Below, in pieces: positions 1 through 64,000 of a stretch of DNA of 64,000 bases. Source of the DNA: a virus. Taxonomy: Duplodnaviria; Caudoviricetes. How positions within the stretch are numbered: the stretch's first letter is position 1; the number at the start of each line of letters is the position of its first letter. A program made the position numbers and the translations under genes. The DNA is taken from IMG/VR virus record IMGVR_UViG_3300020190_000004; one strand, 5' to 3'. The notes under the pieces were generated by a model. It searched no databases, had not been told where the DNA came from, and saw nothing but the letters and a program-made list of their open reading frames with translations.

Positions 1-3000
1 GTCAACGAATGCAAATTCGCTGTTTATTCTTTTAAAGCGAATTTCAGTTGCCTTTGATTGCCAGCCTATGGCTGATGTTTCATCAGCATAATCTGCTTTA
101 GTTCCCTGAAAAATTCTATAGAAGTGATCTATGTTTCTTCTTGCAGCTGCTCTTCTATATGTAGTATTTACATTTGTGCCTGTTCCTTCAAAAGATGTAA
201 ATGACCCGGTTGCGCCTAAAGCAGCAAAGTCCGACTCATAGTTACTTATTGGAAGTACTTGTGCATATTGCGCAGATGTAAAAGCTGCAGTAAGTCCGGA
301 AGCTGGATTTCCTATAGCTCCTCTATTTTTTTGATATTTGTTATAGTATAAGACATAATTTAGAGCTTTAGGGTTATCTTCGCTCACTTCACCTCCCGAT
401 AAACCAGCTGTAACACCCGCAAGACTTGTGATATATGGCGATGATGCACCTGTTCTACCGTAAACCATTTCAGCAGTAACCACCTGAGTTAGGATTAGTT
501 TTTCTATATTTCCAGTTGCGGTATTTCCACCGGTTGTTCCTCCTCCGCCGTTTCCTCCTGTGTAACCGGTCCCGCTTGTTAGTTGTCTATCTATGCCATC
601 TTCATGTTCTTTGCTACCCATATGATCGGTAAACACCATGAATGTTCCGCCGGTGTTATCGCTCTTAGGTATGAAGTACTCGCGAAGAGGTGATTCATTT
701 TGGGCAGATTGCACAACTGTATTTACCTTTTTGTACGGTTCTGTTAATGACCCGGGTCTGCTAGAATCAGGATTCTTTTCTAGGAAAGTAAAGATTAACT
801 TAGGAGATTTTTGTCTATGCTCTTTAACTTTTTCATAAGAATAGTTTCCAAGACCGCCCGGTAAAGCACCACCTGTTGCGCCTTGGCCTGAAATCCCAAA
901 GCCTTCTCCATAAACAAAGTTATTTAATCTTAAGTTGGCGTCTCCACGTTCATCTGCTGTATTAATTAAGATAGCAATAGTAGCCCCTAAAACCATAGTA
1001 ATGCCTTTAACCGATCCGCTATCTCTATTCATTCCGCTCCACTCTGCAGCAAGAGCGCCAGCTGGGGCAGTATAGCCTGGGTATGTCTGAGGGCCACCGT
1101 TATTGAACTCGGTTGGGTGAGGGTACACAATTACCGCAAAATTGGTGGATGTTACAGTCCCAGACTTTGTAAAAGTTATTCTTGAATCAACTATTCGCCC
1201 TTCATCATCTGTTGTTAATTGCCATGAAGTTATTCCTGTTATTGGTGCAGTAAACTTAATGTAGTTTATTGGCGTTGCTACTAATAGAGTTGCGTTAGGC
1301 GGATATCCGTATCCATTTTGAGCAATAGAACGGCCATTTCTACTCCAAGCCTTTTCAGCAGCAACTTCCAATCTTATGTATTCTTTTTCCGTTGCATTTG
1401 CGTTTATCTTAGCAGCTGGAGAGTCGGCTGGAGTTTCGGGGTAAGATACCCCATAGTCAATTAAGCCATAAGCACCAGTTCCGCTGTAGTACGCGTATGC
1501 ATAAGATGTACCAGCGCCCGCGGTAGTACCTGGGTTGGTTTCTTTTGAAGTTGCTGGGGTGTATCGCAAGTAACCGGTGTCAGTGAATCTGTCTAATGAT
1601 GGGTACGCGTCAAGATCCCATCCTGCAGCGTTACCAACGGCAATGTTACCGTTTCTATCAAAAACAATTTTCATTTGGTTAAGAACATCTCGTGTTCCTA
1701 GTCCGCGTTGCTCCCACTGTTCATAAGCATAACCACCGTCGCGCCCTCTTGGAATCGTAACCAAACCAATTTCTCCGTACGGTGAAGATATGATTGCAGC
1801 AGCACCGTTATTTCCGCGTTCATAATCGTTATCGCCGTCAGTTCCTAAAACCCAGCGAGTTGTGTCACGATTATCTCCGTTATTGTTTCCGTCTGCTGCA
1901 GAAACGTCTCTGAAAATGTTAAACCCAATGTAAGAAGCCGCTTCCCACCAAGCATTAGCTGTTCCTCCGTGTCTGTAAGCACCGTTTACCGTGACAGCAG
2001 GATTGGTTGATGGCCAAGCTTCATTTGATGCTGCTCCTGCTGGCCAAGGAGCAAATGTACGTGTCGGGGAAAGAGATTCTCTTGTAGGATATACCGCAGC
2101 ATTGGGTGAAATAGAAACGAGAGAAGAACTTGATGTACTTGCTGTTAAACCAATAGTAAAGTATTGGTAATCGTATATTCCCACTGGGTATCTGTAAGTA
2201 TCTCCTATGTAATCAATAGCTACTTGGCTGGTTGATGGAGAATTTTGTGCAGTACTTCCATAGAAGGGGTATGTTCCAGAAATACCAGTTGCGCTTCCGC
2301 CAGCTATAGTATAGCCAGGCGTCCATAGTTCTTCACCAAATTCTGCTTCATTATATGCATTTTTACCGTATATGTGTAAACGAGTTCTAGGATATAAGTT
2401 ATGAATACCTACACCACTAATCGAACGGTTAGAATCTTCTAGTTCAGTAGAAGTGCTGTCAGTTGTGAGAGGGTGTATAGTTAATTGGAACTCATTTTTG
2501 TATGATCCCAAACTATTTTTACCGATAGGATTCTTTACTGGATCTGCGCCAGTGTAAATCACACCAGGTTGCGCACCAAATCTCAAAGTATTTACATATG
2601 TATCGCTGCCTCTCCAAGATTCTGTACGAATCGCGTTTCTTAAAAAGTTATACCCTGTCGATCCGGCTTGCTCTTGCATGTGGTTAACTACATCACCTGA
2701 TGCATAAGAAGTAGCAGGGTTGACATATTCTACGCTTTGTGATCTTAGATTACCTATCAGGATGTCTGTGTTATATTGATTATTTGAAGCCCCAAAGTCT
2801 CCACTAAATGCTGCAACTGTAAAAGTTTCGTTAGGCAAGTATGAGCTTAAACCTGTACCTACACCTAAATCATTCCAGGTAAAAGTTGGATCGTTTTCTC
2901 TTAAGTTTTCTTTAGCGTGTACATGTAGTCGCGCAGCAGGTTCAAGCGGGCCTAAGTCATTAACAGCGTCAGCGTCTCCTACGAAAGTACCTATACCGAT

Positions 3001-4899
3001 GTTGCGATAAGGTGATACATATAGAGAGGGTAAACTTTTGTGAGCATTTATAGTTGGGTCAACTTGTGAGTTTGTTAAACCTGCTTCATACTCTAAATCG
3101 ATAGTAGGGGTTCTGAATTGAGAAGTGTAGAATATAAGTTCAGATAAGAAATGAGTTTTATCTTCTTCATCTTTAAATCTTCTCCCACGTTCCATCATAC
3201 CAGCGACCCTGATTAAGTTATATTGATCGATAGCAGCTTGTGTGTTTGTCCAATCGCTCGGATCACTATCCAAAACCGAAGATCCGTACCAAGATTTACG
3301 AGTACTCATACCAGCAGTACCTGAAGCTGCATCGTGTATACCTCCTGTGTAACCACCAGCTCCACCGGGCACACCATCACCTAAACCATATTCCCAATAT
3401 GCTGCGTATTGTCCTTCGCCCGTTAACGTCTTTCCGTTAATTGAACTTATGTAGCCTTGGTATGTTCTGTATGCAAAATCTAAGTTATCTACATTATCGC
3501 TATTACTTTCATCATATGTAGAATTACCAGAATAGTCACCAATGTAATCGCTTGATAGACGTAGGTCCGCTGGAACAGAACATACGTATTGGTTTGATGC
3601 AGTTATTCTTCTAAAATCAAGCATAAGCTCTCCCCAGTTTTCAGTATCAACAGAATCCAATGGTGGTGTGAATAGCGGATCGTACATCTGTGTTGGGTCT
3701 GGAGAATAGCGAGTTGAGAACAAGAATATGCTCTTGTTCTGGTTGTCTTCGGCGCCTTCCCCCACTGCGGTAAACATATAGATCCCCAGCGAACTGAATT
3801 TTATATCTGGGTCTGCATCCTCAAGCCTTCTTTCTGATAAAAAGAGCAAGGGTGTGTATTTTTCAAAAGATACGTCATATGCAGGATTTGCCCAGTAAGA
3901 TGCACCCAGCATCTGAGTACCACTATCGTCCGGGTAAATACTGTTTGGCTGCATTGGGAACGGGTTGCCTGCATCAGGACCAATAACTCCAGTATATCCT
4001 CTTGCGGTTATATTTGACAGGTAAGGAAGGCCGTCCAACGACATCTTGAAAAGCAAGCGATCAATACCGCTATTTACTCTTCCTGGGTTAGGATAAAGTA
4101 AACCAGCGGGATCATGCCCCCACTCTCCAATAGTTGGTGTATTTAAGTCGCTATCTTCATAAGAAGCGGGGTTGTTTTCATCACTACCGCTACTTACCCA
4201 AATAGTTCCGTATTTTGACAGGAGCCTTGCATTTTTAACAGTTAGCGGTGAAGTATTTGTATCTTCATAAGGCCCTTGTGCATAAGGCCCCGTTGGAGAT
4301 GTTGCTAAATAGGTTGTGTTATCGCTGATCCAAACCGTAGAGGAATCCACGCTTTCTGGGACTGGGTAAAAATACCAACCAGCACCTGCCCATCCTCCTG
4401 TAGAACCCAAGTAAGGGTATGCTGCGCCAGTTCCTTGATAAGAATAGTAACCGCCTGATGTATAACCACCGGCTCCGTCACACGCACCTTGCACATCTGG
4501 TGCATTTAAGTACTGCCAGTAACCGTCGTTGGCGTGATCTATAAAAATATCTCCTTGAGCTCCTGTAACATGATAGTATTGTAACCACTGCCATGAAGAT
4601 TGAGGCCAAGGACCAACGGTTCCGTATGGAGTAACGATTGTACCGGAAGGCCCAATAGCAGTAGGTCCTGTACCAGGTATACAAGCAAAAGGAATGATCC
4701 CCAAGATAGTTCCTGTTGGGCCGGTAGCACCAGTCGGTCCTGTTGGTCCAAGTTTTCCAGGCAATCCTGGGATTCCTTGCGCGCCGCGAATACCTTGCGG
4801 TCCGCCATTTGATGCGGCTATCGTTTGGAAATTTGCGTTTAGTTTTGCTACAAGTGACGAAATACTATCGCTTTCTAATATCTGTTGGATTGTTAACAT
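1..4899 (-). CDS. Collagen-repeat tail fibre-like protein, >1633 aa, 3' end outside the window (absent from the ORF track)
   Basis: ATG at 4899 gives MLTIQQILESDSISSLVAKLNANFQTIAASNGGPQGIRGAQGIPGLPGKLGPTGPTGATGPT. The frame was open in every segment I translated, down to base 1 (...KRINSEFAFVD). It contains a GDIFID..YWQY motif after the collagen and GIG..P..RLHV / GVGI..P..RLHI fibre-type repeats. A GATATATAC motif lies upstream. Confidence 0.8.
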   Translation of the reverse strand, partial: MLTIQQILESDSISSLVAKLNANFQTIAASNGGPQGIRGAQGIPGLPGKLGPTGPTGATGPTGTILGIIPFACIPGTGPTAIGPSGTIVTPYGTVGPWPQSSWQWLQYYHVTGAQGDIFIDHANDGYWQYLNAPDVQGACDGAGGYTSGGYYSYQGTGAAYPYLGSTGGWAGAGWYFYPVPESVDSSTVWISDNTTYLATSPTGPYAQGPYEDTNTSPLTVKNARLLSKYGTIWVSSGSDENNPASYEDSDLNTPTIGEWGHDPAGLLYPNPGRVNSGIDRLLFKMSLDGLPYLSNITARGYTGVIGPDAGNPFPMQPNSIYPDDSGTQMLGASYWANPAYDVSFEKYTPLLFLSERRLEDADPDIKFSSLGIYMFTAVGEGAEDNQNKSIFLFSTRYSPDPTQMYDPLFTPPLDSVDTENWGELMLDFRRITASNQYVCSVPADLRLSSDYIGDYSGNSTYDESNSDNVDNLDFAYRTYQGYISSINGKTLTGEGQYAAYWEYGLGDGVPGGAGGYTGGIHDAASGTAGMSTRKSWYGSSVLDSDPSDWTNTQAAIDQYNLIRVAGMMERGRRFKDEEDKTHFLSELIFYTSQFRTPTIDLEYEAGLTNSQVDPTINAHKSLPSLYVSPYRNIGIGTFVGDADAVNDLGPLEPAARLHVHAKENLRENDPTFTWNDLGVGTGLSSYLPNETFTVAAFSGDFGASNNQYNTDILIGNLRSQSVEYVNPATSYASGDVVNHMQEQAGSTGYNFLRNAIRTESWRGSDTYVNTLRFGAQPGVIYTGADPVKNPIGKNSLGSYKNEFQLTIHPLTTDSTSTELEDSNRSISGVGIHNLYPRTRLHIYGKNAYNEAEFGEELWTPGYTIAGGSATGISGTYPFYGSTAQNSPSTSQVAIDYIGDTYRYPVGIYDYQYFTIGLTASTSSSSLVSISPNAAVYPTRESLSPTRTFAPWPAGAASNEAWPSTNPAVTVNGAYRHGGTANAWWEAASYIGFNIFRDVSAADGNNNGDNRDTTRWVLGTDGDNDYERGNNGAAAIISSPYGEIGLVTIPRGRDGGYAYEQWEQRGLGTRDVLNQMKIVFDRNGNIAVGNAAGWDLDAYPSLDRFTDTGYLRYTPATSKETNPGTTAGAGTSYAYAYYSGTGAYGLIDYGVSYPETPADSPAAKINANATEKEYIRLEVAAEKAWSRNGRSIAQNGYGYPPNATLLVATPINYIKFTAPITGITSWQLTTDDEGRIVDSRITFTKSGTVTSTNFAVIVYPHPTEFNNGGPQTYPGYTAPAGALAAEWSGMNRDSGSVKGITMVLGATIAILINTADERGDANLRLNNFVYGEGFGISGQGATGGALPGGLGNYSYEKVKEHRQKSPKLIFTFLEKNPDSSRPGSLTEPYKKVNTVVQSAQNESPLREYFIPKSDNTGGTFMVFTDHMGSKEHEDGIDRQLTSGTGYTGGNGGGGTTGGNTATGNIEKLILTQVVTAEMVYGRTGASSPYITSLAGVTAGLSGGEVSEDNPKALNYVLYYNKYQKNRGAIGNPASGLTAAFTSAQYAQVLPISNYESDFAALGATGSFTSFEGTGTNVNTTYRRAAARRNIDHFYRIFQGTKADYADETSAIGWQSKATEIRFKRINSEFAFVD
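4705..4803 (-). repeat. Collagen-like (Gly-X-Y)11 coding repeat
   Basis: Translates as GPQ GIR GAQ GIP GLP GKL GPT GPT GAT GPT GTI. Confidence 0.9.
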
Positions 4900-4923
4900 T
4901 CCTGCTTAGTTTTTATTCTTTAT

Positions 4924-4932
4924 GTATATATC
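4924..4932 (-). promoter_or_regulatory. Putative late promoter GATATATAC
   Basis: Recurring intergenic 9-mer, about 25 nt upstream of the ATG at 4899. Confidence 0.6.
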
Positions 4933-4933
4933 A

Positions 4934-7900
4934 TCATATTCTTTTAACAGTTGCCGAGAAGGTGAATCCTACTGGCACCGCAGGATTCAATGTCTTGGTT
5001 AACTGGAATTTAAAGTCGGATAACTTAGTCACAACACAATCTTTGTCTACTCTATAGCCGTTTCTAAATTTTTCTACTTCTGTAAGATCGCCATTCACAA
5101 GTTCTACTCCTTGCTGTTGCAAAGAATACAAAGTTACGTCGGTAACTTGGTAGATGTTGATTATATTCTTATTGATGTACTGAGTTTTAAGATTAAGTAA
5201 TTCCTCGGTTGATAATGATGTTAATTCACTGATTCCTAAAGTGGTCAATCTTGTGAATTCATCTACATTGTTAGGGTTGTCGATACCTGCAAGTAATTCT
5301 CTTCTTAACTTTTCTTCTATGTTAACTGTTATTATTACCTTAGGCCTGTTTGAATACGGCATTCCTTGCTGAACTGCAGAGTTATTAGAAGAAAGAGCGT
5401 CTACTCCAATAGCAGCTGCTGGTTGAACAAGTTCGAAGGTATACTCTACACCATCTATGTACTCGTGCAAGTCGAATTTTTTTGGCACGTTCATGGCTTT
5501 AGATGCTAAGAATGCTTTTGTCTCTTGCATTTCAGCAATCCCATAAACTTCCGTAAAGTCATTGGTAGTTTGATAGTTTCTGTAAAAATCTTTGTCCCAA
5601 GAACTTGTAAAAGCATTAAAATCCTTGTTAGTAACAGAGACTTCTCCCACCAGTGGATATAAGCTCTTGTAAGAAGAACCTGTACTTATTACCATTACCT
5701 CTCCACCGGTAGAAACTTTGTTGATGCCGTAGTTTCTCACAAGACCTGACAAAGATGACTTTGCATTTATGTGAGTATTCGATAATAAAAAGTCAAGCTC
5801 AAAGTGACTGGAGAAACTATCATCTTCTCTAACCCAGAATGACAGTATGTCTCGTGTCTTTGGTTCATAATACCCGCGGTGACGTGTGATAAATTCTTGT
5901 CCGTTAGTATCTACGATGTTATAGCCTATTATGCTGGTTGATTGATATTCTATCGGCTTGTCTTCATCTGTTGCAGTGTTTAGAACATTTGTTTTAACCA
6001 GCGTGTCCGGGTTAATTATGTTTAATCGATAGTCATAGGCAAGTACCTTGCCGCTGTCTGTAACGTTATAGTATTCGATAAGAGTGCTATCGGTGTTTAT
6101 TAATGACTGTATGTTTCCAAAGGTTATGTAGTTTTTAATAGACTGAAAACCGTCAGTTCCACCGTTCACAAAGTATGTTTCGTTTACTTCTGAATTAGAC
6201 GGAACACTACCAGGTATGGTTGTAGGAGCAGGGCTCGCAAGCGCTGATTGAAGCAGAACACCTGTGGAAGTAATGTTTGTTCTAAATCTGCTATACTTTT
6301 TAGCACTTCCGATAGAGATACTGCTAAGTGTAAGAATGTCTACCCTGTCTTGGCTATCTAAGAAATTCCAAAATGTATAGATTTCACTGCTAGAATTCTG
6401 TTTATACAAAACTGAGTGTATGTTAAATTCATACCCATCATACCCAAATTCTTTTGCCCAGATGGAACCGGTAAGAGATGTGTCCTGTATAAAAGGGTAA
6501 GGAGAATCAGGTACTCGGTAATCATTATTTATAGTGGTAATTTCATTTAATAGACTAAATTGGTATGTCACAGGATCAACACTATTAAAGTTCATAAACA
6601 ACTGAGCCTTTGTGTTTTGCCCTGGAGGGATAGGTGCATTCCACTCAGGTGAAACGGTGGGAGTGTAATCAACTAAACCGCCAATTTTTTTGTCACCCAG
6701 TTGAATATAGCCTCCGCCTAAAAACCCTTGTCTTGGCCTCATTACCGCATTAGGGGTGTAAGGATTTAGGTAAGTGGTATACGTACCATCATAAGGCAAA
6801 AAGTTTCTTAACATAGAGCTAGATAGCGTCCCAACCGCTAAATCATACTTTAATTGATTTTGATTTGAATTTTTAAGAACATCGTTCGCAAAATACTGTA
6901 GCGCATAATCTATGTGCCCACTTTGTGTTCTATAATCTTTTACTTTAATTGAAAAGATCATTGTGATAGTCTTAAACTTATCATTTTTTAGAACTTCAAT
7001 ATCAACCGGCTTCTCAATCGTAAAAGGTTCATACGGTAAGAATCTAGCAATAGCTGAAAACTTATATCCTTCAAAATCTGTGCTATTCGGTATAGGTGTA
7101 GAAAGTGAGGTAGTTATGTTAGGTCCAGCTTCATACTGAGTTATTTCAATCTTTGCACCTCTAAACAAAGTTTGCGACTTTCCTGTTCCGGTGTTGTAAA
7201 TAAAGAAAGTATATCTTTCATCGCGTGATTTTGGTATCTTATTTCCACCAAAAAATGCTTCAGATGGGTATCCCAAGGAAAAGTATTTGGAGAACCAATC
7301 ATTTTCAACGTTACTTGTAATTAAGTCATACCAGGTTCTACCTCTCCAGACAGTAGTGTCTAGTTTTTCAAAGAAGTAAGATCTAGAAGATTCGAGACTT
7401 TCTTTTGGGTAATCTTGTGGTATTGCATCAAGATATGGAAATTCATGCGTTAGTACAGAAGGTTCAGCAAAATCTACAACAGAACTTGGTGAAAGATTGC
7501 TTAAACCAAAGCCTAAAGATGTATCTAGTCTATAGTAATTATCTCGTGCATCAGTCCCTTCTTGCACCCACTTGTTAATGTATGGCACAGTTTTTGACCT
7601 AACAGCCCAATCTTTGGTAAAGTTCTCTCTTAATCGATCATATTCTGATAGCAATAGCTGATAAGTAAGCGCTTCTATAAACTGCCCGTTTTGCTTTAAG
7701 TTTTCAATAGTCTGCGCGTCATTTAGACTTGTTATGTCTTGTATACCCGCAAAGCCATTGAACAGCTTAACGTCTTTATCGTTTTCATAGTTATAGTTGG
7801 TGATAACTATTTTTTCTGCTGTTGATACACCTGTTTGTCTATATTTAACACGAAACTTTTCGGGATAAAACACAACTGACTCATTAGTGTCTGGGTCAAG

Positions 7901-10900
7901 TTTTACCAGGTATCTTCTATCAAAATTTCTAAAACCAGCTGCTCTAGATTGGACTTCCAGTGAAGTGTTGGCGTTAGTCGGATCCGGAGCCAAGTAAGGA
8001 TAGCCATCGGGTTGGCCTGACACCATGTCATAGTCATATAAAGGATAAAATGTGTTAAACAAAAATTCCGAACTACCGGATACGTTTTGTAAAGACTCCA
8101 CCATTGTCCATATATCAGTTTCTACATCGTATGCCTCAACATCTAAATCAAAAGAAGAAGTATCCGCAGATCCGGCGCCGTTAAACTGTTCTACTTTGTA
8201 GTTATTAAAGAGGTCAAGTTCTATGTATTCGTTATCAAGAGCTTCTTCACTAAAGAAGTATTTCAGTATCTCCAAAGTTGGTGTATAAGAATACTCAGAA
8301 AATAAAAAGTCAAAGTCAAATTCTTTGATTGGAAAGATTGAGAAGATTCCAAAAGTTGGTCTATAAACTTTGTAAGCAACTATTCTATTATCATTTGAAT
8401 AATAAAACTCTTGGTCATACTTGTCTAGCTGAATAATTGAATAGTCCTTATAGTTCTTAAAACCTGACAAATAATTTTCTGCATCATATGTAGGTTGGTC
8501 AAGATATGGTAAAGAATAAACATACTTGCCCTGAACCTCCCACCCTTTCATTCTGCTGAAAACGCTTTTTAGCGATTGGTACCACTGTTGGTTAATTTTG
8601 TTATCATTTAGAATACTTAGTTCCCCGGCTGTAATTTTTACGCCTGACGCTGTTTCGGTCGAGTTCACGTTCATCACGACACTTCCAACGTTAACATCAA
8701 TAATTTTTGCGCCGTTAGGTATACCACTACCAATGATTGGATTCCCTACATATAAACCAGTCGAGTCTATAGTAACTATTGGCGAACCACTGGTTGTGTT
8801 TCCTTTTCTGATTACTTTTTTGTTTTGGTAGTAATTTTGTCCGTTTAGAAATTCAATTCTGGCGCGGTTTCTTAAACGTTTTTGCCCTCCTACAAAGTAT
8901 TGCTGAACCTCTGATGAAGAAGTTTGTGTATAAATAAACTGACCTGTTGTTCCTATAGGTATTTTCTTAAGATTAAATGTAATTGGTATAGAATTGTCAA
9001 CAAAGAACTCGTCTTTAGTAGGAATGTTAAAAATGAATGGCGTACCGGTTGATGTTGCAAGAGCCCACGTACTAGCATTTATGCCTAAGCGAATAAGAAT
9101 GTTAGTAGAGAAGTTATCGCGCGTTACTTGCACAAAATATGACGTGTTGGTTATTTGGTCAGGTTCTTGCAGTACTTTTGCTTCAATATCATAGGTATCC
9201 GAAGTTGTTGTAGGAGTAATTTGTAAGGTTTGTACTTTTAATTCATTCCCTCTATCAACGTTTCCTACTTCATAAAAACCAACATTTGCATAGTAGCTAT
9301 TACCTTGCAATACTCGCTTAAACTGAATAGAGTTGCCTTCTTCGTGCAAAAGATTGGATCTCATGTATACTTCAGTTCCGTCTGACCATGCTTGTACTGG
9401 TAAATTCCCGAATGAATTTACACACTTTACTATTGCTTTTGCTACCTGGTCAAGTCTTCCTTCGTTACTAAAATTGGAAACATAATCAACTCCATTTGGG
9501 TCAAGTAAAGGATAGTCCCAAGCATCACCCGGCTGAAGTCCTAAACCGTTTGCTTGCAGCCTCCAACGAAACTGCTGATACTGGGGTGTGTATTCTGCGT
9601 CCACTTCGTTAGTGCCGTTTAAGATAAATTTTTGAATACTCGGGGCATCTAATTCAATGCGCCAAGCATCGTAAAGTGAGTATCCTGTGGAAAAATCTAC
9701 AAGATTAAGTTTCACATAGTTGTCGATTGATAGGTATGTATCAAGAGGGTTTAAGTTGTATGTTGCGATACCACCCAGCGCGCTTCCGGTCAATTTACCA
9801 GCTACTATAACTGTAGCTGGTGCGGCATTTCCAGGATTCCCTAAATTCTTAATTGTGACGGTGGAAGCAGTCGGAATTGCCGTTACTGAATAATAACCGC
9901 CTTGTACTATGTAAAGACTTTGACCTACAACCAGATTAGCCGTAGTAGTTACTGATATCGTTACGTCCAAACCTGGTGCCAATTGGGTAAAAGGCGCAGT
10001 TGTCTGAATCACGTTCTGATCTATGAAATACGCTAAAGTTAAAGAAGTCCCTGCTACAAAGTTTGTGACTTGTGTATAATAAGTATATGAGCTGTCCGGG
10101 TTGTTGTAATTCTTAACTTCAAAGATTAGTTCTTCGTCGTTAGCTATACATCCTGTACCAAATTGATCTAGTAAATGCAATCTTAGTTGCGCATGCCCGC
10201 TATCAAGAAGGGTTGCGGGAAATTGTGAAACAATGTCTGCAACTCCACCATAAGAGCTTATATTTTCTTGTGTGTCAAACAATTCAAGCTGAGTTGCTCT
10301 AACATAATCTGGAGACAGCGGACTACCGTAATCGACCTCTGTGAGTTTTCTTACTTTCTTAAATATGTTATCTCGGTCTCTTACATAAAATAGTCTAAGA
10401 GGATCATCCACCATTGCAGGAAGAGGAAACTTGCCAAGCACCTCCCCTTGATAAGAAGGGACTATCGAGGTGTTATTCACAAATGCTGTATTGTGATAGT
10501 AATGAACAGGTATTTGAATACCGTTTGCGTTTGTTTGTACAAAAGGTTTAATGCTATAAGGCTGCCCGTCTACCTCAGGTTTTGGAAGTGGCGTCTGACC
10601 GCTAATCTTTCCAAGAACTGTGGGTTCAATTTCGAATTCCGCCAATTGATTTTCTGTTACATAAAAACCAATGTAACGATTAATGCTGTATAGCGGTGCT
10701 TCTTCATCATCAAACAAAAACTCCAAGTTGAGCAAGTTTGTACTAATGATATTATTTCTTTGAAAACCTCCTGTTACGAAGTCTTCAAATTCTTTAATTA
10801 ACCTGTCTTGTTCTATGTAGTCATGTATAAGTTCTCCTTTTGCTGAAAGTGTACCCTCTGTGTAAACCGCACCAGACCAATATGTGGGAGTACTAGAGTC

Positions 10901-12523
10901 CCAGCTAAATTCGAGCGGTCTTTCTTTCCAACGAGGATCGTTTACCAAGTTACGAATGTAAGTACCTATTTTAGAAGAAGAGCGCAAATCAAAAGTTTTT
11001 ACGATTCTTGCTCCACTCATATAATCTTTTATAGTAGTCTCTAAATTAACCCACGGGATATAAGTATCAGGGTTAATTGGGTGATCAACTCTTAAAATTA
11101 CAAAATAGTCTGGTAGATTCTTTCTTAACCAGATAGGTGCTAAGAAGGTAAAGTTTTCATCGTAAAACTTGCTCTTAAGTTGCTCTACACCGTAATTGTA
11201 AAAGTTATCAAACTGCTGTGAATATGATTGTTTTGTGTTTAAGTACTGGTCATCGTATTCATGTAGGTCAAAAACAATGTCTGCGGGAGTTTGTCCTTTC
11301 TTAAAGAAATCGTACAAACTCTTTTGGTATGTGGAGTTAGGGTTAACCGCAAACTTTTTATAAGAAGCTTCTGATAGCTCTTGGTTTGCATCAAAAGAGT
11401 TTAACCAAATATCACCTTTTGAGTCAACTGTAAGTTTTACGTTTCCCGAAAGCTTAGGATTGGTCTTAAGTAAACCATAAGAAGATCTATCATCGTATAA
11501 CGGGTCAAGTATAGGGTAATCTATCGCAGCGTTATCTCTGCTAGGTCTAGCATAATCGTCCGGATAACCAAAGATATGAATCTCCTGGTAATCAGCATCA
11601 GTACTGTACGGAACAGAGGCGCTGACGTCGCCTGACTTAAAACCAAACGGCGGGGTTGATAAAAATGCATTTTGAGGATAGTTAACCGGATCATACGGAG
11701 CGGATTCGGGAGGTGGAGTAGCGTCAGACTTAAATATCAAAAAATTAATCTTTAAGTGAGCGTCATTTGCACCGTCATAGTCTATTCGAAAAGTAGCACC
11801 GTTAGTTTCTTCGTTTCCGTTTGTGGGTGTAATGCCTTGATGTTCTACTTTAGTCCAAAATGCTTTCTTTCTTGTTATGAATCCCGTTTCATCTCCATAG
11901 TTACCAGACCAGGTAGTTCCATCGAATGGGTTTGGATAAGTTATCTGGTATGTGTAAAGAACGTTGGCGTCAGTAGCTGAGTAGTCAGCTCTTGCTAAGT
12001 CGTCAGCCGGTGCTGCATTTATCTTAAAGTTTTGTCCGTCTTGCTCTACAAACACACCTAACTTTAAAACAGTGGAAACTGGGACAGGCGCCGAAAAAAG
12101 CGTTCCTGATGACGTCTCAACTACTATTACACCGGGTGCATATGAAATTACTTTAACAGGAGCGTCTGCGACGGTTAAGGACGGATCTAGGTCCCACCAG
12201 TTTCTAACAACAAGTTCTTCCGATACGCGATTAAATGAAGGCGTTTGATTATTTAGTGGAGATACATCAGAAAATGAAATGGTTTGCGTCAAAGCTGGAA
12301 AAACCAAAGGCGCAGTGCTGTCTACAACGATCTCAGCTCTTTGCTCAAATGTATACGCCTGGGGAAAACCTATTATGTATAAGTCTTCATTTGGTAATAT
12401 AGGACCAAACAGGGTAGCATCATTCCTAATTATTGATATGAATGTAGTAGTCTTACCTTGTAAAACTACCTCCCTCTCTACATCTATCTTATAGAAAGAT
12501 GGTATATTTGGTGTTATTGGCAT
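4934..12523 (-). CDS. Very large virion structural protein (tail/baseplate-associated), 2529 aa
   Basis: Intact 7.6 kb ORF, rich in beta-forming and Gly/Thr/Pro residues. TAATG-coupled to the upstream gene and located among tail genes. No specific family recognised. Confidence 0.6.
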   Translation of the reverse strand: MPITPNIPSFYKIDVEREVVLQGKTTTFISIIRNDATLFGPILPNEDLYIIGFPQAYTFEQRAEIVVDSTAPLVFPALTQTISFSDVSPLNNQTPSFNRVSEELVVRNWWDLDPSLTVADAPVKVISYAPGVIVVETSSGTLFSAPVPVSTVLKLGVFVEQDGQNFKINAAPADDLARADYSATDANVLYTYQITYPNPFDGTTWSGNYGDETGFITRKKAFWTKVEHQGITPTNGNEETNGATFRIDYDGANDAHLKINFLIFKSDATPPPESAPYDPVNYPQNAFLSTPPFGFKSGDVSASVPYSTDADYQEIHIFGYPDDYARPSRDNAAIDYPILDPLYDDRSSYGLLKTNPKLSGNVKLTVDSKGDIWLNSFDANQELSEASYKKFAVNPNSTYQKSLYDFFKKGQTPADIVFDLHEYDDQYLNTKQSYSQQFDNFYNYGVEQLKSKFYDENFTFLAPIWLRKNLPDYFVILRVDHPINPDTYIPWVNLETTIKDYMSGARIVKTFDLRSSSKIGTYIRNLVNDPRWKERPLEFSWDSSTPTYWSGAVYTEGTLSAKGELIHDYIEQDRLIKEFEDFVTGGFQRNNIISTNLLNLEFLFDDEEAPLYSINRYIGFYVTENQLAEFEIEPTVLGKISGQTPLPKPEVDGQPYSIKPFVQTNANGIQIPVHYYHNTAFVNNTSIVPSYQGEVLGKFPLPAMVDDPLRLFYVRDRDNIFKKVRKLTEVDYGSPLSPDYVRATQLELFDTQENISSYGGVADIVSQFPATLLDSGHAQLRLHLLDQFGTGCIANDEELIFEVKNYNNPDSSYTYYTQVTNFVAGTSLTLAYFIDQNVIQTTAPFTQLAPGLDVTISVTTTANLVVGQSLYIVQGGYYSVTAIPTASTVTIKNLGNPGNAAPATVIVAGKLTGSALGGIATYNLNPLDTYLSIDNYVKLNLVDFSTGYSLYDAWRIELDAPSIQKFILNGTNEVDAEYTPQYQQFRWRLQANGLGLQPGDAWDYPLLDPNGVDYVSNFSNEGRLDQVAKAIVKCVNSFGNLPVQAWSDGTEVYMRSNLLHEEGNSIQFKRVLQGNSYYANVGFYEVGNVDRGNELKVQTLQITPTTTSDTYDIEAKVLQEPDQITNTSYFVQVTRDNFSTNILIRLGINASTWALATSTGTPFIFNIPTKDEFFVDNSIPITFNLKKIPIGTTGQFIYTQTSSSEVQQYFVGGQKRLRNRARIEFLNGQNYYQNKKVIRKGNTTSGSPIVTIDSTGLYVGNPIIGSGIPNGAKIIDVNVGSVVMNVNSTETASGVKITAGELSILNDNKINQQWYQSLKSVFSRMKGWEVQGKYVYSLPYLDQPTYDAENYLSGFKNYKDYSIIQLDKYDQEFYYSNDNRIVAYKVYRPTFGIFSIFPIKEFDFDFLFSEYSYTPTLEILKYFFSEEALDNEYIELDLFNNYKVEQFNGAGSADTSSFDLDVEAYDVETDIWTMVESLQNVSGSSEFLFNTFYPLYDYDMVSGQPDGYPYLAPDPTNANTSLEVQSRAAGFRNFDRRYLVKLDPDTNESVVFYPEKFRVKYRQTGVSTAEKIVITNYNYENDKDVKLFNGFAGIQDITSLNDAQTIENLKQNGQFIEALTYQLLLSEYDRLRENFTKDWAVRSKTVPYINKWVQEGTDARDNYYRLDTSLGFGLSNLSPSSVVDFAEPSVLTHEFPYLDAIPQDYPKESLESSRSYFFEKLDTTVWRGRTWYDLITSNVENDWFSKYFSLGYPSEAFFGGNKIPKSRDERYTFFIYNTGTGKSQTLFRGAKIEITQYEAGPNITTSLSTPIPNSTDFEGYKFSAIARFLPYEPFTIEKPVDIEVLKNDKFKTITMIFSIKVKDYRTQSGHIDYALQYFANDVLKNSNQNQLKYDLAVGTLSSSMLRNFLPYDGTYTTYLNPYTPNAVMRPRQGFLGGGYIQLGDKKIGGLVDYTPTVSPEWNAPIPPGQNTKAQLFMNFNSVDPVTYQFSLLNEITTINNDYRVPDSPYPFIQDTSLTGSIWAKEFGYDGYEFNIHSVLYKQNSSSEIYTFWNFLDSQDRVDILTLSSISIGSAKKYSRFRTNITSTGVLLQSALASPAPTTIPGSVPSNSEVNETYFVNGGTDGFQSIKNYITFGNIQSLINTDSTLIEYYNVTDSGKVLAYDYRLNIINPDTLVKTNVLNTATDEDKPIEYQSTSIIGYNIVDTNGQEFITRHRGYYEPKTRDILSFWVREDDSFSSHFELDFLLSNTHINAKSSLSGLVRNYGINKVSTGGEVMVISTGSSYKSLYPLVGEVSVTNKDFNAFTSSWDKDFYRNYQTTNDFTEVYGIAEMQETKAFLASKAMNVPKKFDLHEYIDGVEYTFELVQPAAAIGVDALSSNNSAVQQGMPYSNRPKVIITVNIEEKLRRELLAGIDNPNNVDEFTRLTTLGISELTSLSTEELLNLKTQYINKNIINIYQVTDVTLYSLQQQGVELVNGDLTEVEKFRNGYRVDKDCVVTKLSDFKFQLTKTLNPAVPVGFTFSATVKRI

Positions 12524-15500
12524 TACGACTGAAGAGTTTTAATAGTTTCTTTTGTATAGACAATGTTTTGTAATTGTTTGTTAACCGTTGGGGTAGCAGT
12601 AGCAATCACTTGACTTAAAGAAGATTTCTTATAGACAGCCGATACTTGAATGTCAAAAGAAAATGCTGGTTCGTCTTGTGCGTATATGTCAACGCCGATT
12701 CTTCTAATATATGTTAAGTTTTTAGGTGGTACAGTAACCGATGGGTTAAACCCACCAACTATGCCGGCACCAGCGCCACCCGAAGTTCCATAGTAATCTT
12801 CCATTCTGTACTGAAAGACAACAGGTATGATGATTGCGTTTTCATCTCCAATTTCAACAGTTTTCGTCGAACGAGCATCAATACCTTTTACGTTTAATTG
12901 ATTAAACACACTTGGGCCAAGAAATAAATAAGAGCCTACGGTGTTAGATCCTATCAAGAATCTGTCATTAGATAAGAATCCAAACTTGTCAGGAAGCTCA
13001 GAAGGGTTTGTGACAGCATAAGACGTAGTAAAAGGAGCAGGCCCAACATTTTGTAAAAAAGATTGCCTATAGCTTAATTGTGCAGAAGGCACACCATTGC
13101 TTGCCATTGAATTTACCAAAGCCGCATGCCTGAATGCACCAACTGCTTCGGGCGCAACAGCATACCCGGTAGAAGGATCTATGCTGACTGTAGGTAATTG
13201 TAAGTTAGCCGCTTGAAATGTAATGCCAAGAGAGGTTGTTGACGGGTACAAGTCAGGGTGATCCGTATGAAAGCAGAATACAGTTTCGCTACCTGGTCCT
13301 AGCGGTATCCCGCCCGGCAAAATGGGTTGCCCGTCCCATATCCACGCTTGAGTGGTACCAGGTGTAAAGTCGGGTAAAAGGGTTCTCGTAGGAGCTTCTT
13401 TGTATAAAGACTTAACTAATCCTACGTCAGTATACCTTGACCATACATACTGCCCCGTTGACTGTCCGCTTTGGTAATACGCAGTAGCAAATTTGTTTGA
13501 GTTATTTGTGTCTTCTGCATTTATAGAAGTTTGAACTATTGGGACCTGGTCATATTTTCTAAATACGGTGAAATCGCTGTCATTGACCGTTGGAAACAAG
13601 ATGTTAGGGTCATATGGTGAGTTAGGAAGAAAGGACGGTACTGTAGTCAAAGATGTCGGTAAAGAGCCGCCTATCCCACCTGGGAATCTTGAAACTAATT
13701 GTAGCGGCGTTGCTTCGCTATTCTGTATTGCGATCTGATATACTCTATTCACAATTGCTCCACGTCTCTCGTTAGGAGGCAACAATGTTACGTAGTCTAA
13801 GTAGTAACCGGCAAAAAGATCGATTACTGTTGAGTTACTTACAGCTATTTTGCTGTTATTGCTTGGGTCGATTATGTAGACCATAAGTGTCCCAGCCACT
13901 TTATCGAGGCGATCTTCTAATGAAGCGATACGTTTTTGAAGTTCTTGGAGTTTTTCATACAGAGATATTACTTTCCCTTCTTGTGTATAAAAATTAGAGG
14001 CTACCACATCCGCGTCGTGTGCGTAGTACTTTTCTAGCGAATTAAAAGAAGATGATAAATGGATATCTAATCCTTTAGCTGCTAAGTTATTCTCAAGCTC
14101 TACATTCACGATCTCCTTGCTTGCTTGTGATAGAGCAAGACTTGCCTCATCTTCTGTAAATAAATCGATAGGAAATTCTATCGTAATCGTAGCCGATGGT
14201 TCTGATAGTAGTGGGTTTTCTGGCCAACCAGCTTCTGACACACTCTTAACAAATAATTCTACCTTTTCGCCTTTGCTGATAGGAATGTCAACCTGATTTA
14301 TGTTTACTGAGTCAGCGTTTTCTACGTTTTCAGAGGCCCACTCATATTTACCAGTTGCGATGTTGTATACTTTTTTTCGTATTTCACTTTTAGATTCTAC
14401 AAGATTGGAATATGTACCTCTCTTCGTTTGACCATTTTGGTCAGTAAAGTCGAATTGTTTAACATCTCCTTGACTACCGTCTGGGCGAACATAACGGTAA
14501 TATGTTATGAATTGTATCACTTCTTGGTTACCGGTTTTAGGAGAACGCTTGGGGTTAGGTACGCCAAAGAATCCGCGTATTCTATACTTAGGACCGTCTA
14601 GTGCAGCTGGTTTTGCCTGTGCAATAACTGCAAGTTCTTGGACGATTGATGCATAGAGAGAAGATTTGATAGTTCTTTCTCTAATTAAACTGTCTAGTTC
14701 GTTCTTAACAGCTCGTCTTTCTGTTGGGCTATTGAATTGTTTAGAGTTCAGTTCCTCCTTTTTGACATTAATCGATTTTTCCAATTCTTTAATCTCTGAT
14801 TGAAGAGTTACTTTATCAGCTTGTTTTTTACGAATGCTCTCAACTTCTGATTGGTCAAGTTTATGATCATTGACCATAACTACTTTAAAGTTAGAATCAT
14901 TTAGGGTAGGTGCGTCAGGAGTGATGCCGTCGACTGCTGAAATTTTGCCCTCTTTAGCAGCAGATAGCAATATGTTACCAAAGTCAAGAACGTTTTCTTG
15001 GTAAAACTGAGTCATGGTAACATTACCTATACTAGTATCTGTAGATAAGTCATTAGTATAAAATGCAACGCCTGGAGAATAATCAATAGATATTATGTTT
15101 TTCTCGTCGTTAACAGTTCTAAAGAAAACAATGTTATATTCGTCAAAACCAATTCCAACGTTTACTAGTTTTGGGGAGAAGGTTTCAGAATAAACCGAGA
15201 CGGATTCTCCAACAACTAGCGGATCGAAGCCGTTAAGCCTTTTTAGACGAATGCATTTTGTGGAATTGTCGATCTCAATAACTTCGTATAGAGTTTCTCC
15301 CTTTAAGATACGATCTCCTGTTCTAAGAGTTTCAGTATCCTTTGTTAAGGACAGGTTATCTGTGTATGTAAGTTTGTCAAGTAAGAACCATCTCTTGGTT
15401 GAACTTGTGCCGTCAGCAAATGTTACTTTGCGATCTTCAAAGTTTACCAAAGTAAAGTTACCTGTGTAACGGACGATGCTAAGAGGCATATCGTTTACAC

Positions 15501-16095
15501 TTTCGTCTATGAAGAATGCAATGTTTTGTGTTTGCATATCTATCATAAAACTAACATAGTCAATGTCACTTTTACCTTTTAAGTTATTGTTAAAGTATTG
15601 CAGCTTTGCTTCGGTGTCAAGTTTAAGAATGTGACGTTTAACAAAGATTTTCGACTCTTGTTGTGGAACGTAAGGCGTAATATCAAAAGTAACTTTAAGA
15701 GCTGGTGTCATCATGCTCTCAAAGAACCAGTTATTTTCGGCAATGAACTTTGAAGGTGTAACCAGATTAGTAACAGGATTTGGGTTTCTTAGTGCAACCG
15801 ATTGGTAAATTCTCTTAAATGTGCCGTCGGGCATTCTAATAAATGCTTCACTTCCGTCAAAACCAAGCAGCTTTGATATAGTAGCATCTATCCTGTCAAT
15901 GCTACTTTTAAGATAGCCAAAAGAAGGGACAGAATATGTGGTCGTAGTCCCGTCAGTGTTATTCACATCGACTGTTACGGTATCGCTATTAGATATCGTT
16001 GCTTTTTGTATTGTTTGCAAAGTATCCAGCGAATTGTTATACACTTTTATGAAGTTCGCCAGAATCGTAGAAAAACTATTCTGTGTAGTTGCCAT
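12523..16095 (-). CDS. Large virion structural protein with coiled coil and FN3-like segment, 1190 aa
   Basis: Central coiled coil (KKQADKVTLQSEIKELEKSINVKKEEL) and FN3-like C-terminal strand (VKSVSEAGWPENPLLSEPS). Tail-operon context. Confidence 0.55.
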   Translation of the reverse strand: MATTQNSFSTILANFIKVYNNSLDTLQTIQKATISNSDTVTVDVNNTDGTTTTYSVPSFGYLKSSIDRIDATISKLLGFDGSEAFIRMPDGTFKRIYQSVALRNPNPVTNLVTPSKFIAENNWFFESMMTPALKVTFDITPYVPQQESKIFVKRHILKLDTEAKLQYFNNNLKGKSDIDYVSFMIDMQTQNIAFFIDESVNDMPLSIVRYTGNFTLVNFEDRKVTFADGTSSTKRWFLLDKLTYTDNLSLTKDTETLRTGDRILKGETLYEVIEIDNSTKCIRLKRLNGFDPLVVGESVSVYSETFSPKLVNVGIGFDEYNIVFFRTVNDEKNIISIDYSPGVAFYTNDLSTDTSIGNVTMTQFYQENVLDFGNILLSAAKEGKISAVDGITPDAPTLNDSNFKVVMVNDHKLDQSEVESIRKKQADKVTLQSEIKELEKSINVKKEELNSKQFNSPTERRAVKNELDSLIRERTIKSSLYASIVQELAVIAQAKPAALDGPKYRIRGFFGVPNPKRSPKTGNQEVIQFITYYRYVRPDGSQGDVKQFDFTDQNGQTKRGTYSNLVESKSEIRKKVYNIATGKYEWASENVENADSVNINQVDIPISKGEKVELFVKSVSEAGWPENPLLSEPSATITIEFPIDLFTEDEASLALSQASKEIVNVELENNLAAKGLDIHLSSSFNSLEKYYAHDADVVASNFYTQEGKVISLYEKLQELQKRIASLEDRLDKVAGTLMVYIIDPSNNSKIAVSNSTVIDLFAGYYLDYVTLLPPNERRGAIVNRVYQIAIQNSEATPLQLVSRFPGGIGGSLPTSLTTVPSFLPNSPYDPNILFPTVNDSDFTVFRKYDQVPIVQTSINAEDTNNSNKFATAYYQSGQSTGQYVWSRYTDVGLVKSLYKEAPTRTLLPDFTPGTTQAWIWDGQPILPGGIPLGPGSETVFCFHTDHPDLYPSTTSLGITFQAANLQLPTVSIDPSTGYAVAPEAVGAFRHAALVNSMASNGVPSAQLSYRQSFLQNVGPAPFTTSYAVTNPSELPDKFGFLSNDRFLIGSNTVGSYLFLGPSVFNQLNVKGIDARSTKTVEIGDENAIIIPVVFQYRMEDYYGTSGGAGAGIVGGFNPSVTVPPKNLTYIRRIGVDIYAQDEPAFSFDIQVSAVYKKSSLSQVIATATPTVNKQLQNIVYTKETIKTLQS

Positions 16096-16109
16096 GCGTT
16101 ATTCCTATT

Positions 16110-18263
16110 TTAGAATATGTCAACAGCAAATTGGTATGTATCAGGATTTATGCAGACCAATTCGATTGTTGGAACATTATTTTTCGTTTCAAAGTCAAGA
16201 TAAGTTAAGAACCCAATCTGTGCTGAATACGGAAAACCTGTGTTTAACCTGTCAGCAGCGTCAGAGTATATGATAAAGTTGAATTGTCCGTTGGTATTGT
16301 CAAGATCTAGACCATTCAAGAATGATATTCTCATAGTCTGGCCTTTTTGCCATCTCTTAGTTGTATCGTCAACATATACGATAACATCTCTGTCTACGAT
16401 GTACGCTGCGCCGGGACTACCGTCCGTCATCTTTAGATAGTTTGAGAAGTCTTCTAATTTATGAACATATGAGTAATTAGTAGGGTTTGCTAAGAAATAA
16501 CCCGATATGTCTACAAGAGGGTTTGGGCCGATGTTAAATGTTTGATTGGTATTTACTATCGATAAAGATCCTGCTTGTGATTGATCAATAAAAATACCCT
16601 GTCCAGCATTTATGACACCTAAGTTATATGACATTTGAACAGAGGTTTGTCCAGTGTAAATGTTTTGTATCTCTTGGTAGTTTTGCTGAATAAGGTTTAA
16701 CAAGTTGGATGTATTAGCAAAGATCGTTGCATTATCACCTACGCTATCTTCAAGTTCTGCTAGTTTCAATTTAATTTGTTCTGCGTCCTCATTTGTAAGA
16801 ATAAAGTTTTGCAGATCCAAAAACTTTGCATTAAGAATGTTTATCTGCTCGTTGTTAGAGAGCAAGATGCCAACTGCACTGTTCATTTCGTTCAGCGCTT
16901 CCATGTATAGTTGAAGTGAGAACGGGTTATAGTCATTTATACTTGTCTCGACTGCGGTATCCTGTGTGTTAACATCAAACTTAAGATTGATTCTAAAAGC
17001 ATAGGAGTTACCATTTTCTCCTGTTAGAGAATTTGGTTTATACTTAGTTAATCTTGGTATGTATCCCCCTCCCGTTGATATAAGATCAACGTTGTCAAGA
17101 AATAGTACCCCAAATAAGTTGGTTGTACTGTTGCTTGGGTTAGCAGGATCATACAGATCGTAATAAACTAATACTGCGTTGAAGTCAAAAGTTTGAGCAG
17201 CGGCCGTTTCGTTAAAAGGACCAAAGTCAGTTAACCCAGCAGCAGCATTTTGAATACCTGCGTATACAGCGGGATCCATTTCAAGTGATATACCATCTAA
17301 ACGACTTCTCTTATATTCAACAGACTTGTTGATACTTTCAATCTTAAACTTATCATTAGTTGCATCACCGAAAGATGCGGCCTCTGTATAGTAAGAATTT
17401 GCTATCGGGTTAGAAAACCACCATTGAAACCCTGGGTTGCCTTGTTGAATATAAGAACCCGATATTGGCTCATAATAGTAATAATCTGCGGTTGCACCAA
17501 ATGGGTCAGACACGGTAAAAGTGTTTGTGTCACTGTCATAAAAGGCAAAGGTGCTCAAGCCAGCTGGCTGAACAGAAGTAGCATCGCGTCCGTATAAGTA
17601 TTCAGCAGCAAGAGGGTTGATGGGATCATTTGTAAAGATTCTGTTTGGTCCATAGTTTGCATCGCTTATTGCATTGTATAAAACTGTTGGTGTATTACCG
17701 TGTGATGTTGGTATGTATATGTAAACTTCGCTGAACGCGTTGAAGTTATTGCGAACGCTATTAAGAATGTTAATGTCTCCAATGTATCTTACAACTTTCT
17801 TGTAAGAATTACTATCGTCTTCTTCGACCCATCTTACACCGTAGATAGCAGAACTTGTTTCCCCGGCAACCGCTTCACGAAAACGAATGGCTCCAATTTC
17901 TTTTAGCCACTTAAAGAAAACCCTTTCTGAAATCGTTCTGTCTACCGTTGGGTCATAGTTAGGATCCGAACTCATGATTGCTTCCAAGTTTAGGCAGTAG
18001 TTTTGGAAAGACTCTCCAAAGTAATCGTTAAGAGATTTAGACCCGTCTATTTCAGTAAACGCACCTGGCGTATTTGACAGACCAATCGTATTTTCTCCGT
18101 TTTGCGGATTGTTGATATTAGGAATGTTTAATAGAGCAAATTTAGAGAACTTAAACTTTTTCTCTGAGCTATTAAACGTCATCCCAAGATCTTCAGACGC
18201 TGAAGAAAATGTATAGAATGTACCACCTTGTAGGCGGATAGGCTTTATTAGTGGCGCTATCAT
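16110..18263 (-). CDS. Conserved phage structural protein with coiled coil, 717 aa
   Basis: Long intact ORF in the tail operon with a heptad segment (EQIKLKLAELEDSV). Function not recognised. Confidence 0.5.
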   Translation of the reverse strand: MIAPLIKPIRLQGGTFYTFSSASEDLGMTFNSSEKKFKFSKFALLNIPNINNPQNGENTIGLSNTPGAFTEIDGSKSLNDYFGESFQNYCLNLEAIMSSDPNYDPTVDRTISERVFFKWLKEIGAIRFREAVAGETSSAIYGVRWVEEDDSNSYKKVVRYIGDINILNSVRNNFNAFSEVYIYIPTSHGNTPTVLYNAISDANYGPNRIFTNDPINPLAAEYLYGRDATSVQPAGLSTFAFYDSDTNTFTVSDPFGATADYYYYEPISGSYIQQGNPGFQWWFSNPIANSYYTEAASFGDATNDKFKIESINKSVEYKRSRLDGISLEMDPAVYAGIQNAAAGLTDFGPFNETAAAQTFDFNAVLVYYDLYDPANPSNSTTNLFGVLFLDNVDLISTGGGYIPRLTKYKPNSLTGENGNSYAFRINLKFDVNTQDTAVETSINDYNPFSLQLYMEALNEMNSAVGILLSNNEQINILNAKFLDLQNFILTNEDAEQIKLKLAELEDSVGDNATIFANTSNLLNLIQQNYQEIQNIYTGQTSVQMSYNLGVINAGQGIFIDQSQAGSLSIVNTNQTFNIGPNPLVDISGYFLANPTNYSYVHKLEDFSNYLKMTDGSPGAAYIVDRDVIVYVDDTTKRWQKGQTMRISFLNGLDLDNTNGQFNFIIYSDAADRLNTGFPYSAQIGFLTYLDFETKNNVPTIELVCINPDTYQFAVDIF

Positions 18264-18278
18264 TTAGGGCTTTGTTTT

Positions 18279-19115
18279 TTAGTAAGTTACGTCAGGTGTA
18301 GCACCTACGTTTGGCTGAGCAATGTTAAGAACTCTCCAGCCAGCGGCGTCAGCAAAAAGTGTAACAGCAACTTTCTTAATTCTTGCATCATCAGTTCCAA
18401 AAAGGTTGACACCAATTGCGATAGGTAATGTATATCCTGGATCAAAGTTTGTATTTGATATTTTGAAACCGCCTCCAATAGCAGCAGGAGAAACCTGGTC
18501 GATGATAATTGTGATTACTTGACCAAGTGTTGCACCTACACCTACTGCAGGCAAACTAATCTCTTCGCAGTTATCTGAAGTTGCAGAGTTATATGTGCTC
18601 AAGTCAAGACGTAATACGCTGTATCCTACTAAAGAAGCGGTCAAGGGTCTTGAAGTAGCGCCAGCTGGAGTGAGCGTCTGCGGGTTAAGAGTAGGAGCTG
18701 CGGCTGTTTGAGCGCCTAACTGCGTTATAGCAAATCCTTTTCTAAATTCTGAGAAGATAGATGACAAGAAAGTACCAGATCCGGAAGAACCTGTAAAGTT
18801 AACATTTCTTCCAGCTGTGATATCAAGTCCTGCACTTATGCTTTGTGTAACACTTGCATCAAGAAGAACGTTTAAGTTTCCTTGAAATTGCCCGGTAGCT
18901 TCGCAGTCAAAGATCTGCGCCGATGTCGGGTTTGTGTATTTTTTAATAAGAGCGTTACCAACGTTTAAAGAACCGCCTGGTACGAAAGATGTGTCAAGTC
19001 TTGTTTCAAGCGTATTGATTGCGTTAGTAATTTTCTTAAAATTGTCATTAATTGTGATTCTTGAGCCAGCAAGATTGTCGCCGCCTAAGATTTCTGTAAC
19101 CGTAATTACTGCCAT
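18279..19115 (-). CDS. Putative short fibre / baseplate-attached protein, 278 aa
   Basis: N-terminus EILGGDNLAGSRITINDNF matches the QILESDSISSLVAKLNANF start of the collagen fibre. Followed by a coiled coil and small-residue beta repeats. Confidence 0.5.
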   Translation of the reverse strand: MAVITVTEILGGDNLAGSRITINDNFKKITNAINTLETRLDTSFVPGGSLNVGNALIKKYTNPTSAQIFDCEATGQFQGNLNVLLDASVTQSISAGLDITAGRNVNFTGSSGSGTFLSSIFSEFRKGFAITQLGAQTAAAPTLNPQTLTPAGATSRPLTASLVGYSVLRLDLSTYNSATSDNCEEISLPAVGVGATLGQVITIIIDQVSPAAIGGGFKISNTNFDPGYTLPIAIGVNLFGTDDARIKKVAVTLFADAAGWRVLNIAQPNVGATPDVTY

Positions 19116-19141
19116 TGTATTAGTCTATTTTTTCCGTTGTT

Positions 19142-19150
19142 GTATATATC
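19142..19150 (-). promoter_or_regulatory. Putative late promoter GATATATAC
   Basis: Intergenic, upstream of the ATG at 19115. Confidence 0.6.
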
Positions 19151-19159
19151 ACTCTACAT

Positions 19160-19996
19160 TTACCGTGTTAAGTGTTCGCTATTCTCCCACTTTGGGTCAT
19201 ACCAAAACCTTCTACCGTTCTTGTCCATTCTTGAAGCTAGTTTTCCATAGCAGCGAACCCATTCATCAAAGTTAGCGGCATCTACTCCCGCTGGGTTTTT
19301 CCAATCTCTTAGTTGCCCACCTCCTAGTACATAAGCTTCTTTTACACACGTATGAGTCGTTGCTATAAGTTCATGTAGCATGTTAAGAGAAATGATGTTC
19401 ATAGGCTGAAACGGATCAATGTCTAACCTATAAAGGATTTCTGCCCGTAAGTAATTGCCCACACCGTTAAAGTATCCTTGGTCCATCAGGATTTCGTAAA
19501 GAGGCTTGTTAAGCTTCTTACTATTTTGCCAATCACTTAGTATCTTGTACTGAAACTCGTTAAACTCACTAAAAGGGCAAGGACCGCGACCACCGCCCCA
19601 ACCGTCGCTCCATTTCCACTTTGCAAAACGGCGTATATCATACATGATTAGCCAGTTTCCTGTAGTAGTCTTAAATCTCAAGTGACCGTGCTTAAGAGCT
19701 TTTTCCAGGTTTGGGCTATCTCCTCGCATATATATCCAAGAACCACTCATTCCCATAGTCATAAGTAGATTTTTTGTAACAGCGCCTTCAAGCCCTCCTC
19801 CAACCATTTCCATGTGAAGCATCAGTTCTTTACCTCGTGATTTTGCACGAATAGTAAATACACCTCCAGCGAAAGGGTTATCTTCTGTCTTAACTTTTGA
19901 AACCGGCGACTTTTCCATAGACTCAAAGAAAGTATCTTGCGACACAACCTGATTAATGAAGTCGGACATTATTTTTATCTCTGCTAATTCTGGCAT
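19160..19996 (-). CDS. nei: Fpg/Nei-family DNA glycosylase/AP lyase, NEIL1-like (zincless finger)
   Basis: Catalytic N-terminal PELAE, RGKEL, GMSGS, DIRRF, H2TH motif LMDQGYFNGVGNYLRAEILY and C-terminal DKNGRRFWY. No Cys4 zinc finger. Confidence 0.92.
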   Translation of the reverse strand: MPELAEIKIMSDFINQVVSQDTFFESMEKSPVSKVKTEDNPFAGGVFTIRAKSRGKELMLHMEMVGGGLEGAVTKNLLMTMGMSGSWIYMRGDSPNLEKALKHGHLRFKTTTGNWLIMYDIRRFAKWKWSDGWGGGRGPCPFSEFNEFQYKILSDWQNSKKLNKPLYEILMDQGYFNGVGNYLRAEILYRLDIDPFQPMNIISLNMLHELIATTHTCVKEAYVLGGGQLRDWKNPAGVDAANFDEWVRCYGKLASRMDKNGRRFWYDPKWENSEHLTR

Positions 19997-20712
19997 TATA
20001 CTAATACTGTGGGTGAATAAATGTTGTATAACTTTTCACACATAAGAATCATTGTCTTAACATCCTTTTCACAATATGTTTTAATTCTTTCAGTATTGCC
20101 TTTCCAGTATTCTTTATGTACTTGACTTCCGTCAATATCGTCCTTAGGAGAAGGAACACCCATTCCGTAAGCAGCTTCTTCAAAAGTAACATCTAGATTT
20201 GAAAATGATTTCCACATTTCTTTTAGATCCATGATATTTACTTCCCAGGGTTTTTTCTCATACGTGGATATTGCTTGTGGGATTGTAATTCCGTGCATTA
20301 AGAGCTTTCTTTGCACCCAAGGAACATCAAAGTTTTTGATATTCCAACCTGTTGGAATAAGCCCGCTTGCACCAGCTTTATGAAACAAGTTGGCGATAAG
20401 TTTCATCATTTTATCTTCGTCTTCTTCCATGATAGTGCTAACAGCCATTTCTCCGTTTTTCCAAACTCCATATGATAAGCAAACTATTCGCCCGAACTCT
20501 GGGAAAAGAGATACTTTATCTTGCCAACCTTGCGCCGGATCTCCGTAATTTAATCTGCTACACTTCTTCTCCCAAATGTGAGCACCTTCATGGTCTCTAT
20601 CTAACAGGTTATTGAAGTTCTCATACTTACCGCATGTTTCAATGTCAAAGAATAGCATTGAACTTAATTTTTGCTTGCTGTACATATTTTTTTCATTTGT
20701 TTTTATATTCAT
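19996..20712 (-). CDS. DnaQ-like 3'-5' exonuclease (PolB-exo-like family)
   Basis: ExoI FFDIET, ExoII GWNIKNFDVP and ExoIII YCEKDV motifs. The true start may be MYSKQ (20685), because the first annotated codons overlap a promoter-like motif. Confidence 0.85.
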   Translation of the reverse strand: MNIKTNEKNMYSKQKLSSMLFFDIETCGKYENFNNLLDRDHEGAHIWEKKCSRLNYGDPAQGWQDKVSLFPEFGRIVCLSYGVWKNGEMAVSTIMEEDEDKMMKLIANLFHKAGASGLIPTGWNIKNFDVPWVQRKLLMHGITIPQAISTYEKKPWEVNIMDLKEMWKSFSNLDVTFEEAAYGMGVPSPKDDIDGSQVHKEYWKGNTERIKTYCEKDVKTMILMCEKLYNIYSPTVLV

Positions 20713-20728
20713 TAGAAAAAATTAGTTC
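20701..20728 (-). promoter_or_regulatory. Putative class-2 bipartite promoter GAAC-N14-GAATATAAAA
   Basis: Identical architecture occurs at 61914-61941. Confidence 0.45.
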
Positions 20729-20770
20729 CAGGGCAAGAACTATATTTCAAATCTGAATAAAACTAATAAG

Positions 20771-20798
20771 GAAAATTCCCAAAAGGATAAGTATATAG
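20771..20798 (+). promoter_or_regulatory. Putative class-2 promoter GAAA-N14-AAGTATATAG driving the SET island
   Basis: Lies in the divergent intergenic region upstream of the ATG at 20817 and resembles 63234-63260. Confidence 0.35.
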
Positions 20799-20816
20799 AC
20801 GATTTAAGATAACACT

Positions 20817-21080
20817 ATGAATTTAAACACAAACCAAGAAGACCCAGGTCTTCACATCAATCCCAAAGACTTACCATGGGTAGGTTGCTCAAAAGGAATA
20901 CGAGCATATGAACAAGCTTTTCTTTTTAAGAGATTATCTCCACTATTAAGTCCAACTGGCAAAGAAGAGATGGTACCAGCCGAGATAGTTCTTTGCAAAA
21001 CCTGTGGAAAAGCTCCAAAGTTTATCTGGAGCAAAATACCTGACTTTCCAGAAGAAATGAAATCTGATTGTGAAAAATAG
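20817..21080 (+). CDS. Small hypothetical protein, degenerate zinc-ribbon-like
   Basis: C24, SPLLSPTGKE and CKTCG. First gene of a three-gene plus-strand island. Confidence 0.6.
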   Translation: MNLNTNQEDPGLHINPKDLPWVGCSKGIRAYEQAFLFKRLSPLLSPTGKEEMVPAEIVLCKTCGKAPKFIWSKIPDFPEEMKSDCEK

Positions 21081-21498
21081 TCCTTTCATAGATAAGAGGC
21101 TGGAGCTACGTCAAATACCAGAGATTAATGGTTGGGGTGTATTTACCACTGACCTAATTAAAGAAGGAGAATTGATAGAAATATCTCCCGTGATTCTTAT
21201 ACCTAAAAAATTGATTGATATAGCGATATGGGCATGTCAAGCAGACGGTATACCCAACAAGGATTTGATGCTAGATCAATACACATTACGATGGGGAGAT
21301 AATCTTGCTTGCCCTCTTGGATGGGTTGGCTTATACAATCACAGCGATAACAATAACGCAATGTTTGTTGGGGAACATGAAAAGAATCTAATAGGTATAG
21401 TGACAATTAAAGATATAAACCCTGGTCAGCAAGTTCTTGTCTATTATTCAGACGTTTGGTTTGCGGAAAAAGGGTATATCACAAAGGTAAACCTTTAA
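21070..21498 (+). CDS. SET-domain protein-lysine methyltransferase (copy 1)
   Basis: GWGVF, YNHSD and GQQVLVYY SET motifs. No post-SET cysteines. Confidence 0.9.
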   Translation: MKNSPFIDKRLELRQIPEINGWGVFTTDLIKEGELIEISPVILIPKKLIDIAIWACQADGIPNKDLMLDQYTLRWGDNLACPLGWVGLYNHSDNNNAMFVGEHEKNLIGIVTIKDINPGQQVLVYYSDVWFAEKGYITKVNL

Positions 21499-21920
21499 TG
21501 AAACCTTTTATTGATAGCAGGTTAGAAACTAAATACATGCCCGAGATTAATGGGTGGGGCGTATTCGCAAATAACAACATTGAAGCAAATGTGCTTATCG
21601 AAGTTGCACCTGTTATAGTTTATCCTAGCAGTCCGGTAAATCTTGCATTTTCTATTTGTCAAGCACAAGGAATTTCTATAGAGAATTTTCAAATAGATCA
21701 ATACGTATTAGAGTGGCAAGGCAACTTTGGCTTAATGTTAGGGTGGACTGCTGTATACAATCATAGCGATAACAATAACGTAAGGTTTCTTGCTGACTTT
21801 AAAAATTCTTTTATGACTATTGAAACTTTGCGAGAAATTAACGCAGGTGAACAAGTATTAGTTAGCTATGGAGAAGACTGGTGGAAAAAGAAACCTTACG
21901 TTAAGAAAGTAAATTATTGA
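21498..21920 (+). CDS. SET-domain protein-lysine methyltransferase (copy 2)
   Basis: Start moved to 21498 (TAATG overlap, MKPFIDSRLE aligns with copy 1). GWGVF, YNHSD and GEQVLVSY motifs. Confidence 0.9.
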   Translation: MKPFIDSRLETKYMPEINGWGVFANNNIEANVLIEVAPVIVYPSSPVNLAFSICQAQGISIENFQIDQYVLEWQGNFGLMLGWTAVYNHSDNNNVRFLADFKNSFMTIETLREINAGEQVLVSYGEDWWKKKPYVKKVNY

Positions 21921-22642
21921 TTTCCTTTTTCTTCTTCTTCGTCGAATATCTCGTCTATTTTAATAATAAGAGGGTTTCTTACGATATCAGCTCTTTCGAA
22001 TTCTACTACTCCGATATCATAAACATTAACAAACATTTTAACGATTCTAGCTAACGAGCTGGAACTTTTCTTGTTTAAGTCAATCTGCTTGGTGTCGCCC
22101 ATGATTATCATTTTGGAGCGATCACCAATTCTTGTCATAGTGGATCGCATGTTTTTCATGGTAATGTTTTGTGCTTCATCAACAATAATAAATGTATCAT
22201 CAATAGAACGACCGCGTATATAAGCAAGTGGGGTGATCTCTATTAGTTCATGATGTATAAGTTCATCGGTAAGAGGCTTTCCTATGATCTTGTAAAAGTT
22301 ATCCATAAATGATATCATAATGGGTTCCATTTTTTCTTTAAGAGTACCTTTTAAGAAACCGATGTCTTCTCCTTCAAGAACGGTAACACTTTTAGCAACA
22401 ATGATTTTCTTAAATTCACCTTTTGCTAATAGGCGAAGAGATTCTGCACAAGCAACGTATGTTTTTCCCGTTCCCGCTGGGCCAGCGCATATAATGATCT
22501 GATTATGATTTATCTGTTTAGCAAATTTCTTTTGATTCTCGGTCTTACATCTTAAAGAGATATCCAAACGAGTAAGTAACCTCTGTTGTGGAGTTAACGA
22601 ATCATATATTTCGTTGTTTGATGTTGATCTCCTTTTAGCCAT
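21914..22642 (-). CDS. phoH: PhoH-family ATPase
   Basis: GPAGTGKT (Walker A), GFLKG, AYIRGRSI, DEAQN, GDTKQID and IVRNP motifs. Confidence 0.95.
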   Translation of the reverse strand: MAKRRSTSNNEIYDSLTPQQRLLTRLDISLRCKTENQKKFAKQINHNQIIICAGPAGTGKTYVACAESLRLLAKGEFKKIIVAKSVTVLEGEDIGFLKGTLKEKMEPIMISFMDNFYKIIGKPLTDELIHHELIEITPLAYIRGRSIDDTFIIVDEAQNITMKNMRSTMTRIGDRSKMIIMGDTKQIDLNKKSSSSLARIVKMFVNVYDIGVVEFERADIVRNPLIIKIDEIFDEEEEKGNQ

Positions 22643-22654
22643 ATAATTTGTTTT

Positions 22655-22909
22655 TTACCACTTTTCTCCTGGGCATCTACATTCTACACACAGCACCTTT
22701 TTGTCGATTTGACATCCGCAACCATTGAAGAAATCTCCATTAGGTTTAATACCGTGTTTTTCTGTGGAACATATTAAACCTTGCCGAAGTGGGCAAGTTG
22801 CGCAGATTGACATTCTAGATTCTCCAAGCACTTTAATCTCGGGATCTAATAAATTTACTGCATTAAGAAAGCTGTTGAACCAACCTTCTGCTATGTGTTT
22901 AAGAGCCAT
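22655..22909 (-). CDS. Cys-rich small protein, putative metal-binding
   Basis: CATCP..CS..GCGC..KK..C.EC.CP..KW pattern. Confidence 0.6.
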   Translation of the reverse strand: MALKHIAEGWFNSFLNAVNLLDPEIKVLGESRMSICATCPLRQGLICSTEKHGIKPNGDFFNGCGCQIDKKVLCVECRCPGEKW

Positions 22910-22912
22910 GTG

Positions 22913-23497
22913 TTATACTTTAACTGTTTGTACTTTAACATCTTTTTCCGTTTCAATCTCCTTAGCAAGAGCTAAGTTATCGTCATTATCATCAAAGAAT
23001 ATGAAATCATTATATCCTTCTTCTACAAAGCGATGAATAGCTTCTTTCTTCTTTTCCGCGATATTTCCCTTAAAGCCATACTTAGGATCATTTACAGCAA
23101 TAACTAAATCGGTGTGAATGTCGATGCCATTCTCCAGGAAAAAATTGCGAATTAGAGAAGAGCTTGACCTTGCGGTAACTATTGATACATGTATGCCGCT
23201 GTTGTAAAATTTTAGAAGTTCGTCCATGACGTGAGTAATGAAAGTACTCTTTCTAAGGATATCAGCATCTTCAAACTCTTCAAAAGATAGCGTTTGCTTT
23301 GGGTTTGTATGAACAAAGTGATTAAACTCAGCGGGTGTCATTTCCTTTAGAACTCGACCTTTTTTAGGGTCAAGAACTTTAATCTTTGCCGCTGAAATTA
23401 TGAGGGTGTCATCAAGGTCAAAAATCGCTAACTTCTCTGCACGACTACCTTTAATCGTTGCCTCTTTTAGAACTTTACGTATTCTTCTGTTGACCAT
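22913..23497 (-). CDS. HAD-superfamily phosphatase
   Basis: Motif I IFDLDDTL, motif II IVTAR, Lys in EKKK and motif IV FFDDNDDN. Confidence 0.85.
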   Translation of the reverse strand: MVNRRIRKVLKEATIKGSRAEKLAIFDLDDTLIISAAKIKVLDPKKGRVLKEMTPAEFNHFVHTNPKQTLSFEEFEDADILRKSTFITHVMDELLKFYNSGIHVSIVTARSSSSLIRNFFLENGIDIHTDLVIAVNDPKYGFKGNIAEKKKEAIHRFVEEGYNDFIFFDDNDDNLALAKEIETEKDVKVQTVKV

Positions 23498-24831
23498 TCT
23501 GTGTATAGTTTATTTATCTCGTCGTAAATTGCGGATACTGAAAAGGCCCAAGTAGTACCTGACGAGAATGAACCCCAATAATTTGGGTCTGCATAAAAAC
23601 GAGCTCTTTCTTGTGTCTTTTTAGGAAAAGCAATTACTTTACCTGTATAAGAACCACCACTTGACTTAAGAATACCATCGTGTGTTTTAATCTTAGTATT
23701 AAGAATAGAACTTCTCCATGCAGGTGTTATGTTAATTAAACCACCGTCAGCTCTTCTTACGTCTAACCTAAGATAACGACCATTACCAGGAACAGGAAAT
23801 GTTTTATTGTCTACATAAAAATCGCTGGTACCTAAAAGAACGGGCAGTCCGTCAATGTAAGAAAACAAATACGGAGCAGGCCACGTCGGATTTCCGTTAG
23901 GATATTGAGCTATTGTTTTTTGTGAATAAACATATATTTGATTAGTACCTACTGTTGCATCATAAACTGTAAATTCATTAATAGTTAAATTGCCATCAAT
24001 GTCGGGTATCATAGACGCTAATCCACCAGTTCCTGTTCCTTTTATGTCAAGCAGTTTTGGGCCGGCTATATTGCCTGCTGTTCTATTTATCTTAATTGTT
24101 GTGATTCCACCACCACCAACAAAAGGTGTTAAAGAAATATCAGGGTTCTGATCTAAACCCGTCACATTATACACAAAGTAATTGGTTGGGTCAGAAACAT
24201 CTCTGGCCATGATTCTATACTTTCGGCTCTCCTGATTAACGTCATCCCAGTAAAAATATAAGTCACCTGTATTTCTGTCGTGCGAAACGCTTAGGTTAAT
24301 TGGTGGAACAGCATTATTAAAAGTGCTTAGGTCTTGGAACAGTCGCCGGTTCCAAGCAAACACATCTCCTGATTCCATATCTAAAGGCTGACCTTGCGTA
24401 ATTACACAAGTTAATGTATATGTGTAGCTATAAGTACTGCCAGCGATTGTAAATGATATGTCAGTAACTTTTGCGATATATCCTCTAACCCAATCGTGTG
24501 TAGAACTCTTAACTACAAAAGTATCACCGTCTTTAATTATGTTTGATCCGTAAAGTCCAGGATTCGTAGCTGAAGTTTCTAGCGTGGCATCATACTCAAC
24601 GATAAAAGTAAAAGTACTTAATTCGCCAGTTACACTTATTTGAGAAGTTGGTGCTGTAAGAAGAGAAGCTTCATACGAAACGCTATAGTCATCTGCGCTT
24701 GTGAGTTCAGATGTAAAAATCTTTCCTTGCAATTCTCCGCTAGGAACGTTACCATCTTCTATAGACGGAGATCTTAAGACCTGGTCTTGAAAGTTTGAGT
24801 AAATCTCGGGTGCATTATTACGAATTCTCAT
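23467..24831 (-). CDS. Putative virion structural protein with FN3-like segment, 454 aa
   Basis: PPINLSVS...YFYWDDVN..SRKYRI. Overlaps the gp7-like gene by 14 nt. Confidence 0.5.
   Translation of the reverse strand: MRIRNNAPEIYSNFQDQVLRSPSIEDGNVPSGELQGKIFTSELTSADDYSVSYEASLLTAPTSQISVTGELSTFTFIVEYDATLETSATNPGLYGSNIIKDGDTFVVKSSTHDWVRGYIAKVTDISFTIAGSTYSYTYTLTCVITQGQPLDMESGDVFAWNRRLFQDLSTFNNAVPPINLSVSHDRNTGDLYFYWDDVNQESRKYRIMARDVSDPTNYFVYNVTGLDQNPDISLTPFVGGGGITTIKINRTAGNIAGPKLLDIKGTGTGGLASMIPDIDGNLTINEFTVYDATVGTNQIYVYSQKTIAQYPNGNPTWPAPYLFSYIDGLPVLLGTSDFYVDNKTFPVPGNGRYLRLDVRRADGGLINITPAWRSSILNTKIKTHDGILKSSGGSYTGKVIAFPKKTQERARFYADPNYWGSFSSGTTWAFSVSAIYDEINKLYTEWSTEEYVKF
23510..23518 (-). promoter_or_regulatory. 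Putative late promoter variant GATAAATAA
   Basis: Just upstream of the ATG at 23497, inside the end of the upstream ORF. Resembles T4 TATAAATA. Confidence 0.35.
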
Positions 24832-27800
24832 AGATGGTTAAAAAGTCATTTCTTGTGTAATTCTTCTTATTGCCATTGGTATCAGTAATTTCTAATTCTA
24901 ACGTAAATTTGCCAGGACGATCAAATGTAAACATCATTTCAGAATCAGTCAATTCTACCAAGGTACTATTTTCATTGGAAAGTTTCCAATAGAAACTAGT
25001 TTTTCCAGCAATTCTACTAGCATCAGAAGAAAAATAAACTGTAGTCCCGGAGGGTAATTTAACTGGTTCAATTCCAATGTAGGTATCCTCCCATCGCCAA
25101 GCACCTCCTATCGCAGATTCATACGGCAAACGATTTGATTGAGCTTCTGCTACTAAATCATTGTCCCAAACAGGCAACGCCGGCGGTGGCGGATTCATAG
25201 TAAAACTGTATTGAAGTGGTAAGTCAGCAGCAGGATACCAGCCTCCTGGCAAGGAAAGAGGGTTAAGACCTTCATGTTGATAAATTTGATAGTATCTGCT
25301 TGTCATTAAGAATTCTTTTAGTCCTCCTTCAAACGCGCCTACAAGCCCTGGTCCGTAACCAAAGTGTTTTGCCACATTTTTTAGAGGGTATGTGTGACAA
25401 ATCGGAGTGTTTACGAGGTTAAGCGGGTCTTCAAAACTAATACCGTTTTGACCTATTAACCAGCCTAAATGGTCAGTAGAAGGAGTTGCTGCAACCGCGT
25501 GTATTTTTAAGTTAGTGGCATTTTGGAAAACTAATGTAAAGTCAACTTGTTCATTTGAAAACCACTCCACATCAAATGAACAATTAACCTGAGTTACAGT
25601 TGAAGCAATGTCAAGTTTAAGAGTATTAACACTGCCTTGATAAGAATTGATTTCAACGATTCTTGCGGGAAAAGCTGGCGAAGTAGGCAACCCCGGTCCA
25701 GATATTATCTCTCCTACGTATATTTCATTTTCGTTAAGGCCAGTAATCTTGGATATTATAGCTGACCCGTTTTTAAGATTGCCTACAAAACTAAGTTTCT
25801 TAGGTAACGGGTTAACCATTTTAATATCATTGGGTGTAACACCTATAAAAGGATATGTTTGAATTTCAGCAGCAGGGCCAGTAAATTCGGAGATGATCAC
25901 ATCTCCCGCAGAAGGTGAGGTTACTACTGTAGGTTGAATAATTAAATCAGGGTGATCATATGTGTTTAAGGTTCCAGTAATTTTTTCTTTGTCTACATTT
26001 TCTTCACCGAGCAATTCATATTCGAATCTAGATAACCCAGGGTTGTCTGTTGCTCGTAATTCATAAAGAGCTTGAGAAAATTTTTCTCCATTAGACATAC
26101 CACCAACTATGCCCTGAAAATAAAACGTAGGATCATTATTAAATTGGATGTTTCCATTTTGGTCAACACCCGTGATTGTAAAATCACATGCAATTCTTTC
26201 TTGAAAGTCTAAAGTATCCCATGTATGATAGTAAGATTCTTTCCATGTAACAGATCTGTAATTTTGCCATTGTTGAACAAGCGTCCCAATTCTTCTTTCA
26301 GCAAAGTCTTCATCAAACTTTCTTTGCATTACATAGAAAGAAGAAGAACTTCTTAATAGCTCGGATTCTTCATCGTCAAGGGTGAGTATTGTGCCAAGTC
26401 CGTTTCTCCAGTAACCTGTATTAGTTACAAGAAGGCTGTAATCGCCAGAAACAATACCGTGATCGTAATACCAACCTTCGCCAGTTGTGGTGACAGCAAA
26501 TTCTGCCGCAAGGGCGCTATTAAAGTCTCCACTTGACGGGTACATGTTAAAGTCCATAAAAATTTCAGCGTTAGGGCCAGAATTCTGAAAAAGATAAGAT
26601 CTAGTTGGAAACTCGTTATACTCATACTCTAACCAAATACTTGAACCAGCGGCTTGTGTAGCTGCTAGATGTGCTGTGAGTCCGTTGATGCTCCCTCCAT
26701 CAAGAGCAACAAAATCGATTACGTGTACTCCGTCATATCCAGGAGGTAAACCGCCCCAAATATCGAAAGGGTGACCTGTGTTGCTTGTGTCAAAGAATAC
26801 ATGTGTCGTTCTTAACCGCTGTTCATATGAATTACCGCTAACAGGGTCTATCAGGTAGATTGATATGACAGAAAAACCGGGAGTAAGTTCTCCAGTTGGA
26901 TTGGCTGGCAAACAACCCGGAACACCTGGACCTGCTGTTGCGCTTAATATGTAAAGTTTTCCAATATGATCGTTTACGAGAGGGTCGTTTGATACACTTG
27001 GTTCTATAACCCAAGTAGAATTTACAGGGTTAGTGTCCCAATTTAGATTACCGTTTGCTACATCAGTGCCTCTATACTGGTATATCATTCCTAACTCACC
27101 GCCCTTGGAATAAACTGGATCTGAAGCACCACCGTCAATGGTGATACTATTAGGCTGACCTGGTAAAGGAAGCGTGTCTTTGTTTATGATCTGCTTACGG
27201 AATCTTACAGGTATCTCATCATGACCAAAAAGTCTAATATAATCACCAATAACTATTCCAGTGGGGTTTGTAACAGCATTATAGATTTGATTGCCATCAA
27301 GAACAATGGTTCCTCCAATTTCTCTTAACACTTGCCATGTAGTAGGGCTGTTGGTAAAAGCAGATGGAGGCGTACTTGTAAGTTCAATTTCAGTTTGACC
27401 TGGTGTTGCATAATTTGCATTCAGGACTTCTAGCTGATATGTAACATCATCACGTCTAATGAATACCCAATCATTAGGGTTAATTGCAGGTTCTATTTCC
27501 GGGTAAGGTCTTTGACCGGAAACGATTATTGTTGGGTTAAGCGTAGAAGGAGTAGTAGTAGAATCAGTATAAGAAATAACTGCACCTTCGACATTATCTT
27601 CAGGCGAAACCTGAATAACTTCGATAGGTAACTTTATAGGGTAGTTATATTTGTTTACACCATCTAAGTTTCCAGTCTCTAAACTATCCCATCTTACTTG
27701 AGAAGAATCCCACGTCGTCATGGTGAATATGGGATTCACCCAGCGCCCAAATGCGTTTTCCCATGTGTAGCGAATATCATCCGGTATAACAGGCTGAAGA

Positions 27801-30800
27801 TCAACAGGATTAGGTTCGAACTCCGGTATAGGTGCCTGGTAATAACCCTCCCAGCTATCTTCATAGCCATTAGCGTATTTTGCTACATAAGCATAAGTAG
27901 CTTCTGGGAGTATTACGTCGATAAAGTTATTCTTTATCTCATTTATGAAGTTGTTATCTGTATCATAAGCAATCATTTCAACTGTGTACTTACCTACATA
28001 TGGAAGTATAAGTTGGTGATTGATTAAATCGTCTATAGGTTTAATTCCTGAGACATAATTGAACTGATGAATAGGATTTTCTGGTGCAGTCAGAGTAACT
28101 TTCCATTCCATCTGATAGAAATCACCTCTACCTAATTCATCCCATGTATATAAGTTTCCAACATGCCCACCTTTAGGTGAAATAGTTGGTACTGAAGTAT
28201 AACCAATGCCTGGGTTAGTAACACTTACACCTTCGTGAATTTCAATTTCATCACCAGCAACAGTAGTAATCACAACCGGAGAACCATCGAACTTAGAAAG
28301 AACAACTTGTGAAAAAGGTTGGATCACGCCACTTACAATCGTGCCTTCAGGAATGCCTGGACCTTTTATTATTCTGTTTGGGCTAACAGCGTTGCTACCA
28401 ACAACAGGCAACAATGGAGTCAAGTCTAAAACGTTTCCTGCAACAGCAGTTACGGTAAAGTTGAGAATTTTTAGTTGTCCGTTTCTTAATTCAGCGGGCG
28501 CAGATAAACCGCAGACTTCGCCGCCAGTTCCGTCTCCACCTCCTACAACAAAAGTTGGGGCATATCTATAAACGTTGCCAGGACTAACTATTTCAACGGC
28601 CAGCAACTGTCCAGAACCTAAAGGCAATTCACTCACATATCCTTTAAGTACTGCATCGCTTCCTCCACCAAGTGAGTTCCATGTGTATGGGACTTCGTTC
28701 CATGTAATGTCAAACTGAGTTTTTAAGTCAAGAGGTGCACCCACAGGTGAACCTGCAACATTAATAAAGCCAAAGATTGGTGCGTTATCATTAAGATAGC
28801 CAATCGGCGAATTATTCACTGTTACCAGGTCTAAGTTGATAGAAGAACCTATATTTGGTAAAATGTCAACAGTTGGTATGTTGCTATACTTTAAGCCTTT
28901 TGTAGTAAAACCAATGCTTTCGATTTCGAAAGGAATGTCTGTTGATAAGCAATTAAAACCTTGAGCTGATGCAGTTACGTACTGTGTTCCTGAGATTCTA
29001 AAAACGCTTGCCTGAAAAAACCCTGCTGTAGGTAAGGCGGAATAATTAGAACCTTGGTGCAATCCTGCTTGAATCGCAAAGTTGGTCACTTCTCCGTTAG
29101 GGCCTACAACATTAACCGTGATTCTTATCGGCACTTCATATACACCACCGCTTAACGTAATGACATCTCCAGGCTGATAACCCGTACCACTTGGTGTAAG
29201 TGGAGCAATGATTCCTAAAGAATATGCACGCATCTTTGCGTACCCGGTTGCTTGCTGGTATGCTTGTCCGGGAAAAGATACTTGAGGTATTTCACCCCAG
29301 TAAGGTCCACCTGAAGTTGCAATAAGCGCACCGTTTATGTTATACTTATTTGTATATTCTTCTAATAAATCAAAGTATGGCGGCGAAGGCAGAGTTTCAT
29401 CTGAATCAAAAGAAATAGTACTTTCTATTTCAATCGATTTCTTTTCAGCATCAAAGTCGATCTGACGAGTAAGATCTACATTAAAGTAATTACTTGGATC
29501 ATTCCAAGAATTTATTGAGTATCTATCATAATAAACACCTTCACCTGTAATATCAACTATTTTTGAGTTAAGAGGCAAGAATTTTTCTTTTAAGTATCTC
29601 TTTAATGCAAATAGTTTAACTAAGACTTCTTCGTTAGTATAATCAAAAGCATCTTGCGTAAGAGGCACGCCAAATGTATCAAATACACCTTTATCTTTTA
29701 TGATGTCATAAAATAAACCAAATCTACTAGTTTTCTTATAGTGTTTACTAGGTACTAAAGAAATTTCTTTCTTGGTGTCGCCTTTTGTGTCTAGTTGAAA
29801 AGGAATTTGTACTTGCCTGTACTTACCAAAATACTCGTCATCTTGGTTAACATTTAAGAAGTATTCTTTAACACGAATGTCATAATAACCAAACCAGTTA
29901 AGTATGTTAACCAATCCTTTATAAGATCCTACATAGGGCCAGATATTGTTGCCTTCAAGCAACATTTCTTTTCTCTTGGCGTTAAGAAGCAAGTTATCTG
30001 TTAAATCTTCGTTTATATCAGATTTTCTGAGTATGAGCTCTTGTTCGTAATCAACATCACGACCAAAGTTTTGTAGAAGCAAGCCTAATCTTTCATCTTC
30101 TGCGACGGTTTCTCCTTCATATAGACCAAGAAAGATTCTTATAGGTGTTTCATAAGTAACATCATCAATGTTAATCTGCGCCGCGTAAACACCTTCAATA
30201 TCAGATCTTAAACCAATGTTAAGAGCAAAGGCTTCTTGTGGAATTCTTTGATGAACAGTTCTTTGATAAGTAGAATTCCCTATTGGAAATGTATCAGGCG
30301 CCGCACTTTCTTGTGGGTCATTAAACTCAAAGAAAAAATCATTTATTTTTTCTACTGTTGGGTAATCTTCATTGTAGACTACGTCAAACAAGAAAAATTC
30401 TTTATCACTATTCTCTTCTATGTATGCACGATATATTGGAATAACTCCAAATTTCATTGTACCCGTTGAAGTAGTAGGAATAATCTGAGCAGATTCAAAG
30501 GTAAGTTCGGTTGGAGAAACTTTTACCAAATCATGTCTTCCGTCTAATGAAGTAGATCCAAACGTATCAAAAATGCGTATAGTATTACCTACGCGTAGAT
30601 TATGAGGCTTAAAAAACTCTAATGTTACATTACCAGCTGATAAATCCGTACTGATAGTTACTGTGTTGTACGTTGTGTCTATTTCTGTTATAAAAGAGGG
30701 TTGGGTCAAGACTCCACCAGTTACAAACATTCCAATCTCAAGAGTAGATATTATTCCAGGAGGGATTCCCCATATTTTACTGAGTTTTGAGGCCAAAACA

Positions 30801-31357
30801 TTGCCCGTCACAGTAATAGTAGCAATCTTTATAGAAGCACTTGTACCATTGGCTGAATAACTCACAACATCAATAGGGCTGTATTCATCTGATCTTGGAT
30901 ATGTATATGAATCGTTTCCATTGGAGTCATATACATTTTCAACAATGAATAATTGATCGGTTGATACTAAACCCGTTGAAATCGGCTCAAGAAAATGGTT
31001 GGTAAATAAGAAAGATGAAATGTATGAAAACCCTTTGTTTTCTAATGGATAAGTTACATTAAAACTTGTAATTTCTCCACTAACTGAAAGAGTTAGATCA
31101 ATAGGATCAGTATTCCATATCGCTTCAGTTTGTGCATCTTCAAATCTTAAGTAACTTCCGGGATTGTATCCTTGCCCACCGGCCAAAATCTCTACATAAA
31201 TAATTCTGCCTTCAAAATCGGTATACGCATTAATAAGTGCGCCGTTTCCCTTTATGTCTCCGGGATCGACAACCGTAACAACAATCGACTTTGACTCTGT
31301 TGGAGATAAGCTGTTACCCTTCTTATCAAATAGTCTTAATTTGTTTACTAACAGCAT
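24818..31357 (-). CDS. Large baseplate wedge protein (gp7 / P2 tail I-like domain, C-terminal PKD-like), 2179 aa
   Basis: YVGSYKGLVNILNWFGY wedge-type motif, repeated G.GY..P modules, and C-terminal FTFDRPGKFTLELEITDTNG. Lies downstream of gp25 and gp6. Confidence 0.65.
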   Translation of the reverse strand: MLLVNKLRLFDKKGNSLSPTESKSIVVTVVDPGDIKGNGALINAYTDFEGRIIYVEILAGGQGYNPGSYLRFEDAQTEAIWNTDPIDLTLSVSGEITSFNVTYPLENKGFSYISSFLFTNHFLEPISTGLVSTDQLFIVENVYDSNGNDSYTYPRSDEYSPIDVVSYSANGTSASIKIATITVTGNVLASKLSKIWGIPPGIISTLEIGMFVTGGVLTQPSFITEIDTTYNTVTISTDLSAGNVTLEFFKPHNLRVGNTIRIFDTFGSTSLDGRHDLVKVSPTELTFESAQIIPTTSTGTMKFGVIPIYRAYIEENSDKEFFLFDVVYNEDYPTVEKINDFFFEFNDPQESAAPDTFPIGNSTYQRTVHQRIPQEAFALNIGLRSDIEGVYAAQINIDDVTYETPIRIFLGLYEGETVAEDERLGLLLQNFGRDVDYEQELILRKSDINEDLTDNLLLNAKRKEMLLEGNNIWPYVGSYKGLVNILNWFGYYDIRVKEYFLNVNQDDEYFGKYRQVQIPFQLDTKGDTKKEISLVPSKHYKKTSRFGLFYDIIKDKGVFDTFGVPLTQDAFDYTNEEVLVKLFALKRYLKEKFLPLNSKIVDITGEGVYYDRYSINSWNDPSNYFNVDLTRQIDFDAEKKSIEIESTISFDSDETLPSPPYFDLLEEYTNKYNINGALIATSGGPYWGEIPQVSFPGQAYQQATGYAKMRAYSLGIIAPLTPSGTGYQPGDVITLSGGVYEVPIRITVNVVGPNGEVTNFAIQAGLHQGSNYSALPTAGFFQASVFRISGTQYVTASAQGFNCLSTDIPFEIESIGFTTKGLKYSNIPTVDILPNIGSSINLDLVTVNNSPIGYLNDNAPIFGFINVAGSPVGAPLDLKTQFDITWNEVPYTWNSLGGGSDAVLKGYVSELPLGSGQLLAVEIVSPGNVYRYAPTFVVGGGDGTGGEVCGLSAPAELRNGQLKILNFTVTAVAGNVLDLTPLLPVVGSNAVSPNRIIKGPGIPEGTIVSGVIQPFSQVVLSKFDGSPVVITTVAGDEIEIHEGVSVTNPGIGYTSVPTISPKGGHVGNLYTWDELGRGDFYQMEWKVTLTAPENPIHQFNYVSGIKPIDDLINHQLILPYVGKYTVEMIAYDTDNNFINEIKNNFIDVILPEATYAYVAKYANGYEDSWEGYYQAPIPEFEPNPVDLQPVIPDDIRYTWENAFGRWVNPIFTMTTWDSSQVRWDSLETGNLDGVNKYNYPIKLPIEVIQVSPEDNVEGAVISYTDSTTTPSTLNPTIIVSGQRPYPEIEPAINPNDWVFIRRDDVTYQLEVLNANYATPGQTEIELTSTPPSAFTNSPTTWQVLREIGGTIVLDGNQIYNAVTNPTGIVIGDYIRLFGHDEIPVRFRKQIINKDTLPLPGQPNSITIDGGASDPVYSKGGELGMIYQYRGTDVANGNLNWDTNPVNSTWVIEPSVSNDPLVNDHIGKLYILSATAGPGVPGCLPANPTGELTPGFSVISIYLIDPVSGNSYEQRLRTTHVFFDTSNTGHPFDIWGGLPPGYDGVHVIDFVALDGGSINGLTAHLAATQAAGSSIWLEYEYNEFPTRSYLFQNSGPNAEIFMDFNMYPSSGDFNSALAAEFAVTTTGEGWYYDHGIVSGDYSLLVTNTGYWRNGLGTILTLDDEESELLRSSSSFYVMQRKFDEDFAERRIGTLVQQWQNYRSVTWKESYYHTWDTLDFQERIACDFTITGVDQNGNIQFNNDPTFYFQGIVGGMSNGEKFSQALYELRATDNPGLSRFEYELLGEENVDKEKITGTLNTYDHPDLIIQPTVVTSPSAGDVIISEFTGPAAEIQTYPFIGVTPNDIKMVNPLPKKLSFVGNLKNGSAIISKITGLNENEIYVGEIISGPGLPTSPAFPARIVEINSYQGSVNTLKLDIASTVTQVNCSFDVEWFSNEQVDFTLVFQNATNLKIHAVAATPSTDHLGWLIGQNGISFEDPLNLVNTPICHTYPLKNVAKHFGYGPGLVGAFEGGLKEFLMTSRYYQIYQHEGLNPLSLPGGWYPAADLPLQYSFTMNPPPPALPVWDNDLVAEAQSNRLPYESAIGGAWRWEDTYIGIEPVKLPSGTTVYFSSDASRIAGKTSFYWKLSNENSTLVELTDSEMMFTFDRPGKFTLELEITDTNGNKKNYTRNDFLTIYENS

Positions 31358-31629
31358 TAATTTAAGTACTTATAGTTCTTATCTACGGTGTAATTAAAGG
31401 ATTTCTTTATGTTACTTGCGTAGTCCATAATATACGCAATGAATTTTTGTAATTCAACGATGATTGCCTCTCTCTTGGGATCACTAAGAAGGTAGAATGA
31501 AACAGATCTTTTGATAGAATTATTTCTCCAATCATAGCCAGTGTGCTTAAGATCATCATACTGATGATAAGTGTATTGATAGTAGCTCTGTCTTGTTAAG
31601 TATGCACCCCTTCGCGGTTTATTTTCCAT
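31357..31629 (-). CDS. Hypothetical baseplate-associated protein, 90 aa
   Basis: Tightly packed between the gp6-like and gp7-like genes, with a TAATG overlap. Confidence 0.55.
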   Translation of the reverse strand: MENKPRRGAYLTRQSYYQYTYHQYDDLKHTGYDWRNNSIKRSVSFYLLSDPKREAIIVELQKFIAYIMDYASNIKKSFNYTVDKNYKYLN

Positions 31630-31630
31630 C

Positions 31631-33325
31631 TTACGTATACTTTATATTTTCAATGTTAATTCTGTGAATGTCCATGTTAAGAGATTTAGAAGTACTTTTT
31701 CCGTAAGCAATGTTGATACTACCAGGTTTAGATTGATCAGATGTGTCATGATAGAAATATCCATTCCTTGCCTCCCAACCACCGCGAATAAGAGCGTATT
31801 CTCCTCTGCCTATCACCACATCCCCAAAAGAATCTATACCGATGTCCGGTTTATTTATGTTAGCAGGATCGCTCTTATAAACTTCATTTTCTTCAGAAAC
31901 AAACCAAAGATTAACTGAATCTACTCCTGGGACATTTTCAATAATTGAAATTAAGTCAGACTTAGGTATCTTATCGCGCCTGCGATTATTTAAGAAGTAC
32001 TCGCTACATTTAGAAATTACTTGCTGGGATATAGTTTCTTTGCTATACCCTTCAAACGCAGATATATTTATATTGATCACGTATCTTTTAACAACGGGAT
32101 CAATGATCTTAACAACCGTAGTTAGAATCTTTTGTCCGCTTTGTTCAACGTAATCATAAATTTTTTGCTTTTCTTCATCTGATAGCAAAAAAAGAGAATA
32201 AGGCACGGTGAAATAATCGCCATTCGTGGGCTTTCTCTTATTAACATCTGGTATCAAGAAAAGATAAACTACATTGTCATCTGTAATGTCATCGTCATCA
32301 AGTGAGCTAAATGCATCTATAACACTAAAGATGTTAAACTTTTGTAAGAAATACACGTAAGAATCAGCGTTGGCTAACACATAAGAACGGCTAGTTTTTG
32401 GAGCAAGAACTCGCGTTAAATAGATAGGTTCTGCGTCAGACCCAAACATTATAGATTTGTTAATCGAAATGTCAATCACTTCATCAATTTTTAGCGAGTT
32501 ACCTAGCAAATCATAAACCGCTTCATCAAAAGCAAATTGCGCATCATCTTCTACTATATTCCCAGCGTTTCCAGCTGTAGTCAGATACTCAACCCTGATT
32601 GATGAACCTATAGGCGGTGGAGCGCCAAAGAACCCGTTTCCAAAGTATAGGTCTAATCCTCCACTTATTCCGGTTTTTATTACTACGCCTTTAGCTTCGT
32701 ACGGCATATCATAAACAGAATCATATTGTTTCCACTCTTCAGAATTTACATATACCTTAACAAAGAAGTTGTCGATTTGCGCATTCTTCTTAGGATTGAT
32801 TGCGTATGATTGTAAAGGCAATCCAGTACCGGTTACAGTTTGAGCCTCAACAGAGCCTTGTGTAACCTTTACCTCTATAGTATTTTTACCAGTAAGATTC
32901 ATTCTTATTTCTTCTACATCAGTAGTAATAGTATAAGAAAGACCCGTCGAATTATCTAACAATCGTGTGTAATTTGGTATGATAACCGTGTTGCCATAAA
33001 TATCAATAGGATTGCCGTTGTATGTAAGATTAATCGTACCTGTCGCAGCGACCGCCCTAGAAGGGTTATGTCCAGAAATACGCGCAAGACTGCGAATAGA
33101 TACATCGCGAGTAGCAGTAAATATGTTCATCTCAGTAATTCCATCTTCTACGTAATAAAAGATAAGTTTACCTAGATCTATCATTACACCTAAAAGTTGA
33201 CCATACGCACTTGCTGGGCTAAATACATCTCCTACTTGCGCAAAAGTTCTTACGAGATAATTTTGTGCATCAGCGGCTAATTCATCGTATCGTATTCTGT
33301 TGTACTTAAAGATTTCTAATGCCAT
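31631..33325 (-). CDS. Baseplate wedge subunit, T4 gp6 / baseplate J-like
   Basis: TATRDVSIRSLARISGHNPSRAVAA, GTGLPLQSY, LYFGNGFFG and DKIPKSDLI. Adjacent to gp25. Confidence 0.85.
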   Translation of the reverse strand: MALEIFKYNRIRYDELAADAQNYLVRTFAQVGDVFSPASAYGQLLGVMIDLGKLIFYYVEDGITEMNIFTATRDVSIRSLARISGHNPSRAVAATGTINLTYNGNPIDIYGNTVIIPNYTRLLDNSTGLSYTITTDVEEIRMNLTGKNTIEVKVTQGSVEAQTVTGTGLPLQSYAINPKKNAQIDNFFVKVYVNSEEWKQYDSVYDMPYEAKGVVIKTGISGGLDLYFGNGFFGAPPPIGSSIRVEYLTTAGNAGNIVEDDAQFAFDEAVYDLLGNSLKIDEVIDISINKSIMFGSDAEPIYLTRVLAPKTSRSYVLANADSYVYFLQKFNIFSVIDAFSSLDDDDITDDNVVYLFLIPDVNKRKPTNGDYFTVPYSLFLLSDEEKQKIYDYVEQSGQKILTTVVKIIDPVVKRYVININISAFEGYSKETISQQVISKCSEYFLNNRRRDKIPKSDLISIIENVPGVDSVNLWFVSEENEVYKSDPANINKPDIGIDSFGDVVIGRGEYALIRGGWEARNGYFYHDTSDQSKPGSINIAYGKSTSKSLNMDIHRINIENIKYT

Positions 33326-33334
33326 TCCAATTCT

Positions 33335-33697
33335 TTATTTAGCTAGTACGCCAAGGTATTTCCTGCCGTCTATGTATATATCTATGTAAGCAATGTCTCT
33401 TACTGTCCCGGGCACAAAATTAACCTGCAGGTCTAAGTTATAGTACTGAGATTCGGGTACATACTTTGATACTTGGCCAAAAAAGTTTTGTTGTAGCTGA
33501 AATGCATTAAAGTTTAATTCGAATAGATGATATTCAAGATCTAACCCGATGTCAGGCATACCAAGTACTTCACCGCGATTAGTAAAAAGAATCATACGAA
33601 GTTTGGTTAAGAGAGCTTCTATAGGATTGTGCGTCTCTAGTTGCTTGTAATTGTACTGCGGGTCGTTTATATTTCGACAGTATATTTCCTTTAACAT
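33335..33697 (-). CDS. Baseplate wedge subunit gp25-like (GPW/gp25)
   Basis: LRMILFTNRGEVLGMPDIGLDLEYHLFE motif, with typical size. Confidence 0.85.
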   Translation of the reverse strand: MLKEIYCRNINDPQYNYKQLETHNPIEALLTKLRMILFTNRGEVLGMPDIGLDLEYHLFELNFNAFQLQQNFFGQVSKYVPESQYYNLDLQVNFVPGTVRDIAYIDIYIDGRKYLGVLAK

Positions 33698-33698
33698 A

Positions 33699-34430
33699 TC
33701 AATGAAATATGTAGAACCAGTCTGGGCTGTTCTCTTCGTCTATTTTTGTTTTGAGCTGTTCAATTTCTTCTTTCCCTTCATCGGTCATTTTACTACCGTC
33801 TATAGTAATTCCACCGGGAAGATTAAATTGAAACATTCCAAGTATTCTTCCGAGCGATATTTTACCTTGCGCAGTTACATATCTTTGGAAAAACCAGTCA
33901 TCGTAAAGTTTGTTTTCTTGTATCTTAACGTAAGTATTTATGAAAAGATTCTTCCTTGGATCTCGACCTAAAATCTTTAAGCGATGTGTATTCAAGTTAA
34001 AGTCGTACCTTACTCTCTCAAGTATAAACGCTTTAGTAAGATCCCAATAAGAATACTGTGCAGTACGTAATACCAAATCATCAGAAGCAAATGGTGCAAG
34101 GTAAATTTCAGCAGCAAGAAGTCGGTTATCACTAAAGTCTCTATCAATCGTTCCTAATCTTCCACCGCCTGAGATTTCTCGGCACTCAAACACGCTGACT
34201 ACACAATCAGGGAGTAATATGCTACGAGTCTTTTTAAACTCAGGATCGCTAAACCATTGACGCTGTATTACATAATACTGTGTTTCTACAGCTGGCCCGT
34301 AATTAATATAGAACCAATTTAGAGCTTGGTCAACTATGCGTTCAGCTTCCCTTGCAGGAATGGAATAAGGAAGAGCACCACTTGCGGTGATTTCATTATT
34401 TATCAGTTCTATTAATTCTTCTCTAGTCAT
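33699..34430 (-). CDS. Neck protein, T4 gp13-like
   Basis: RYVTAQGKISLGRILGMFQFNLPGGITIDG..EGKEEIE. Confidence 0.85.
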   Translation of the reverse strand: MTREELIELINNEITASGALPYSIPAREAERIVDQALNWFYINYGPAVETQYYVIQRQWFSDPEFKKTRSILLPDCVVSVFECREISGGGRLGTIDRDFSDNRLLAAEIYLAPFASDDLVLRTAQYSYWDLTKAFILERVRYDFNLNTHRLKILGRDPRKNLFINTYVKIQENKLYDDWFFQRYVTAQGKISLGRILGMFQFNLPGGITIDGSKMTDEGKEEIEQLKTKIDEENSPDWFYIFH

Positions 34431-34437
34431 ATAAAGA

Positions 34438-34782
34438 TTAATCTAATTCAGGTAAAAAACCAAGGCTATTCATGCAATCTTGATCAAAGTATGCGCGTTG
34501 ATTTTTGGGATATTCATGAGTAAAAACTACTTTCTCGTCTTCAATAATTTCCAAGATGTAATTACCTTCACCAGTAGTTCCTACTTTAATCACCCACTCA
34601 TTCCCGTTTCTTCTTTCGTCTGCATAGTAAACTTGAACAAAATCAAAACGATTATCATCGTCTTCATCGGTAAGCTCTTCATTAAACTCGAAAGTTACAC
34701 CACCTAATTGTAGTGATTTTTGAATCTTAAAGTCCAAGTGCCCTTCATTCAAAAAGTTCTCAAATGTTTTAATGTGTTTCAT
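34438..34782 (-). CDS. Hypothetical protein with CTS-like leader (MKHIKTFENFLNE)
   Basis: Leader shared with about 11 other ORFs, followed by an acidic body. Confidence 0.7.
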   Translation of the reverse strand: MKHIKTFENFLNEGHLDFKIQKSLQLGGVTFEFNEELTDEDDDNRFDFVQVYYADERRNGNEWVIKVGTTGEGNYILEIIEDEKVVFTHEYPKNQRAYFDQDCMNSLGFLPELD

Positions 34783-34867
34783 ATTCAGCTTTCAGTTTTT
34801 TGAGAATAGCTTCATTTTTAAGAATTCTTTTTAAGTTCTTTGCCATAGTGCGCCGGTTGCGAGGCAT
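34769..34867 (-). CDS. Possible small basic protein (32 aa; may extend to ATG 34904 via a frameshift in an A-run)
   Basis: MPRNRRTMAKNLKRILKNEAILKKLKAEYETH fills an otherwise empty 127-nt gap and overlaps the next start codon. Confidence 0.3.
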   Translation of the reverse strand: MPRNRRTMAKNLKRILKNEAILKKLKAEYETH

Positions 34868-34909
34868 TCCCTGTTTTTCTTTTTTTGCTCTTGCCACTAC
34901 TCATAAGGG

Positions 34910-36334
34910 TTATTTTTTCTTGGATTCTTTATTCTTTTCTCTATTCTTTTCGTCTTGTGCAGCATCTTGAAATGTATTACCACCCGAATTCCCTGTTTCG
35001 ATTGGTTGACCTTCAACAATCATAGTTTCTTTGGAAATTTTTGCAAGTTTTCCAATTTCGCCGTTTCGAATAACACCGCGGTTAACTTGACAGTTAATGA
35101 TGTTTTTCTTGTTTTCTATAAAACAGTCATTAAGCTTATTATCAATATGAAGCTCGCATTCAGAAATTTTACTAAAATCAACGGTATTTCCTTTTACAAA
35201 ATTACCGTCTTGTATCCTTGAGTTCTTAATTTTACAATCATAAAACCATGCTCTATGAATAACACCTTCAAGTTCGCAGTTAATAAATTCCATGTCAGTT
35301 AACTTGCAGTTACGCAACTTGGTGTCCTTTAATTGAAAACGTCCAATTTCTTTGTCATAATTAAAGGCGCCTTTCTTCATCTTTCCTGTAATTATAAGAT
35401 CAAATAGTTTTTCTCGAATGTTAACCCACATAGATTCCAGTACTTGTGGGTCTGCGTTCATATCAACCCCAACTTCTATTCCAGGAAACGCTTTTTGGAA
35501 AACTTCGTATTTAACAAAAGATTTATACACCTTTTCGTCAATGGCCGTCATTTTTTTAAAGTCCGCCTTTTCTTTGTCAGTAAATCCTTCAAAGTTTAAC
35601 GTATCATATAAATGAAGAATAAAGTAATCGACCAAGTCAAGAATTTTCTTTGTCGTCTTTTCATAATCTTTACCACCAAGGTAACGATATTCCAGATAAC
35701 CCTTTTCCGCCTTCAAGAAGTTAACTCCATAGTACTTTTCGTCAGCTGGAAGAGTTAGGGTGGCGCGACTAAATTCTTCTAATGTAGGAGAATAAAAAAG
35801 TACTCTGTTAGGTCTTAGAGACTTAATACTTCTAGCATAAACACTCCCTTCTCTTTTAGGAAAGATGTCATATATCTTTTTCTCATCAAAAGATAAGATA
35901 AACTTAGGTATGTTGATGTTAGGAATAGTAAAACGGGTAGGGACCGCATTTTCATCAATACTAATGTTTACGTGTATAGAACACCTTTCGTTAGTATAGC
36001 CATTACTGCTGATCCATTCAAAGACTTTAATTAAGACGTTGCGAGCATCTTTGTATTTCATCGGTCCAGTGACTAACTCACACATACTCTTACCACCTGA
36101 ATAATCAGGTTCTAGTTTAAATATGTCAGCAGTAGGAGCTACTGGAGAGTGATAAAGAGGCTTAGGTTCTGTTATAGAACTTAATGCAAGAGGCACTACT
36201 ACCCTTCTTTTTACAAATTTTGCGATGTCTTTAGCGGTTTCAAACACATCCATCGAGCTGTAAAACTCAAACTCGAATCCGCAACGGGCGCTGTCAAGAA
36301 CCTCAGTCTTAGTGTAATTCTTTTTAACCTTCAT
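34910..36334 (-). CDS. Putative amidoligase (COOH-NH2 ligase type 2) with C-terminal beta-helix-like repeats
   Basis: GFEFEF, LEPDYS, ELVTGP, CSIHVN, KYYGVN and YLEYRYLGG motifs. C-terminal 5-residue repeats (LRNCKLTDMEFINCEL, FYDCKIKNSRI). Start moved to MKVKK. Confidence 0.75.
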   Translation of the reverse strand: MKVKKNYTKTEVLDSARCGFEFEFYSSMDVFETAKDIAKFVKRRVVVPLALSSITEPKPLYHSPVAPTADIFKLEPDYSGGKSMCELVTGPMKYKDARNVLIKVFEWISSNGYTNERCSIHVNISIDENAVPTRFTIPNINIPKFILSFDEKKIYDIFPKREGSVYARSIKSLRPNRVLFYSPTLEEFSRATLTLPADEKYYGVNFLKAEKGYLEYRYLGGKDYEKTTKKILDLVDYFILHLYDTLNFEGFTDKEKADFKKMTAIDEKVYKSFVKYEVFQKAFPGIEVGVDMNADPQVLESMWVNIREKLFDLIITGKMKKGAFNYDKEIGRFQLKDTKLRNCKLTDMEFINCELEGVIHRAWFYDCKIKNSRIQDGNFVKGNTVDFSKISECELHIDNKLNDCFIENKKNIINCQVNRGVIRNGEIGKLAKISKETMIVEGQPIETGNSGGNTFQDAAQDEKNREKNKESKKK

Positions 36335-37520
36335 TTGGCAATGATAAGAAAATTTTGTCGTTGTGAACTCTATCAATCGAGACCATTACTGTGTCTCCAA
36401 CCGTAAAGTTCTTTTTCTTTGTTTTGATTTCTTTTTGAGAAATCATTCCGCAGATATCTTTTTGTAACTTAACCAATGTACCAAACGGCTGAATTGAAAT
36501 AACTTCACCACCCCGAATAGTTCCAAGATTTTTTTCTTTAAACTCTTCAAGTTCTAATCTTTTAGCCGTGGGATCTTCATCTGTAAGAATAATTTTCTTG
36601 TCAGGTGTGATCTCTTTGATCCAAAAAGTTAATTCATTTCCAGCCGTGATCTCACGGTCAGTAAACTTCTTCTTCATCTCTGGAGTCATTTTGCTTGTGT
36701 GCAATAGACCCGTGAATATCTCATCAAACTCAACGAATACACCGTACTTTGCAACTCCAGTAACGCTTCCGGTATACATTTTGTCGGTCTCTAACTCACT
36801 AATTTTGCTAGGCAATATCATACTCACATATTTCTTATACGAGAATACAAATGTATTACTTTCGCGTAAATAATCTTCTACAACGACAGGAATCTCTCTT
36901 CCTATCATACTGTCAAAATCTCTTACGATATTTGTAGCAGCGAGTGACCCTGGCAAAAATCCTTTGATACCCGCAACAAATATGATAAAACCGCCTCCAT
37001 TCTTTTCAAGAATCTTACCAATGTAAGCCGATGTTGGTTTAGCAATTTGCTTGACAAATTCACTTTTAATCTTTTCTTCCATCCCTCTTGAAATTGAAAC
37101 TTTAACGTAAGGTTCAACTTGCTCAACGGTGGCTTGTATTTCCTGGTTTAAGAAGTAGTTTTGCCCTTCTTCGGTACTCAAATACTCTGAAAAACCTTCA
37201 GAATCCATGTTAATTGTGTTTAAGTAGCCTTTTTCTCTTTTAAGATCTACTATCCCATCAATCAGCCCGCCTAGTATTACATGCACCTCATTCTTATTAG
37301 CTGCTCTAACAGCAATGATTCTCCTTGTCTCACCTTCTCTAAGTTCTTTACTTAAGATTTCTTGTCCAAGAATCATTTTCTCATAAAGATCTAGTGCGTA
37401 TGGTTCTAAGCAGTAATTCTTAGCACCATACTTTGCTAAGATTTCAGGATTAGGTTTTCTGCGTTTACCAGATTCGAGTCTGTCCCAATCAATTTCTTGT
37501 TTGTTTTTTTGTGTATTCAT
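36324..37520 (-). CDS. rpsA: Ribosomal protein S1-like, four S1 domains
   Basis: D2-like GGGFIIFVAGIKGFLPGSLA..VRD, D3-like YTGSVTGVAKYGVFVEF..GLLHTSKM, D4-like GEVISIQPFGTLVKL..GDTVMV, and a degenerate D1. Confidence 0.85.
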   Translation of the reverse strand: MNTQKNKQEIDWDRLESGKRRKPNPEILAKYGAKNYCLEPYALDLYEKMILGQEILSKELREGETRRIIAVRAANKNEVHVILGGLIDGIVDLKREKGYLNTINMDSEGFSEYLSTEEGQNYFLNQEIQATVEQVEPYVKVSISRGMEEKIKSEFVKQIAKPTSAYIGKILEKNGGGFIIFVAGIKGFLPGSLAATNIVRDFDSMIGREIPVVVEDYLRESNTFVFSYKKYVSMILPSKISELETDKMYTGSVTGVAKYGVFVEFDEIFTGLLHTSKMTPEMKKKFTDREITAGNELTFWIKEITPDKKIILTDEDPTAKRLELEEFKEKNLGTIRGGEVISIQPFGTLVKLQKDICGMISQKEIKTKKKNFTVGDTVMVSIDRVHNDKIFLSLPNEG

Positions 37521-37534
37521 TATTTTAGATTTTT

Positions 37535-37543
37535 GTATATATC
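37535..37543 (-). promoter_or_regulatory. Putative late promoter GATATATAC upstream of the S1 gene
   Basis: Exact motif copy in a 34-nt intergenic gap. Confidence 0.6.
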
Positions 37544-37554
37544 ATACAAGTTCT

Positions 37555-40500
37555 TTACGCAAAGTATGGTGCCACATAGCTATTTCCTAACAAAGCGTTC
37601 CTTTGTGCTGTGGCGACAAGCTGGTCAAGCCAGATGATGAATGGAAAGTTTTTTGTCGAAAGCCCTTCCCATGCAGGTAAGACTTCTTTTGGTTTCGATG
37701 GATGAATTTTTGTAAGCGCAATTCGAGTTGCTGGAAAAGCACACCCAAGAAGTATTACAGGAAAAGGTATGTTTTCGCTTGTAAACGAAGCAGCACCTTT
37801 TATGATAGGATCTACATAATCTTTTATTAACTTGGGGTTAAGTTCAAAAAATGGCCCTTCTGGTTTAGGAGGATCAGGTGTAACGAATTGAGATATGATT
37901 GATAAAAATGGAGATTTAAGATTAGAAGCAGCGTCTATAAGTGTACCTAAAACATCCAGCGCTGGAAATGCTATCGTCTCTAGCAAAGAAAACAAAAATG
38001 CTTTTATGTCCGGTCCTGATATTTGTTCAAGACTCACGCTAAACAATAGCTTTATGATATTCAAAATAACGGCAATCTTTGATGCAACAGCAGAAGTACC
38101 TAAGTTTTTGCATATTTGATTTATGTAACAGTTCGCAAACTCGTTAAAAGAAGATAAGAAATCTTTTAACGCCTTTTTTATGATAAAAAGAATTTTTGTC
38201 CCAGGGATTTCTATTTGTATAGGAAGACCAACTTTAGGCAATCTTACGGTAAATGATGCGATGAAGTTTTTTAAAGCTATCTTAATCTCTTTAAGAAGAG
38301 AAACACTTATATCGATAGGGATAACAAGAGGGGGTATTAAGTCCAAAAACAAGTTAATTCCAAGCTGAAATAATTCTTCAGCAGAAGGCAGCTGAACAGC
38401 AAAGTCAATAATTTTACTAAGTGCTTTTAGTATCAAGTCATCATTAAGACCCAGAATAATGTTGGGTATATTCTTAATTGCTTCCAAAGCAAGAGATATT
38501 CCAGGGTTAAGAGGGGGGATTGAAACGTTAGTATAACACGGCTCGGGCAAAGATACCAAGATATCTGCAGATGAAACAAAACCCAATTTCTCAGGGGTTA
38601 TATCTTTAATTGCATCTTCTATCTGCTTCTTTAAAAGATCTTTAACTAAATCTAATCTCTTCTTAGCCGCTTCTTCAGGACTTCCTAAATCTACTTCAGC
38701 TTCAAGTGCGTCAATCTTTGTGTCGAACTCAGAAAAGATTTCTATCGATGCAGCATACGATGTATTGGCTCTAACCAGTTCCTTTAATTTAGCAGTAACA
38801 TCAAAAGGGTTGTTTATACTTAATCCTATTTCTTTAAGAAGCTTCTTTGCTTTATCCGGAGCTGTCTTAAGAATACTCAACAAAGAATTAATAGTGTCAA
38901 GCATAGCAATCGCACTGGGAAGCTCCATCATCATGCCCTTTGAGTCACGCGGTATTTTTATTCCTGGTACATCAAGTCCATCCAAACTTGCAATTAAAAG
39001 CTCTATAATAGTTTTTAGTGACAACTTAATTGCTTCTACATTATCGCAGTTAGTAAACTTTAAAGCATTCTTAATTAAGTCTTTCATCCGCAAAGCAGTG
39101 GGGGAAAATCCTCCAAAGACAGGTGGGTCAGGTATAACTAGTTCATCTACAGATTTCTTAATCTTACCTTTTATGCTATCAATGACAGTTTTCGATGAAT
39201 CTGGTTTGTTTACATCAAGTCTTGTGGATCCTGTAAATAGGTTACCCGGAAATTGTGTAAGATTAATTTTTAATGTAGTATCAAGACCTGGTAATAACTC
39301 AAGAAGACTTTTTTCGTCAAACTCGGTAATTCCCAAAGAAGGATCCGGAATCTTACTAGGTCCTGTGAGAGTAACAGCAAAAATAGTTTGTTGCTTTTCA
39401 TCAATGAACATTACATAGACATTAGGAATGATCCCCCCTGCTGCGCCAATCCAAAACACAAAAGTACCAACTGATGTATGCAAAGTTAAGAGATGAACCC
39501 ACAAGAATGGCAGGGGAATGCTTATGACAGGGTCGGGTATTCCAAGTGCAAGTGAAGGGATAGGGGCCGGAACGGGTATCTGTAAAGCTACTGGGTAATA
39601 TCTAAATAATCTTTTATTTAAGAACATCAAGTCAGGTATCGGCATAAGACTTACTATCTGCATAATCTTGGTATATTCACGCCAATAACAATTCTTTTTG
39701 TAATCGGGGCAGCCATTGGATCCTTTAAGACCCAGAGGATCACTTCCTAAAAGATCTTTGCATTTCTTTTCAGTACCAGGTGAACTATCACCGCCTCCTG
39801 CCTTTTCTGCACATGCAGTAATAGCTTTTTTCTGCTCTTCTATACAAGTATTGCATTCTTCTATCGTCTTAACGAAAAAGTTTAGCTCTTTTTGTAATTT
39901 ATTAAGAAATCTGTTTGAAATGTCTAATTCATTTATAAACTTGTCAGGATTAAAAGATTCAAAATTTGATACGCTAATACTAGAAAAATCGGTAGAACTT
40001 ATCATATCATAAAAAGATAGCTTTGCTTCTAACCTTGCATAAAACCTAATTTTTTTTATGTAAGGCTTGGCATCAGAGCTAGTAAGTATTTGATTCGCTA
40101 AAGAGTTTATTTTACCTCTCGTAAGTTCTTCTAAATTTTCAATAAATGGAATAGCAATCGCTAGATCTACGTTGCAATTCTTTACAGAAGTTGGTACTTC
40201 TTGAACTATGGTAGAACCGTCGCCTGACTTGATTTCTACTGTAGACTTTGCACCTAAAGCATTTCCCTGATCATCATATTGTGGTTTAGGTCCTGTGTAT
40301 CCTTGTTCTTTCCATGTAAACAGGTCATCTATACGGTTAGGAGAATAGTATTTTCTCCAAAGTCCGTTTTCTAAAAAACCAGTCCTTGGTAGTCCCTCTC
40401 CTGGTACAAATGTATAGTTATCAACTTTAAGATAACCGTCAAAAATTGTGTCTTGCGCGCCATTTAAAGATTGCGCTAGCAAAAAGTCTAGCCTGCCTTT

Positions 40501-42141
40501 AATTTCGGGATTTGTAACAATCAGTTCAAGTGACTTGCCGTTATCTTTAAATCCTGTAAGATTAGATAAAGCATTTGTAGTTCTTTTTACTTTTTTTCGA
40601 GCCTTTTCTACATAATCTTCAAAATCATATGTATTAAATTCTGCAATGTCAAATTCATCTTTTATTTCAGCTTCAAGGCCAGCATTAAAGTTGTCTACGG
40701 AACTCTGAAAATCTTCTTGTAAAGAAATTAATGATTGATCCAAATCATTTTTTTGTGCATTCAAATTTTCTGTTTCTACGGCGGATAAATTAGTTGATAA
40801 CAGCTTTGCGGTAACATCCGCTAGCTGAGATTCTATAGACGACTTCTCTTTTGCTATCGCAATAAACGGCGGATTCAATAAGTTATTTGTGGTAGCTCTT
40901 TCTGATACATACTTGTGATTCAAGTCGTGTAAAAGAGCCACTTCTTTAAACGCATAGTATCTGTTTATAGCATTAACTTTTTTCTTACCACACTCATTCA
41001 TAATGTCTTGCGCTTTCTTTATACAAGCCATCATGTTTTTTATTTTATTTAGTTCATCTTCAGGATTAGGTAAACTTAAACCGTTGATTAAATCCTCTAC
41101 TTCTTTTATGTTTGCAAGAGGTATCTCTGGTTCAATGGGAACAACACAAGGTATCGCTTCTTCTACTTCATCAGTAGAAAATTTCTTGGTTTTTGAAGGT
41201 CTCTTTCCACACAAGTCCATTTTACCAACTTCTTTAAGATCTTTAACCAACGAATTGCCAACTTTTTTGTTTAAGTTTTTCTTAATCGCTTTAGCCGCTT
41301 TTAGATTGTCTTTATAGATTTTTTCTGCAATATCACCAAGGTTTTCTTCTATGTATAGATTAATTCCCTCCCTTTCCAATATCTCAAAAAACATATCTGC
41401 GTTAGTAGCTGCTAAAAGTTCTGTTAGAATAGCAATATCTTTAACCTCCTTTTTTGCTATTTCTTTTAATTCCTCTAACGACTTTCCAACAGAAGGCGTT
41501 AGTAGAGATTTTATCTTATCATTTTTAAGAGCATCAAGAGCTTTCTTAGGAGTACTGAAGTTTGTGTCGATAGCTGGCCCCCATGAAACTTCTTTTGTAG
41601 ATATTGCAAAACGCAAGTTTATTGAAACCGGTCCCATATTGATAGACTTGTTCAGCGTGATAGCCGGAACAGTCAGAGAAATCTTGACATCTTTCATTTT
41701 ACTAGTGTCAAGACCGGGAAGTACTTTACTTACATCAATCGTAGGATTGTCAGATAGATTATTTACTGAATTAGCAGCGGCTTGTATTTTTGAAGTATCT
41801 AAGGAAGCAAAGTCAATCGAAAAAACTTCTTTGGTTAAACTTACAATATCACTAATAGCACCACTCAAAGCTGAATTGATTGCTTCTAATAACTTTAAAA
41901 TGCGATCTTTGTCATTAGGGTTTTCTACTGCGGGCAGTGCTTTCTTTGCGAATGCCTTAATACAGTTATCTGCGTCATCTTGCGCACTGCCGTTAGCACT
42001 GCCGTTAGCACTGCCGTTAGCACTGCCGTTAGCATTCTTACCTGCGTTGGGGTCAAGAAGAGAACTTATTTCATTTAATACACTTTTGGCATCATCAGAT
42101 AGTTCATCGCAGCAGTCGCACCCTTTTTTTAATTCATCCAT
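37555..42141 (-). CDS. Large helical, Cys-clustered protein with hydrophobic C-terminal half, 1528 aa (tape-measure or spike-associated candidate)
   Basis: TAATG-coupled to the gp5-like gene. Lys/Glu-rich helical N-half, Cys clusters, and Pro/Ile/Leu-rich amphipathic C-half. Confidence 0.5.
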   Translation of the reverse strand: MDELKKGCDCCDELSDDAKSVLNEISSLLDPNAGKNANGSANGSANGSANGSAQDDADNCIKAFAKKALPAVENPNDKDRILKLLEAINSALSGAISDIVSLTKEVFSIDFASLDTSKIQAAANSVNNLSDNPTIDVSKVLPGLDTSKMKDVKISLTVPAITLNKSINMGPVSINLRFAISTKEVSWGPAIDTNFSTPKKALDALKNDKIKSLLTPSVGKSLEELKEIAKKEVKDIAILTELLAATNADMFFEILEREGINLYIEENLGDIAEKIYKDNLKAAKAIKKNLNKKVGNSLVKDLKEVGKMDLCGKRPSKTKKFSTDEVEEAIPCVVPIEPEIPLANIKEVEDLINGLSLPNPEDELNKIKNMMACIKKAQDIMNECGKKKVNAINRYYAFKEVALLHDLNHKYVSERATTNNLLNPPFIAIAKEKSSIESQLADVTAKLLSTNLSAVETENLNAQKNDLDQSLISLQEDFQSSVDNFNAGLEAEIKDEFDIAEFNTYDFEDYVEKARKKVKRTTNALSNLTGFKDNGKSLELIVTNPEIKGRLDFLLAQSLNGAQDTIFDGYLKVDNYTFVPGEGLPRTGFLENGLWRKYYSPNRIDDLFTWKEQGYTGPKPQYDDQGNALGAKSTVEIKSGDGSTIVQEVPTSVKNCNVDLAIAIPFIENLEELTRGKINSLANQILTSSDAKPYIKKIRFYARLEAKLSFYDMISSTDFSSISVSNFESFNPDKFINELDISNRFLNKLQKELNFFVKTIEECNTCIEEQKKAITACAEKAGGGDSSPGTEKKCKDLLGSDPLGLKGSNGCPDYKKNCYWREYTKIMQIVSLMPIPDLMFLNKRLFRYYPVALQIPVPAPIPSLALGIPDPVISIPLPFLWVHLLTLHTSVGTFVFWIGAAGGIIPNVYVMFIDEKQQTIFAVTLTGPSKIPDPSLGITEFDEKSLLELLPGLDTTLKINLTQFPGNLFTGSTRLDVNKPDSSKTVIDSIKGKIKKSVDELVIPDPPVFGGFSPTALRMKDLIKNALKFTNCDNVEAIKLSLKTIIELLIASLDGLDVPGIKIPRDSKGMMMELPSAIAMLDTINSLLSILKTAPDKAKKLLKEIGLSINNPFDVTAKLKELVRANTSYAASIEIFSEFDTKIDALEAEVDLGSPEEAAKKRLDLVKDLLKKQIEDAIKDITPEKLGFVSSADILVSLPEPCYTNVSIPPLNPGISLALEAIKNIPNIILGLNDDLILKALSKIIDFAVQLPSAEELFQLGINLFLDLIPPLVIPIDISVSLLKEIKIALKNFIASFTVRLPKVGLPIQIEIPGTKILFIIKKALKDFLSSFNEFANCYINQICKNLGTSAVASKIAVILNIIKLLFSVSLEQISGPDIKAFLFSLLETIAFPALDVLGTLIDAASNLKSPFLSIISQFVTPDPPKPEGPFFELNPKLIKDYVDPIIKGAASFTSENIPFPVILLGCAFPATRIALTKIHPSKPKEVLPAWEGLSTKNFPFIIWLDQLVATAQRNALLGNSYVAPYFA
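41984..42031. repeat. Perfect 12-bp tandem repeat x4 (GCACTGCCGTTA) encoding ANGS x4
   Basis: Read directly from the sequence. Confidence 0.95.
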
Positions 42142-42974
42142 TATGAACTTACTTTAACGTTTTTAGATGTAGACAACTGTTCAAACGCAGAAGCCTGCGA
42201 ACTATAAACTCCAGGGGTTGAAGGCAACTTGCCGTCAACCGCAGTAGCAAGAGATTTTAGAAATGCCCATAGCGGTTCAGCAAGAACGGCTGAATATGTA
42301 GGAGCTGGCCCAAGTTTTGTAACTGCTGAGCCATTCATGGCAACTTCTGTAGATTCTGCTCTGATTAGAGAGTTAGAAGCTAGATTGATGCTTGAATTAC
42401 ATGTGATGTTTATGTTAGGTCCTACAAGTTCAATTATGCTTTCACTACCCGAATGCTCTATAGTTATACTTGTATCAGGGTTTATCGTTATATGTGAATC
42501 TTTTAAAGATATCTCCATACCGATATCTGGTGTGTAGTATACTTTTAACTCTTCATCTTGGTCCCAGCCAAACACATGACTGTTTAGATATGAAGCGCTG
42601 ATAGCAGCCTGCATATCAGTGTTTATGTTTATGATAGAAGAATACTCGGGTGAATAAATGTTACCATCACAAAAATTTACTGATACGATTGCTCCTATCT
42701 TAGGCACACTTAAATTACCAAACCCTCCTTCACCACCCGCAAAGAAATTGTTATTTTTAGGATACGCCCACGGAATGTCTTCTTTTTTCAATTCTGTTCT
42801 TTTAGTCTGCCCGGGTATAGGTTTATTGTTTTTGTCATATACAGGTTCTTCAAAGTCAAAGACTCCAAACACCATGATTCTACAACGCCCTTCACGATTT
42901 GGGTCATCATTATCAACTACTCGTCCTACAAATGAACCTTGGGATAAATATCTTTTTTCAAGAGTACTTGCCAT
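42141..42974 (-). CDS. Baseplate spike, gp5/VgrG-like OB-fold plus beta-helix
   Basis: GRVVDNDDPNREGRCRI, IPWAYP and VPKIGAIVSV motifs, followed by short beta repeats (DSHITINPDTSITIEH). Confidence 0.85.
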   Translation of the reverse strand: MASTLEKRYLSQGSFVGRVVDNDDPNREGRCRIMVFGVFDFEEPVYDKNNKPIPGQTKRTELKKEDIPWAYPKNNNFFAGGEGGFGNLSVPKIGAIVSVNFCDGNIYSPEYSSIININTDMQAAISASYLNSHVFGWDQDEELKVYYTPDIGMEISLKDSHITINPDTSITIEHSGSESIIELVGPNINITCNSSINLASNSLIRAESTEVAMNGSAVTKLGPAPTYSAVLAEPLWAFLKSLATAVDGKLPSTPGVYSSQASAFEQLSTSKNVKVSS

Positions 42975-43005
42975 TTTTAGTTTTTAGCTTTAATAGTTTT
43001 ATATT

Positions 43006-45051
43006 TTATTTGCGACTTTTATTAGAAAAACCAATGTTACCTAAACCAGTAGATTTTAAAGATGACCCTTGGCTTTCAAGGTTAACATTAGCTGGTTTAG
43101 GAGTTGAATCACTATCAATCTTATCACCTTCTAAAGTAACGATTGAGGTATCAAGACTAGCATCTATAGTAGATACAGGTCCTTCAAGCTGTGCTTTTGC
43201 TACAGCTTGCGCAGCAACTGGGGATGAACCAAATAAGATTCTACCAAGGTCAGACTGTAACAGTGATGTCTTACCCGATGATAGCAAATCTTCTTTTCGA
43301 GGATTTGGTGTAGTAGCTTTAGGTGGTTCTAATCTTACAAGTTCTCCAAGCGTGGCATTCTCTAAAGATGTACCAGCTGTTACTGATTGTATCTCTTTTA
43401 TGTCTCCAATAAAGCCTTTTAGAAGTTCAATATCAGCACCATCTAAGTTAATGTTATCCGCCATTGTAGAAGCTTCTTTAGGGGACTTTGCAAATTTACT
43501 TAATAAACCTTGCAGGGCGGCTACGGGGTTATTCAGAATCCCTTGTAGTTCACCTACAAGTGTGGTTAAAGATAAACCATAAACATTACCAAGAAATGCG
43601 CCTCTAAGCAAATTTCCAGCCAATGCACGAGCTCTTGATCCTACATCAACGCTTCCTAAGTTACGTTCTATCAAAGTGCCAGATGGTGGTACAAGTAAAT
43701 TTTCACCTAATGCATTTTCTCCAGCAAGATTGGTTTCTTGTGCAGGTGCCCCACCTAACTGAATGTTTTGTGCATTAAGTGAAGTGTTTACTCTATCTAC
43801 CAGCTCGCCTTGTGCATTATATACTTTTGATTCAAACCCTTGTTTTCCTGGTGCTTTGTTTTCAGTTCCATTATTTTTGTTCCCCACGCCAAAACTAAAT
43901 TGTTTATCCTCTGTCCTTTTCCCGACGCTTTGCCCCTCTCTCCATTCTGTTTCCCCCGCCGTAAAAAATGGCGGCGTCGCAGCTGAAAAGAGCAGTGATC
44001 TAAGATCTTTAAAGCCATCAACGTTATTATAAGACAAAGTTTGTAAGTCACGCGAGAATTTTTCAACATCGTCACCTCTTGTTACACCATCTCCCTCTGG
44101 TTCCCCCTGTATGCTGGTTGTTTTATTAAATGATGAATACATCGTGTCTTTTCCTCGCTGGTAATTGTAAAAAGTGTCTGCGATAAGTCCACCCATCATA
44201 CCATAGTTATTGACTTCACGAATCGCTCCAATCTTAATTGGTATTTTTACGTGTGCTGGTTTATCACTCGCGTATCTTGCGACATCTGCCAAATAACCTA
44301 CAGTTTCTTCAGTCAAAAAGTCAAATTCACAATAGTCTAATCTGAACCTAATAAACGAACCTGTGTTGAAAAAAGAATTTGGTGAGAGCCCCTTAGGATC
44401 AGCCGCAGTATTCGGACGCTTAATATGGCGTATTTCAGTGACCCACAAGTCCATTGAAAAGTATCTTTGGTTATCGGGTAACATATGACGCATGTTAGAG
44501 AAATCATATGAAGCTTTTCGATAACAATCAATAAGATACGTCATCTTCATTGAAATGCTTTCATGGCAATCAAATATAATTTTCTTTTCTTTTGCGCGAT
44601 AAGGGTTTTTTGGGTCAACTCTCCATAAGTCAGCTAATCCTTCAACTTTTTCGAATGTCCATGGCTCGTATGTGGATACTTTCATAAAACCCTCTCTAAA
44701 TTCTCGAATCATGCCAGCGCGGTAATACTCGCCTCGCCTTCTTAAAAAGCTTTCAGCGCCATCAGGTAAGTTTGTATACCCATCACCAAGGCCTTTCTCC
44801 GTATCATTGGCCTTATTGTAATTTTCATCATACTTCATAAATAAGCCCATCGGCATTACATCCATGTCCATGTTAGTTGGATCATAATATCCGTCTGGGA
44901 TAATTCTAAAGTAGAAGCCCATGTAAGTAGGGTCTTCGTAGTCTTGCCATCTACTAATCTCCTCATCAAATTTTTCGGGGCGAGATGGAGATGGTAACCA
45001 CTGGCCCCCGCCAGTTAAAAACCCTTTTGTAATTTTGTTAGTGTAGTACAT
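43006..45051 (-). CDS. Putative baseplate / tail-tube-like structural protein with low-complexity C-terminus, 681 aa
   Basis: Lies between the hub and spike genes. The N-half looks globular (DPTYMGFYF, IFDCHESI, FRLDYCEFD). Confidence 0.45.
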   Translation of the reverse strand: MYYTNKITKGFLTGGGQWLPSPSRPEKFDEEISRWQDYEDPTYMGFYFRIIPDGYYDPTNMDMDVMPMGLFMKYDENYNKANDTEKGLGDGYTNLPDGAESFLRRRGEYYRAGMIREFREGFMKVSTYEPWTFEKVEGLADLWRVDPKNPYRAKEKKIIFDCHESISMKMTYLIDCYRKASYDFSNMRHMLPDNQRYFSMDLWVTEIRHIKRPNTAADPKGLSPNSFFNTGSFIRFRLDYCEFDFLTEETVGYLADVARYASDKPAHVKIPIKIGAIREVNNYGMMGGLIADTFYNYQRGKDTMYSSFNKTTSIQGEPEGDGVTRGDDVEKFSRDLQTLSYNNVDGFKDLRSLLFSAATPPFFTAGETEWREGQSVGKRTEDKQFSFGVGNKNNGTENKAPGKQGFESKVYNAQGELVDRVNTSLNAQNIQLGGAPAQETNLAGENALGENLLVPPSGTLIERNLGSVDVGSRARALAGNLLRGAFLGNVYGLSLTTLVGELQGILNNPVAALQGLLSKFAKSPKEASTMADNINLDGADIELLKGFIGDIKEIQSVTAGTSLENATLGELVRLEPPKATTPNPRKEDLLSSGKTSLLQSDLGRILFGSSPVAAQAVAKAQLEGPVSTIDASLDTSIVTLEGDKIDSDSTPKPANVNLESQGSSLKSTGLGNIGFSNKSRK

Positions 45052-45055
45052 ATTA

Positions 45056-45064
45056 GTATATATT
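45056..45064 (-). promoter_or_regulatory. Putative late promoter AATATATAC
   Basis: Fills most of a 13-nt intergenic gap before the ATG at 45051. Confidence 0.5.
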
Positions 45065-46657
45065 TTAACCTGTTCCAGGTACTGGCCATTCTCTTCTCTT
45101 TAAGTAAAAGATCTCGGTGTAAGATGGGACGATAGCTTTATTATTGGATATGAAGTTAGTTGAAGTAGGTAACATTGAATATGTAATCTTTATGCCGTCT
45201 ACCATGTAAAAACCGCTGTAAATCTGATTGGCAACCATGTTTGCCTCAGAACCGACATCCATTACATCGGAGACTTCGTTAGGGGTAGCATTCTGCCTTC
45301 TTGCGTTTACGTTGTCTTGTGAGTAAACAAGAACAGGTATCTTTTCTCCACGATATATGTTTGGGTTCCAGCGTTCTACGTGAGCTATCAAATACAATTT
45401 TTCTAGCTCTTCGTTATTACGAGTATTCCATAGTTCTGAATAGTAGTACTTGTCATGAACATCTTCATATTGAATACCTTGCCAATACCTCTTATATTGT
45501 GTTTTCCAATATGTTTCTTCGGACGTACCGTCCGGTAATTTCTTAAAGGACCGCCCCTTTAGCAATATCTTTTTTTCATTCGCGCCTTCGGTAACTAGCG
45601 GATCAACAAATATGTTCCAAAACTGCAAACTTTGATAGTCAAAGATTTGCGAAAAACTTTTGTAACCCCACTTCTTAGAAACCGCTGATGAATTATTCTC
45701 AACGCCATACTGTTTTATGAACATGTTTGTGTCTCTTAAAGATTGTATGTCAGTTAACATTTTGGCTGTAGTTGTCTGAGAATTTTCTACCATGTTATCT
45801 TTATCATTATACAAATCCCTAAATTGTGTTACGTCTAAAAGAGCAACTTCAATCTTACCATCACCAGCAACCTGTGGGTTAACATTTACAAAGTTTAAGT
45901 GATAATAGTTATCAATAAAGACCTTGTAAAAAGATTGTTCATTTTTCCAAGCGTGGTTGGCAACATGCTTAATGAAATTATGCAATGTATCACCTGTGCA
46001 TAGCCAGACTTGTGAATCATTAGTAAAAGATTCGTTGGTAGCAAAACCTAACCCCAAGTCTCCTGCAACTTTTTGTAAAACTTCAAAGGTTGTTCCACTA
46101 TATGACTTTAACACTTCATCGTGTATATGCGGAACGAAAAGTTCGCCAAAGATAGTAAGTGTCCCACCTTGCCCTTGTGACACACCTGGCGATATATCAA
46201 CTCGTGTTATTAAGAAATCATTTCTGATAGGCTTAAATGCGTCAGACTTGGCTCTAATAAAAACATTAACTAAATCACCGTCTTTTGGCACAGATGTAAA
46301 CTTAAAACCTGTTTTAGTCGAGTCTAATACAATTTCTAATCTAAGAGCAGGCAAGAATCCTGTTGAATCTATCTCAAAATCGTAAATGTCACCTGTGTTA
46401 AAAACTACCGCGTTAATCATAATAAACGGATATGAAGTGCCTATATCGTTCTGAATTTGATAACCAGATTCAACACCCTTTTGGTCATAAAGATTTTCAG
46501 AAGTTCCTTGGAATGCATCTTCAATTATCATATCATCAACCTCTATCGTAGGTTTTAGCAAAGACCTAATTATGCACTCTTCTTGATTAGTGTTTCTAAT
46601 TTGATTAGGATTCTCCGGCGGTTCAATAAAAAACGGGTTAACAAAGTTATCTGCCAT
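45065..46657 (-). CDS. Baseplate hub, gp27 / late control D-like
   Basis: TFEVLQKVAGDLGLGF, FYKVFIDNYYHLNF and YSGFYMVDGIKITY. Lies between gp53 and gp5. Confidence 0.7.
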   Translation of the reverse strand: MADNFVNPFFIEPPENPNQIRNTNQEECIIRSLLKPTIEVDDMIIEDAFQGTSENLYDQKGVESGYQIQNDIGTSYPFIMINAVVFNTGDIYDFEIDSTGFLPALRLEIVLDSTKTGFKFTSVPKDGDLVNVFIRAKSDAFKPIRNDFLITRVDISPGVSQGQGGTLTIFGELFVPHIHDEVLKSYSGTTFEVLQKVAGDLGLGFATNESFTNDSQVWLCTGDTLHNFIKHVANHAWKNEQSFYKVFIDNYYHLNFVNVNPQVAGDGKIEVALLDVTQFRDLYNDKDNMVENSQTTTAKMLTDIQSLRDTNMFIKQYGVENNSSAVSKKWGYKSFSQIFDYQSLQFWNIFVDPLVTEGANEKKILLKGRSFKKLPDGTSEETYWKTQYKRYWQGIQYEDVHDKYYYSELWNTRNNEELEKLYLIAHVERWNPNIYRGEKIPVLVYSQDNVNARRQNATPNEVSDVMDVGSEANMVANQIYSGFYMVDGIKITYSMLPTSTNFISNNKAIVPSYTEIFYLKRREWPVPGTG

Positions 46658-47280
46658 TACTTGTTATTATTTAGTCGGTTTTTAACTAGCCTTGCTAAGA
46701 ATTCACTTTTAGAAATTGGTTCTTCACAAGCTTCTTTGCTCTTTGTAACATTAGGGCCGAAGTAGAGTTTACCGTTTCTTAATTGTATTTCTTTATCCCC
46801 AAAGTCAGCGTAGTTAGGAGGTAAAGCATTTTCTTGCGCGGATTTTTCACCAGGTTTTTTATTTCTTTTTTCAAACTCTTTAAGTTTAGGGTCAAGCTGG
46901 GAACCTTTTTCAGGGGAAAGATATTGTTTACGAACATCTTTAATTTTTTCTGCCTGGTTTTCTTCATTTCTAAAGTTTTTGTTTAGACTGATTGGGTCAT
47001 ATATAACAAGAAGATCACCAGTATTGATAGCAAGAGGGTTACTTATGTCATTAAACTTAAGAATTTTTTCAATCATATCCATGTTACCGTACATTGCTTT
47101 GGATATTAAGTCTATTCTCATTGCAGTTTCATCAGTAACTAGGTAGTACTTTATACCCTTTGGCCCGTTTGAAGGGTCAACATTAAGGTCTCTATGAATA
47201 AAGTCAATATAAAACTCATTTGTTTTTTTGTCTTTAATTTCGGGTTTAGTATTCTGTGTTACGTTAAATTCAATCGGCAT
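46657..47280 (-). CDS. Baseplate wedge gp53 / LysM-like protein
   Basis: RIDLISKAMYGNMD..ILKFNDISNPLAINTGDLLVI. Confidence 0.8.
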   Translation of the reverse strand: MPIEFNVTQNTKPEIKDKKTNEFYIDFIHRDLNVDPSNGPKGIKYYLVTDETAMRIDLISKAMYGNMDMIEKILKFNDISNPLAINTGDLLVIYDPISLNKNFRNEENQAEKIKDVRKQYLSPEKGSQLDPKLKEFEKRNKKPGEKSAQENALPPNYADFGDKEIQLRNGKLYFGPNVTKSKEACEEPISKSEFLARLVKNRLNNNK

Positions 47281-47291
47281 AGTCTACTTAA

Positions 47292-49574
47292 TTATTTTGA
47301 CATCCATTTTACACCAGCTGCGACAGTTGCGTTATATGTATTTTTTAACCTTGGTATTACTGATTGCTTATAGTATCCTATAATGTTGTCAATTTCGCGT
47401 GGATCTCCAAGGAGTGGGTTTTTTCCTGAATACCCGCTTCTTCCACCATTATAGTATCCTTTAGCTCCACCCCTGCCTTTCCCGTTACTGTTTTTCTTAA
47501 TTCCACTGCTTTCTCCCCAAGGGTTAGGACCAGTTGTTGAACCGCCTGTAGAAGAATCAACAGCACTCTGATTAAATGATGAAAAACTATTTTCATATCC
47601 TTTAGGAACTGAATAAATTCTACCCGATCCTTTGTTAAACATAGATTCTATACCAGCTCTATCTCTGGGCATTCCGTGTTCAAGTGAAATTGTTGCTTTT
47701 AACTCAGTAGGAAAATCATCTGGGCCAAGCTCTTCGTTAAAACTGATTTCTATACCCGTACAGATAAGATTACCAACCATCATCATCGGGTTAAGAGGAT
47801 TACCTACAGTTAAGTGCCATTCTCCAACAGGATTACCCGTTAAGAGGGAGTGCATTCCCTGCATGAATCCTGATCCCGAAGTAGTATTCATTAACATGTG
47901 TCCACTCAGCGCTCCTGCTGCGATTGATTTTAGTCCACCAATAGGATCATCAAAGAATTTTTGAAACATTTCACCCACATTTTCTATCGCTTTAGCAAAT
48001 TGTTTACCAAGCGCATTAAAGAATCCGTCAACGTCACCTCTCATCCAGGCATCTCTACCTTCGCTTCCTCCTAAAAAAGGAGGAATACCACCTTGAGCAG
48101 CCGCTGGCATATAGCGGTTCATACCACCCCAGAAAGTTGCTTCATTATATGTAAGTAACATTAAATTTCCAAGTATGTCAAGTATAGCTGCTTTGGAGTT
48201 TATACCTCCAATACTTCTTGCGACATACTCAAACTGTAACTTAATCTCGTGTTTGAATGTAATACCTCGCTCACGAGCCTTTGTGCTATCAATCACGGTA
48301 ACAGGACCAAGTATTTTGTTAGCATAAGGGCCGTTGTTGTACGGATCAGGCGGTGGCCCACCACCTACAGAAGGTTTGGCTGCATTGGCACCACCCGCTA
48401 AGTAACCAAGAACGGTAGCTAAACCCGGAGCGGGACCATTTGCTGTTCCTGGGGACCCGCTAAAGCTAACTTCCCAAACATCTGCTTTAACTTCTTTCCA
48501 TTTAAGACCAGCGCTGATAGGCCCAAGTATAGTTGATATTTTATTTCCAGGGTCCTCGCCTAAAAAAGTTATAGCTGTAGCAGCTGGCGTTATTTTGTCC
48601 TTTGGTATCTCTCCTTTTGCTTCAGATACCGATGAAACGTTGTCAATACAAGGAAATGTATAACGACGCAAAGTAATCATATAGTTAAGAGGGATCTTTT
48701 TCCAATACTTTAAGAAAACAAAGTCTTGGTATCGGTATGGAAATTTTGTATTACCTGGTCTTTCACACCATTCAACAAGTTGTGAAACTGTTAGGTCAGT
48801 TGTTAATCCTGAAACAGCACCACTACCTGTAGATCCTGAATTAGGATTTTGCACATTTGCTGTTACGTCATAAAAACGCGGCTGATTTTCACGATCTATC
48901 AAATACTTATTTCCTAATTTACCAGCAGCAGCCTGCAAATTAATGTAAGCATTGTAGTTCATTAATGAAGGTACACCCCAATGTTCAGGTGCCAGATCTT
49001 TCATTTGCTTTGGAGTCACCTCAGGATTTGATGCACTAACAGGTCCGGTGTTTCCGGCCGTTGCACTTGGCACAGATACTACGAAACCTTCGGTTAAAGT
49101 CGATTGAATATCTTCGGATGTGCAAAAGCTGTAAACAACAGAACCGTCATCAGCTACATTAAAAATTAAGCGAGGGTCAAAAGGTAAAGTAGTATTTGGG
49201 CCTCCTGTTAAACCTGGAGCACTTCCGTCGTTTGTACTGGGTTCTGTGCCCTCTTCACCCGCCGCAGGCTGTGGCGGATAAACTGTTCCTGTCCCATATA
49301 CAGCTTCAAGTTTGCTATAAGCGTCATCAAAAGTAAGTCCATAATTCAAAACCCACCCTGCTTGCCCGGTTGCTCCATTTGGCTGGGTTTCAACCAGTGG
49401 ACCGTCTGGACCCAACTTCATAGTGTATACGTCGGGACCGACAGACTTAACAGCAACTTTATACGGTGGGTCTTTTGGCCCGCTATACGGTGGTGAGCCT
49501 CCGGAAAGTCCAGAGTCTCTCTGAGTCCCATTTGCTTTCCCCGTAGGCCCTTTCGATTTTTTTCCGTTACCCAT
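47292..49574 (-). CDS. Baseplate tail-tube junction protein, gp48/gp54-like, with Gly/Pro-rich extensions, 760 aa
   Basis: IKLQFEY and EWHLTVGNPLNPMMMVGNLICTGIEISF..GPDDFPTELKATISLEHGMPRD. First gene of the baseplate operon. Confidence 0.55.
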   Translation of the reverse strand: MGNGKKSKGPTGKANGTQRDSGLSGGSPPYSGPKDPPYKVAVKSVGPDVYTMKLGPDGPLVETQPNGATGQAGWVLNYGLTFDDAYSKLEAVYGTGTVYPPQPAAGEEGTEPSTNDGSAPGLTGGPNTTLPFDPRLIFNVADDGSVVYSFCTSEDIQSTLTEGFVVSVPSATAGNTGPVSASNPEVTPKQMKDLAPEHWGVPSLMNYNAYINLQAAAGKLGNKYLIDRENQPRFYDVTANVQNPNSGSTGSGAVSGLTTDLTVSQLVEWCERPGNTKFPYRYQDFVFLKYWKKIPLNYMITLRRYTFPCIDNVSSVSEAKGEIPKDKITPAATAITFLGEDPGNKISTILGPISAGLKWKEVKADVWEVSFSGSPGTANGPAPGLATVLGYLAGGANAAKPSVGGGPPPDPYNNGPYANKILGPVTVIDSTKARERGITFKHEIKLQFEYVARSIGGINSKAAILDILGNLMLLTYNEATFWGGMNRYMPAAAQGGIPPFLGGSEGRDAWMRGDVDGFFNALGKQFAKAIENVGEMFQKFFDDPIGGLKSIAAGALSGHMLMNTTSGSGFMQGMHSLLTGNPVGEWHLTVGNPLNPMMMVGNLICTGIEISFNEELGPDDFPTELKATISLEHGMPRDRAGIESMFNKGSGRIYSVPKGYENSFSSFNQSAVDSSTGGSTTGPNPWGESSGIKKNSNGKGRGGAKGYYNGGRSGYSGKNPLLGDPREIDNIIGYYKQSVIPRLKNTYNATVAAGVKWMSK

Positions 49575-49592
49575 TTATTACACTTATTTTAG

Positions 49593-49601
49593 GTATATAT
49601 C
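49593..49601 (-). promoter_or_regulatory. Putative late promoter GATATATAC
   Basis: Divergent intergenic region at the head of the baseplate operon. Confidence 0.6.
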
Positions 49602-49627
49602 ACCTTCATATACAATTCTTAACCATG

Positions 49628-49636
49628 AATATATAG
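49628..49636 (+). promoter_or_regulatory. Putative late promoter AATATATAG
   Basis: Opposite-orientation copy upstream of the plus-strand cluster of tagged genes. Confidence 0.5.
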
Positions 49637-49655
49637 TCTAAAATACAGACAAACT

Positions 49656-49877
49656 ATGAATAGAAGAGTATTAAATTTTTCCGACTTTTTGGTAGAAGCT
49701 GATGAATTGGAAAAAGATCTTGTTAAGAAGAATCTTCGTGCTGAAGCTGGCGGTGAACAAGAAGAAGAAAAAGAAGAAGAAATCGACGCAGCAGAAGTTA
49801 GCGATGACGACGATGACGACGATGACGACGTCGCATCCGATGATTCCGTTGCTTCAGACGGTGGAGCAGATATCTAA
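49656..49877 (+). CDS. Highly acidic small protein with CTS-like leader (gp67-like core protein or DNA mimic)
   Basis: MNRRVLNFSDFLVE leader. 29 of 73 residues are D or E. Confidence 0.65.
   Translation: MNRRVLNFSDFLVEADELEKDLVKKNLRAEAGGEQEEEKEEEIDAAEVSDDDDDDDDDVASDDSVASDGGADI
49803..49829. repeat. 9-bp tandem repeat x3 (GATGACGAC) encoding Asp9
   Basis: Read directly from the sequence. Confidence 0.9.
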
Positions 49878-49892
49878 AAAAATTCTAACATA

Positions 49893-50234
49893 ATGAAGCA
49901 CATACACACATTTGAAAACTTCTTAAATGAAGCCCTGGCTTTTGATACATCTAAACTAAAGAATATCAACTTTATCCTTCCTCCTTTTGATAAGCCGTAC
50001 CAAGATGAATTCCAGATCTCCTTTGATAAAGGTGTAGATAAAGATGCAATTGAAAAAGCAATTAAAAGTGAAAAGGGCGCAGCCCGTGTAAAGTACGAGT
50101 GGACTACAGACCCGCACGGCTCGGAAGTTCTACTGCTTAAACCTGGAAAAGATAACTCAGGTCTAACTTTCGTTTTCAGCGCAGTCGATGATTTCTATGG
50201 TTCACACGGTGCAAGCATGGGATGGGCACTATAA
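49893..50234 (+). CDS. Hypothetical protein with CTS-like leader (MKHIHTFENFLNE)
   Basis: Shared leader motif. Confidence 0.7.
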   Translation: MKHIHTFENFLNEALAFDTSKLKNINFILPPFDKPYQDEFQISFDKGVDKDAIEKAIKSEKGAARVKYEWTTDPHGSEVLLLKPGKDNSGLTFVFSAVDDFYGSHGASMGWAL

Positions 50235-50248
50235 AAAAACATAATAAG

Positions 50249-50560
50249 ATGAAACACCTAAAAACCTTTGAAAACTTCCTCAATGAGGCAAACGGCCTTG
50301 CATACTGGTCTGACTACGCGGAAGACACTTCTGGACAAGCAGAAGCCTGGATGAGCGAGCCTTGCACAGATATGTCACACGTTATTAAGTGTGTTGACGA
50401 TTCTATTGCTGCATGGAACAAAGCAGCAGAAGCAGACGGCGGGGACCGTGTGTCTAAACCATCAGAAAAACATATCGGTGATTTGGCAATCCGTTATTGG
50501 AAACAGTTTAAGACTATTAACGGAAACATCATCACTGCAATGATTGCGCAAGAGTCTTGA
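50249..50560 (+). CDS. Hypothetical protein with CTS-like leader (MKHLKTFENFLNE)
   Basis: Start moved to 50249 to match the leader. Confidence 0.7.
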   Translation: MKHLKTFENFLNEANGLAYWSDYAEDTSGQAEAWMSEPCTDMSHVIKCVDDSIAAWNKAAEADGGDRVSKPSEKHIGDLAIRYWKQFKTINGNIITAMIAQES

Positions 50561-50585
50561 AGTAGGTACTAAAAAAAGAATTAAT

Positions 50586-50885
50586 ATGAAAAACATTAAA
50601 ACGTTTGAAGACTTTCTTGGTGATTCTACCAAAACCAATGAAGAAGCAGAAGGCAAAATGTATAAAGTATCTCTTGATACAATCATAAAGAGCGCTGAAG
50701 AAATCAAATCCCTTGTTACCGACGACCAAGATCTTGAGGCCTGGGTGCAAGACAAGATAACTATCGCTGAACACAACATGGAAGCTATTCTTGGTTATAT
50801 GAAAGGCGAAGGCGGCAAGAAGAAAATTGAAGTACCAGTTCAAGGAGATATGAAAACTGGCGGAATGTTAAAGGACGAAAACTAA
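50586..50885 (+). CDS. Helical phage protein with CTS-like leader (MKNIKTFEDF)
   Basis: Start moved to 50586. The DLEAWVQDKITIAEH helix motif is one I recall from large-phage hypothetical proteins. Confidence 0.7.
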   Translation: MKNIKTFEDFLGDSTKTNEEAEGKMYKVSLDTIIKSAEEIKSLVTDDQDLEAWVQDKITIAEHNMEAILGYMKGEGGKKKIEVPVQGDMKTGGMLKDEN

Positions 50886-51949
50886 TGCACGTTTTACCGT
50901 TCGATAAGTTCAGCAAAGAAAAAGGCGTCTTTAAGATAGCTTTTCTTGGAGACATAATGTGTGAAGACTCCGCACTTATGTCAGTTGTCAATGATGAACC
51001 ATTCCAATTCATAAAGCCGTTTCTGTATTCCACTGATTATGTTGTAGGAAATCTTGAAACAACTTTTAGTGGAGAAACGAGCAGTTATCCTAAATTTTCA
51101 ACGAATGATCTGTTAGCGGATGACCTAAGTAGTTTTGTGAATCTTGTGTTTACTGCGAACAACCACTGCTATGATTTTGGAACAAAAGGAGTTGAAAGGA
51201 CTATTGAAATACTGGATGAATTTGGTATAAATTACGTAGGAACTAATCCTTTACCAAAAATTCGCAGAACATTCGATGCTGACTTAAAAGGTCATAAATT
51301 ATCTTTTCTAAACTATACACAATTTATTAATGAAACGAAGAAAGACCCAATTTACAAAGGAATTAATACCCCAGAAACACCAACAAACCTCATCAATTTT
51401 TACTCTAAAACCCAAGCTCAGGAAACGATTAATCTGGCGAAGGAGAGATCTGAACTTGTCTTTGTTGGAGTCCATCAATCATCTAGAAAAAGTAATGCAA
51501 GAGAACTCGAACGAACAAGCACCAGCGAGCAACGAGAGTTCTTGGCTTCCGTAAGTAATTTTGGCGCTGACGTAGTTATTGGTGGACATCCGCATTACTT
51601 TCAAGGTGCAGAAATTCTTGAAGAGGGAAAGATCATTGTCTATTCACTTGGAAATTTCTTTTCTACCATGTGGAACCCTCCTCATTATACTACTAACTGC
51701 GGGTGCATTATGATAATGTCTTGTGATGGGTTTTCAAATATAAGATATACCTTCTTACCGATAGCAACCGTTAAGAACGAAAGTAATAACCACTACTATG
51801 TTATTCCTATCGCTACGCTTGAAGGTGGTAACTATGATTGGGTTTCTGTTAAACAGCGAGATGAACTTCTTGAAGAACTGGAAAGAATTCGTAAAACTTT
51901 AAGAGATTGTTCTCTTATCGAGGAAGAGCTTCCGATCCACTTTTTCTAA
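50885..51949 (+). CDS. capA: CapA/PgsA-family (poly-gamma-glutamate capsule) metallophosphoesterase-fold protein
   Basis: GDIM, GNLET, ANNHCYDFG, GVH, GGHPHYFQG and YSLGNF motifs. No signal peptide or TM helix; has an MHVLPFDKFSKE leader. Confidence 0.9.
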   Translation: MHVLPFDKFSKEKGVFKIAFLGDIMCEDSALMSVVNDEPFQFIKPFLYSTDYVVGNLETTFSGETSSYPKFSTNDLLADDLSSFVNLVFTANNHCYDFGTKGVERTIEILDEFGINYVGTNPLPKIRRTFDADLKGHKLSFLNYTQFINETKKDPIYKGINTPETPTNLINFYSKTQAQETINLAKERSELVFVGVHQSSRKSNARELERTSTSEQREFLASVSNFGADVVIGGHPHYFQGAEILEEGKIIVYSLGNFFSTMWNPPHYTTNCGCIMIMSCDGFSNIRYTFLPIATVKNESNNHYYVIPIATLEGGNYDWVSVKQRDELLEELERIRKTLRDCSLIEEELPIHFF

Positions 51950-52372
51950 AGAATCCAACCAAACTACTGGCACAGGTTCGCAATTAATCATGTGAACCTT
52001 TTTTATTGTCGGGTAAAACAAAACTTCTTCGAAGAGTTCATAGTACTCTTCTTTTAACCACTTATCGGTTAAAAATATAATACTTTCTATTCCACGAATG
52101 TCTTGGGAAAAATGTATTACCTCCCGTATGATTTCATCATTAAACTCGGGATTGCTGTAGACAACGCCCAATAACTTTTTACTGTTGGCACCTTCTACAA
52201 TCATTTTGCGAATCTCTTCATTAACTATGAATCCTGAACATACATCTAAAGATTCTTTATCAAATCCCATCTGTTCTATTACCTCATCACTGTTAACTAT
52301 AAGATACTTTCTAAGATTTAAGAAACACTTCTTAATCTTGTTTCTATCATCAAAGGTAAGATACAAATTCAC
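51899..52372 (-). CDS. Hypothetical protein, 157 aa
   Basis: Last gene of a tightly packed minus-strand run, with protein-like composition. Confidence 0.6.
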   Translation of the reverse strand: MNLYLTFDDRNKIKKCFLNLRKYLIVNSDEVIEQMGFDKESLDVCSGFIVNEEIRKMIVEGANSKKLLGVVYSNPEFNDEIIREVIHFSQDIRGIESIIFLTDKWLKEEYYELFEEVLFYPTIKKVHMINCEPVPVVWLDSLEKVDRKLFLDKRTIS

Positions 52373-52374
52373 TT

Positions 52375-52722
52375 CTATTGTGTGTTATTTTTAAGGCGTG
52401 ATCTTTCTTCTTGCCTTAGTCTTCTTTCAGCAAGCTTAAGAGCGCGTTTTTCAGCAAATTCACGGTTTTTCTTGACATGCAATTCAGCTTCTTCAAAAGA
52501 TTTACCCTCTTTCATTAAACGCTGTATGATCTCTGCATCACGATCAGCTTCTGCTTGGATTCTAGAATTTTCAACTTCTTGAAGATTTCTTAAGTGAATC
52601 TGGTTTCCGGCTTCACGCTTCTTTTTGCGAATCTCAGATTTTTCAGCTTCACTTTTGCTCTGATATTCTTTAAGGAGACCTAAGTTTTTCTCCATTTCAC
52701 GACGTTGTTTATGATTATACAT
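52375..52722 (-). CDS. Charged coiled-coil hypothetical protein, 115 aa
   Basis: Lys/Glu/Arg-rich helix, packed between neighbours. Confidence 0.6.
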   Translation of the reverse strand: MYNHKQRREMEKNLGLLKEYQSKSEAEKSEIRKKKREAGNQIHLRNLQEVENSRIQAEADRDAEIIQRLMKEGKSFEEAELHVKKNREFAEKRALKLAERRLRQEERSRLKNNTQ

Positions 52723-53254
52723 AATTCATTGATTTTGCGTACATATAATTGAACAATCTCAAGAATGCACTAAGGACCAATCCTTCATCTGAGATTAAGC
52801 CGTCACCGACTCTAACAAGATTAAATTCTGACAATCTCTCCTTTTTTGATCCGTCTTTCTGTGGTTTATTAATGTCTTTACCAGACACATCTACTGCAAA
52901 GATTGGTATTACCTTATCGCTATCTTTAGATGGGTAGATTGTGCCTAAAAAGATCCATTTTTCCGCATCATCAATCATATCAATACCGCTTTCTTCTAGG
53001 AGTTCTCTCTTGGCGGTAAATAGCAAACTATCATCTTCGTACTCAACGGTGCCTGTAATAAGCGTATCACAATGATTCCCTTCACGAAATTGATTATACT
53101 CATGAAGCAAACCAATGTTTTCTATCATGCCGTTTGCTTCTACGGTAAAAGGTAAAACTGCGACTGACATATGTTTAGATCTTATACCAACATGCCCGTC
53201 AATGTCTACTACGTCGAACCACTTGTCTTCGTGTAATACTTTAGGTTGTTTCAT
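52715..53254 (-). CDS. Nudix hydrolase (ADP-ribose pyrophosphatase-like)
   Basis: Nudix box TGTVEYEDDSLLFTAKRELLEESG. Start moved to MKQPK. Confidence 0.85.
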   Translation of the reverse strand: MKQPKVLHEDKWFDVVDIDGHVGIRSKHMSVAVLPFTVEANGMIENIGLLHEYNQFREGNHCDTLITGTVEYEDDSLLFTAKRELLEESGIDMIDDAEKWIFLGTIYPSKDSDKVIPIFAVDVSGKDINKPQKDGSKKERLSEFNLVRVGDGLISDEGLVLSAFLRLFNYMYAKSMNYV

Positions 53255-53798
53255 TTTTATTAGATTTTTGTTTCTTTTTAATATCTGACCAAATTTGTTT
53301 TGCTGCTTCCATGCGCATAACACTTATAGTACTTGCTAAGAACTCTAATACATGTTCTTCACCTTCTTCGTAAGAATCTGCTAAAACTTTCATCAACTCA
53401 CTTGACGGAATGTCAAGTTCAAGATCTAGTTTAATTTTGGTATTAACTTTTTTGCTGTCCAGCAAAAGACGTGATATTGGGTTTTCTGGCGCGCGATTAT
53501 TTGGTTCAAAAGGTTTATCTGCTGAGGCGTTAACCCTTTGCAATGGCGGATTATGTTGCTGAGGTAAAGGTTGAAAAGTAGGCTGTGGTTTCATCATTTC
53601 AATGTCTACAAAACCGTCATGTTCACCCGCTACTTCAATAAAGTAATCACCTAGTAGCTCTTCATTAGCACGAGATCCGTCTTCAAAGATTAAAAAGTTT
53701 AGGTATCCGTCGTTATGGATTTCTCCATTCCATCTAACGAATTCTCCGGCTTTTTCTCCTTTAAGCCATTGAAATGTTTTTTGTGTAGTCTCTGTCAT
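53241..53798 (-). CDS. Hypothetical protein, 185 aa
   Basis: Start moved to MTETT, directly downstream of an AATATATAC motif. This avoids overlap with 53827..54156. Confidence 0.6.
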   Translation of the reverse strand: MTETTQKTFQWLKGEKAGEFVRWNGEIHNDGYLNFLIFEDGSRANEELLGDYFIEVAGEHDGFVDIEMMKPQPTFQPLPQQHNPPLQRVNASADKPFEPNNRAPENPISRLLLDSKKVNTKIKLDLELDIPSSELMKVLADSYEEGEEHVLEFLASTISVMRMEAAKQIWSDIKKKQKSNKNETT

Positions 53799-53811
53799 TT
53801 TATTTGTTTTA

Positions 53812-53820
53812 GTATATATT
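53812..53820 (-). promoter_or_regulatory. Putative late promoter AATATATAC
   Basis: Intergenic, upstream of the ATG at 53798. Confidence 0.5.
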
Positions 53821-53826
53821 TCATCA

Positions 53827-54156
53827 CTAAAATTCGATGAAATGTTTGTATTCTTCATGGTATTCTTGCATCCAGAGCTCTGGAAGTCCTTGGTGGATCC
53901 ATCCGATATATTCATTCCTAAAGCCTTGAAGAAATTTTTGAATATGCCCTTCATAATCATTGTCCGCTAAGTGAAGTATGTCTATTGTTGATATCTTAAA
54001 TGTATGATAAGTTCCTTGCACTCGCCAGTACATGTAAAGTATACGGTTTATGTGTTCATACCCATACTCTATGACAAGCGGTGATGTCCATTTAGGAACT
54101 TCAATGTCAAAAGTCCCTGTACCAGCTAATGTACTGAAATCTTTATGAAACGGCAT
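53827..54156 (-). CDS. Hypothetical protein, 109 aa
   Basis: Aromatic-rich ORF packed 1 nt after the upstream stop. Confidence 0.6.
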   Translation of the reverse strand: MPFHKDFSTLAGTGTFDIEVPKWTSPLVIEYGYEHINRILYMYWRVQGTYHTFKISTIDILHLADNDYEGHIQKFLQGFRNEYIGWIHQGLPELWMQEYHEEYKHFIEF

Positions 54157-54157
54157 G

Positions 54158-54424
54158 TTAGTTGCTTCCTTCCTTGTTAGCGATTTCTGTTTCCATTGCA
54201 GCTACAAGCAATTCAAAAATATCTGCTCGTGATTGATTATGCAAGTTGCCGATTGCTTCAAGATCTTGACGCATCATACGAGTATTAAGAACAGCTTTGT
54301 CACCGTCCATTAATTGTATAATGATGTTATCCCAATCTTCATACTTGATATTTTTTTGTGCTTCAAGCATAAGTTTAAGATTTTCCTTTGCTTGTTCTAA
54401 TTCTTTTTCGTTGTTTTGTTCCAT
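54158..54424 (-). CDS. Hypothetical protein, 88 aa
   Basis: Start moved to MEQNN, downstream of a class-2 promoter-like motif. Confidence 0.55.
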   Translation of the reverse strand: MEQNNEKELEQAKENLKLMLEAQKNIKYEDWDNIIIQLMDGDKAVLNTRMMRQDLEAIGNLHNQSRADIFELLVAAMETEIANKEGSN

Positions 54425-54442
54425 TGTGATATCCTTTGATAT

Positions 54443-54473
54443 ATTTATATTCACATGTTTGTAAAGAGTTTTC
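54443..54473 (-). promoter_or_regulatory. Putative class-2 promoter GAAAAC-N15-GAATATAAAT
   Basis: Immediately follows the 54479-54514 terminator. Confidence 0.4.
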
Positions 54474-54478
54474 TGCAT

Positions 54479-54514
54479 AAAGAAACCCGGACGATAGCGA
54501 AATCTCCGGGTCTC
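54479..54514 (-). terminator. Rho-independent terminator
   Basis: Minus-strand RNA GAGACCCGGA...UCCGGGUUUC forms a 10-bp stem with one G-U pair, followed by UUUA. Lies downstream of 54545..54874. Confidence 0.7.
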
Positions 54515-54544
54515 AAGTTTGTCGTAACAAACTCCGGTCCTACT

Positions 54545-54874
54545 TTATATACTAGATTCAAAAACGATAGAATGTTGATAACTAGGTTTATCTGATGCTA
54601 CATTGATTGTAACATTCCCTTTATGTTTAAGGATTATTTTAAGATAATCTACGACTTGCTTAGGTTTTCTAGGAAATCCATTGGCTCCTCTTAATCCAGC
54701 ACCATACAACCAACTTGGAAGATTGTCTGCCGATATGTTAGGATCCTTAATGAATTCTTGAATATCTTTATCGGTGTATGTATGTTGTTTATTACCGTAA
54801 GTGATAACGGTAATTTTCTTTCCTTCATTTAAATTCTCATTTAAGAATTCTTCGAAAAGTTTAATGTATGCCAT
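54545..54874 (-). CDS. Hypothetical protein with CTS-like leader (MAYIKLFEEFLNENLNE)
   Basis: Shared leader, with its own promoter motif and terminator. Confidence 0.7.
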   Translation of the reverse strand: MAYIKLFEEFLNENLNEGKKITVITYGNKQHTYTDKDIQEFIKDPNISADNLPSWLYGAGLRGANGFPRKPKQVVDYLKIILKHKGNVTINVASDKPSYQHSIVFESSI

Positions 54875-54893
54875 CTTTAAAGAGTTATTTTGA

Positions 54894-54902
54894 CTATATA
54901 TC
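54894..54902 (-). promoter_or_regulatory. Putative late promoter GATATATAG
   Basis: Intergenic, upstream of the ATG at 54874. Confidence 0.55.
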
Positions 54903-55522
54903 TTATTTGAACTTGTGTATCAATCCCATTGTTCCCGAAATATAAGCAGCCGTGTCTAAGATCAACTCTTGTTGATCTTTTGTAAAAACTCTTGCTTCTT
55001 TTACAAATTCGACGCCCAGCGAGCCGTGAAGTTTGCCGCTAGGAGTTTTGAGAGATGCTATGAATACGGATCTACATCCTGTGCCTTCTGCCGTGTCTCT
55101 TAACCCAAATGTTGGGCGTATTTCGTCTGCCATGTTGTCAATGCAAAGATAATCATTATCGTGAATCTCTTTGAGACTTCTGCTAAAGAAGCTTGTCGGT
55201 ATGTTTTGAAACTTTTCCCTAATGGTAGAAACTCCTATTGATACGGTTTCATAAAATATGCTAAACTTTTTGATAGAAACCCCAGAAGTGTAATAGTGTC
55301 CCCCGTTATGAAATTGCGCGATCCACACTCTATCACAATCAATCTCTTTGATAAGATATTCTAACTGTTCGTTTATCAGTATGTCAATTCCATCTCACGA
55401 TACATAGTATCTTCATTTTCGCTACGGCCTTTCATCTTTGCCTTAATATACTCAACCAATGCTGGACCTACGATCGCGGTTATCACAGCCACGATTATAG
55501 TAACTATCAATGTAATTTCCAT
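54903..55522 (-). pseudogene. TM plus GAF-like protein (T4 holin T-like architecture) split by a 1-nt frameshift near 55390
   Basis: ORF1 reads MEITLIVTIIVAVITAIVGPALVEY..REME. The alternate frame continues IDILINEQLEYLIKEIDCDRVWIAQFHNGG into the 54903..55328 ORF. One extra A in GGAATTG would join them. Could be an assembly error. Confidence 0.6.
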
Positions 55523-55620
55523 ATCTTTTTTACCGGCCTTGGCCTTTGTACTTTTTAACGTAATTCTTCGAATTCTTGTTGTTTGTAGTCTTTGACTTAG
55601 CGTGTCTTCCACAAAGTTTT

Positions 55621-55815
55621 TTAGTCTTCTAATTTAGCGAGTCCTTTTTCTACCGCCAATTCAGCATTAGCTTTTGAAAGAATAAGCGCCATCTTGTGAC
55701 CGTCCTTAGTTACACCTTTTGCGATATAACCGCCTTTAGAAGTTCGAGAAATTACAGCTTCGTGCATTTCTTCCTTTTGTTTTGTCTTTAGACAATACGC
55801 GATGATTTGATCCAT
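55621..55815 (-). CDS. Small hypothetical protein (degenerate zinc-ribbon / DUF5679-like)
   Basis: AYCLKTKQKEEM..AVIS.T..GGYIAKG....G.KMALIL pattern. Confidence 0.55.
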   Translation of the reverse strand: MDQIIAYCLKTKQKEEMHEAVISRTSKGGYIAKGVTKDGHKMALILSKANAELAVEKGLAKLED

Positions 55816-55830
55816 GTTATTGGTTTTTTG

Positions 55831-56724
55831 TTAGTAATTTATTTTTTTGTAATCTGCAATGTCTTTTAGTTCGGCTGTAGGTAATACTTCAATTTTCTTT
55901 AGTATTACGTTTCTTACGTTTGCTAAATCATTAATTTCTTTTTCTGAAAGACCTGCAATAGTATAAGTTTCGCCAACAGAAAAACCAAGAGTAGAAAGCT
56001 TTTTTGCACTGTCGAGAGATTCCCAATACTTGCTATCTAATGGCTGATTTGTATTAAATGTTGCAACACAATTATCCCAAAGAGTTTTTGCGTCTATTGG
56101 GGAAGTTTTTTCAATTACGCAGCTTTCGCCACTAGTATAAACAGCAGCAATTGAATACTTTCCTGACATAGCGTCAGGTGGAGTGTTTTCTTTAAGTTTC
56201 TTAAATTGTTCAGGCTTGTCTTTATCCATGGTAGAAGATAAGCCATTTGAAAAAAGAATACTTAATATCTGATTAATTTTAATTGCAGACATACTTAATA
56301 CACCAGAAAAACCAGCCTTTTTAGAAGCTTTTACTGATATCTTTTCATCTCCTTTACTTACGTCAGAAAAAATCGAATCAGCGCCTGCTGCTCCAACAGC
56401 CGTAGGATTAGTTTGTTGCCCGCCTAATACTTTTTCAACTATATGTTCAGCTATTGTTGAAGTTCTAATTCCACCTACTGCTGTATCTTTAGCGTTTGTT
56501 CCAAGATTTGTAACAAACGTATGAAAAAAGTTTGCTTCATTCAAAAGAGGCCCGTCATCAGCAGCAAACTTCTTATCTTTCAAGATATCACTATAAGAAA
56601 TTGTTGCCCCAGCCTTAGCACCGCTTGATCCTATATACTGTGTTAAGAACTGAAAAATGTTTTGTGCATTAACAGATTCATTAACAGATTCATTCAAGAA
56701 AGATTCGTAATCTAGAAGACCCAT
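55831..56724 (-). CDS. CTS-like-leader protein, possible PD-(D/E)XK nuclease fold, 297 aa
   Basis: MGLLDYESFLNESVNESVN leader. The IAEHIVE...FSDVSKGDEKISVKAS segment resembles the E..D..SxK catalytic pattern. Confidence 0.45.
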   Translation of the reverse strand: MGLLDYESFLNESVNESVNAQNIFQFLTQYIGSSGAKAGATISYSDILKDKKFAADDGPLLNEANFFHTFVTNLGTNAKDTAVGGIRTSTIAEHIVEKVLGGQQTNPTAVGAAGADSIFSDVSKGDEKISVKASKKAGFSGVLSMSAIKINQILSILFSNGLSSTMDKDKPEQFKKLKENTPPDAMSGKYSIAAVYTSGESCVIEKTSPIDAKTLWDNCVATFNTNQPLDSKYWESLDSAKKLSTLGFSVGETYTIAGLSEKEINDLANVRNVILKKIEVLPTAELKDIADYKKINY

Positions 56725-56786
56725 AGTATGTTTTTATATTTTCTTATTGGGTAACCAATATAATTTGTTTTAAAGTTTTTCTAATG

Positions 56787-57011
56787 TCATTCTGTTGCAT
56801 TACCGTCGTTATCAATGTAACCCATTATGTTACTCTTGCTAACGGCGCGAAGTTCGTAATCAATAGTCATTCCACGAAAGTACTCTCGAACTTTACGTTG
56901 AGATTCTTCCATAGTTTCTGCTCTTACTAAGAAAGTTTCAGACTTACTGCGAATCTTTCCAGTTTCCATGTCCTCCTCAGAGGTTTTTACTCTTACAGCC
57001 CAATGTGCCAT
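56787..57011 (-). CDS. DUF4494-like protein
   Basis: W.VRVK..ED.ETGK...ETFLVRAET.EE...KV.EY pattern matches the Bacteroidota DUF4494 family as I recall it. Confidence 0.7.
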   Translation of the reverse strand: MAHWAVRVKTSEEDMETGKIRSKSETFLVRAETMEESQRKVREYFRGMTIDYELRAVSKSNIMGYIDNDGNATE

Positions 57012-57043
57012 GTATACTGTGTTTTATAGTTTATATTTTCAGA

Positions 57044-57052
57044 GTATATATC
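57044..57052 (-). promoter_or_regulatory. Putative late promoter GATATATAC
   Basis: Intergenic, upstream of the ATG at 57011. Confidence 0.55.
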
Positions 57053-57514
57053 TCACTTGTAGTCTGGGGACTTGACTTTCTTGCCTTTATCTGGTCCACC
57101 TTCTCGGGGTATCATGCCTTGCGCGATCAATGAGACTCTTATACCGAATGGTATGTCTTTACCGTCTTCGTATTCCTTTTGATACTTCTTAAGAGTATCT
57201 TCATCATAAGGAGATTCTTTTTCGTCAAGTAAGTCTTCTCGACCAAGCTGCTTGTACACCTCTTTACGAACTTTTTCCATTTTCTCTGCGTATTCAGGAT
57301 CATCATTGCGGTTAAAGACGACCTGCTGTGTAAGACTACCGCTAATCTTTTTAAGATCTTTTTTACGAGTCTTAATTAGCCAAGCAGCAAGATCCTCAAT
57401 GCCTAAATCTCTAAAACGTCCTTCTGCATCAGGTGCATCGCTATCTTTCCATTCAGGGGCGCCTGCAGGTTTCTTTTCATACAGCCACTGTTCAAAAAGT
57501 TTTAAGTGTTTCAT
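57053..57514 (-). CDS. Hypothetical protein with CTS-like leader (MKHLKLFEQWLYE)
   Basis: Shared leader motif. Confidence 0.7.
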   Translation of the reverse strand: MKHLKLFEQWLYEKKPAGAPEWKDSDAPDAEGRFRDLGIEDLAAWLIKTRKKDLKKISGSLTQQVVFNRNDDPEYAEKMEKVRKEVYKQLGREDLLDEKESPYDEDTLKKYQKEYEDGKDIPFGIRVSLIAQGMIPREGGPDKGKKVKSPDYK

Positions 57515-57532
57515 AGGAGTTGCGCTTTCATG

Positions 57533-58339
57533 TTACAATTCTTTGTTTACGTCGGTGCTGTATGGTTTTGTCAGATCAATCTCACCATTAGCTAACATTC
57601 GTTTTACTTTCTCAACTTCGTCCGGCCCAATTACAGGCATTTCTACTCGTGCTGGGGCCCCTGGCATGATTTGCTTAGGCAACGCGTCAGCGTTTTTCAT
57701 CATAATCTCTTTACCCTTTTCGTAGTCCCCACCTGCTCCTGGCATATTACTCAAGCTTTCTTTAACTTGCTCAGGTGTAATAGGAAACTTTCCTTGAATT
57801 CCGTTCTCTAAAAAGTTATCCAAAAGATTTCCAATGTTTCTTCCGGTAAAATCTTTAATGTCTCCGTCTCCGTAGTTACCACCGCGATTAAACATACCAA
57901 CGGTAATTGTGTTTAATGCAGATACTAAGGATACTCCAGGTAAGTCAATTTGTGTTGCTTCAACTTTTCCGCTTGGATCGCAAAGAAATGTAGCAGCCCA
58001 ACGATGATGACCATCCATAATAAAATTGTCTTTAGAAACGATTGAACCTAAATCACCACCAATTTTTGCAGGTTTTGTGTTTAGCATTGTTCCAATAGCC
58101 ATTCCAATAGCCTTTTCCGCGATAATCTCTGTTTGGGCAGCTTGAAGATTTTTAACAGGAACGCTTACTTTCTTCCCAGCAACTGCATCATCTCTCTTAT
58201 CACCGTCTTTACCACCTCTGCCAATTGAGGCATCAGCAGCTTTCTTGTTAACTTTACTTAAAGGAATAACATCACCTCTTCCATGAATCTCCATCGAATC
58301 TTCTAGGATGTAACTTTCAAATGTTTTAACGTATTTCAT
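57533..58339 (-). CDS. ParB/Sulfiredoxin-like N-domain protein with CTS-like leader (MKYVKTFESYILE)
   Basis: VPVKNLQAAQTEI...IVSKDNFIMDGHHRWAA. Confidence 0.7.
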   Translation of the reverse strand: MKYVKTFESYILEDSMEIHGRGDVIPLSKVNKKAADASIGRGGKDGDKRDDAVAGKKVSVPVKNLQAAQTEIIAEKAIGMAIGTMLNTKPAKIGGDLGSIVSKDNFIMDGHHRWAATFLCDPSGKVEATQIDLPGVSLVSALNTITVGMFNRGGNYGDGDIKDFTGRNIGNLLDNFLENGIQGKFPITPEQVKESLSNMPGAGGDYEKGKEIMMKNADALPKQIMPGAPARVEMPVIGPDEVEKVKRMLANGEIDLTKPYSTDVNKEL

Positions 58340-58388
58340 AATTTTTATTTATTCAGGTATTCCTACTAGGACTTTAGTTTTAAGTGTT

Positions 58389-59213
58389 TCATTTAAGTAA
58401 ACTCCAGTACTCGTTAAAGTGTTTAATTCTATCGTCAAGGCCGTTGGTTCCACCATTCACACGCTTTGTAACAGCGGTGATATCTGCTACTGTTGCACCT
58501 CTATCACAAATAGACCAAAGTTTATTGTTGTTAAAGAAAAAGGCAGCAGAAGCAAGCGGGTATTTTGTTGCTACCAAATCAGGATTAGAAACACAATCTT
58601 CTCCGATGAATTTTGTAAAGGACTCGTAATTGCTTTTACCAGTCAGTTGTATATAACCTCTACCGCGAAACTTATACCCGTCTCGTGATTTTTCATCGCC
58701 ATTTCCCATTCTGTTGGCATAAACTCGTGAAGCTATCTTCTCAGGTTGTTTTGCGTATAAGTCAGCAAGGTTTCCCGGGAAGTACTTGCCAAAAGTTGCT
58801 TGTAAACCTTTAGAAGAATAGTTTAAGTTTTCACTAGTTGCCTTAAAGTTTCCACTTTCATGAGCGCATTGTGACAAGAAGTGCGCAAGACGTAAATTAG
58901 TAGTAATTCCAAATTTAGCAGCAGTTTCAGGAATTTGCGCAAGAACCGCATCAGATATGTGACCTTTGAGTTCATTAATCTTTAGACCAGTTGATTCAGT
59001 AGATGTAAATGGCGGCAATTCCGGTGTACCAAACATTAACTTCCAACTGACATTGCCTGATGTAATTATTCCGTCTGGTGTTAAGCCATTTTTCTTTTGC
59101 CAAGCAATAACCGCTGTTTCAGTTTTTGGTCCAAACGAACCGTCTGCGGTTAAACCAAGTTTTTCTTGTAAGAGTTTAACATCGCCTCCTGTAGATCCTT
59201 TCTTAATTAACAT
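58389..59213 (-). CDS. Endolysin: peptidoglycan-binding domain plus GH19 catalytic domain
   Basis: KKGSTGGDVKLLQEKL..ADGSFGPKTETAV.AWQ (PG_binding_1), HFLSQCAHESG, FRGRGYIQLTGKSNY and TKRVNGGTNGL. Confidence 0.92.
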   Translation of the reverse strand: MLIKKGSTGGDVKLLQEKLGLTADGSFGPKTETAVIAWQKKNGLTPDGIITSGNVSWKLMFGTPELPPFTSTESTGLKINELKGHISDAVLAQIPETAAKFGITTNLRLAHFLSQCAHESGNFKATSENLNYSSKGLQATFGKYFPGNLADLYAKQPEKIASRVYANRMGNGDEKSRDGYKFRGRGYIQLTGKSNYESFTKFIGEDCVSNPDLVATKYPLASAAFFFNNNKLWSICDRGATVADITAVTKRVNGGTNGLDDRIKHFNEYWSLLK

Positions 59214-59225
59214 AGATTAGTGAGT

Positions 59226-59582
59226 TTATTTTGGTTGGCAACGATCACAGTTACCGCAAGTGCAATCTTCGGGGCAATCACAAATTTGGTTTTCATGAGC
59301 ACCGTTTTCCAATTTTGCGATTTCGATGTCCCCTGATACGTCTTTTGATTTTCTGTACCCAAGAAGAGCAGCACCGATGCCAACAAATATGATGGCTTGC
59401 GTTATGATATCAATGTCTTTTCCGATAAACATTTTGTCAATGCAACCTAAGAAAAAGCATAGAGTTCCAACAGTACAAATAATTACGCCCATAGTTCCAG
59501 AGCCAGAAGTTTTACCGTTGGCATTTGATGTCATCTGCGCGATGGAAAACTTTTCCAAACTTGCGATCATTTTTAGTTTCAT
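59226..59582 (-). CDS. Two-TM membrane protein, putative holin, with Cys-rich tail
   Basis: Two hydrophobic helices, directly upstream of the endolysin. C-terminus CDCPEDCTCGNCDRC. Confidence 0.55.
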   Translation of the reverse strand: MKLKMIASLEKFSIAQMTSNANGKTSGSGTMGVIICTVGTLCFFLGCIDKMFIGKDIDIITQAIIFVGIGAALLGYRKSKDVSGDIEIAKLENGAHENQICDCPEDCTCGNCDRCQPK

Positions 59583-59690
59583 TTCATACAGAAGTTATTT
59601 TAGATGTTACAGCAAAGAATTTATTTTGCTTATGTATTCTTCTACAAATTTCTAAAATTTTTCTCTTCACTATGTTCTTTTTTAATTTGT

Positions 59691-60305
59691 TTATTTATCA
59701 TTCAAAAAAGATAGTAAAAGTGATTCTAAGAATTCTTTGAGATCTTGAGTTTTTTCTAAGTGAGGGCTAAGTAAAAGAACTTTGCCATTACCGCATCGAT
59801 TCTTTATAATAGCTGGAGTTGTAGGCATGTCATGTAAACCGTCTGTATCAGGTATGTCATCCATGTAACGAGCAATAATGTCCACATTTTTCCACTGTTC
59901 AAACACCGGACCGTTAAAATAATCAACGTCACGATACTCCGATCCTACTAGTATCTTAACAGTATGATGACCTCTTTTCCACCTGCGATGTATACTTACA
60001 GGTGAAATTCCAAGAGACCAAGAATATGTAGTTGATGCAAGATATGCACCCGCGCAAACGCCTATGTAACGGCCTCCATTTTTAACCCATTCAGTGATCT
60101 TACTTAATCTTCTTTTTCCCAGAGTCCGGGCAAAGATGCTAGCAGAACCCCCAGGGAAGAGTATTGCATCAGGGTTTCCTTGAAGAATGTCTTTTGCTGA
60201 AACATAATGAACTTGTGCGTGTGGCAAGTAACTTTCAAAAAAATCTTGCCATATCAACGGAGTAGATACTCTTACACCGTGATCACTGTAAACGTTTATC
60301 TGCAT
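59691..60305 (-). CDS. BPL-N-like class I glutamine amidotransferase-fold protein
   Basis: LFPGG, YIGVCAGAY (nucleophile Cys) and SPHLE (His-x-Glu). Confidence 0.85.
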   Translation of the reverse strand: MQINVYSDHGVRVSTPLIWQDFFESYLPHAQVHYVSAKDILQGNPDAILFPGGSASIFARTLGKRRLSKITEWVKNGGRYIGVCAGAYLASTTYSWSLGISPVSIHRRWKRGHHTVKILVGSEYRDVDYFNGPVFEQWKNVDIIARYMDDIPDTDGLHDMPTTPAIIKNRCGNGKVLLLSPHLEKTQDLKEFLESLLLSFLNDK

Positions 60306-60316
60306 TAAAGTTTTTT

Positions 60317-60508
60317 TTAATACCTTTGGACAGTAGAACGATTGATTTGATCACTGCCGTCTTTCTCTTGGTCGTATTCTTTGCCAGGTTCATTTGTGTC
60401 TATGGAAAAGACTTCTTTTCCATGTGCGTACTTTTTGCCTTTTTTCATAACATGCTTGTCATGCAAGTCACCTATGAATTCTTCAAATGTTTTTATAGGT
60501 TTTTTCAT
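60317..60508 (-). CDS. Small charged protein with CTS-like leader (MKKPIKTFEEFIGD)
   Basis: Leader nearly identical to the neighbour's, with an ATGA overlap. Confidence 0.65.
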   Translation of the reverse strand: MKKPIKTFEEFIGDLHDKHVMKKGKKYAHGKEVFSIDTNEPGKEYDQEKDGSDQINRSTVQRY

Positions 60509-60696
60509 ATTCCTCCAAACGGATAAGCAGCAGTAGCTGTCTCTTCATCGTCACCGTAGTAAGTAGGATTTTGCGTATCAGGGTCTAAGAACAGCTCGTC
60601 ACCGTCTTTCTCTTCTTCGCGATCAGCGAGTTTTCTGAGTTTTCTTGTCTCCAAGTCGCCGATAAAATCTTCAAACGTAGGTACTCGTTTTTTCAT
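60505..60696 (-). CDS. Small acidic protein with CTS-like leader (MKKRVPTFEDFIGD)
   Basis: Shared leader, directly downstream of GATATATAC. Confidence 0.65.
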   Translation of the reverse strand: MKKRVPTFEDFIGDLETRKLRKLADREEEKDGDELFLDPDTQNPTYYGDDEETATAAYPFGGI

Positions 60697-60699
60697 ATA

Positions 60700-60708
60700 G
60701 TATATATC
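60700..60708 (-). promoter_or_regulatory. Putative late promoter GATATATAC
   Basis: Lies between the terminator and the ATG at 60696. Confidence 0.55.
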
Positions 60709-60711
60709 GCT

Positions 60712-60738
60712 AAAAAACCTCTGCTACAGCAGAGGTTT
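60712..60738 (-). terminator. Rho-independent terminator
   Basis: Minus strand AAACCTCTGC-TGTA-GCAGAGGTTT-TTT: a perfect 10-bp stem with a U6 run, 22 nt after the DUF932 stop. Confidence 0.85.
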
Positions 60739-60760
60739 CAGGGCAACACTTAATCAAGAT

Positions 60761-61894
60761 TTAGTTCATTGCAGCCAATCGTGGATAATCAATATGCACG
60801 CTAGTAGCAATGTCCTCCAAATCAAGTTCTTTCTTAAAGAGAATGTTAGAAGCTTGTAATTGTAGTTCACGACGGTGTTCGCGGTCCATTCTAACATCTT
60901 GTGGGTGGGAAGCGATGTAGGTTAGCATGTTAAAGAAATCATAAGCGTTGATTCCGGTGTTAGCAGTAGTTTTCCATTTGCGTGATTTCTCAGCAATGTT
61001 TAGACCGTATGCTTTGTAGAAGTATTGATCATTAAAGAAACGGTGAATAAGAGCATCGTATTTTTCGTTTTCATTACGAGCTTCAAAGAATTTGCGGAAT
61101 TGCTCAAACTCAGCAATAGAAACGTTGTTATTCTTAAGGTGTTGAACCGCCTGAGAAAGTTGTTCAGGCAGACCTTCATTAGCAAACATCAAGTTTTTCT
61201 CGATGACGCTTTGAATTCTCTTGTTGTTGAATTTTGCATGTGCAATGTTAGCGCCAAACCCATACTGATAAGCAGTGTTTCCGTTTGAGCAAACTAAGCG
61301 CTCAAAGAATGGGGCGTAGTCAAAGCGCAAACCGCTGAATGTAAAACGATCACCCGTCTTCCAAACATCAAGGTCAGTACCAAATACATCTACGCGATCA
61401 GTTTCGTTAAGAAGTACTAAGTCAAACATGTCAGTTTGAGAATTAAAGTTTAAAGACTTAAGCGAGTAATCTGTCTCCGAATTTGTGAGGGATTCTTTTA
61501 TCCAATTAAAGTATTGTGGAATGCTTGCATCATCAGACACCTTTTTAGATTCGTTGTGTTTGTAGACATGAACAATCTCTTCGTTACCTTGGTCATCTTT
61601 AACCACTTTAGCAAAAAGTTTAGTTTCAGCTTCAGCAGATTTAAGTTTCTTAGAGACCATGTCCCAATCTTGAGGTGCCATTTTGTTAGCAAACTCGGTA
61701 AAGTTGTTACGAACTTTAAGAGTTGACATAACAGTTCCAAATGCTTTGCCGCGAATAGGCATTTCATTTAAGTAGATCCCATTATCAATGTCAAGATCTT
61801 TAATTTGGAACGTAGTTACCTCGCGGTCTACCATTCGCTCAAGAATAGGGTTTACCTGCTCTTCGATTTTTTGGATTGTTTCCTGATTATTCAT
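60761..61894 (-). CDS. DUF932/DUF945-like protein
   Basis: FFERLVCSNG motif and C-terminal NAYDFFNMLTYIASH. Confidence 0.7.
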   Translation of the reverse strand: MNNQETIQKIEEQVNPILERMVDREVTTFQIKDLDIDNGIYLNEMPIRGKAFGTVMSTLKVRNNFTEFANKMAPQDWDMVSKKLKSAEAETKLFAKVVKDDQGNEEIVHVYKHNESKKVSDDASIPQYFNWIKESLTNSETDYSLKSLNFNSQTDMFDLVLLNETDRVDVFGTDLDVWKTGDRFTFSGLRFDYAPFFERLVCSNGNTAYQYGFGANIAHAKFNNKRIQSVIEKNLMFANEGLPEQLSQAVQHLKNNNVSIAEFEQFRKFFEARNENEKYDALIHRFFNDQYFYKAYGLNIAEKSRKWKTTANTGINAYDFFNMLTYIASHPQDVRMDREHRRELQLQASNILFKKELDLEDIATSVHIDYPRLAAMN

Positions 61895-61913
61895 GTGTTT
61901 TTGCTTTATATGG

Positions 61914-61941
61914 TTTTATATTCAATGGAGTTAAAAAGTTC
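61914..61941 (-). promoter_or_regulatory. Putative class-2 promoter GAAC-N14-GAATATAAAA
   Basis: Same boxes and spacing as 20701-20728. Confidence 0.45.
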
Positions 61942-61950
61942 TTAGATGGG

Positions 61951-62490
61951 TTAGAATGAGGGTGAAAAGTTATAGACTTTAATCGCATAATCATTAACAC
62001 AAGGGCGCCCGGTATTATAGCAACCAAATACAGTCTTCCAATCACCGTATCTGTTATGAAGAGTACGAAGTAATTTCATACTTGTGCGAACATTAAACTC
62101 AATGTCACTTAGTAGCATTTCACGAGTAACAGTGCGATCTTTCCAACTTTCTTTTCCAGTAGTTGGCATGATTTGCATAGGACCGACTGCTCCAGCACAA
62201 GAAACTTGATGTGGGTTATATGACCATTGGTATGGCCCTTCATAGCGAGTTTCTGCGTAAGCAACTCCAAAAGCATAGTTAATTGGAACTTCATATTCAT
62301 TCGCATACTTTTGAATGTAGTACGCCATTTGAATAGACGGAGGACTATTCTTGTCAACAACAGTAAGCGGAGGAAGATTTAGCGAGGTTTCTTTTTTCAC
62401 CTTGGTGCTATCATTGAAGTCGGCAAGCATTACGGCAGTACATAAAAAGATGACCGCCGCGGACGTTAAGATTTGAAACACAGGTTTCAT
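61951..62490 (-). CDS. Lytic transglycosylase (SLT domain) with N-terminal signal/anchor
   Basis: Catalytic AETRY, GAVGPMQIMP, FNV, and YGDW..VFGCYNTG. Hydrophobic N-terminus. Confidence 0.88.
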   Translation of the reverse strand: MKPVFQILTSAAVIFLCTAVMLADFNDSTKVKKETSLNLPPLTVVDKNSPPSIQMAYYIQKYANEYEVPINYAFGVAYAETRYEGPYQWSYNPHQVSCAGAVGPMQIMPTTGKESWKDRTVTREMLLSDIEFNVRTSMKLLRTLHNRYGDWKTVFGCYNTGRPCVNDYAIKVYNFSPSF

Positions 62491-62810
62491 TATTTCCCGG
62501 CGTTAGCAGTGTACAATCTCCCGGCGTACATATTGAAAATAGCAAGACCTACTGAGTCTTGGTATGTCATATATTCACCAGTCTTGCGGTCAATGATAAG
62601 TACTTCGTTTCTTTCATTGACTGCGATAGATACATCTTTCAGCTTGATCGACGGCTGAATTTGCATTGTGGGTTTTGTAGACTCAGGAGAATTCTTGAAC
62701 TTGCCGTAGTAATAAGAACCTACGATTGCGATTGCTACTAAGGCTGAGATTGTTAAAACTCGCCCAGACTTTTGTAAGACTGTGCTTACTTTTTCGTTAA
62801 GTGTTTCCAT
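62490..62810 (-). CDS. Single-TM membrane protein, 106 aa
   Basis: VLTISALVAIAIVGSYYYG helix. TAATG-coupled to the transglycosylase. Confidence 0.6.
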   Translation of the reverse strand: METLNEKVSTVLQKSGRVLTISALVAIAIVGSYYYGKFKNSPESTKPTMQIQPSIKLKDVSIAVNERNEVLIIDRKTGEYMTYQDSVGLAIFNMYAGRLYTANAGK

Positions 62811-62835
62811 GATGATTAAATTTACAGATTTATGA

Positions 62836-63216
62836 TTATTTACTAACTGAGTTGCGACGGATGTATCTGCCTATTTCACCGTCATTAGGCATTGATTGAA
62901 ATTCCTCAGCGGATACTATGATATCCTGAAAGTGGTTGTCTAAAATTGCTTTAAACTCAGGGTATCTCTCAAAAAGCTGTTCTTGGTTTAAGTGAGAATA
63001 AGATGTTTCTTCGTAAGAACCCCACTCGGTAAGTACATGATACATGGGTAAACCATGATCTTGCCAACCTGACTTTAAGATTTTTACTGAGAACGGTTCT
63101 TCATTAGTTGGACAGAGAGTCCAGGCAACTTGAGAAATTCCTTTCTCAAATTCGATTGTTAGTTCCCTTTCGGTAACCGTGCCATCTTGATGACTTACTT
63201 TCTCGTTTACTTTCAT
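62836..63216 (-). CDS. Hypothetical protein, 126 aa
   Basis: Packed ORF with an upstream promoter-like motif. Confidence 0.6.
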   Translation of the reverse strand: MKVNEKVSHQDGTVTERELTIEFEKGISQVAWTLCPTNEEPFSVKILKSGWQDHGLPMYHVLTEWGSYEETSYSHLNQEQLFERYPEFKAILDNHFQDIIVSAEEFQSMPNDGEIGRYIRRNSVSK

Positions 63217-63233
63217 GATTGGTTAATTTATGA

Positions 63234-63260
63234 TTATATACTTACTTGTGAAAATAGTTC
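63234..63260 (-). promoter_or_regulatory. Putative class-2 promoter GAAC-N13-AAGTATATAA
   Basis: Overlaps the end of the lipoprotein gene, upstream of the ATG at 63216. Confidence 0.3.
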
Positions 63261-63496
63261 TTAGCATCAACGACAAGAACATCAATGGTGTCTCCAACTT
63301 CTACGCTGGTTCTGCTTGTGAGTTTGTAACCGCAGTCAGTGGAGATTGTGTAATACTTACCATCAGGTATAAAAGAGTACTTGTCTTTAGCAGTCACCTC
63401 AGTAACTACGCAACGATGAATAACGCCTTCGGGTTGTTTTACTGAGCATGAAACTAAAGCAGCAACAGCAAAAATGGATAGAAATAGTTTTCTCAT
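63242..63496 (-). CDS. Small lipoprotein
   Basis: MRKLFLSIFAVAALVS-C signal peptide with lipobox, followed by a beta-rich body. Confidence 0.75.
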   Translation of the reverse strand: MRKLFLSIFAVAALVSCSVKQPEGVIHRCVVTEVTAKDKYSFIPDGKYYTISTDCGYKLTSRTSVEVGDTIDVLVVDAKNYFHK

Positions 63497-63517
63497 ATTG
63501 ATTATTTAATTATGGTA

Positions 63518-63549
63518 TAAAATTAACCAATAGTTTTGACTAATGCAAA
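63518..63549 (-). promoter_or_regulatory. Possible Bacteroidota sigma-A promoter TTTG-N20-TAATTTTA
   Basis: One mismatch to the TTTG / TAnnTTTG consensus at the correct spacing. A perfect TAACTTTG lies at 63567-63560. Confidence 0.3.
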
Positions 63550-63575
63550 CTTTTGTTTGCAAAGTTATTAACAAT

Positions 63576-63998
63576 TTATCTTTTATGAAATAAAACATCA
63601 TAATAAGGACTTCCATGGCGCCAGTTAGTACCTATTGCCTCGTGTTTATATCCTAAATATGTTAACTTTTGTATGCACTCAAATGTTTTAATTCTTAAAG
63701 CAGGATCTAAAAAGTCATGGAATTCTACTGTGTATTGGTCAGGTTTCTTTAGAGTTTCATTGTCGGCTAGTATAAACATATCCCATTCAGCGCCTTCAAT
63801 ATCAACTTTAACTAAGTCTATTTTATCAAACTTATCAAAAATTTGTTTAAGAGTGTAGCCTTTAACTGTATGAGGTACTCCAGAAAAGTAATTTACTGTT
63901 GCTGAACCTCCTTGAGTTGAGTTTACATCTTCATAAAAAGTGACAGTATCAACTTCTTTACCGACAACAGCTCCTAGTACTTTTTCCGAGCGACCTTC
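63576..63998 (-). CDS. FkbM-family SAM methyltransferase, 5' end outside the window
   Basis: The frame is open to the window edge: ...TLKQIFDKFDKIDLVKVDIEGAEWD..VEFH. The track's 67-aa ORF is only the tail. Confidence 0.85.
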   Translation of the reverse strand, partial: EGRSEKVLGAVVGKEVDTVTFYEDVNSTQGGSATVNYFSGVPHTVKGYTLKQIFDKFDKIDLVKVDIEGAEWDMFILADNETLKKPDQYTVEFHDFLDPALRIKTFECIQKLTYLGYKHEAIGTNWRHGSPYYDVLFHKR

Positions 63999-64000
63999 AA

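Follow-up and report, generated by a model that had tools for sequence, protein, structure and literature searches.

A published phylogeny of Fpg/Nei proteins resolves nine clades, with NEIL1 as a metazoan clade and the mimivirus protein Nei1 outside the NEIL1 clade (PMC3188539). The same study says that a state called 'LSC3' is unique to metazoan NEIL1; residues are numbered there as in Bst MutM (1R2Y), and the NEIL1 state is listed as 'unknown'.

Here we describe a gene in viral DNA from a metagenome, the product of which is a phage enzyme of the NEIL1 type and not an ordinary bacterial Fpg or Nei, as is supported by its sequence, by profile searches, by its predicted fold and by phylogenetic trees. 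What is new is that this is a phage-borne, minimal form of a known enzyme type; the automatic annotation in IMG already uses the NEIL1 label.

The glycosylase gene and its product

The gene occupies positions 19160..19996 on the minus strand of the window, i.e. of the 64,000 nucleotides of DNA that were analyzed. The open reading frame starts with ATG and encodes a protein of 278 aa (P0001 in the following), which is assigned as a NEIL1-type Fpg/Nei DNA glycosylase/AP lyase on the basis of the reading frame, Pfam matches, the match to NEIL1 and a structural model. Its translation contains every segment that the initial annotation had quoted from it, and the N-terminus reads MPELAE. The N-terminal catalytic beta-sandwich domain (aa 1-127; 19616..19996, minus strand) is the span of Pfam PF01149, Fapy_DNA_glyco, which matched with an E value of 3e-13 and 50.8 bits (cut-off 25.5). 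The H2TH DNA-binding domain with the motif FNGVGNYLRAEILYRL (aa 147-229; 19310..19558, minus strand) is the span of PF06831, H2TH, which matched with 5e-10 and 39.6 bits (cut-off 34.7). A zincless finger (aa 241-267; 19196..19276, minus strand) was assigned from a match to Neil1-DNA_bind over the same residues, which at 2.4e-4 and 21.2 bits lies under the 25-bit gathering cut-off of Pfam, together with DSSP strands in the model, the residue R262 and the cysteine counts. The C-terminus comprises 11 residues past this finger. With both domains above their cut-offs and with Pro2, Glu3 and the Lys all present, P0001 is, judged by its sequence, an enzyme of the Fpg/Nei (H2TH) superfamily.

A search of PDB sequences with phmmer returned human NEIL1 for all of the top 15 distinct sequences (15/15), with E values from 5e-41 to 1e-39 and about 35% identity. 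The initial annotation had proposed that the protein matches NEIL1 collinearly from end to end. This is what we found: residues 1-267 align collinearly with residues 1-282 of human NEIL1 (E 5e-41), and the human segments quoted in the initial annotation agree with the alignment, among them GMSGS, hAHLRF, DIRRFgRW, GRGPC, FNGiGNYLRAEILYRL and WlRCYG...GRtiWf. The best match to a bacterial Fpg had an E value of 3.8e-8. Mimivirus Nei1 matched over a stretch of 45 residues only (E 4e-5); mimivirus Nei2 and E. coli Nei gave E values of 0.016 and 0.03, respectively. The equivalog models of NCBIfam gave a similar picture. P0001 scored 77.9 bits against the model for bacterial Fpg (TIGR00577; cut-off 203.3) and 39.4 bits against that for Nei (NF007763; cut-off 252), and it did not match the model for Nei2 (NF040775). 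The scores from phmmer, Pfam and NCBIfam indicate that the likeness of P0001 to NEIL1 is real and specific and not due to chance.

The structure of P0001 was modeled with AlphaFold2 on an alignment of 42 sequences (mean pLDDT 95.2, pTM 0.91). The 50 best PDB matches of this model in Foldseek were all human NEIL1, with TM scores of 0.74-0.82 (query) and 33-36% identity. The zincless finger, which the initial annotation had singled out for structure prediction, contains a C-terminal beta-hairpin in the model with strands at 254-257 and 263-266 (DSSP). It carries Arg262 (human Arg277) and Trp265 (human Trp280) and has no Cys4 set. The latter had been proposed from the translation and is borne out by the counts: P0001 has only three cysteines (C140, C217 and C249), one of them in the finger region, and no CxxC pair. 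NEIL1-like sequences in general have between 0 and 2 cysteines in this region, while 9/10 canonical Fpg/Nei proteins have 4.

The conservation of single residues was scored in an alignment of 167 sequences with 111 short forms, as we call the compact relatives of P0001, 11 forms from metagenome-assembled genomes (MAGs) and 35 eukaryotic NEIL1s. The residues P2, E3, E6, K56, M83, R122, F124, N181 and R262 are present in >90% of the 111 short forms, in all 11 MAG forms and in the 35 eukaryotic NEIL1s; R262 occurs in 106 of the short forms. Four of these residues (P2, E3, E6 and K56) are invariant in the alignment termed A1 and are kept across all groups. The human equivalents of P2, E3, K56 and N181 are P2, E3, K54 (K60 in Bst) and N176, and the void-filling triad is present as M83 (human M81), R122 (R118) and F124 (F120). 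P0001 has the full set of residues for catalysis and DNA contact. W265 is found in >90% of the short forms; together with N177 and R184 it is common to the short forms and eukaryotic NEIL1 and is absent from canonical Fpg/Nei proteins.

The short forms have their own version of the lesion-recognition loop. Their clade shows a conserved motif, GGGQL(K/R)DW-NP, which makes the loop 4 residues longer than that of eukaryotic NEIL1. Human Tyr244 is replaced by Trp232 in P0001, and the edited Lys/Arg242 by a Gly, so that P0001 does not carry the eukaryotic recognition-loop signature of a Lys/Arg at 242 and Tyr244. Because the recognition loop diverges, the substrate preference of the short clade may differ from that of NEIL1. 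All short forms in alignment A1 also lack two other elements, an insert of about 20 residues after the H2TH motif and a long disordered tail.

Carriers and gene neighborhoods

The window is part of an IMG/VR viral contig of 83.7 kb, which is estimated to be about 30% complete (CheckV). It encodes a baseplate wedge protein (phrog_219, 3e-32), an endolysin (phrog_181, 1e-70), a Baseplate_J-like region, a gp5-like OB domain, a head-tail adaptor and PhoH. The baseplate, endolysin and head-tail adaptor genes identify the window as DNA of a tailed bacteriophage. Nearly identical DNA was found in 22 metagenome runs from lake water; these are all from 2018, possibly from one campaign, and 12 of them may represent the source sample. 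No RNA data set was among the runs that matched. A megablast search with 10 kb of the window found no match among deposited phages.

A NEIL1-type enzyme had been called unexpected in a phage. This holds for cultured phages and named viruses: a tblastn search of 50,697 deposited phage records revealed no close relative, and the best matches were ordinary Fpg proteins with 23-30% identity. The best match in BFVD was gp292 of Bacillus phage G (21%), followed by Fpg-like proteins of giant viruses (16-19%). It does not hold for uncultured phages, since a protein of this type, about 270 aa in length, is encoded on at least 423 IMG/VR contigs. A word-indexed protein search gave 1554 matches; the best 120 of these 1554 are all about 240-293 aa long and come from metagenomes. 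Many of these best 120 relatives already bear the automatic JGI label 'endonuclease VIII-like 1'. An exhaustive search of representatives at 50% identity detected 101 clusters with E <1e-30 and 366 with E <1e-10. The literature set that we searched, outside which most subscription journals fall, contained no report on NEIL1-type enzymes of phages or Poribacteria. Short NEIL1-type enzymes form a big, apparently undescribed clade, with members in large phages that are uncultured and in a small number of bacteria.

The short NEIL1-type gene is carried mostly by large T4-like myophages with genomes of up to 380 kb. The baseplate-wedge family phrog_219 was detected in 14 of 25 other long carrier records, including one of 318 kb (96% complete) and one of 380 kb (100% complete). 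The Pfam model Baseplate_J was less sensitive than phrog_219 and gave only sub-threshold matches, in 4/25 records. The capsid protein of nucleocytoplasmic large DNA viruses (PF04451) was found in none of the 25 records; the control genomes contained no giant virus and were likewise without matches. This is no evidence that such a capsid is absent, and the carriers were instead assigned to phages by their baseplate and endolysin genes.

The gene directly upstream of the glycosylase gene (19996..20712, minus strand) encodes a 3'-5' exonuclease of the PolB-exo2 type with 238 aa (PF10108, 2.6e-16; phrog_25228, 5.9e-34). Its TAA stop codon overlaps the ATG of the glycosylase gene (TAATG). The exonuclease has no sequence match in the PDB. 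Two other genes on the same strand as the glycosylase gene are given for context. One encodes a PhoH-like ATPase (21914..22642, minus strand; Pfam PhoH, 3.9e-64) and the other a HAD-superfamily-like protein (22913..23497, minus strand), whose match to Acid_phosphat_B (3.4e-4) is below the cut-off. The latter protein had no sequence match in the PDB under E 0.1. A role as a PNKP-type 3'-phosphatase stays speculative, as there were only sub-threshold Pfam matches and no match in the PDB.

The neighborhood was compared over 80 loci with flanks of up to 10 kb per side. The 18 closest loci, with 53-61% identity, share the gene order of the window and represent the same phage lineage (lineage A); this order is absent from the other 62 of the 80 loci. 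In profile searches the exonuclease gene was linked to the glycosylase gene in 18/18 loci of lineage A and in only 2 loci elsewhere. The HAD-like gene was co-located with the glycosylase gene in lineage A only. PhoH was found near the glycosylase gene in 22/80 loci, with gaps of 1.3-4.6 kb outside lineage A; a higher count of 53/80 from single-linkage clustering of blastp matches was discarded as a clustering artefact. None of the partner genes that might define a pathway is conserved over the whole clade in the profile search of the 80 loci. Outside lineage A the glycosylase genes neighbor DNA-metabolism modules. The genes found there encode a dCMP deaminase, a ThyA-like enzyme, subunits of a T4-type topoisomerase II and the small subunit of ribonucleotide reductase; in one other lineage the glycosylase gene overlaps the gene for an NAD-dependent DNA ligase.

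Among prokaryotes, with each species represented by one genome, 11 loci with a short NEIL1-type gene were detected. Seven of these belong to Candidatus Poribacteria, and an additional locus, L092, clusters with these seven and shares their synteny. The remaining loci are from MAGs of Flavobacteriaceae, Saprospirales and Neomarinimicrobiota; the context of the Flavobacteriaceae locus is ambiguous and possibly viral. The flanks in Poribacteria are cellular, with two sulfatases, RlmL, an L,D-transpeptidase (YkuD) and a GFO/IDH/MocA oxidoreductase. This arrangement is kept in four loci, the glycosylases of which are 71-95% identical. The NEIL1-type gene was the sole member of the Fpg/Nei superfamily in 5/5 MAGs examined, including two of Poribacteria (L090 and L091); the gene contexts of L091 and L088 were obtained by ORF calling and Pfam. 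An HMM of the clade was also run on a sample of 151 genomes from the GTDB phylum of Poribacteria. It separated NEIL1-type reading frames (251-323 bits) cleanly from canonical ones (52-64 bits).

Proposed role of the enzyme

The homology, the fold, the clade-wide conservation of catalytic residues and the fact that the gene is the sole Fpg/Nei form in some bacteria make an active repair enzyme the most likely interpretation. With a probability of roughly 0.8 we consider P0001 to be a functional, minimal NEIL1-type bifunctional glycosylase/AP lyase that would repair oxidised bases in phage DNA; we infer activity, substrates and role by analogy. Following what is described for NEIL1 and Fpg/Nei enzymes, Met1 would be removed and the amine of Pro2 would then attack C1' of the flipped-out damaged base with the assistance of Glu3 and Lys56. 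Met83, Arg122 and Phe124 would plug the gap in the helix, while the H2TH motif and Arg262 of the zincless finger would grip the phosphates that flank the lesion. A beta,delta-elimination would finally produce a one-nucleotide gap. The targets would most likely be oxidised pyrimidines, formamidopyrimidines and hydantoins in the DNA of a phage that replicates in sunlit, oxic lake water, and the glycosylase would be expressed in an operon with the 3'-5' exonuclease. Large freshwater and marine myophages would then have oxidative base-excision repair among their self-encoded functions.

The gene order in lineage A raises the possibility of a larger unit, an APE-independent base-excision repair module like that of mammalian NEIL1 and PNKP. 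The glycosylase/beta,delta-lyase would in this case act together with the 3'-5' exonuclease and a 3'-phosphatase of the HAD type. The coupling of glycosylase translation to that of the exonuclease at TAATG agrees with such a module, as do the location of the HAD-like reading frame about 2.9 kb upstream on the same strand, the presence of all three genes in 18/18 loci of lineage A and the overlap with a DNA ligase gene in another lineage. We nevertheless judge the module to be unlikely. The database matches do not tie the HAD-like protein to PNKP-type 3'-phosphatases, and sequence searches gave no homolog of known structure for the exonuclease. In the loci outside lineage A, the glycosylase is accompanied by the exonuclease in only 2 cases and by the HAD-like protein in none, and co-location within one lineage may simply reflect shared ancestry.

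Quite unlikely is a role as a specialised phage tool, which would remove particular modified or unmodified bases in connection with DNA modification, or would attack host DNA for shutdown or nucleotide recycling, with the divergent loop setting the specificity. The clade-specific loop motif is indeed unlike that of eukaryotic NEIL1. The dCMP deaminase and ThyA-like enzyme encoded next to the glycosylase in other lineages can serve base modification in T4-like phages, and the coupling to an exonuclease in the lineage of the window would also fit. But all of the repair-type catalytic and void-filling residues are kept, and searches with Pfam and PHROG profiles identified no base-modification genes adjoining the glycosylase gene in the window. 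Furthermore, the housekeeping context of the gene in Poribacteria, where it is the only Fpg/Nei gene, argues for a generic repair role.

Relationship to eukaryotic NEIL1 and to other Fpg/Nei enzymes

The phylogenetic position of P0001 was analyzed with IQ-TREE (LG+C20+F+G4 PMSF) on an alignment of 103 rows and 267 columns. Canonical Fpg/Nei proteins from cultured phages and from the sample of the Poribacteria-related phylum served as the outgroup; this outgroup is narrow because the sampling is without NEIL2/3, actinobacterial Nei, plant and fungal Fpg and mimivirus sequences. Fragments of <235 aa and two primate isoforms were left out, and this tree is also without the long-branch sequence P0207 and redundant representatives. 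The eukaryotic sequences are those of the long matches in our searches, which are NEIL1s of primates, tuatara, amphioxus, oyster, tardigrade, crab and Hydra. EukProt transcriptomes with NEIL1 come from the amoebozoan Vermistella, the choanoflagellate Mylnosiga and the euglenid Ploeotia.

The tree separates the short forms and eukaryotic NEIL1 from the canonical Fpg/Nei proteins with a support of 100/100. P0001 groups neither with ordinary Fpg/Nei proteins nor with the Fpg proteins of cultured phages (SP-15 and G; 21-27%). Together with the results on sequence, profile and fold, this upholds the view that P0001 follows NEIL1 and not bacterial Fpg/Nei. The initial annotation had placed the protein with the NEIL1 clade. 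This is correct for a NEIL1-like superclade; within it, however, P0001 belongs to a phage clade of 12 members (97/93) and lies neither inside nor beside eukaryotic NEIL1, which is monophyletic (97/99). P0001 has a different recognition loop, lacks the insert and the tail and falls outside the eukaryotic clade; for these reasons it is a NEIL1-type relative and not an ortholog of NEIL1 in the narrow sense. Among known enzymes the short clade is the one nearest to eukaryotic NEIL1.

At its backbone, where about 25 lineages of short forms meet the eukaryotic clade, the tree is a polytomy, and the bootstrap had not quite converged. In a FastTree analysis of 167 rows the eukaryotes were nested among the short forms with weak support. 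A topology with all short forms in a single clade was not rejected (AU p = 0.15, delta lnL 36), so that neither a nested position of eukaryotic NEIL1 nor a sister relationship is established. This bears on the suggestion, made from the sequence alone, that NEIL1 may have its reservoir or ancestor in large phages. The diversity of the short forms and their prokaryotic hosts are compatible with it, but the polytomy, the AU test and the carriers among Poribacteria do not single out phages. Since Poribacteria hold a syntenic chromosomal gene, which is their only Fpg/Nei member, a bacterial source of NEIL1 is equally open. A tentative scenario, to which we give somewhat less than even odds, is that the NEIL1 of eukaryotes descends from a short, zincless-finger Nei lineage of the prokaryotic world, now found mainly in large phages and a few bacteria, and that it was acquired once, with the insert and the tail being added later. 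The reverse transfer, a recent viral capture of a eukaryotic NEIL1 gene in place of an old prokaryotic or viral lineage, could draw on the single eukaryotic clade (97/99) and on its permitted position as sister to all short forms (AU p = 0.15), but it is highly improbable, because endolysin and myovirus baseplate genes mark the carriers as bacteriophages and not as viruses of eukaryotes, the short forms are far more diverse (>100 clusters at 50% identity), are not nested in the eukaryotic clade and lack the eukaryote-specific insert and tail, and Poribacteria have syntenic chromosomal copies.

In our analysis NEIL1 has its nearest relatives in a large, varied group of compact enzymes from uncultured large phages and some bacteria. 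NEIL1 itself was also found in the amoebozoan, choanoflagellate and euglenid transcriptomes. The origin of NEIL1 can now be tested directly with better-rooted trees. The short forms also provide small, tail-less natural NEIL1 cores for work on structure and substrate specificity. Their alternative recognition loop, with Trp in place of Tyr244 and no equivalent of the edited position 242, is of special interest in this context.

Among the known systems, human and other metazoan NEIL1 (PDB 1TDH, 5ITX, 6LW*) is most similar to P0001. The core of residues 1-282 is collinear with P0001 at about 35% identity, and the model superimposes with a TM score of about 0.8. Both proteins share Pro2, Glu3, Lys54, Met81/Arg118/Phe120, Asn176 and the zincless finger with Arg277 and Trp280 (human numbering). 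Only the human protein has the disordered C-terminal interaction tail of about 100 residues and the post-H2TH insert of about 20 residues (approximately human 197-222), and its recognition loop reads GG(K/R)GYG, whereas the short clade has the longer loop motif given above.

The Poribacteria proteins (L090-L097) resemble P0001 in their length of about 270 aa, in the catalytic residues and the zincless finger and in belonging to the same superclade, at 35-40% identity. They differ in that their genes are cellular and lie in a conserved neighborhood with the order sulfatases, RlmL, NEIL1-like gene and YkuD. Bacterial Fpg (MutM) and Nei (endonuclease VIII) share with P0001 the superfamily, the two-domain architecture and the N-terminal Pro/Glu chemistry. 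In contrast to P0001 they have a Cys4 zinc finger; they are also set apart by the 100/100 split in the tree and by E values of only 4e-8 and 0.03, respectively. The Fpg proteins of cultured phages (Bacillus phage G gp292, SP-15 gp167 and MutM of Acinetobacter phage MD-2021a) are phage-encoded members of the Fpg/Nei superfamily like P0001, but they are only 21-30% identical to it, are of the Cys4 zinc-finger type and group with canonical Fpg/Nei. The mimivirus enzymes Nei1 (L315, PDB 3A46) and Nei2 (L720, PDB 4MB7) are likewise virus-encoded Fpg/Nei proteins, and the former, MvNei1, shares the zincless finger (PMC3188539). Both of them, and the Fpg-like proteins of giant viruses, are remote from P0001; in our analysis it is instead the phage clade that is the nearest relative of NEIL1.

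Structural region of the phage

A run of very large ORFs adjoins the baseplate genes on the minus strand of the window (1-16095, 24818-31357 and 37555-42141), with predicted products of >1633, 2529, 1190, 2179 and 1528 aa. These giant ORFs beside the baseplate genes are kept across the window's phage lineage. Searches of Pfam and PHROG with those that were tested returned zero matches; the ORFs presumably encode giant tail-fibre or baseplate proteins. Also within the structural region, and on the same strand, are an ORF with weak matches to Amidoligase_2 and to pentapeptide repeats (34910-36376) and, following it, a gene whose 398-aa product carries two S1 RNA-binding domains (36324-37520; 7e-21).

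SET-domain ORFs and PhoH

Two overlapping SET-domain ORFs are arranged in tandem on the plus strand of the window, while the neighbouring genes are on the other strand. The first (21070-21498) encodes 142 aa and matches Pfam SET at 8.7e-12; the second (21456-21920) encodes 154 aa. Both are kept in all of the 18 lineage-A loci, i.e., those closest to the window. SET-domain lysine methyltransferases are uncommon in phages.

The PhoH homolog of a sister phage (L019:6431-7477) is about 100 aa longer, and its N-terminal part has a weak match to Intein_splicing, which at 6e-5 lies below the cut-off. This PhoH may contain an intein.

NEIL1-type genes in other lineages

Chromosomal NEIL1-type glycosylase genes occur in Candidatus Poribacteria (loci L090-L097; for example, L091:6001-6813 in a MAG), where the gene order is conserved: sulfatases, RlmL, the NEIL1-like gene and YkuD. 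In both Poribacteria genomes checked (G001 and G002) the NEIL1-type gene is the sole member of the Fpg/Nei family. The assembly XB_MAG1182 has two copies (L093 and L096), one from each Poribacteria subclade, which could reflect either paralogy or a binning mixture.

In another phage-like lineage, the NEIL1-type gene (P0140, L125:198-986) shares 8 nt with the beginning of a gene for an NAD-dependent DNA ligase (L125:979-2265; DNA_ligase_aden plus OB). This overlap suggests that the two genes form a glycosylase-ligase repair pair.

A further NEIL1-type protein, P0119, is encoded on a contig of about 47 kb (L002, with features at 1045-1770 and 12556-13637), and the same protein is found on additional contigs of 0.2-1 Mb, the longest being 474 kb. 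Other products encoded on the 47 kb contig are a microbial-type poly(ADP-ribose) glycohydrolase, a pair of class-Ib tRNA synthetase fragments and a NUMOD3 homing endonuclease.

NEIL1 homologs as long as the typical eukaryotic form were found in EukProt transcriptomes of Vermistella (Amoebozoa), Mylnosiga (a choanoflagellate) and Ploeotia (a euglenid) (P0256, P0257 and P0228). Unless these sequences are contaminants, NEIL1 may thus have an earlier origin or a wider distribution among eukaryotes than the label 'metazoan clade' implies.

What the first reader, a model, noticed from the sequence alone, without database searches (positions are those of the whole stretch)
34438..60696. About 12 unrelated genes share a capsid-targeting-like leader: a candidate virion-injected cargo arsenal
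Seen: leaders MKHIKTFENFLNE (34782), MNRRVLNFSDFLVE (49656), MKHIHTFENFLNE (49893), MKHLKTFENFLNE (50249), MKNIKTFEDFLGD (50586), MHVLPFDKFSKE (50885), MAYIKLFEEFLNE (54874), MGLLDYESFLNE (56724), MKHLKLFEQWLYE (57514), MKYVKTFESYILE (58339), MKKPIKTFEEFIGD (60508) and MKKRVPTFEDFIGD (60696). The bodies show no similarity to each other by eye, and many follow the late-like promoter. Established: T4 internal proteins IPII/IPIII carry MKTYQEFIAE, which targets them into the prohead and is removed by gp21 after Glu; IPI* is injected and inhibits GmrSD. Inference: this phage uses a portable tag to package a diverse enzyme and anti-defence payload (CapA-like, ParB-like, nuclease-like, acidic proteins) for delivery with the DNA.
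Basis: partly seen in the sequence, partly recalled or inferred. Interest (0 to 1): 0.88.

Follow-up and report, generated by a model that had tools for sequence, protein, structure and literature searches.

The report
T4-like capsid-address tag on phage genes
Eleven (perhaps twelve) unrelated genes of an uncultivated freshwater jumbo phage start with the same 13-residue peptide, which matches phage T4's "pack me into the head, then cut me off" signal, so they are probably proteins loaded into the capsid and delivered with the DNA, though no experiment shows this.

Summary
All 12 leaders sit at the stated coordinates, against 0.15 expected in shuffles. Eleven are strong; the CapA-like one at 50885 is weak. 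Synonymous codons vary, so the conservation is at peptide level. It stops abruptly after the final Glu/Asp, and the bodies are unrelated.

The consensus is M-K-H-I-K-T-F-E-x-F-L-N-E|A/S. Its four best-kept positions (aromatic -6, aromatic -3, Leu/Ile -2, Glu 0) match the four T4 IPIII residues shown by mutagenesis to drive capsid targeting (4, 7) and gp21 cleavage (8, 10). A matrix built only from the window's leaders ranks T4 IPII and IPIII in the top 4 of 1,580 T4 N-termini.

The window is a fragment without a head module. Its relatives (jumbo/huge phages, about 200-700 kb) carry gp20 portal, gp23 capsid protein and an S77 (gp21-type) protease-scaffold fusion, plus arrays of the same leader. 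In two relatives a leader-bearing acidic gene lies between portal and protease. A late-promoter-like motif is shared with structural genes.

Cargo includes a ParB/Srx-like protein and a PD-(D/E)xK nuclease-like protein.

Packaging, cleavage, injection and any anti-defence role are untested. This scan has already followed up the same kind of leader on other genomes. Verdict: a new, large-scale variant of the T4 capsid-targeting system.

The parts
34438..34782 (-). Leader gene, 114 aa, MKHIKTFENFLNE|G, acidic body (pI 4.3). It lies next to the gp13-like neck gene.
   Evidence: 25.5 bits; no Pfam/PHROG match
49656..49877 (+). Leader gene, 73 aa, MNRRVLNFSDFLVE|A (14-residue variant). The body is a run of Asp/Glu, like T4 gp67 and like the small gene between portal and protease in relatives.
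   Evidence: promoter-like AATATATAG lies 20 nt upstream
49893..50234 (+). Leader gene, 113 aa, MKHIHTFENFLNE|A
   Evidence: 27.2 bits; no tblastn match in 50,697 phage records
50249..50560 (+). Leader gene, 103 aa, MKHLKTFENFLNE|A (the longest ORF starts at 50222)
50586..50885 (+). Leader gene, 99 aa, MKNIKTFEDFLGD|S (Asp-ending variant)
   Evidence: in T4, Asp at this position blocks cutting but not targeting (PMC9026906)
50885..51949 (+). Doubtful member, 354 aa, MHVLPFDKFSKE, PGA_cap (CapA-like) domain at residues 17-260
   Evidence: Pfam 2e-44; outside the 25 best matrix scores; G002 homologue lacks the final Glu
54545..54874 (-). Leader gene, 109 aa, MAYIKLFEEFLNE|NLNE|G (a second LNE follows at once), basic body (pI 9.4)
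   Evidence: GATATATAG lies about 20 nt upstream
55831..56724 (-). Leader gene, 297 aa, MGLLDYESFLNE|SVNE|S (short variant). The body is PD-(D/E)xK nuclease-like, with invariant E93, D121 and S130-V-K132.
   Evidence: pLDDT 82; residues 1-5 and 10-20 below 50; top rows are restriction endonucleases and Hjc, Z 4.1-4.6, weak
57053..57514 (-). Leader gene, 153 aa, MKHLKLFEQWLYE|K. The conserved PxWKDSDAP motif is shared with a G002 leader protein.
57533..58339 (-). Leader gene, 268 aa, MKYVKTFESYILE|D. The body is ParB/Srx-like, with invariant IMDGHHRWAA.
   Evidence: (pLDDT 91; residues 1-5 and 8-13 below 50)
60317..60508 (-). Leader gene, 63 aa, MKKPIKTFEEFIGD|L (14-residue, Asp-ending variant)
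60505..60696 (-). Leader gene, 63 aa, MKKRVPTFEDFIGD|L (14-residue, Asp-ending variant). The same variant type dominates in relative G030.
   Evidence: GATATATAC lies 4 nt upstream
49593..49636 (.). Back-to-back pair of the late-promoter-like motif RATATATAS. It drives the 760-aa structural gene leftwards and the leader-gene run 49656-51949 rightwards.
   Evidence: 11 copies against 3.2 expected; 0 of 100 shuffles reach 11; ten lie 10-60 nt upstream of a called gene start, the eleventh at 53820 before an ATG inside a called ORF
33699..34430 (-). T4 gp13-like neck/adaptor gene; shows that the virion module is T4-related
   Evidence: PHROG 211; PF26809 Phage_T4_gp13 precomputed on identical contigs
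31631..33325 (-). Baseplate wedge (Baseplate_J-like) gene, used to find relatives

Best explanation
The 13-14-residue leader is the local version of the T4 capsid targeting sequence, a clip-off address label. Inferred steps follow. (1) The genes are transcribed late, together with the structural genes. (2) The amphipathic N-terminal peptide (K-T-F-E-x-F) binds the scaffolding core of the assembling prohead, so the attached protein is enclosed. (3) The S77 (gp21-type) prohead protease, which in this clade is fused to the scaffold, cuts after [L/I]-x-Glu. A second [LIV]-N-E a few residues on is often cut as well. This frees the mature protein inside the head. (4) The protein leaves with the DNA at infection. 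The three leaders that end in Asp may be targeted but left uncut, as in T4 mutants. Because any body can be placed behind the tag, the phage holds a large and fast-changing set of cargo genes: 11-12 in this window and dozens per genome in relatives. The set includes a ParB/Srx-like protein, a PD-(D/E)xK nuclease-like protein and several small acidic or basic proteins. Shown here: the motif, its peptide-level conservation, its match to T4's functional residues, and its co-occurrence with T4-type head genes in relatives. Inferred: binding, cutting, packaging, ejection and cargo functions.
For: Motif statistics: 12 against 0.15 expected; N-terminal restriction; peptide-level conservation; unrelated bodies.

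T4 sequences read with the tools: IPII/IPIII MKTYQEFIAE|A and IPI MKTFKEF...ITE|A. Mutagenesis maps targeting to residues 4 and 7 and processing to 8 and 10, and Asp at 10 blocks cutting only (PMC9026906). These four residues align with the window's positions -6 (12/12 aromatic), -3 (12/12 aromatic), -2 (11/12 Leu/Ile) and 0 (9 Glu, 3 Asp).

A matrix from 11 window leaders ranks IPIII and IPII 3rd and 4th of 1,580 T4 candidate N-termini.

In 196 leader proteins from IMG/VR loci, conservation ends at Glu. The next residue is Ala/Ser/Gly in 56%. A second [LIV]NE lies within 12 residues in 27/196, against 0-4 in later windows of the same size.

Relatives with the leader carry Peptidase_S77 in a 630-690-aa ORF: G002, G003, G004 and LR756500.1, 9 of 26 further fragments against about 7 expected if each genome has one, and G030, which is 97% complete.

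Portal_T4, S77 and Gp23 are confirmed by Pfam. A leader-bearing acidic 113-aa gene lies between portal and protease, the position of T4 gp67/68.

The RATATATAS motif is shared by baseplate and other structural genes and by leader clusters.

In the ParB/Srx-like family (172+ homologues) the N-terminal peptides differ by lineage, but the Glu just before the conserved body is at least 90% conserved. Distant members lie 4-6 kb from a terminase-Portal_T4-S77-Gp23 cluster.

AlphaFold2 places the leader as a low-confidence appendage outside well-folded bodies.

Neighbouring enzymes lack the leader: endolysin, NUDIX, GATase-like and SLT. So do the replication and structural genes of relatives.
Against: There is no direct evidence of packaging, cleavage or ejection.

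The window's own record has no S77 gene; it is a 30%-complete fragment. The link to a protease therefore rests on relatives and on an unchecked first-stage note.

Two of the four best T4 hits of the matrix are not known head proteins: UvsW.1, a helicase accessory protein, and gp61.1. The motif alone is therefore not fully specific.

Dozens of cargo species per genome is far beyond any documented CTS system.

Leader-bearing proteins in related contigs include families that could work in the cytoplasm (ferritin-like, 2OG-Fe(II) oxygenase, cytidylyltransferase, ATP-grasp). I did not check these members one by one. One apparent case, a clamp loader, was a mis-called start.

The N-terminal L-[LI]-N-E of the capsid proteins does not align with the T4 gp23 cleavage site.
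Confidence: 0.7

Rival explanations
1. The leader is a functional N-terminal helix of cytoplasmic proteins, for example an oligomerisation, partner-binding or stability element. It would be kept in a fast-diverging paralogue family or spread by gene fusion, with no link to the capsid.
For: T4 UvsW.1 and gp61.1, not known as head proteins, carry very similar N-termini. Some tagged proteins in related contigs belong to ordinary enzyme families.
Against: The bodies show no detectable kinship. Two of them have different, well-predicted folds. The ParB/Srx-like family wears different leaders in different lineages. The leader's conserved positions are exactly T4's targeting and cleavage residues. 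The sharp end at Glu followed by a small residue, and the repeated [LIV]NE, fit a protease site better than a helix.
Confidence: 0.12
2. The leader addresses proteins to another part of the virion or of the assembly pathway, such as the tail lumen, the baseplate or a transient assembly factory. Alternatively it targets them to the head without being cut.
For: The tagged genes in this window lie beside tail, baseplate and neck genes, not head genes. Three leaders end in Asp, which is not cut in T4.
Against: In relatives, leader genes sit between portal and protease. The similarity is to the head-core signal of T4. Ten of the twelve leaders carry a Glu or Asp preceded by Leu/Ile two residues before; two of the three Asp-ending ones and the CapA-like one are followed by a non-small residue.
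Confidence: 0.08
3. The leader is a recognition sequence for a modifying enzyme that serves many substrates. An earlier follow-up of this scan concluded this for a radical-SAM-linked tag in phage RB43.
For: The precedent in the scan (e1-127136) shows that shared N-terminal tags on unrelated phage proteins need not be capsid signals.
Against: There is no Radical_SAM domain in the window's record, in G002 (84% complete, 20 or more leader genes) or in G031 (16 leader genes). S77 is present wherever enough genome is available. The leader has no Cys, Ser or Thr pattern typical of such substrates.
Confidence: 0.04
4. The shared sequence is a nucleic-acid element at the start of the mRNA (a translation enhancer or recombination site), and the peptide is a by-product.
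For: The codons are A/T-rich, and Lys at position 2 is common in well-translated genes. A decayed leader mini-ORF suggests gene turnover at leader boundaries.
Against: Synonymous sites vary freely while the amino acids are kept. The upstream regions are unrelated apart from the promoter-like motif. Lineage variants keep the residue pattern but not the bases.
Confidence: 0.03

Closest known systems
Phage T4 capsid targeting sequence (CTS) of internal proteins IPI, IPII, IPIII (and Alt), removed by prohead protease gp21 (Mullaney & Black 1996; reviews PMC3012670, PMC9026906, PMC5694885)
   Same: It is a short N-terminal propeptide on otherwise unrelated proteins. It has K-T-aromatic-x-x-Phe-[Ile/Leu]-x-Glu followed by a small residue. 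The aromatic pair is spaced i, i+3, and the aliphatic residue and Glu sit at the T4 processing positions. The phage clade has gp20, gp21 (S77) and gp23 head genes. The mature parts are diverse and fast-evolving.
   Different: The leader is 3-4 residues longer at its N-terminus (M-K-H-I-). Glu sits at the position after the first aromatic residue rather than before the second. There are 11-12 tagged genes in 64 kb and dozens per genome, against 3-5 in T4. The cargo includes larger enzyme-like proteins. The protease is fused to the scaffold in a ~650-aa protein. Nothing has been shown experimentally.
Propeptides of ejection/inner-head proteins of giant phages phiKZ and SPN3US, cut by their prohead protease at S/A/G-x-Glu (PMC5694885, PMC10052503)
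   Same: These are jumbo phages with many head-internal proteins that are processed after Glu and ejected. Extra cleavage sites occur inside the propeptides.
   Different: Those propeptides are mostly over 100 residues and are not one shared short tag. The phages belong to a different lineage (chimalliviruses and kin). Here the tag is short and uniform and the head genes are T4-type.
Phage P1 Dar anti-restriction proteins packaged in the head (PMC9024508, PMC12810830)
   Same: Head-packaged proteins delivered with the DNA to counter host defences.
   Different: Incorporation depends on an ordered protein-protein hierarchy (Hdf, DarA), not on a common cleavable N-terminal tag.
Earlier follow-ups of this scan on other uncultivated T4-like and giant phages (e1-3862018 MIKLKDLLKE leader; e1-1066390 14-residue tag in a Bacteroidota megaphage; e1-5319784; e1-2903699)
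   Same: The same architecture: one lineage-specific leader ending in hydrophobic-x-Glu on tens of unrelated proteins, in phages with an S77-type protease. The MIKLK..LLKE type appears here on distant homologues of the ParB/Srx-like cargo.
   Different: The leader sequence and lineage differ. Those are AI reports, not publications, and are equally untested at the bench.

Membership tests
T4-type capsid targeting sequence (cleavable prohead-core address tag) | A short N-terminal peptide shared by proteins whose mature parts are unrelated | tested here: met
   Twelve ORF starts against 0.15 expected; bodies unrelated by BLASTP; two bodies fold differently
T4-type capsid targeting sequence (cleavable prohead-core address tag) | Residues equivalent to IPIII Tyr4 and Phe7 (targeting) and Ile8 and Glu10 (processing) | tested here: met
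   Aromatic 12/12 at -6, aromatic 12/12 at -3, Leu/Ile 11/12 at -2, Glu 9 and Asp 3 at 0. T4 sequences; functional mapping from PMC9026906. The window matrix ranks IPIII and IPII 3rd and 4th of 1,580.
T4-type capsid targeting sequence (cleavable prohead-core address tag) | The same genome encodes a gp21-type (Peptidase_S77) prohead protease | tested here: inconclusive
   None in the 83.6-kb record that holds the window, but that record is about 30% of a genome and has no head module. An unchecked first-stage note (e1-5367294) reports one 29 kb beyond the window.
T4-type capsid targeting sequence (cleavable prohead-core address tag) | Relatives that carry the leader have T4-type head genes (gp20 portal, S77 protease, gp23 capsid protein) | tested here: met
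   S77 in G002, G003, G004, LR756500.1 and G030, and in 9 of 26 fragments. Pfam Portal_T4 1.7e-71, Peptidase_S77 3.5e-11, Gp23 3.1e-44.
T4-type capsid targeting sequence (cleavable prohead-core address tag) | Expression together with the head and virion genes (late) | tested here: inconclusive
   The promoter-like motif RATATATAS is shared with structural genes (11 against 3.2 expected). There are no transcript data, and the sigma factor was not identified.
T4-type capsid targeting sequence (cleavable prohead-core address tag) | Physical incorporation into proheads and removal of the tag by the protease | not testable with these tools
   Needs virion proteomics or a reporter assay. A complex prediction gave no answer (see Tried and rejected).
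T4-type capsid targeting sequence (cleavable prohead-core address tag) | Ejection of the mature protein into the host with the DNA | not testable with these tools
   No cultured phage or host
Leader peptides recognised by a radical-SAM/SPASM maturase (RiPP-like; the scan's RB43 case) | Co-occurrence of the tag with a radical-SAM enzyme | tested here: not met
   No PF04055 match in G000, G002 (84% complete) or G031. Matches occur only in the two largest genomes, at coordinates (W02 386-447 kb; G030 302 kb) away from most of the leader genes found there.
Sec/Tat/lipoprotein signal peptides | A hydrophobic core of 7 or more residues after a basic N-region, and a signal-peptidase site | tested here: not met
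   The leaders are 13-14 residues, charged and amphipathic, with no hydrophobic run
ParB/Srx superfamily (cargo 57533-58339) | DGHHR-type motif and ParB N-domain fold | tested here: inconclusive
   IMDGHHRWAA is invariant in 40 sequences. The Foldseek best hits are ParB-N and sulfiredoxin, but E is only 3.6e-3 to 0.1 and TM 0.2-0.45. There is no Pfam hit.
PD-(D/E)xK nucleases (cargo 55831-56724) | Core alpha-beta fold with acidic residues and Lys in a D...(E/S/Q)-x-K arrangement | tested here: inconclusive
   E93, D121 and S130-V-K132 are invariant in 9 sequences. The top structural rows are almost all restriction endonucleases, Hjc and splicing endonucleases, but Z is only 3-4.6. The Atlas leads are SmaI, HinP1I and ThaI at 0.89-0.90.

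The most novel reading that the evidence does not exclude
In this clade of environmental jumbo and huge phages the T4-type tag has become a genome-wide 'postcode'. It would place several dozen unrelated proteins, perhaps a tenth of all genes and including nuclease-like and ParB-like enzymes, inside the capsid for co-injection. That would make a virion-delivered effector arsenal that evolves by swapping bodies behind a constant leader. The leader would then let one read the injected proteome of uncultivated phages directly from sequence.
Probability: 0.45. Interest if true: 0.85.

Novelty: new variant of a known kind. Interest (0 to 1): 0.72.

Why it matters
T4's internal proteins are the textbook case of phage proteins injected to disarm host defences (IPI* against GmrSD), but only a handful are known. 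If the tag works here as in T4, sequence alone would identify the first-minute weapons of many uncultivated giant phages, most of them with no known function. It would also show that head cargo can be an order of magnitude more diverse than in any studied phage. Finally, it would give a natural, portable tag for loading foreign proteins into large capsids. A nuclease-like cargo packed beside the genome would imply that the phage DNA is protected; an unchecked note on this genome reports a cytosine-hypermodification cluster.

Tried and rejected
1. Complex prediction of the G004 leader protein with its protease-scaffold fusion gave 'no answer' (score 0.00, both chains poorly folded). It is no evidence either way.

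2. I suspected that the capsid proteins' N-terminal M-x-N-L-[LI]-N-E-A corresponds to the T4 gp23 cleavage site. The alignment instead places it opposite the start of the T4 propeptide, so I dropped the idea.

3. A clamp-loader subunit seemed to carry the leader. It was an upstream mis-called start; the true start, MKSINQLFTEKYRP, has no leader.

4. The cultured relatives PTm1, PAU, MaF61 and pT24 have no leader at the window's fixed spacing. With variable spacing PAU shows MKTYISFIKE. Lak-A1, cyanophage S-SSM7 and HTVC008M show nothing clear, and that pattern is noisy because it is not frame-restricted.

5. tblastn of two cargos against 50,697 phage records found nothing, so no cultured phage with virion proteomics could be used.

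The long contigs that carry the window's own proteins were not shown, so I could not read the window's own head module.

7. Full-text searches for the CTS together with huge, jumbo or mega phages or cyanophages found only T4, SPN3US and P1 work. I found no published description of such leader expansions. This library is not the whole literature.

8. Sigma-70-type promoter and terminator scans were at background level.

Full report
WHAT IS THERE.
The window is part of an 83.6-kb IMG/VR virus record that CheckV rates about 30% complete. Bases 1-373 lie off that record. Identical proteins occur on freshwater metagenome contigs, some of 0.2-1 Mb, which the tools did not show.

The left and middle of the window hold a myovirus tail, baseplate and neck module: a Baseplate_J-like wedge, a gp5/VgrG-like hub, a gp13-like neck protein and giant ORFs of 1,528-2,529 aa. 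The nearest GenBank relatives by baseplate protein are the huge phages LR756500.1 (462 kb, 38% identity), the Lak phages and LR756501-4. Phages PAU, PTm1, pT24 and MaF61 are farther away.

All twelve N-termini are as quoted. A relaxed expression finds 12 ORF starts in the window. Shuffled windows give a mean of 0.145 (maximum 3). The reversed sequence gives none, and none of 289 internal Met positions matches. Eleven of the 16 occurrences of the core motif in 20,500 aa of called genes lie within the first 18 residues. The rest of the record has none.

Codons at synonymous positions differ freely between copies, so the peptide is what is conserved. The bodies show no similarity to each other. 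Most have no Pfam or PHROG family.

A matrix built from eleven leaders separates them (18-27 bits) from every other candidate start in the window (12 bits or less). This is partly circular, because the eleven are the training set. The CapA-like gene at 50885 falls below the 25 best scores. Its G002 homologue starts MLLKYDSFIKR, with no final Glu. I count 11 solid members and one doubtful one.

COMPARISON WITH T4, MADE WITH THE TOOLS.
T4's own sequences are IPII and IPIII MKTYQEFIAE|A, and IPI MKTFKEFTSTTTPVSTITE|A.

A review of the Mullaney and Black mutagenesis states three things. Targeting depends mainly on residues 4 and 7 of the IPIII tag. Processing depends on residues 8 and 10. Asp at position 10 blocks cutting but not targeting (PMC9026906).

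Aligned on the final Glu, the window's consensus is M-K-H-I-K-T-F-E-x-F-L-N-E. It places an aromatic residue opposite Tyr4 (12/12) and opposite Phe7 (12/12). It places Leu/Ile opposite Ile8 (11/12) and Glu opposite Glu10 (9 Glu, 3 Asp). K-T precedes the first aromatic residue, as in T4.

The matrix built only from window leaders was run over all 1,580 candidate N-termini of the T4 genome. Its four best hits are UvsW.1, gp61.1 (MKTFKEFIKE), IPIII and IPII. Two experimentally proven tags are thus recovered. The two other hits show that the motif alone is not fully specific.

THE LEADER IS WIDESPREAD AND LINKED TO T4-TYPE HEADS.
Arrays reach 13 tagged genes in 15 kb.

Every contig tested is a fragment rated 6-53% complete. 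That implies genomes of roughly 200-700 kb.

Peptidase_S77, the family of T4 gp21, was found in a 630-690-aa open frame in these records:
- G002 (84% complete), G003, G004 and LR756500.1;
- 9 of 26 further fragments, where about 7 would be expected if each genome had one copy;
- G030, a 425-kb relative rated 97% complete.

G030 carries a one-residue-longer variant, M-x-x-R-I-P-T-[FI]-[DE]-E-[FY]-I-x-E. This is the same type as the window's MKKRVPTFEDFIGD. A closer relative, G031 (65% baseplate identity), has 16 leader genes in 126 kb. G002 has about 20 ORFs above 13 bits in the 219 kb I read. LR745206.1 (635 kb) has yet another variant, M-I-K-K-Y-x-x-F-I-[KN]-E.

In G004 the head module reads as follows: Portal_T4 (1.7e-71), a 113-aa acidic protein that starts MKIIKTFEDFLTE, an S77 protease fused to a scaffold-like part of about 450 residues, and Gp23 (3.1e-44). 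G003 shows the same gene order by N-terminal similarity. The small gene occupies the place of T4's prohead-core genes 67 and 68. Like gp67 and like the window's 49656 product, it ends in an Asp/Glu run. The scaffold-like part has 14-residue repeats, each with a V/L-A-E site. That fits a scaffold that is chopped up after assembly, as T4 gp22 is.

SIGNS OF A CLEAVAGE SITE.
These figures come from 196 non-redundant leader proteins taken from the fetched loci. Some positions were fixed by the search pattern. Conservation stops at the Glu. The next residue is Ala, Ser or Gly in 56% of cases. A second [LIV]-N-E lies within the next 12 residues in 27 of 196, against 0-4 in four later windows of the same size. 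The window's own examples are ...FLNE-NLNE-G and ...FLNE-SVNE-S. AlphaFold2 models of two cargos are confident for the bodies (mean pLDDT 91 and 82). They leave the leader as a low-confidence appendage.

PORTABILITY.
The 268-aa cargo at 57533-58339 belongs to a family with more than 170 metagenomic cluster representatives and an invariant IMDGHHRWAA motif. Close homologues carry the window's leader type. More distant ones carry MIKLK..LLKE, MKLKKIL.E or MKQTNKKRRLFE.

In all of them the peptide ends in hydrophobic-x-Glu directly before the conserved body. That Glu is at least 90% conserved. Two distant members lie 4-6 kb upstream of a terminase-Portal_T4-S77-Gp23 cluster. The tag therefore goes with the phage lineage and the body with the protein family. 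This is the expected pattern for an address label read by a lineage's own head machinery.

TIMING.
The motif RATATATAS occurs 11 times, against 3.2 expected; none of 100 shuffles reaches 11. Every copy is on the coding strand. Ten lie 10-60 nt upstream of a called gene start. The eleventh, at 53820, precedes an ATG inside a called ORF.

It precedes structural and giant-ORF genes with starts at 4899, 19115, 33325, 37520, 45051 and 49574. It also precedes leader-gene starts at 49656, 54874 and 60696. This fits co-expression with virion genes, but I have no transcript data. I could not confirm a late sigma factor by Pfam.

WHAT THE CARGO IS.
- 50885 is CapA/PGA_cap-like but is a doubtful member.
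- 57533-58339 is ParB/Srx-like by motif and by weak fold matches.
- 55831-56724 has invariant E93, D121 and S130-V-K132. Its best structural matches are almost all PD-(D/E)xK nucleases, though weak (Z 3-4.6). The language-model leads are SmaI, HinP1I and ThaI.
- 49656 is an acidic gp67-like peptide.
- The rest are small acidic or basic proteins with no relatives of known function.

Neighbouring genes without the leader are ordinary enzymes: endolysin, NUDIX, GATase-like and SLT.

RIVALS.
- A nucleic-acid element is excluded by the codon variation.
- A signal peptide is excluded because there is no hydrophobic core.
- A RiPP-type recognition leader was the conclusion of an earlier scan follow-up for a different tag in phage RB43. 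It is not supported here. There is no radical-SAM domain in the window's record, in G002 or in G031, while S77 is present wherever enough genome is available.
- A cytoplasmic role for the N-terminal helix cannot be excluded. T4 UvsW.1 and gp61.1 look alike. Pfam tallies among 80 tagged proteins include ferritin-like, 2OG-Fe(II) oxygenase, cytidylyltransferase and ATP-grasp families, which I did not verify one by one. One apparent replication enzyme was an artefact of a mis-called start.

KNOWN OR NEW.
The T4 CTS and the diversity of T-even internal proteins behind it are established (PMC3012670, PMC9026906, PMC5694885). In the searchable library I found no description of such tags in huge or jumbo environmental phages, nor of dozens of tagged genes per genome. 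The scan itself has followed up the same architecture on several other genomes, and first-stage notes report about 30 more tagged genes elsewhere in this genome. I did not check those.

I class this as a new, large-scale variant of a known kind. Confidence that the tag is a head-targeting, protease-removed propeptide is 0.7. It rests on sequence logic and comparative context, not on any direct measurement.

Noticed in passing
window 4924-4932, 19142-19150, 33374-33382, 37535-37543, 45056-45064, 49593-49601, 49628-49636, 53812-53820, 54894-54902, 57044-57052, 60700-60708: The motif RATATATAS (mostly GATATATAC) occurs 11 times against 3.2 expected. It is always on the coding strand. Ten copies lie 10-60 nt before a called start codon; the one at 53820 precedes an ATG inside a called ORF. 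It is a candidate late promoter, analogous to T4's TATAAATA.
   Followed up: partly
window about 58366-58392 (-): A nine-codon mini-ORF, MKHLKLKS-stop, starts in the ATGA overlap with the endolysin stop codon, just upstream of the leader gene at 58339. It looks like the stump of a lost leader gene, which hints at gene turnover at leader boundaries.
   Followed up: no
T4 NC_000866: 19130 (-) gp61.1; 114210 (+) UvsW.1: Two T4 proteins not known as head proteins have CTS-like N-termini (MKTFKEFIKE|D and MLLEFKQFLYE|A). With the window's matrix they score as high as IPII and IPIII. gp61.1 shares IPI's first seven residues.
   Followed up: partly
L134:9717-11699, L135:9646-11544, L136:8222-10066 (-), L137:8726-10624 (-): In this clade the S77 prohead protease is fused to a long acidic, coiled-coil-like part. 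In the G004 protein (L134), the only one read in full, it has 14-residue repeats (YSEHVAEKADQGIA...), each with a V/L-A-E site. This is a protease-scaffold fusion rather than separate gp21 and gp22.
   Followed up: partly
L134:11821, L135:11629, L136:8200 (-), L137:8678 (-): The gp23-type capsid proteins of relatives all begin M-x-N-L-[LI]-N-E-[AS], which resembles the end of the leader. The alignment places this opposite the start of T4's propeptide, not opposite its cleavage site.
   Followed up: partly
G030 (L184, L185); LR745206.1; PAU JQ362498.1 48631: Lineage-specific variants of the tag: M-x-x-R-I-P-T-[FI]-[DE]-E-[FY]-I-x-E in a 425-kb relative; M-I-K-K-Y-x-x-F-I-[KN]-E on many ORFs of a 635-kb huge phage; and MKTYISFIKE in the cultured phage PAU.
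   Followed up: partly
L163 and L164 (ENA contigs): Distant homologues of the ParB/Srx-like cargo lie 4-6 kb upstream of terminase-Portal_T4-S77-Gp23 in T4-like contigs. Several neighbours there start MKLK..L.E, a different recurring leader.
   Followed up: partly
window 1-4899, 4934-12523, 12523-16095, 24818-31357, 37555-42141 (all -): The tail module holds five giant ORFs (over 1,633, 2,529, 1,190, 2,179 and 1,528 aa). I did not analyse any of them.
   Followed up: no
window 34910-36334 (-) and 36324-37520 (-): An amidoligase-like protein with pentapeptide repeats and a protein with two S1 RNA-binding domains lie inside the structural gene run, the latter behind a GATATATAC motif. This is unusual company for baseplate genes.
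   Followed up: no
L138 (ENA scaffold of 326 kb): A close relative carries another array of about ten leader genes, interspersed with GIY-YIG-like genes, a stand-alone DnaA C-terminal domain gene and a histidine kinase/response regulator pair. One gene called without a leader (8390) has ...TYDQFLNE just upstream in frame, so gene callers miss some tagged starts.
   Followed up: partly

Follow-up and report, generated by a model that had tools for sequence, protein, structure and literature searches.

A phage copy of domains D1-D4 of ribosomal protein bS1 encoded in the baseplate module of a giant T4-related lake-water phage

Results

A giant uncultured lake-water phage related to T4 encodes, within its baseplate module, a phage copy of domains D1-D4 of ribosomal protein bS1 (RpsA), collinear with bacterial bS1. 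The whole of the evidence is read here as a shortened bS1 from Bacteroidota that rather probably supplies or replaces host bS1 on the ribosomes late in infection. The gene lies in a window of 64,000 nucleotides, which is the whole stretch of DNA analysed and belongs to IMG/VR record IMGVR_UViG_3300020190_000004. The virus contig is 83.7 kb long and was judged 30% complete; its relatives are found on contigs of 202-318 kb. The stretch was present in 24 lake-water DNA sequencing runs, and no RNA run was among those listed. The gene and the parts of its product, P0001, are located in the window as follows.

36324..37520, minus strand: CDS of the 398-aa phage bS1-like protein P0001, with an ATG start and a reading frame without internal stops
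37329..37520, minus strand: N-terminal anchor, residues 1-64, with an IDW helix, a phage-specific loop containing a short helix, and then helix 42-50
37095..37328, minus strand: domain D1, residues 65-142, an OB fold carrying an inserted helical segment at 97-125 (AlphaFold2, VIA-align)
36837..37028, minus strand: domain D2, residues 165-228, with the GGF...GFLPGSLAA signature of bS1 D2, aligned to E. coli bS1 D2
36579..36782, minus strand: domain D3, residues 247-314, a canonical RNA-binding S1 domain (Y259, F262, H274, D307, K309)
36339..36521, minus strand: domain D4, residues 334-394, an S1 domain whose RNA-binding set is partly degenerate (F346, L349, S361)

The identity of P0001 was examined by sequence and by fold. 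Pfam S1 (PF00575) matched three stretches of the 398-aa protein at E 7e-21. The top NCBIfam matches were all rpsA models, each under its own cut-off. The rpsA model score of about 85 bits against curated cut-offs of 368-918 counts against the bS1 reading, and the equivalog threshold of TIGR00717 was not reached (85.4 bits vs 577). Also counted against it is the background that the S1 homologues with four domains in Gram-positive bacteria reportedly do not function as ribosomal S1. The AlphaFold2 model (pLDDT 77.5) has four OB folds, at residues 65-142 (D1), 166-227 (D2), 248-313 (D3) and 335-393 (D4). Its best Foldseek match was E. coli bS1 (9gut_B, E 2.4e-20), and model residues 40-398 were aligned to residues 1-351 of the E. 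coli bS1 chain with D1-D4 one to one. By VIA-align, residues 45-233 map to the ribosome-bound D1-D2 of E. coli at 3-174 (Z 12.7). The hhalign comparison with gut Bacteroidales bS1 gave a probability of 98.3% with a collinear alignment of residues 5-386 to 6-361, and the family profile was aligned at 127-299 to E. coli bS1 65-241. The best PDB sequence matches were also bS1. The first was the 591-aa bS1 9zcd_A, whose aligned D2 stretch is by eye nearly identical to that of the gut Bacteroidales bS1 in L056. The Foldseek and VIA matches listed were nucleic-acid-binding proteins of the OB/S1 type, with bS1 first and virion proteins absent. No PHROG family, structural families included, matched P0001 at E 0.01 or better. 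A preliminary description of this DNA had claimed bS1-like domains D1-D4, which is borne out by Pfam, hhalign, Foldseek and the mapping of the AlphaFold2 fold.

The assignment of D3 is based on Pfam S1 and S1_RRP5 stretches, PDB alignments to D3, D4 and D5 of bS1, and invariant columns. D4 contains the best Pfam S1 stretch (331-393) and has lost the conserved His; it superimposes on D4 of M. tuberculosis bS1 with Z 13.3 and an rmsd of 1.7 A over 80 residues (VIA-align). The protein ends at residue 398, right after D4, and so lacks D5, D6 and the C-terminal tail that complete the six-domain bS1 of Bacteroidota and Proteobacteria. The absence of D5 and D6 and the lost His of D4 count against the bS1 reading.

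The N-terminal anchor has helices at 12-16, 25-31 and 42-50 in the AlphaFold2 model. Residue 40/41 of the model corresponds to residue 1 of E. coli bS1 in the alignment, and helix 42-50 maps to the N-terminal helix of E. coli S1 (residues 1-13). The segment IDWDRLESG was paired by hhalign with ENFDWDAFEKG of Bacteroidales bS1, and W12 is invariant among 48 relatives. The N-terminal match is visible only in profile or collinear alignment and, in distant members, by eye; a phmmer search of the PDB with residues 1-75 alone gave nothing meaningful. A candidate explanation of the N-terminal 64 residues as a phage-only extension was ruled out, since they can be aligned to the Bacteroidia bS1 N-terminus. 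In F. johnsoniae, residues 4-40 of bS1 bind uS2 and uS8 (PMC13000457), and the FDW-type helix of P0001 matches the aromatic N-terminal helix that makes this contact. The FDW motif is also found in the homologue of Lak megaphages and in distant family members. The anchor is interrupted by an insertion of 10-17 residues in the hhalign alignment, which counts against the favoured explanation.

The dN/dS value against the 92%-identical relative L004 was 0.043 overall, 0.09 for D1 and 0.01 for D2. D2 is the most conserved part, with 79% mean identity to relatives and 38 of its 64 columns at 90% or more. Among the domains, D1 is conserved least, with a mean identity of 34% to relatives. D2 of bS1 does not bind RNA, and yet this domain is the most conserved one; together with the invariant W12 and the FDW motif, this is taken as a sign that the docking parts are kept. 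Strong purifying selection on the predicted docking parts (N-terminal anchor, D1 and D2) is supported by the dN/dS values. The identity of the N-terminal anchor and D1, at 34-45% lower than that of any other part, counts against the favoured explanation. The phage S1 family comprises 111 clusters (50% identity) at E 1e-30 or better, and every one of its best 150 representatives is 101-449 aa long and lacks D5, D6 and the C-terminal tail. A megablast of 6 kb around the S1 gene against GenBank phages gave no match, and a scan of bacterial genomes with family peptide patterns found no relative, and hence neither a prophage nor a link to a host. As part of the explanation favoured here, and held with the same degree of belief, the gene would have been captured long ago from a Bacteroidota host lineage and would now form a separate phage family.

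The 277-aa gene upstream of S1 is a gpV/gp5-like hub. T4 gp13-like, gp25-like and baseplate-J genes are located downstream, the gp13-like label coming from the Pfam assignment of the 243-aa orthologue in relatives. These neighbours upheld the earlier placement of the S1 gene within a neck/baseplate block. Some 50 related contigs, with identities as low as 34%, show the same slot, with the hub gene and a variable partner on one side and the gp13-like, gp25-like and baseplate-J genes on the other. The S1 gene and the gene that follows it overlap.

36324..36334, minus strand: 11 nt in which the S1 stop region and the ATG of the following gene overlap (from the sequence and the gene list)

This next gene (34910-36334) encodes 474 aa and is weakly amidoligase-like. 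Every relative with 37% identity or more has it directly after S1, but it is not the neighbour of S1 in Lak or in the most distant clade. No terminator-like site was found between the two genes. Sigma-70-type promoters and intrinsic terminators were not enriched around the S1 gene, and no tRNA genes were found within the window. A head-targeting-like tag is carried by neighbouring genes and is absent from the S1 protein; the idea of S1 as a bearer of this tag was ruled out.

A short motif stands in front of the S1 gene.

37535..37543, minus strand: GATATATAC box, a candidate promoter element of the late class, 14 nt ahead of the S1 ATG

Seven copies of GATATATAC occur in the window, all on the coding (minus) strand, where 0.50 is expected and 100 shuffles gave 3 at most. 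In 30 of 36 distinct relatives it is conserved ahead of the S1 gene, at a distance of 20-57 nt, although the flanks differ. The earlier claim that the gene has an upstream motif of its own thus holds, both by enrichment in the window and by conservation in relatives. Nine of the 13 copies of [AG]ATATATAN in the contig are within 60 nt upstream of a called start (chance, 5.6% of positions), and two further copies stand ahead of starts missed by the gene caller, as judged by eye from their flanks. The box sits before baseplate genes and tagged head-cargo genes and not before the sugar/nucleotide block. The T4-type late box TATAAATA was found four times in the contig and never within 60 nt upstream of any start; [AG]ATATATAN is present in place of this T4-type (gp55-dependent) box. 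The association with these genes suggests late expression of the S1 gene.

Shine-Dalgarno motifs are practically absent from the 85 starts (AGGAG 0/85, GGAG 1/85; background 3.4). The leaders contain 45% A, against 33.5% A for the strand. The described SD-less, A-rich character of upstream regions was confirmed across the contig, in structural and non-structural blocks. The frequent A at -3 was also seen (47%), but it is not above the general A-richness, and the true peaks are at -12 (52%) and -13 (59%). The leader of the S1 gene itself has A at -3, -6, -12 and -13. Eight TAATG couplings had been counted; such stop-start junctions do exist, but their number is six on the main strand plus three candidates on the other strand. 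Bacteroidia host mRNAs are likewise SD-less and A-rich, and F. johnsoniae shows A peaks without Shine-Dalgarno, as in the phage leaders (PMC13000457). The sequence features indicate that the hosts are probable members of Bacteroidota. The leader A fraction was 0.48 in the non-structural block vs 0.45 in the structural block (P = 0.39). The proposal that S1 reprograms ribosomes toward A/U-rich, SD-less structural mRNAs is not supported in this form, as the leaders of both blocks are indistinguishable. Selection of late mRNAs by S1 via a special leader type was ruled out for the same reason. Because the host and both phage blocks share these leader features, there is no visible basis for S1 telling late phage mRNAs apart. 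Rather than reprogramming selectively, the protein more likely supplies or replaces host S1.

Discussion

Phage S1 genes, their link with SD-less genomes and a proposed role in initiation are already published (Al-Shayeb et al. 2020, Nature, PMC7162821). That work associates rpS1 of huge phages with a lack of Shine-Dalgarno sites, and the S1 homologues of huge phages mentioned in the preliminary description are in print there as 'possible rpS1'. These proteins, including those of Lak megaphages of Prevotella, are like P0001 in having multiple S1 domains, an SD-less genome and the same proposed role. The Lak protein is 33% identical to P0001 over residues 10-314, and the FDW anchor and the D2 signature are common to both. 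However, it has three OB domains and an acidic tail, whereas P0001 has four domains. The Lak gene sits among tRNA/nucleotide-metabolism genes, while the P0001 gene occupies the baseplate slot behind the GATATATAC box.

Bacteroidia bS1 (F. johnsoniae, PMC13000457; 597-aa gut Bacteroidales protein, L056) shares the D1-D4 order with P0001. Both have an aromatic N-terminal helix of the FDW/FNW type and a second helix, GG[FM]...FLPGS in D2 and a full RNA-binding set in D3. P0001 differs by its identity of about 26%, by insertions in the N-terminal loop and in D1 (helical), and by the loss of D5, D6 and the lysine-rich tail. Another parallel is phage bS21 of Bacteroidetes lake phages (Chen et al. 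2022, PMC9723584), a ribosomal initiation protein encoded in a structural block, as here. The habitat, the host phylum and the proposed late substitution into host ribosomes are the same. Late co-expression of bS21 with structural genes was shown by metatranscriptomes (PMC9723584), whereas the timing of P0001 is taken from gene association. A bS21 gene was not found in the contig or in five relatives, all of them incomplete (up to 84% complete). T4 and Q-beta use host bS1, as a RegB cofactor and a replicase subunit, respectively, whereas this phage encodes its own S1. In these systems D1-D2 of host S1 are a protein-binding module and the later domains bind RNA, which is a possible off-ribosome parallel, but no RegB or replicase partner is known here.

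The phage S1 probably acts on host ribosomes late in infection. In the mechanism we propose, the S1 copy would be made together with the virion genes. Its N-terminal helices and D1-D2 would attach to the 30S subunit of the host where host bS1 does, at the uS2/uS8 site, and D3-D4 would hold the A-rich, unstructured, SD-less phage mRNA leaders. The phage may in this way supply or replace host bS1, which is loosely bound and easily limiting, during the bulk synthesis of structural proteins.

An RNA-binding helper off the ribosome is an unlikely alternative. P0001 would then chaperone or protect mRNA, or assist a phage nuclease or polymerase or the neighbouring amidoligase-like enzyme as a cofactor, and its D1-D2 would bind a phage protein as D1-D2 of host S1 do in Q-beta replicase. 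The canonical RNA-binding domain D3 is consistent with such a role, as is the service of host S1 to T4 RegB and Q-beta replicase off the ribosome (review, PMC13157829). The S1 fragment of Q-beta replicase (4q7j_D) matches model residues 144-237 with Z 11.5. The overlap of the S1 stop with the start of the 474-aa gene, its constant follower down to 37% identity, points the same way, and Al-Shayeb et al. do not decide between action 'on or off the ribosome' (PMC7162821). On the other hand, the Bacteroidia-specific 30S anchor motif is kept in very distant members, and in Lak and the most distant clade S1 has no 474-aa partner next to it.

It is quite improbable that P0001 is a dominant-negative S1 which, without D5-D6, sits at the bS1 site and reduces host translation or shifts mRNA choice instead of just adding capacity. 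Speaking for it are the retained docking parts, combined with the loss of D5, D6 and the tail in all the best 150 family representatives, and the partly degenerate D4. However, the leaders of the phage and of the presumed host are alike, so that a block would hit phage mRNAs too, and late structural genes need maximal translation.

It is very doubtful that the fixed slot itself reflects function, beyond shared timing. The mini-S1 would then be carried by the tail or baseplate, or work with the product of the overlapping amidoligase-like gene, and at infection or at the late switch it would occupy the bS1 site on Bacteroidia ribosomes in place of host bS1. If true, ribosome takeover would be delivered by the virion or aided by an enzyme, which goes beyond a simple spare part. 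The most improbable reading is a virion (tail/baseplate) component, which would either be structural or enter the cell with the DNA and seize ribosomes as infection begins. The upstream box common to S1 and structural genes would speak for it, as would the strictly fixed slot that S1 occupies in some 50 contigs beside the hub, gp13-like, gp25-like and baseplate-J genes, but the family is not regarded as a baseplate part because the Lak homologue sits in a non-structural neighbourhood (NAPRTase, Thg1, DnaB and RNA ligase genes), and P0001 has neither the head-targeting-like tag nor a structural PHROG match, its fold matches listed are all RNA-binding S1 proteins, and the weakly enzyme-like 474-aa neighbour means that the block is not purely structural.

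To what was known of phage S1, the present study contributes a clean map of the domains and the conservation of both the upstream box and the gene slot, and no new principle. In Bacteroidia, translation initiation does not involve Shine-Dalgarno pairing, and the importance of bS1 is presumed to be greatest there. For this reason, a phage family that is large, strongly conserved and limited to the predicted anchor and D1-D4 would be a useful natural tool to study the role of bS1 on these SD-blind ribosomes. With this family one could also study whether ribosomes are tuned by phages in late infection, as has been proposed for bS21.

Identity and fold of the S1-like protein

The protein P0001 is encoded by a gene with the following coordinates.

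36324-37520, - strand: S1 CDS, intact 398-codon ORF beginning with ATG

The preliminary description called its product a four-domain bS1-like protein (D1-D4), which was borne out by sequence and structure searches. Pfam found S1 domains in three stretches (E 7e-21), bS1 chains were the best PDB sequence matches, and the top NCBIfam matches were all rpsA models, with scores of about 85 bits where the cut-offs are 368-918. An AlphaFold2 model was built on 48 relatives (pLDDT 77.5). Its N-terminal part contains three short helices (12-16, 25-31 and 42-50), and four OB folds come after them: D1 (65-142; a helical insertion occupies 97-125), D2 (166-227), D3 (248-313) and D4 (335-393). E. coli bS1 (9gut_B) ranked first in Foldseek (E 2.4e-20). 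In VIA-align, residues 40-398 of the model matched residues 1-351 of E. coli bS1, which makes helix 42-50 the counterpart of the helix at the N-terminus of E. coli S1. In the same alignments, D1-D2 (45-233) fell on the ribosome-bound E. coli D1-D2 (3-174; Z 12.7), and D4 fell on D4 of M. tuberculosis bS1 (Z 13.3, rmsd 1.7 A).

The sequence was also read at the positions which we take to bind RNA in S1 domains. D3 retains the usual residues (Y259, F262, H274, D307 and K309), D4 retains only part of them, and D1 and D2 are without them, as in bS1.

The N-terminal anchor (residues 1-64) was compared with a gut Bacteroidales bS1 of 597 aa (L056:2471-4264). This protein is collinear with the family profile (5-386 to 6-361, hhalign probability 98.3%), and its ENFDWDAFEKG is paired with IDWDRLESG of P0001. 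This alignment rules out the first 40 residues as a phage invention. W12 is invariant in the 48 relatives, and FDW is found in the closest relative, in the Lak megaphage protein and in distant members. Residues 4-40 of F. johnsoniae bS1 fold into a helix-loop-helix that lies on uS2 and uS8, and the aromatic helix FLANFNWHNF contacts uS8 (PMC13000457). Judged from the alignment together with that structure, P0001 would consist of a Bacteroidia-type anchor and D1-D4; D5, D6 and the tail are missing.

Family and selection

At E <= 0.001, 308 proteins (90% clusters) matched P0001, and almost all among the 120 matches listed are about 400 aa long. When the search was exhaustive, 111 of the 50%-identity representatives reached E <= 1e-30, and the best 150 family representatives were all 101-449 aa. 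Mean identity to relatives is 79% in D2, 68% in D3 and 78% in D4; in the anchor and D1 it reaches no more than 34-45%. Against a 92%-identical relative, dN/dS of the gene is 0.043; the value is 0.01 for each of D2 and D4, and 0.09 for D1. The S1 copy belongs to a real, selected family. Many lake-water metagenomes hold the same DNA as the window. Its IMG/VR record is 83.7 kb long, is rated 30% complete and covers the window apart from positions 1-373; the genome is evidently longer than the record.

Gene neighbourhood

Upstream of the S1 gene lies a 277-aa gpV/gp5-like hub. The genes immediately around S1 are as follows.

37555-42141, - strand: 1528-aa gene between hub and S1, varying greatly in size among relatives
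34910-36334, - strand: weakly amidoligase-like 474-aa gene (Pfam Amidoligase_2, E 3e-4) with a pentapeptide-repeat stretch; its ATG overlaps the S1 stop
34438-34782, - strand: 114-aa ORF starting MKHIKTFENFLNE, within the baseplate block, with a head-targeting-like tag

The stop of the 1528-codon gene is 34 nt upstream of the S1 ORF, whose final 11 nt overlap the ATG of the 474-aa gene. Further downstream are a 243-aa gene, whose orthologues in relatives bear the Pfam T4 gp13 label, a gp25-like gene and a baseplate-J gene. Conservation of the slot was assessed by tblastn searches with the S1 neighbours across about 50 related loci. The order is constant in loci whose S1 is at least 37% identical: hub, variable-size partner, S1, 474-aa gene, gp13-like, gp25-like, J, 90-aa gene and giant protein. 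Where S1 identity falls to 34-36%, the gp25-like and J genes come directly after S1.

The variable partner has 1528 aa here, 906 aa in locus L003 (7246-9966) and 195 aa in L002 (9376-9963), with weak similarity where detectable (23-34%). L002 has an insertion between S1 and the 474-aa gene: a 250-aa gene (11226-11978) that weakly matches NUMOD3 (homing endonuclease). The 474-aa gene comes after S1 in every relative with at least 37% S1 identity, and its conservation (45-93%) exceeds that of S1. Its nearest Atlas clusters are viral, with the amidoligase label on 14-19% of members. So an enzyme appears to lie inside the baseplate block. The MKHIKTFENFLNE tag is also on many genes at 49.6-60.7 kb; S1 is without the MKxxKTFExFLNE-type tag of the adjoining cargo genes.

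A homologue from a Lak megaphage differs in both architecture and neighbours.

L054 11941-13050: Prevotella phage Lak-B2 S1-like protein, 369 aa, ending after D3 in a Glu/Ala-rich acidic tail

It has three OB domains plus the tail and is 33% identical to P0001 over residues 10-314. Its neighbours are NAPRTase, Thg1-like, DnaB and RNA-ligase genes. Therefore, the family is not tied to the baseplate, and the fixed slot is a trait of the present phage clade. Several ORFs near the Lak-B2 gene need TAG read as a residue.

Upstream box

A short box precedes the S1 gene.

37535-37543, - strand: GATATATAC box, intergenic, 14 nt before the S1 ATG

GATATATAC has seven copies in the window, where 0.5 would be expected, and none of them is on the non-coding strand. 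Of the 13 copies of [AG]ATATATAN in the 83.7-kb contig, 9 are no more than 60 nt upstream of a called start, a distance at which only 5.6% of positions would fall by chance; judged from their flanks, two further copies precede starts missed by the gene caller. The only copy outside the structural and cargo part is at contig position 518, and the next start is 92 nt away from it. The box upstream of S1 is kept in 30 of 36 distinct relatives despite differing flanks. Thus, the box is a genuine regulatory element that goes with virion genes, and a putative late promoter, as the earlier proposal had it. T4's TATAAATA is not used in the contig.

At 60700-60708 and 45056-45064 (- strand), the box ends just 3-4 nt before the ATG (GATATATACtatATG, AATATATACtaatATG). 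If it acts as a -10-like promoter element, the mRNAs of these genes would be leaderless or nearly so. A different motif, TGGTTAATTTTATAC(C/T)ATAA, is found about 15-20 nt before two starts (63497-63541, - strand, and contig G000 940-984) and is probably another promoter class.

Translation signals and biological meaning

Shine-Dalgarno motifs are not enriched before starts, in agreement with the preliminary description, which noted their absence upstream of genes in the window. In the leaders, A makes up 45% of the bases and peaks at -12 and -13, a pattern matching the determinants of initiation that have been reported for F. johnsoniae (PMC13000457). It had further been suggested that a late S1 could reprogram host ribosomes toward A/U-rich, SD-less structural mRNAs. 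This idea is weakened because the leaders of the structural and non-structural blocks do not differ (P = 0.39) and Bacteroidia host mRNAs look the same.

Possible rpS1 genes were already reported in huge phages by Al-Shayeb et al. (PMC7162821), who linked them with missing Shine-Dalgarno sites and proposed that they may act in initiation, "on or off the ribosome". P0001 joins them as a well-characterised further example. In lake phages of Bacteroidetes, phage bS21 is co-expressed late with structural genes (Chen et al., PMC9723584). For P0001, the more economical reading is that it would supply or replace host bS1, which binds weakly, while late products are made in bulk.
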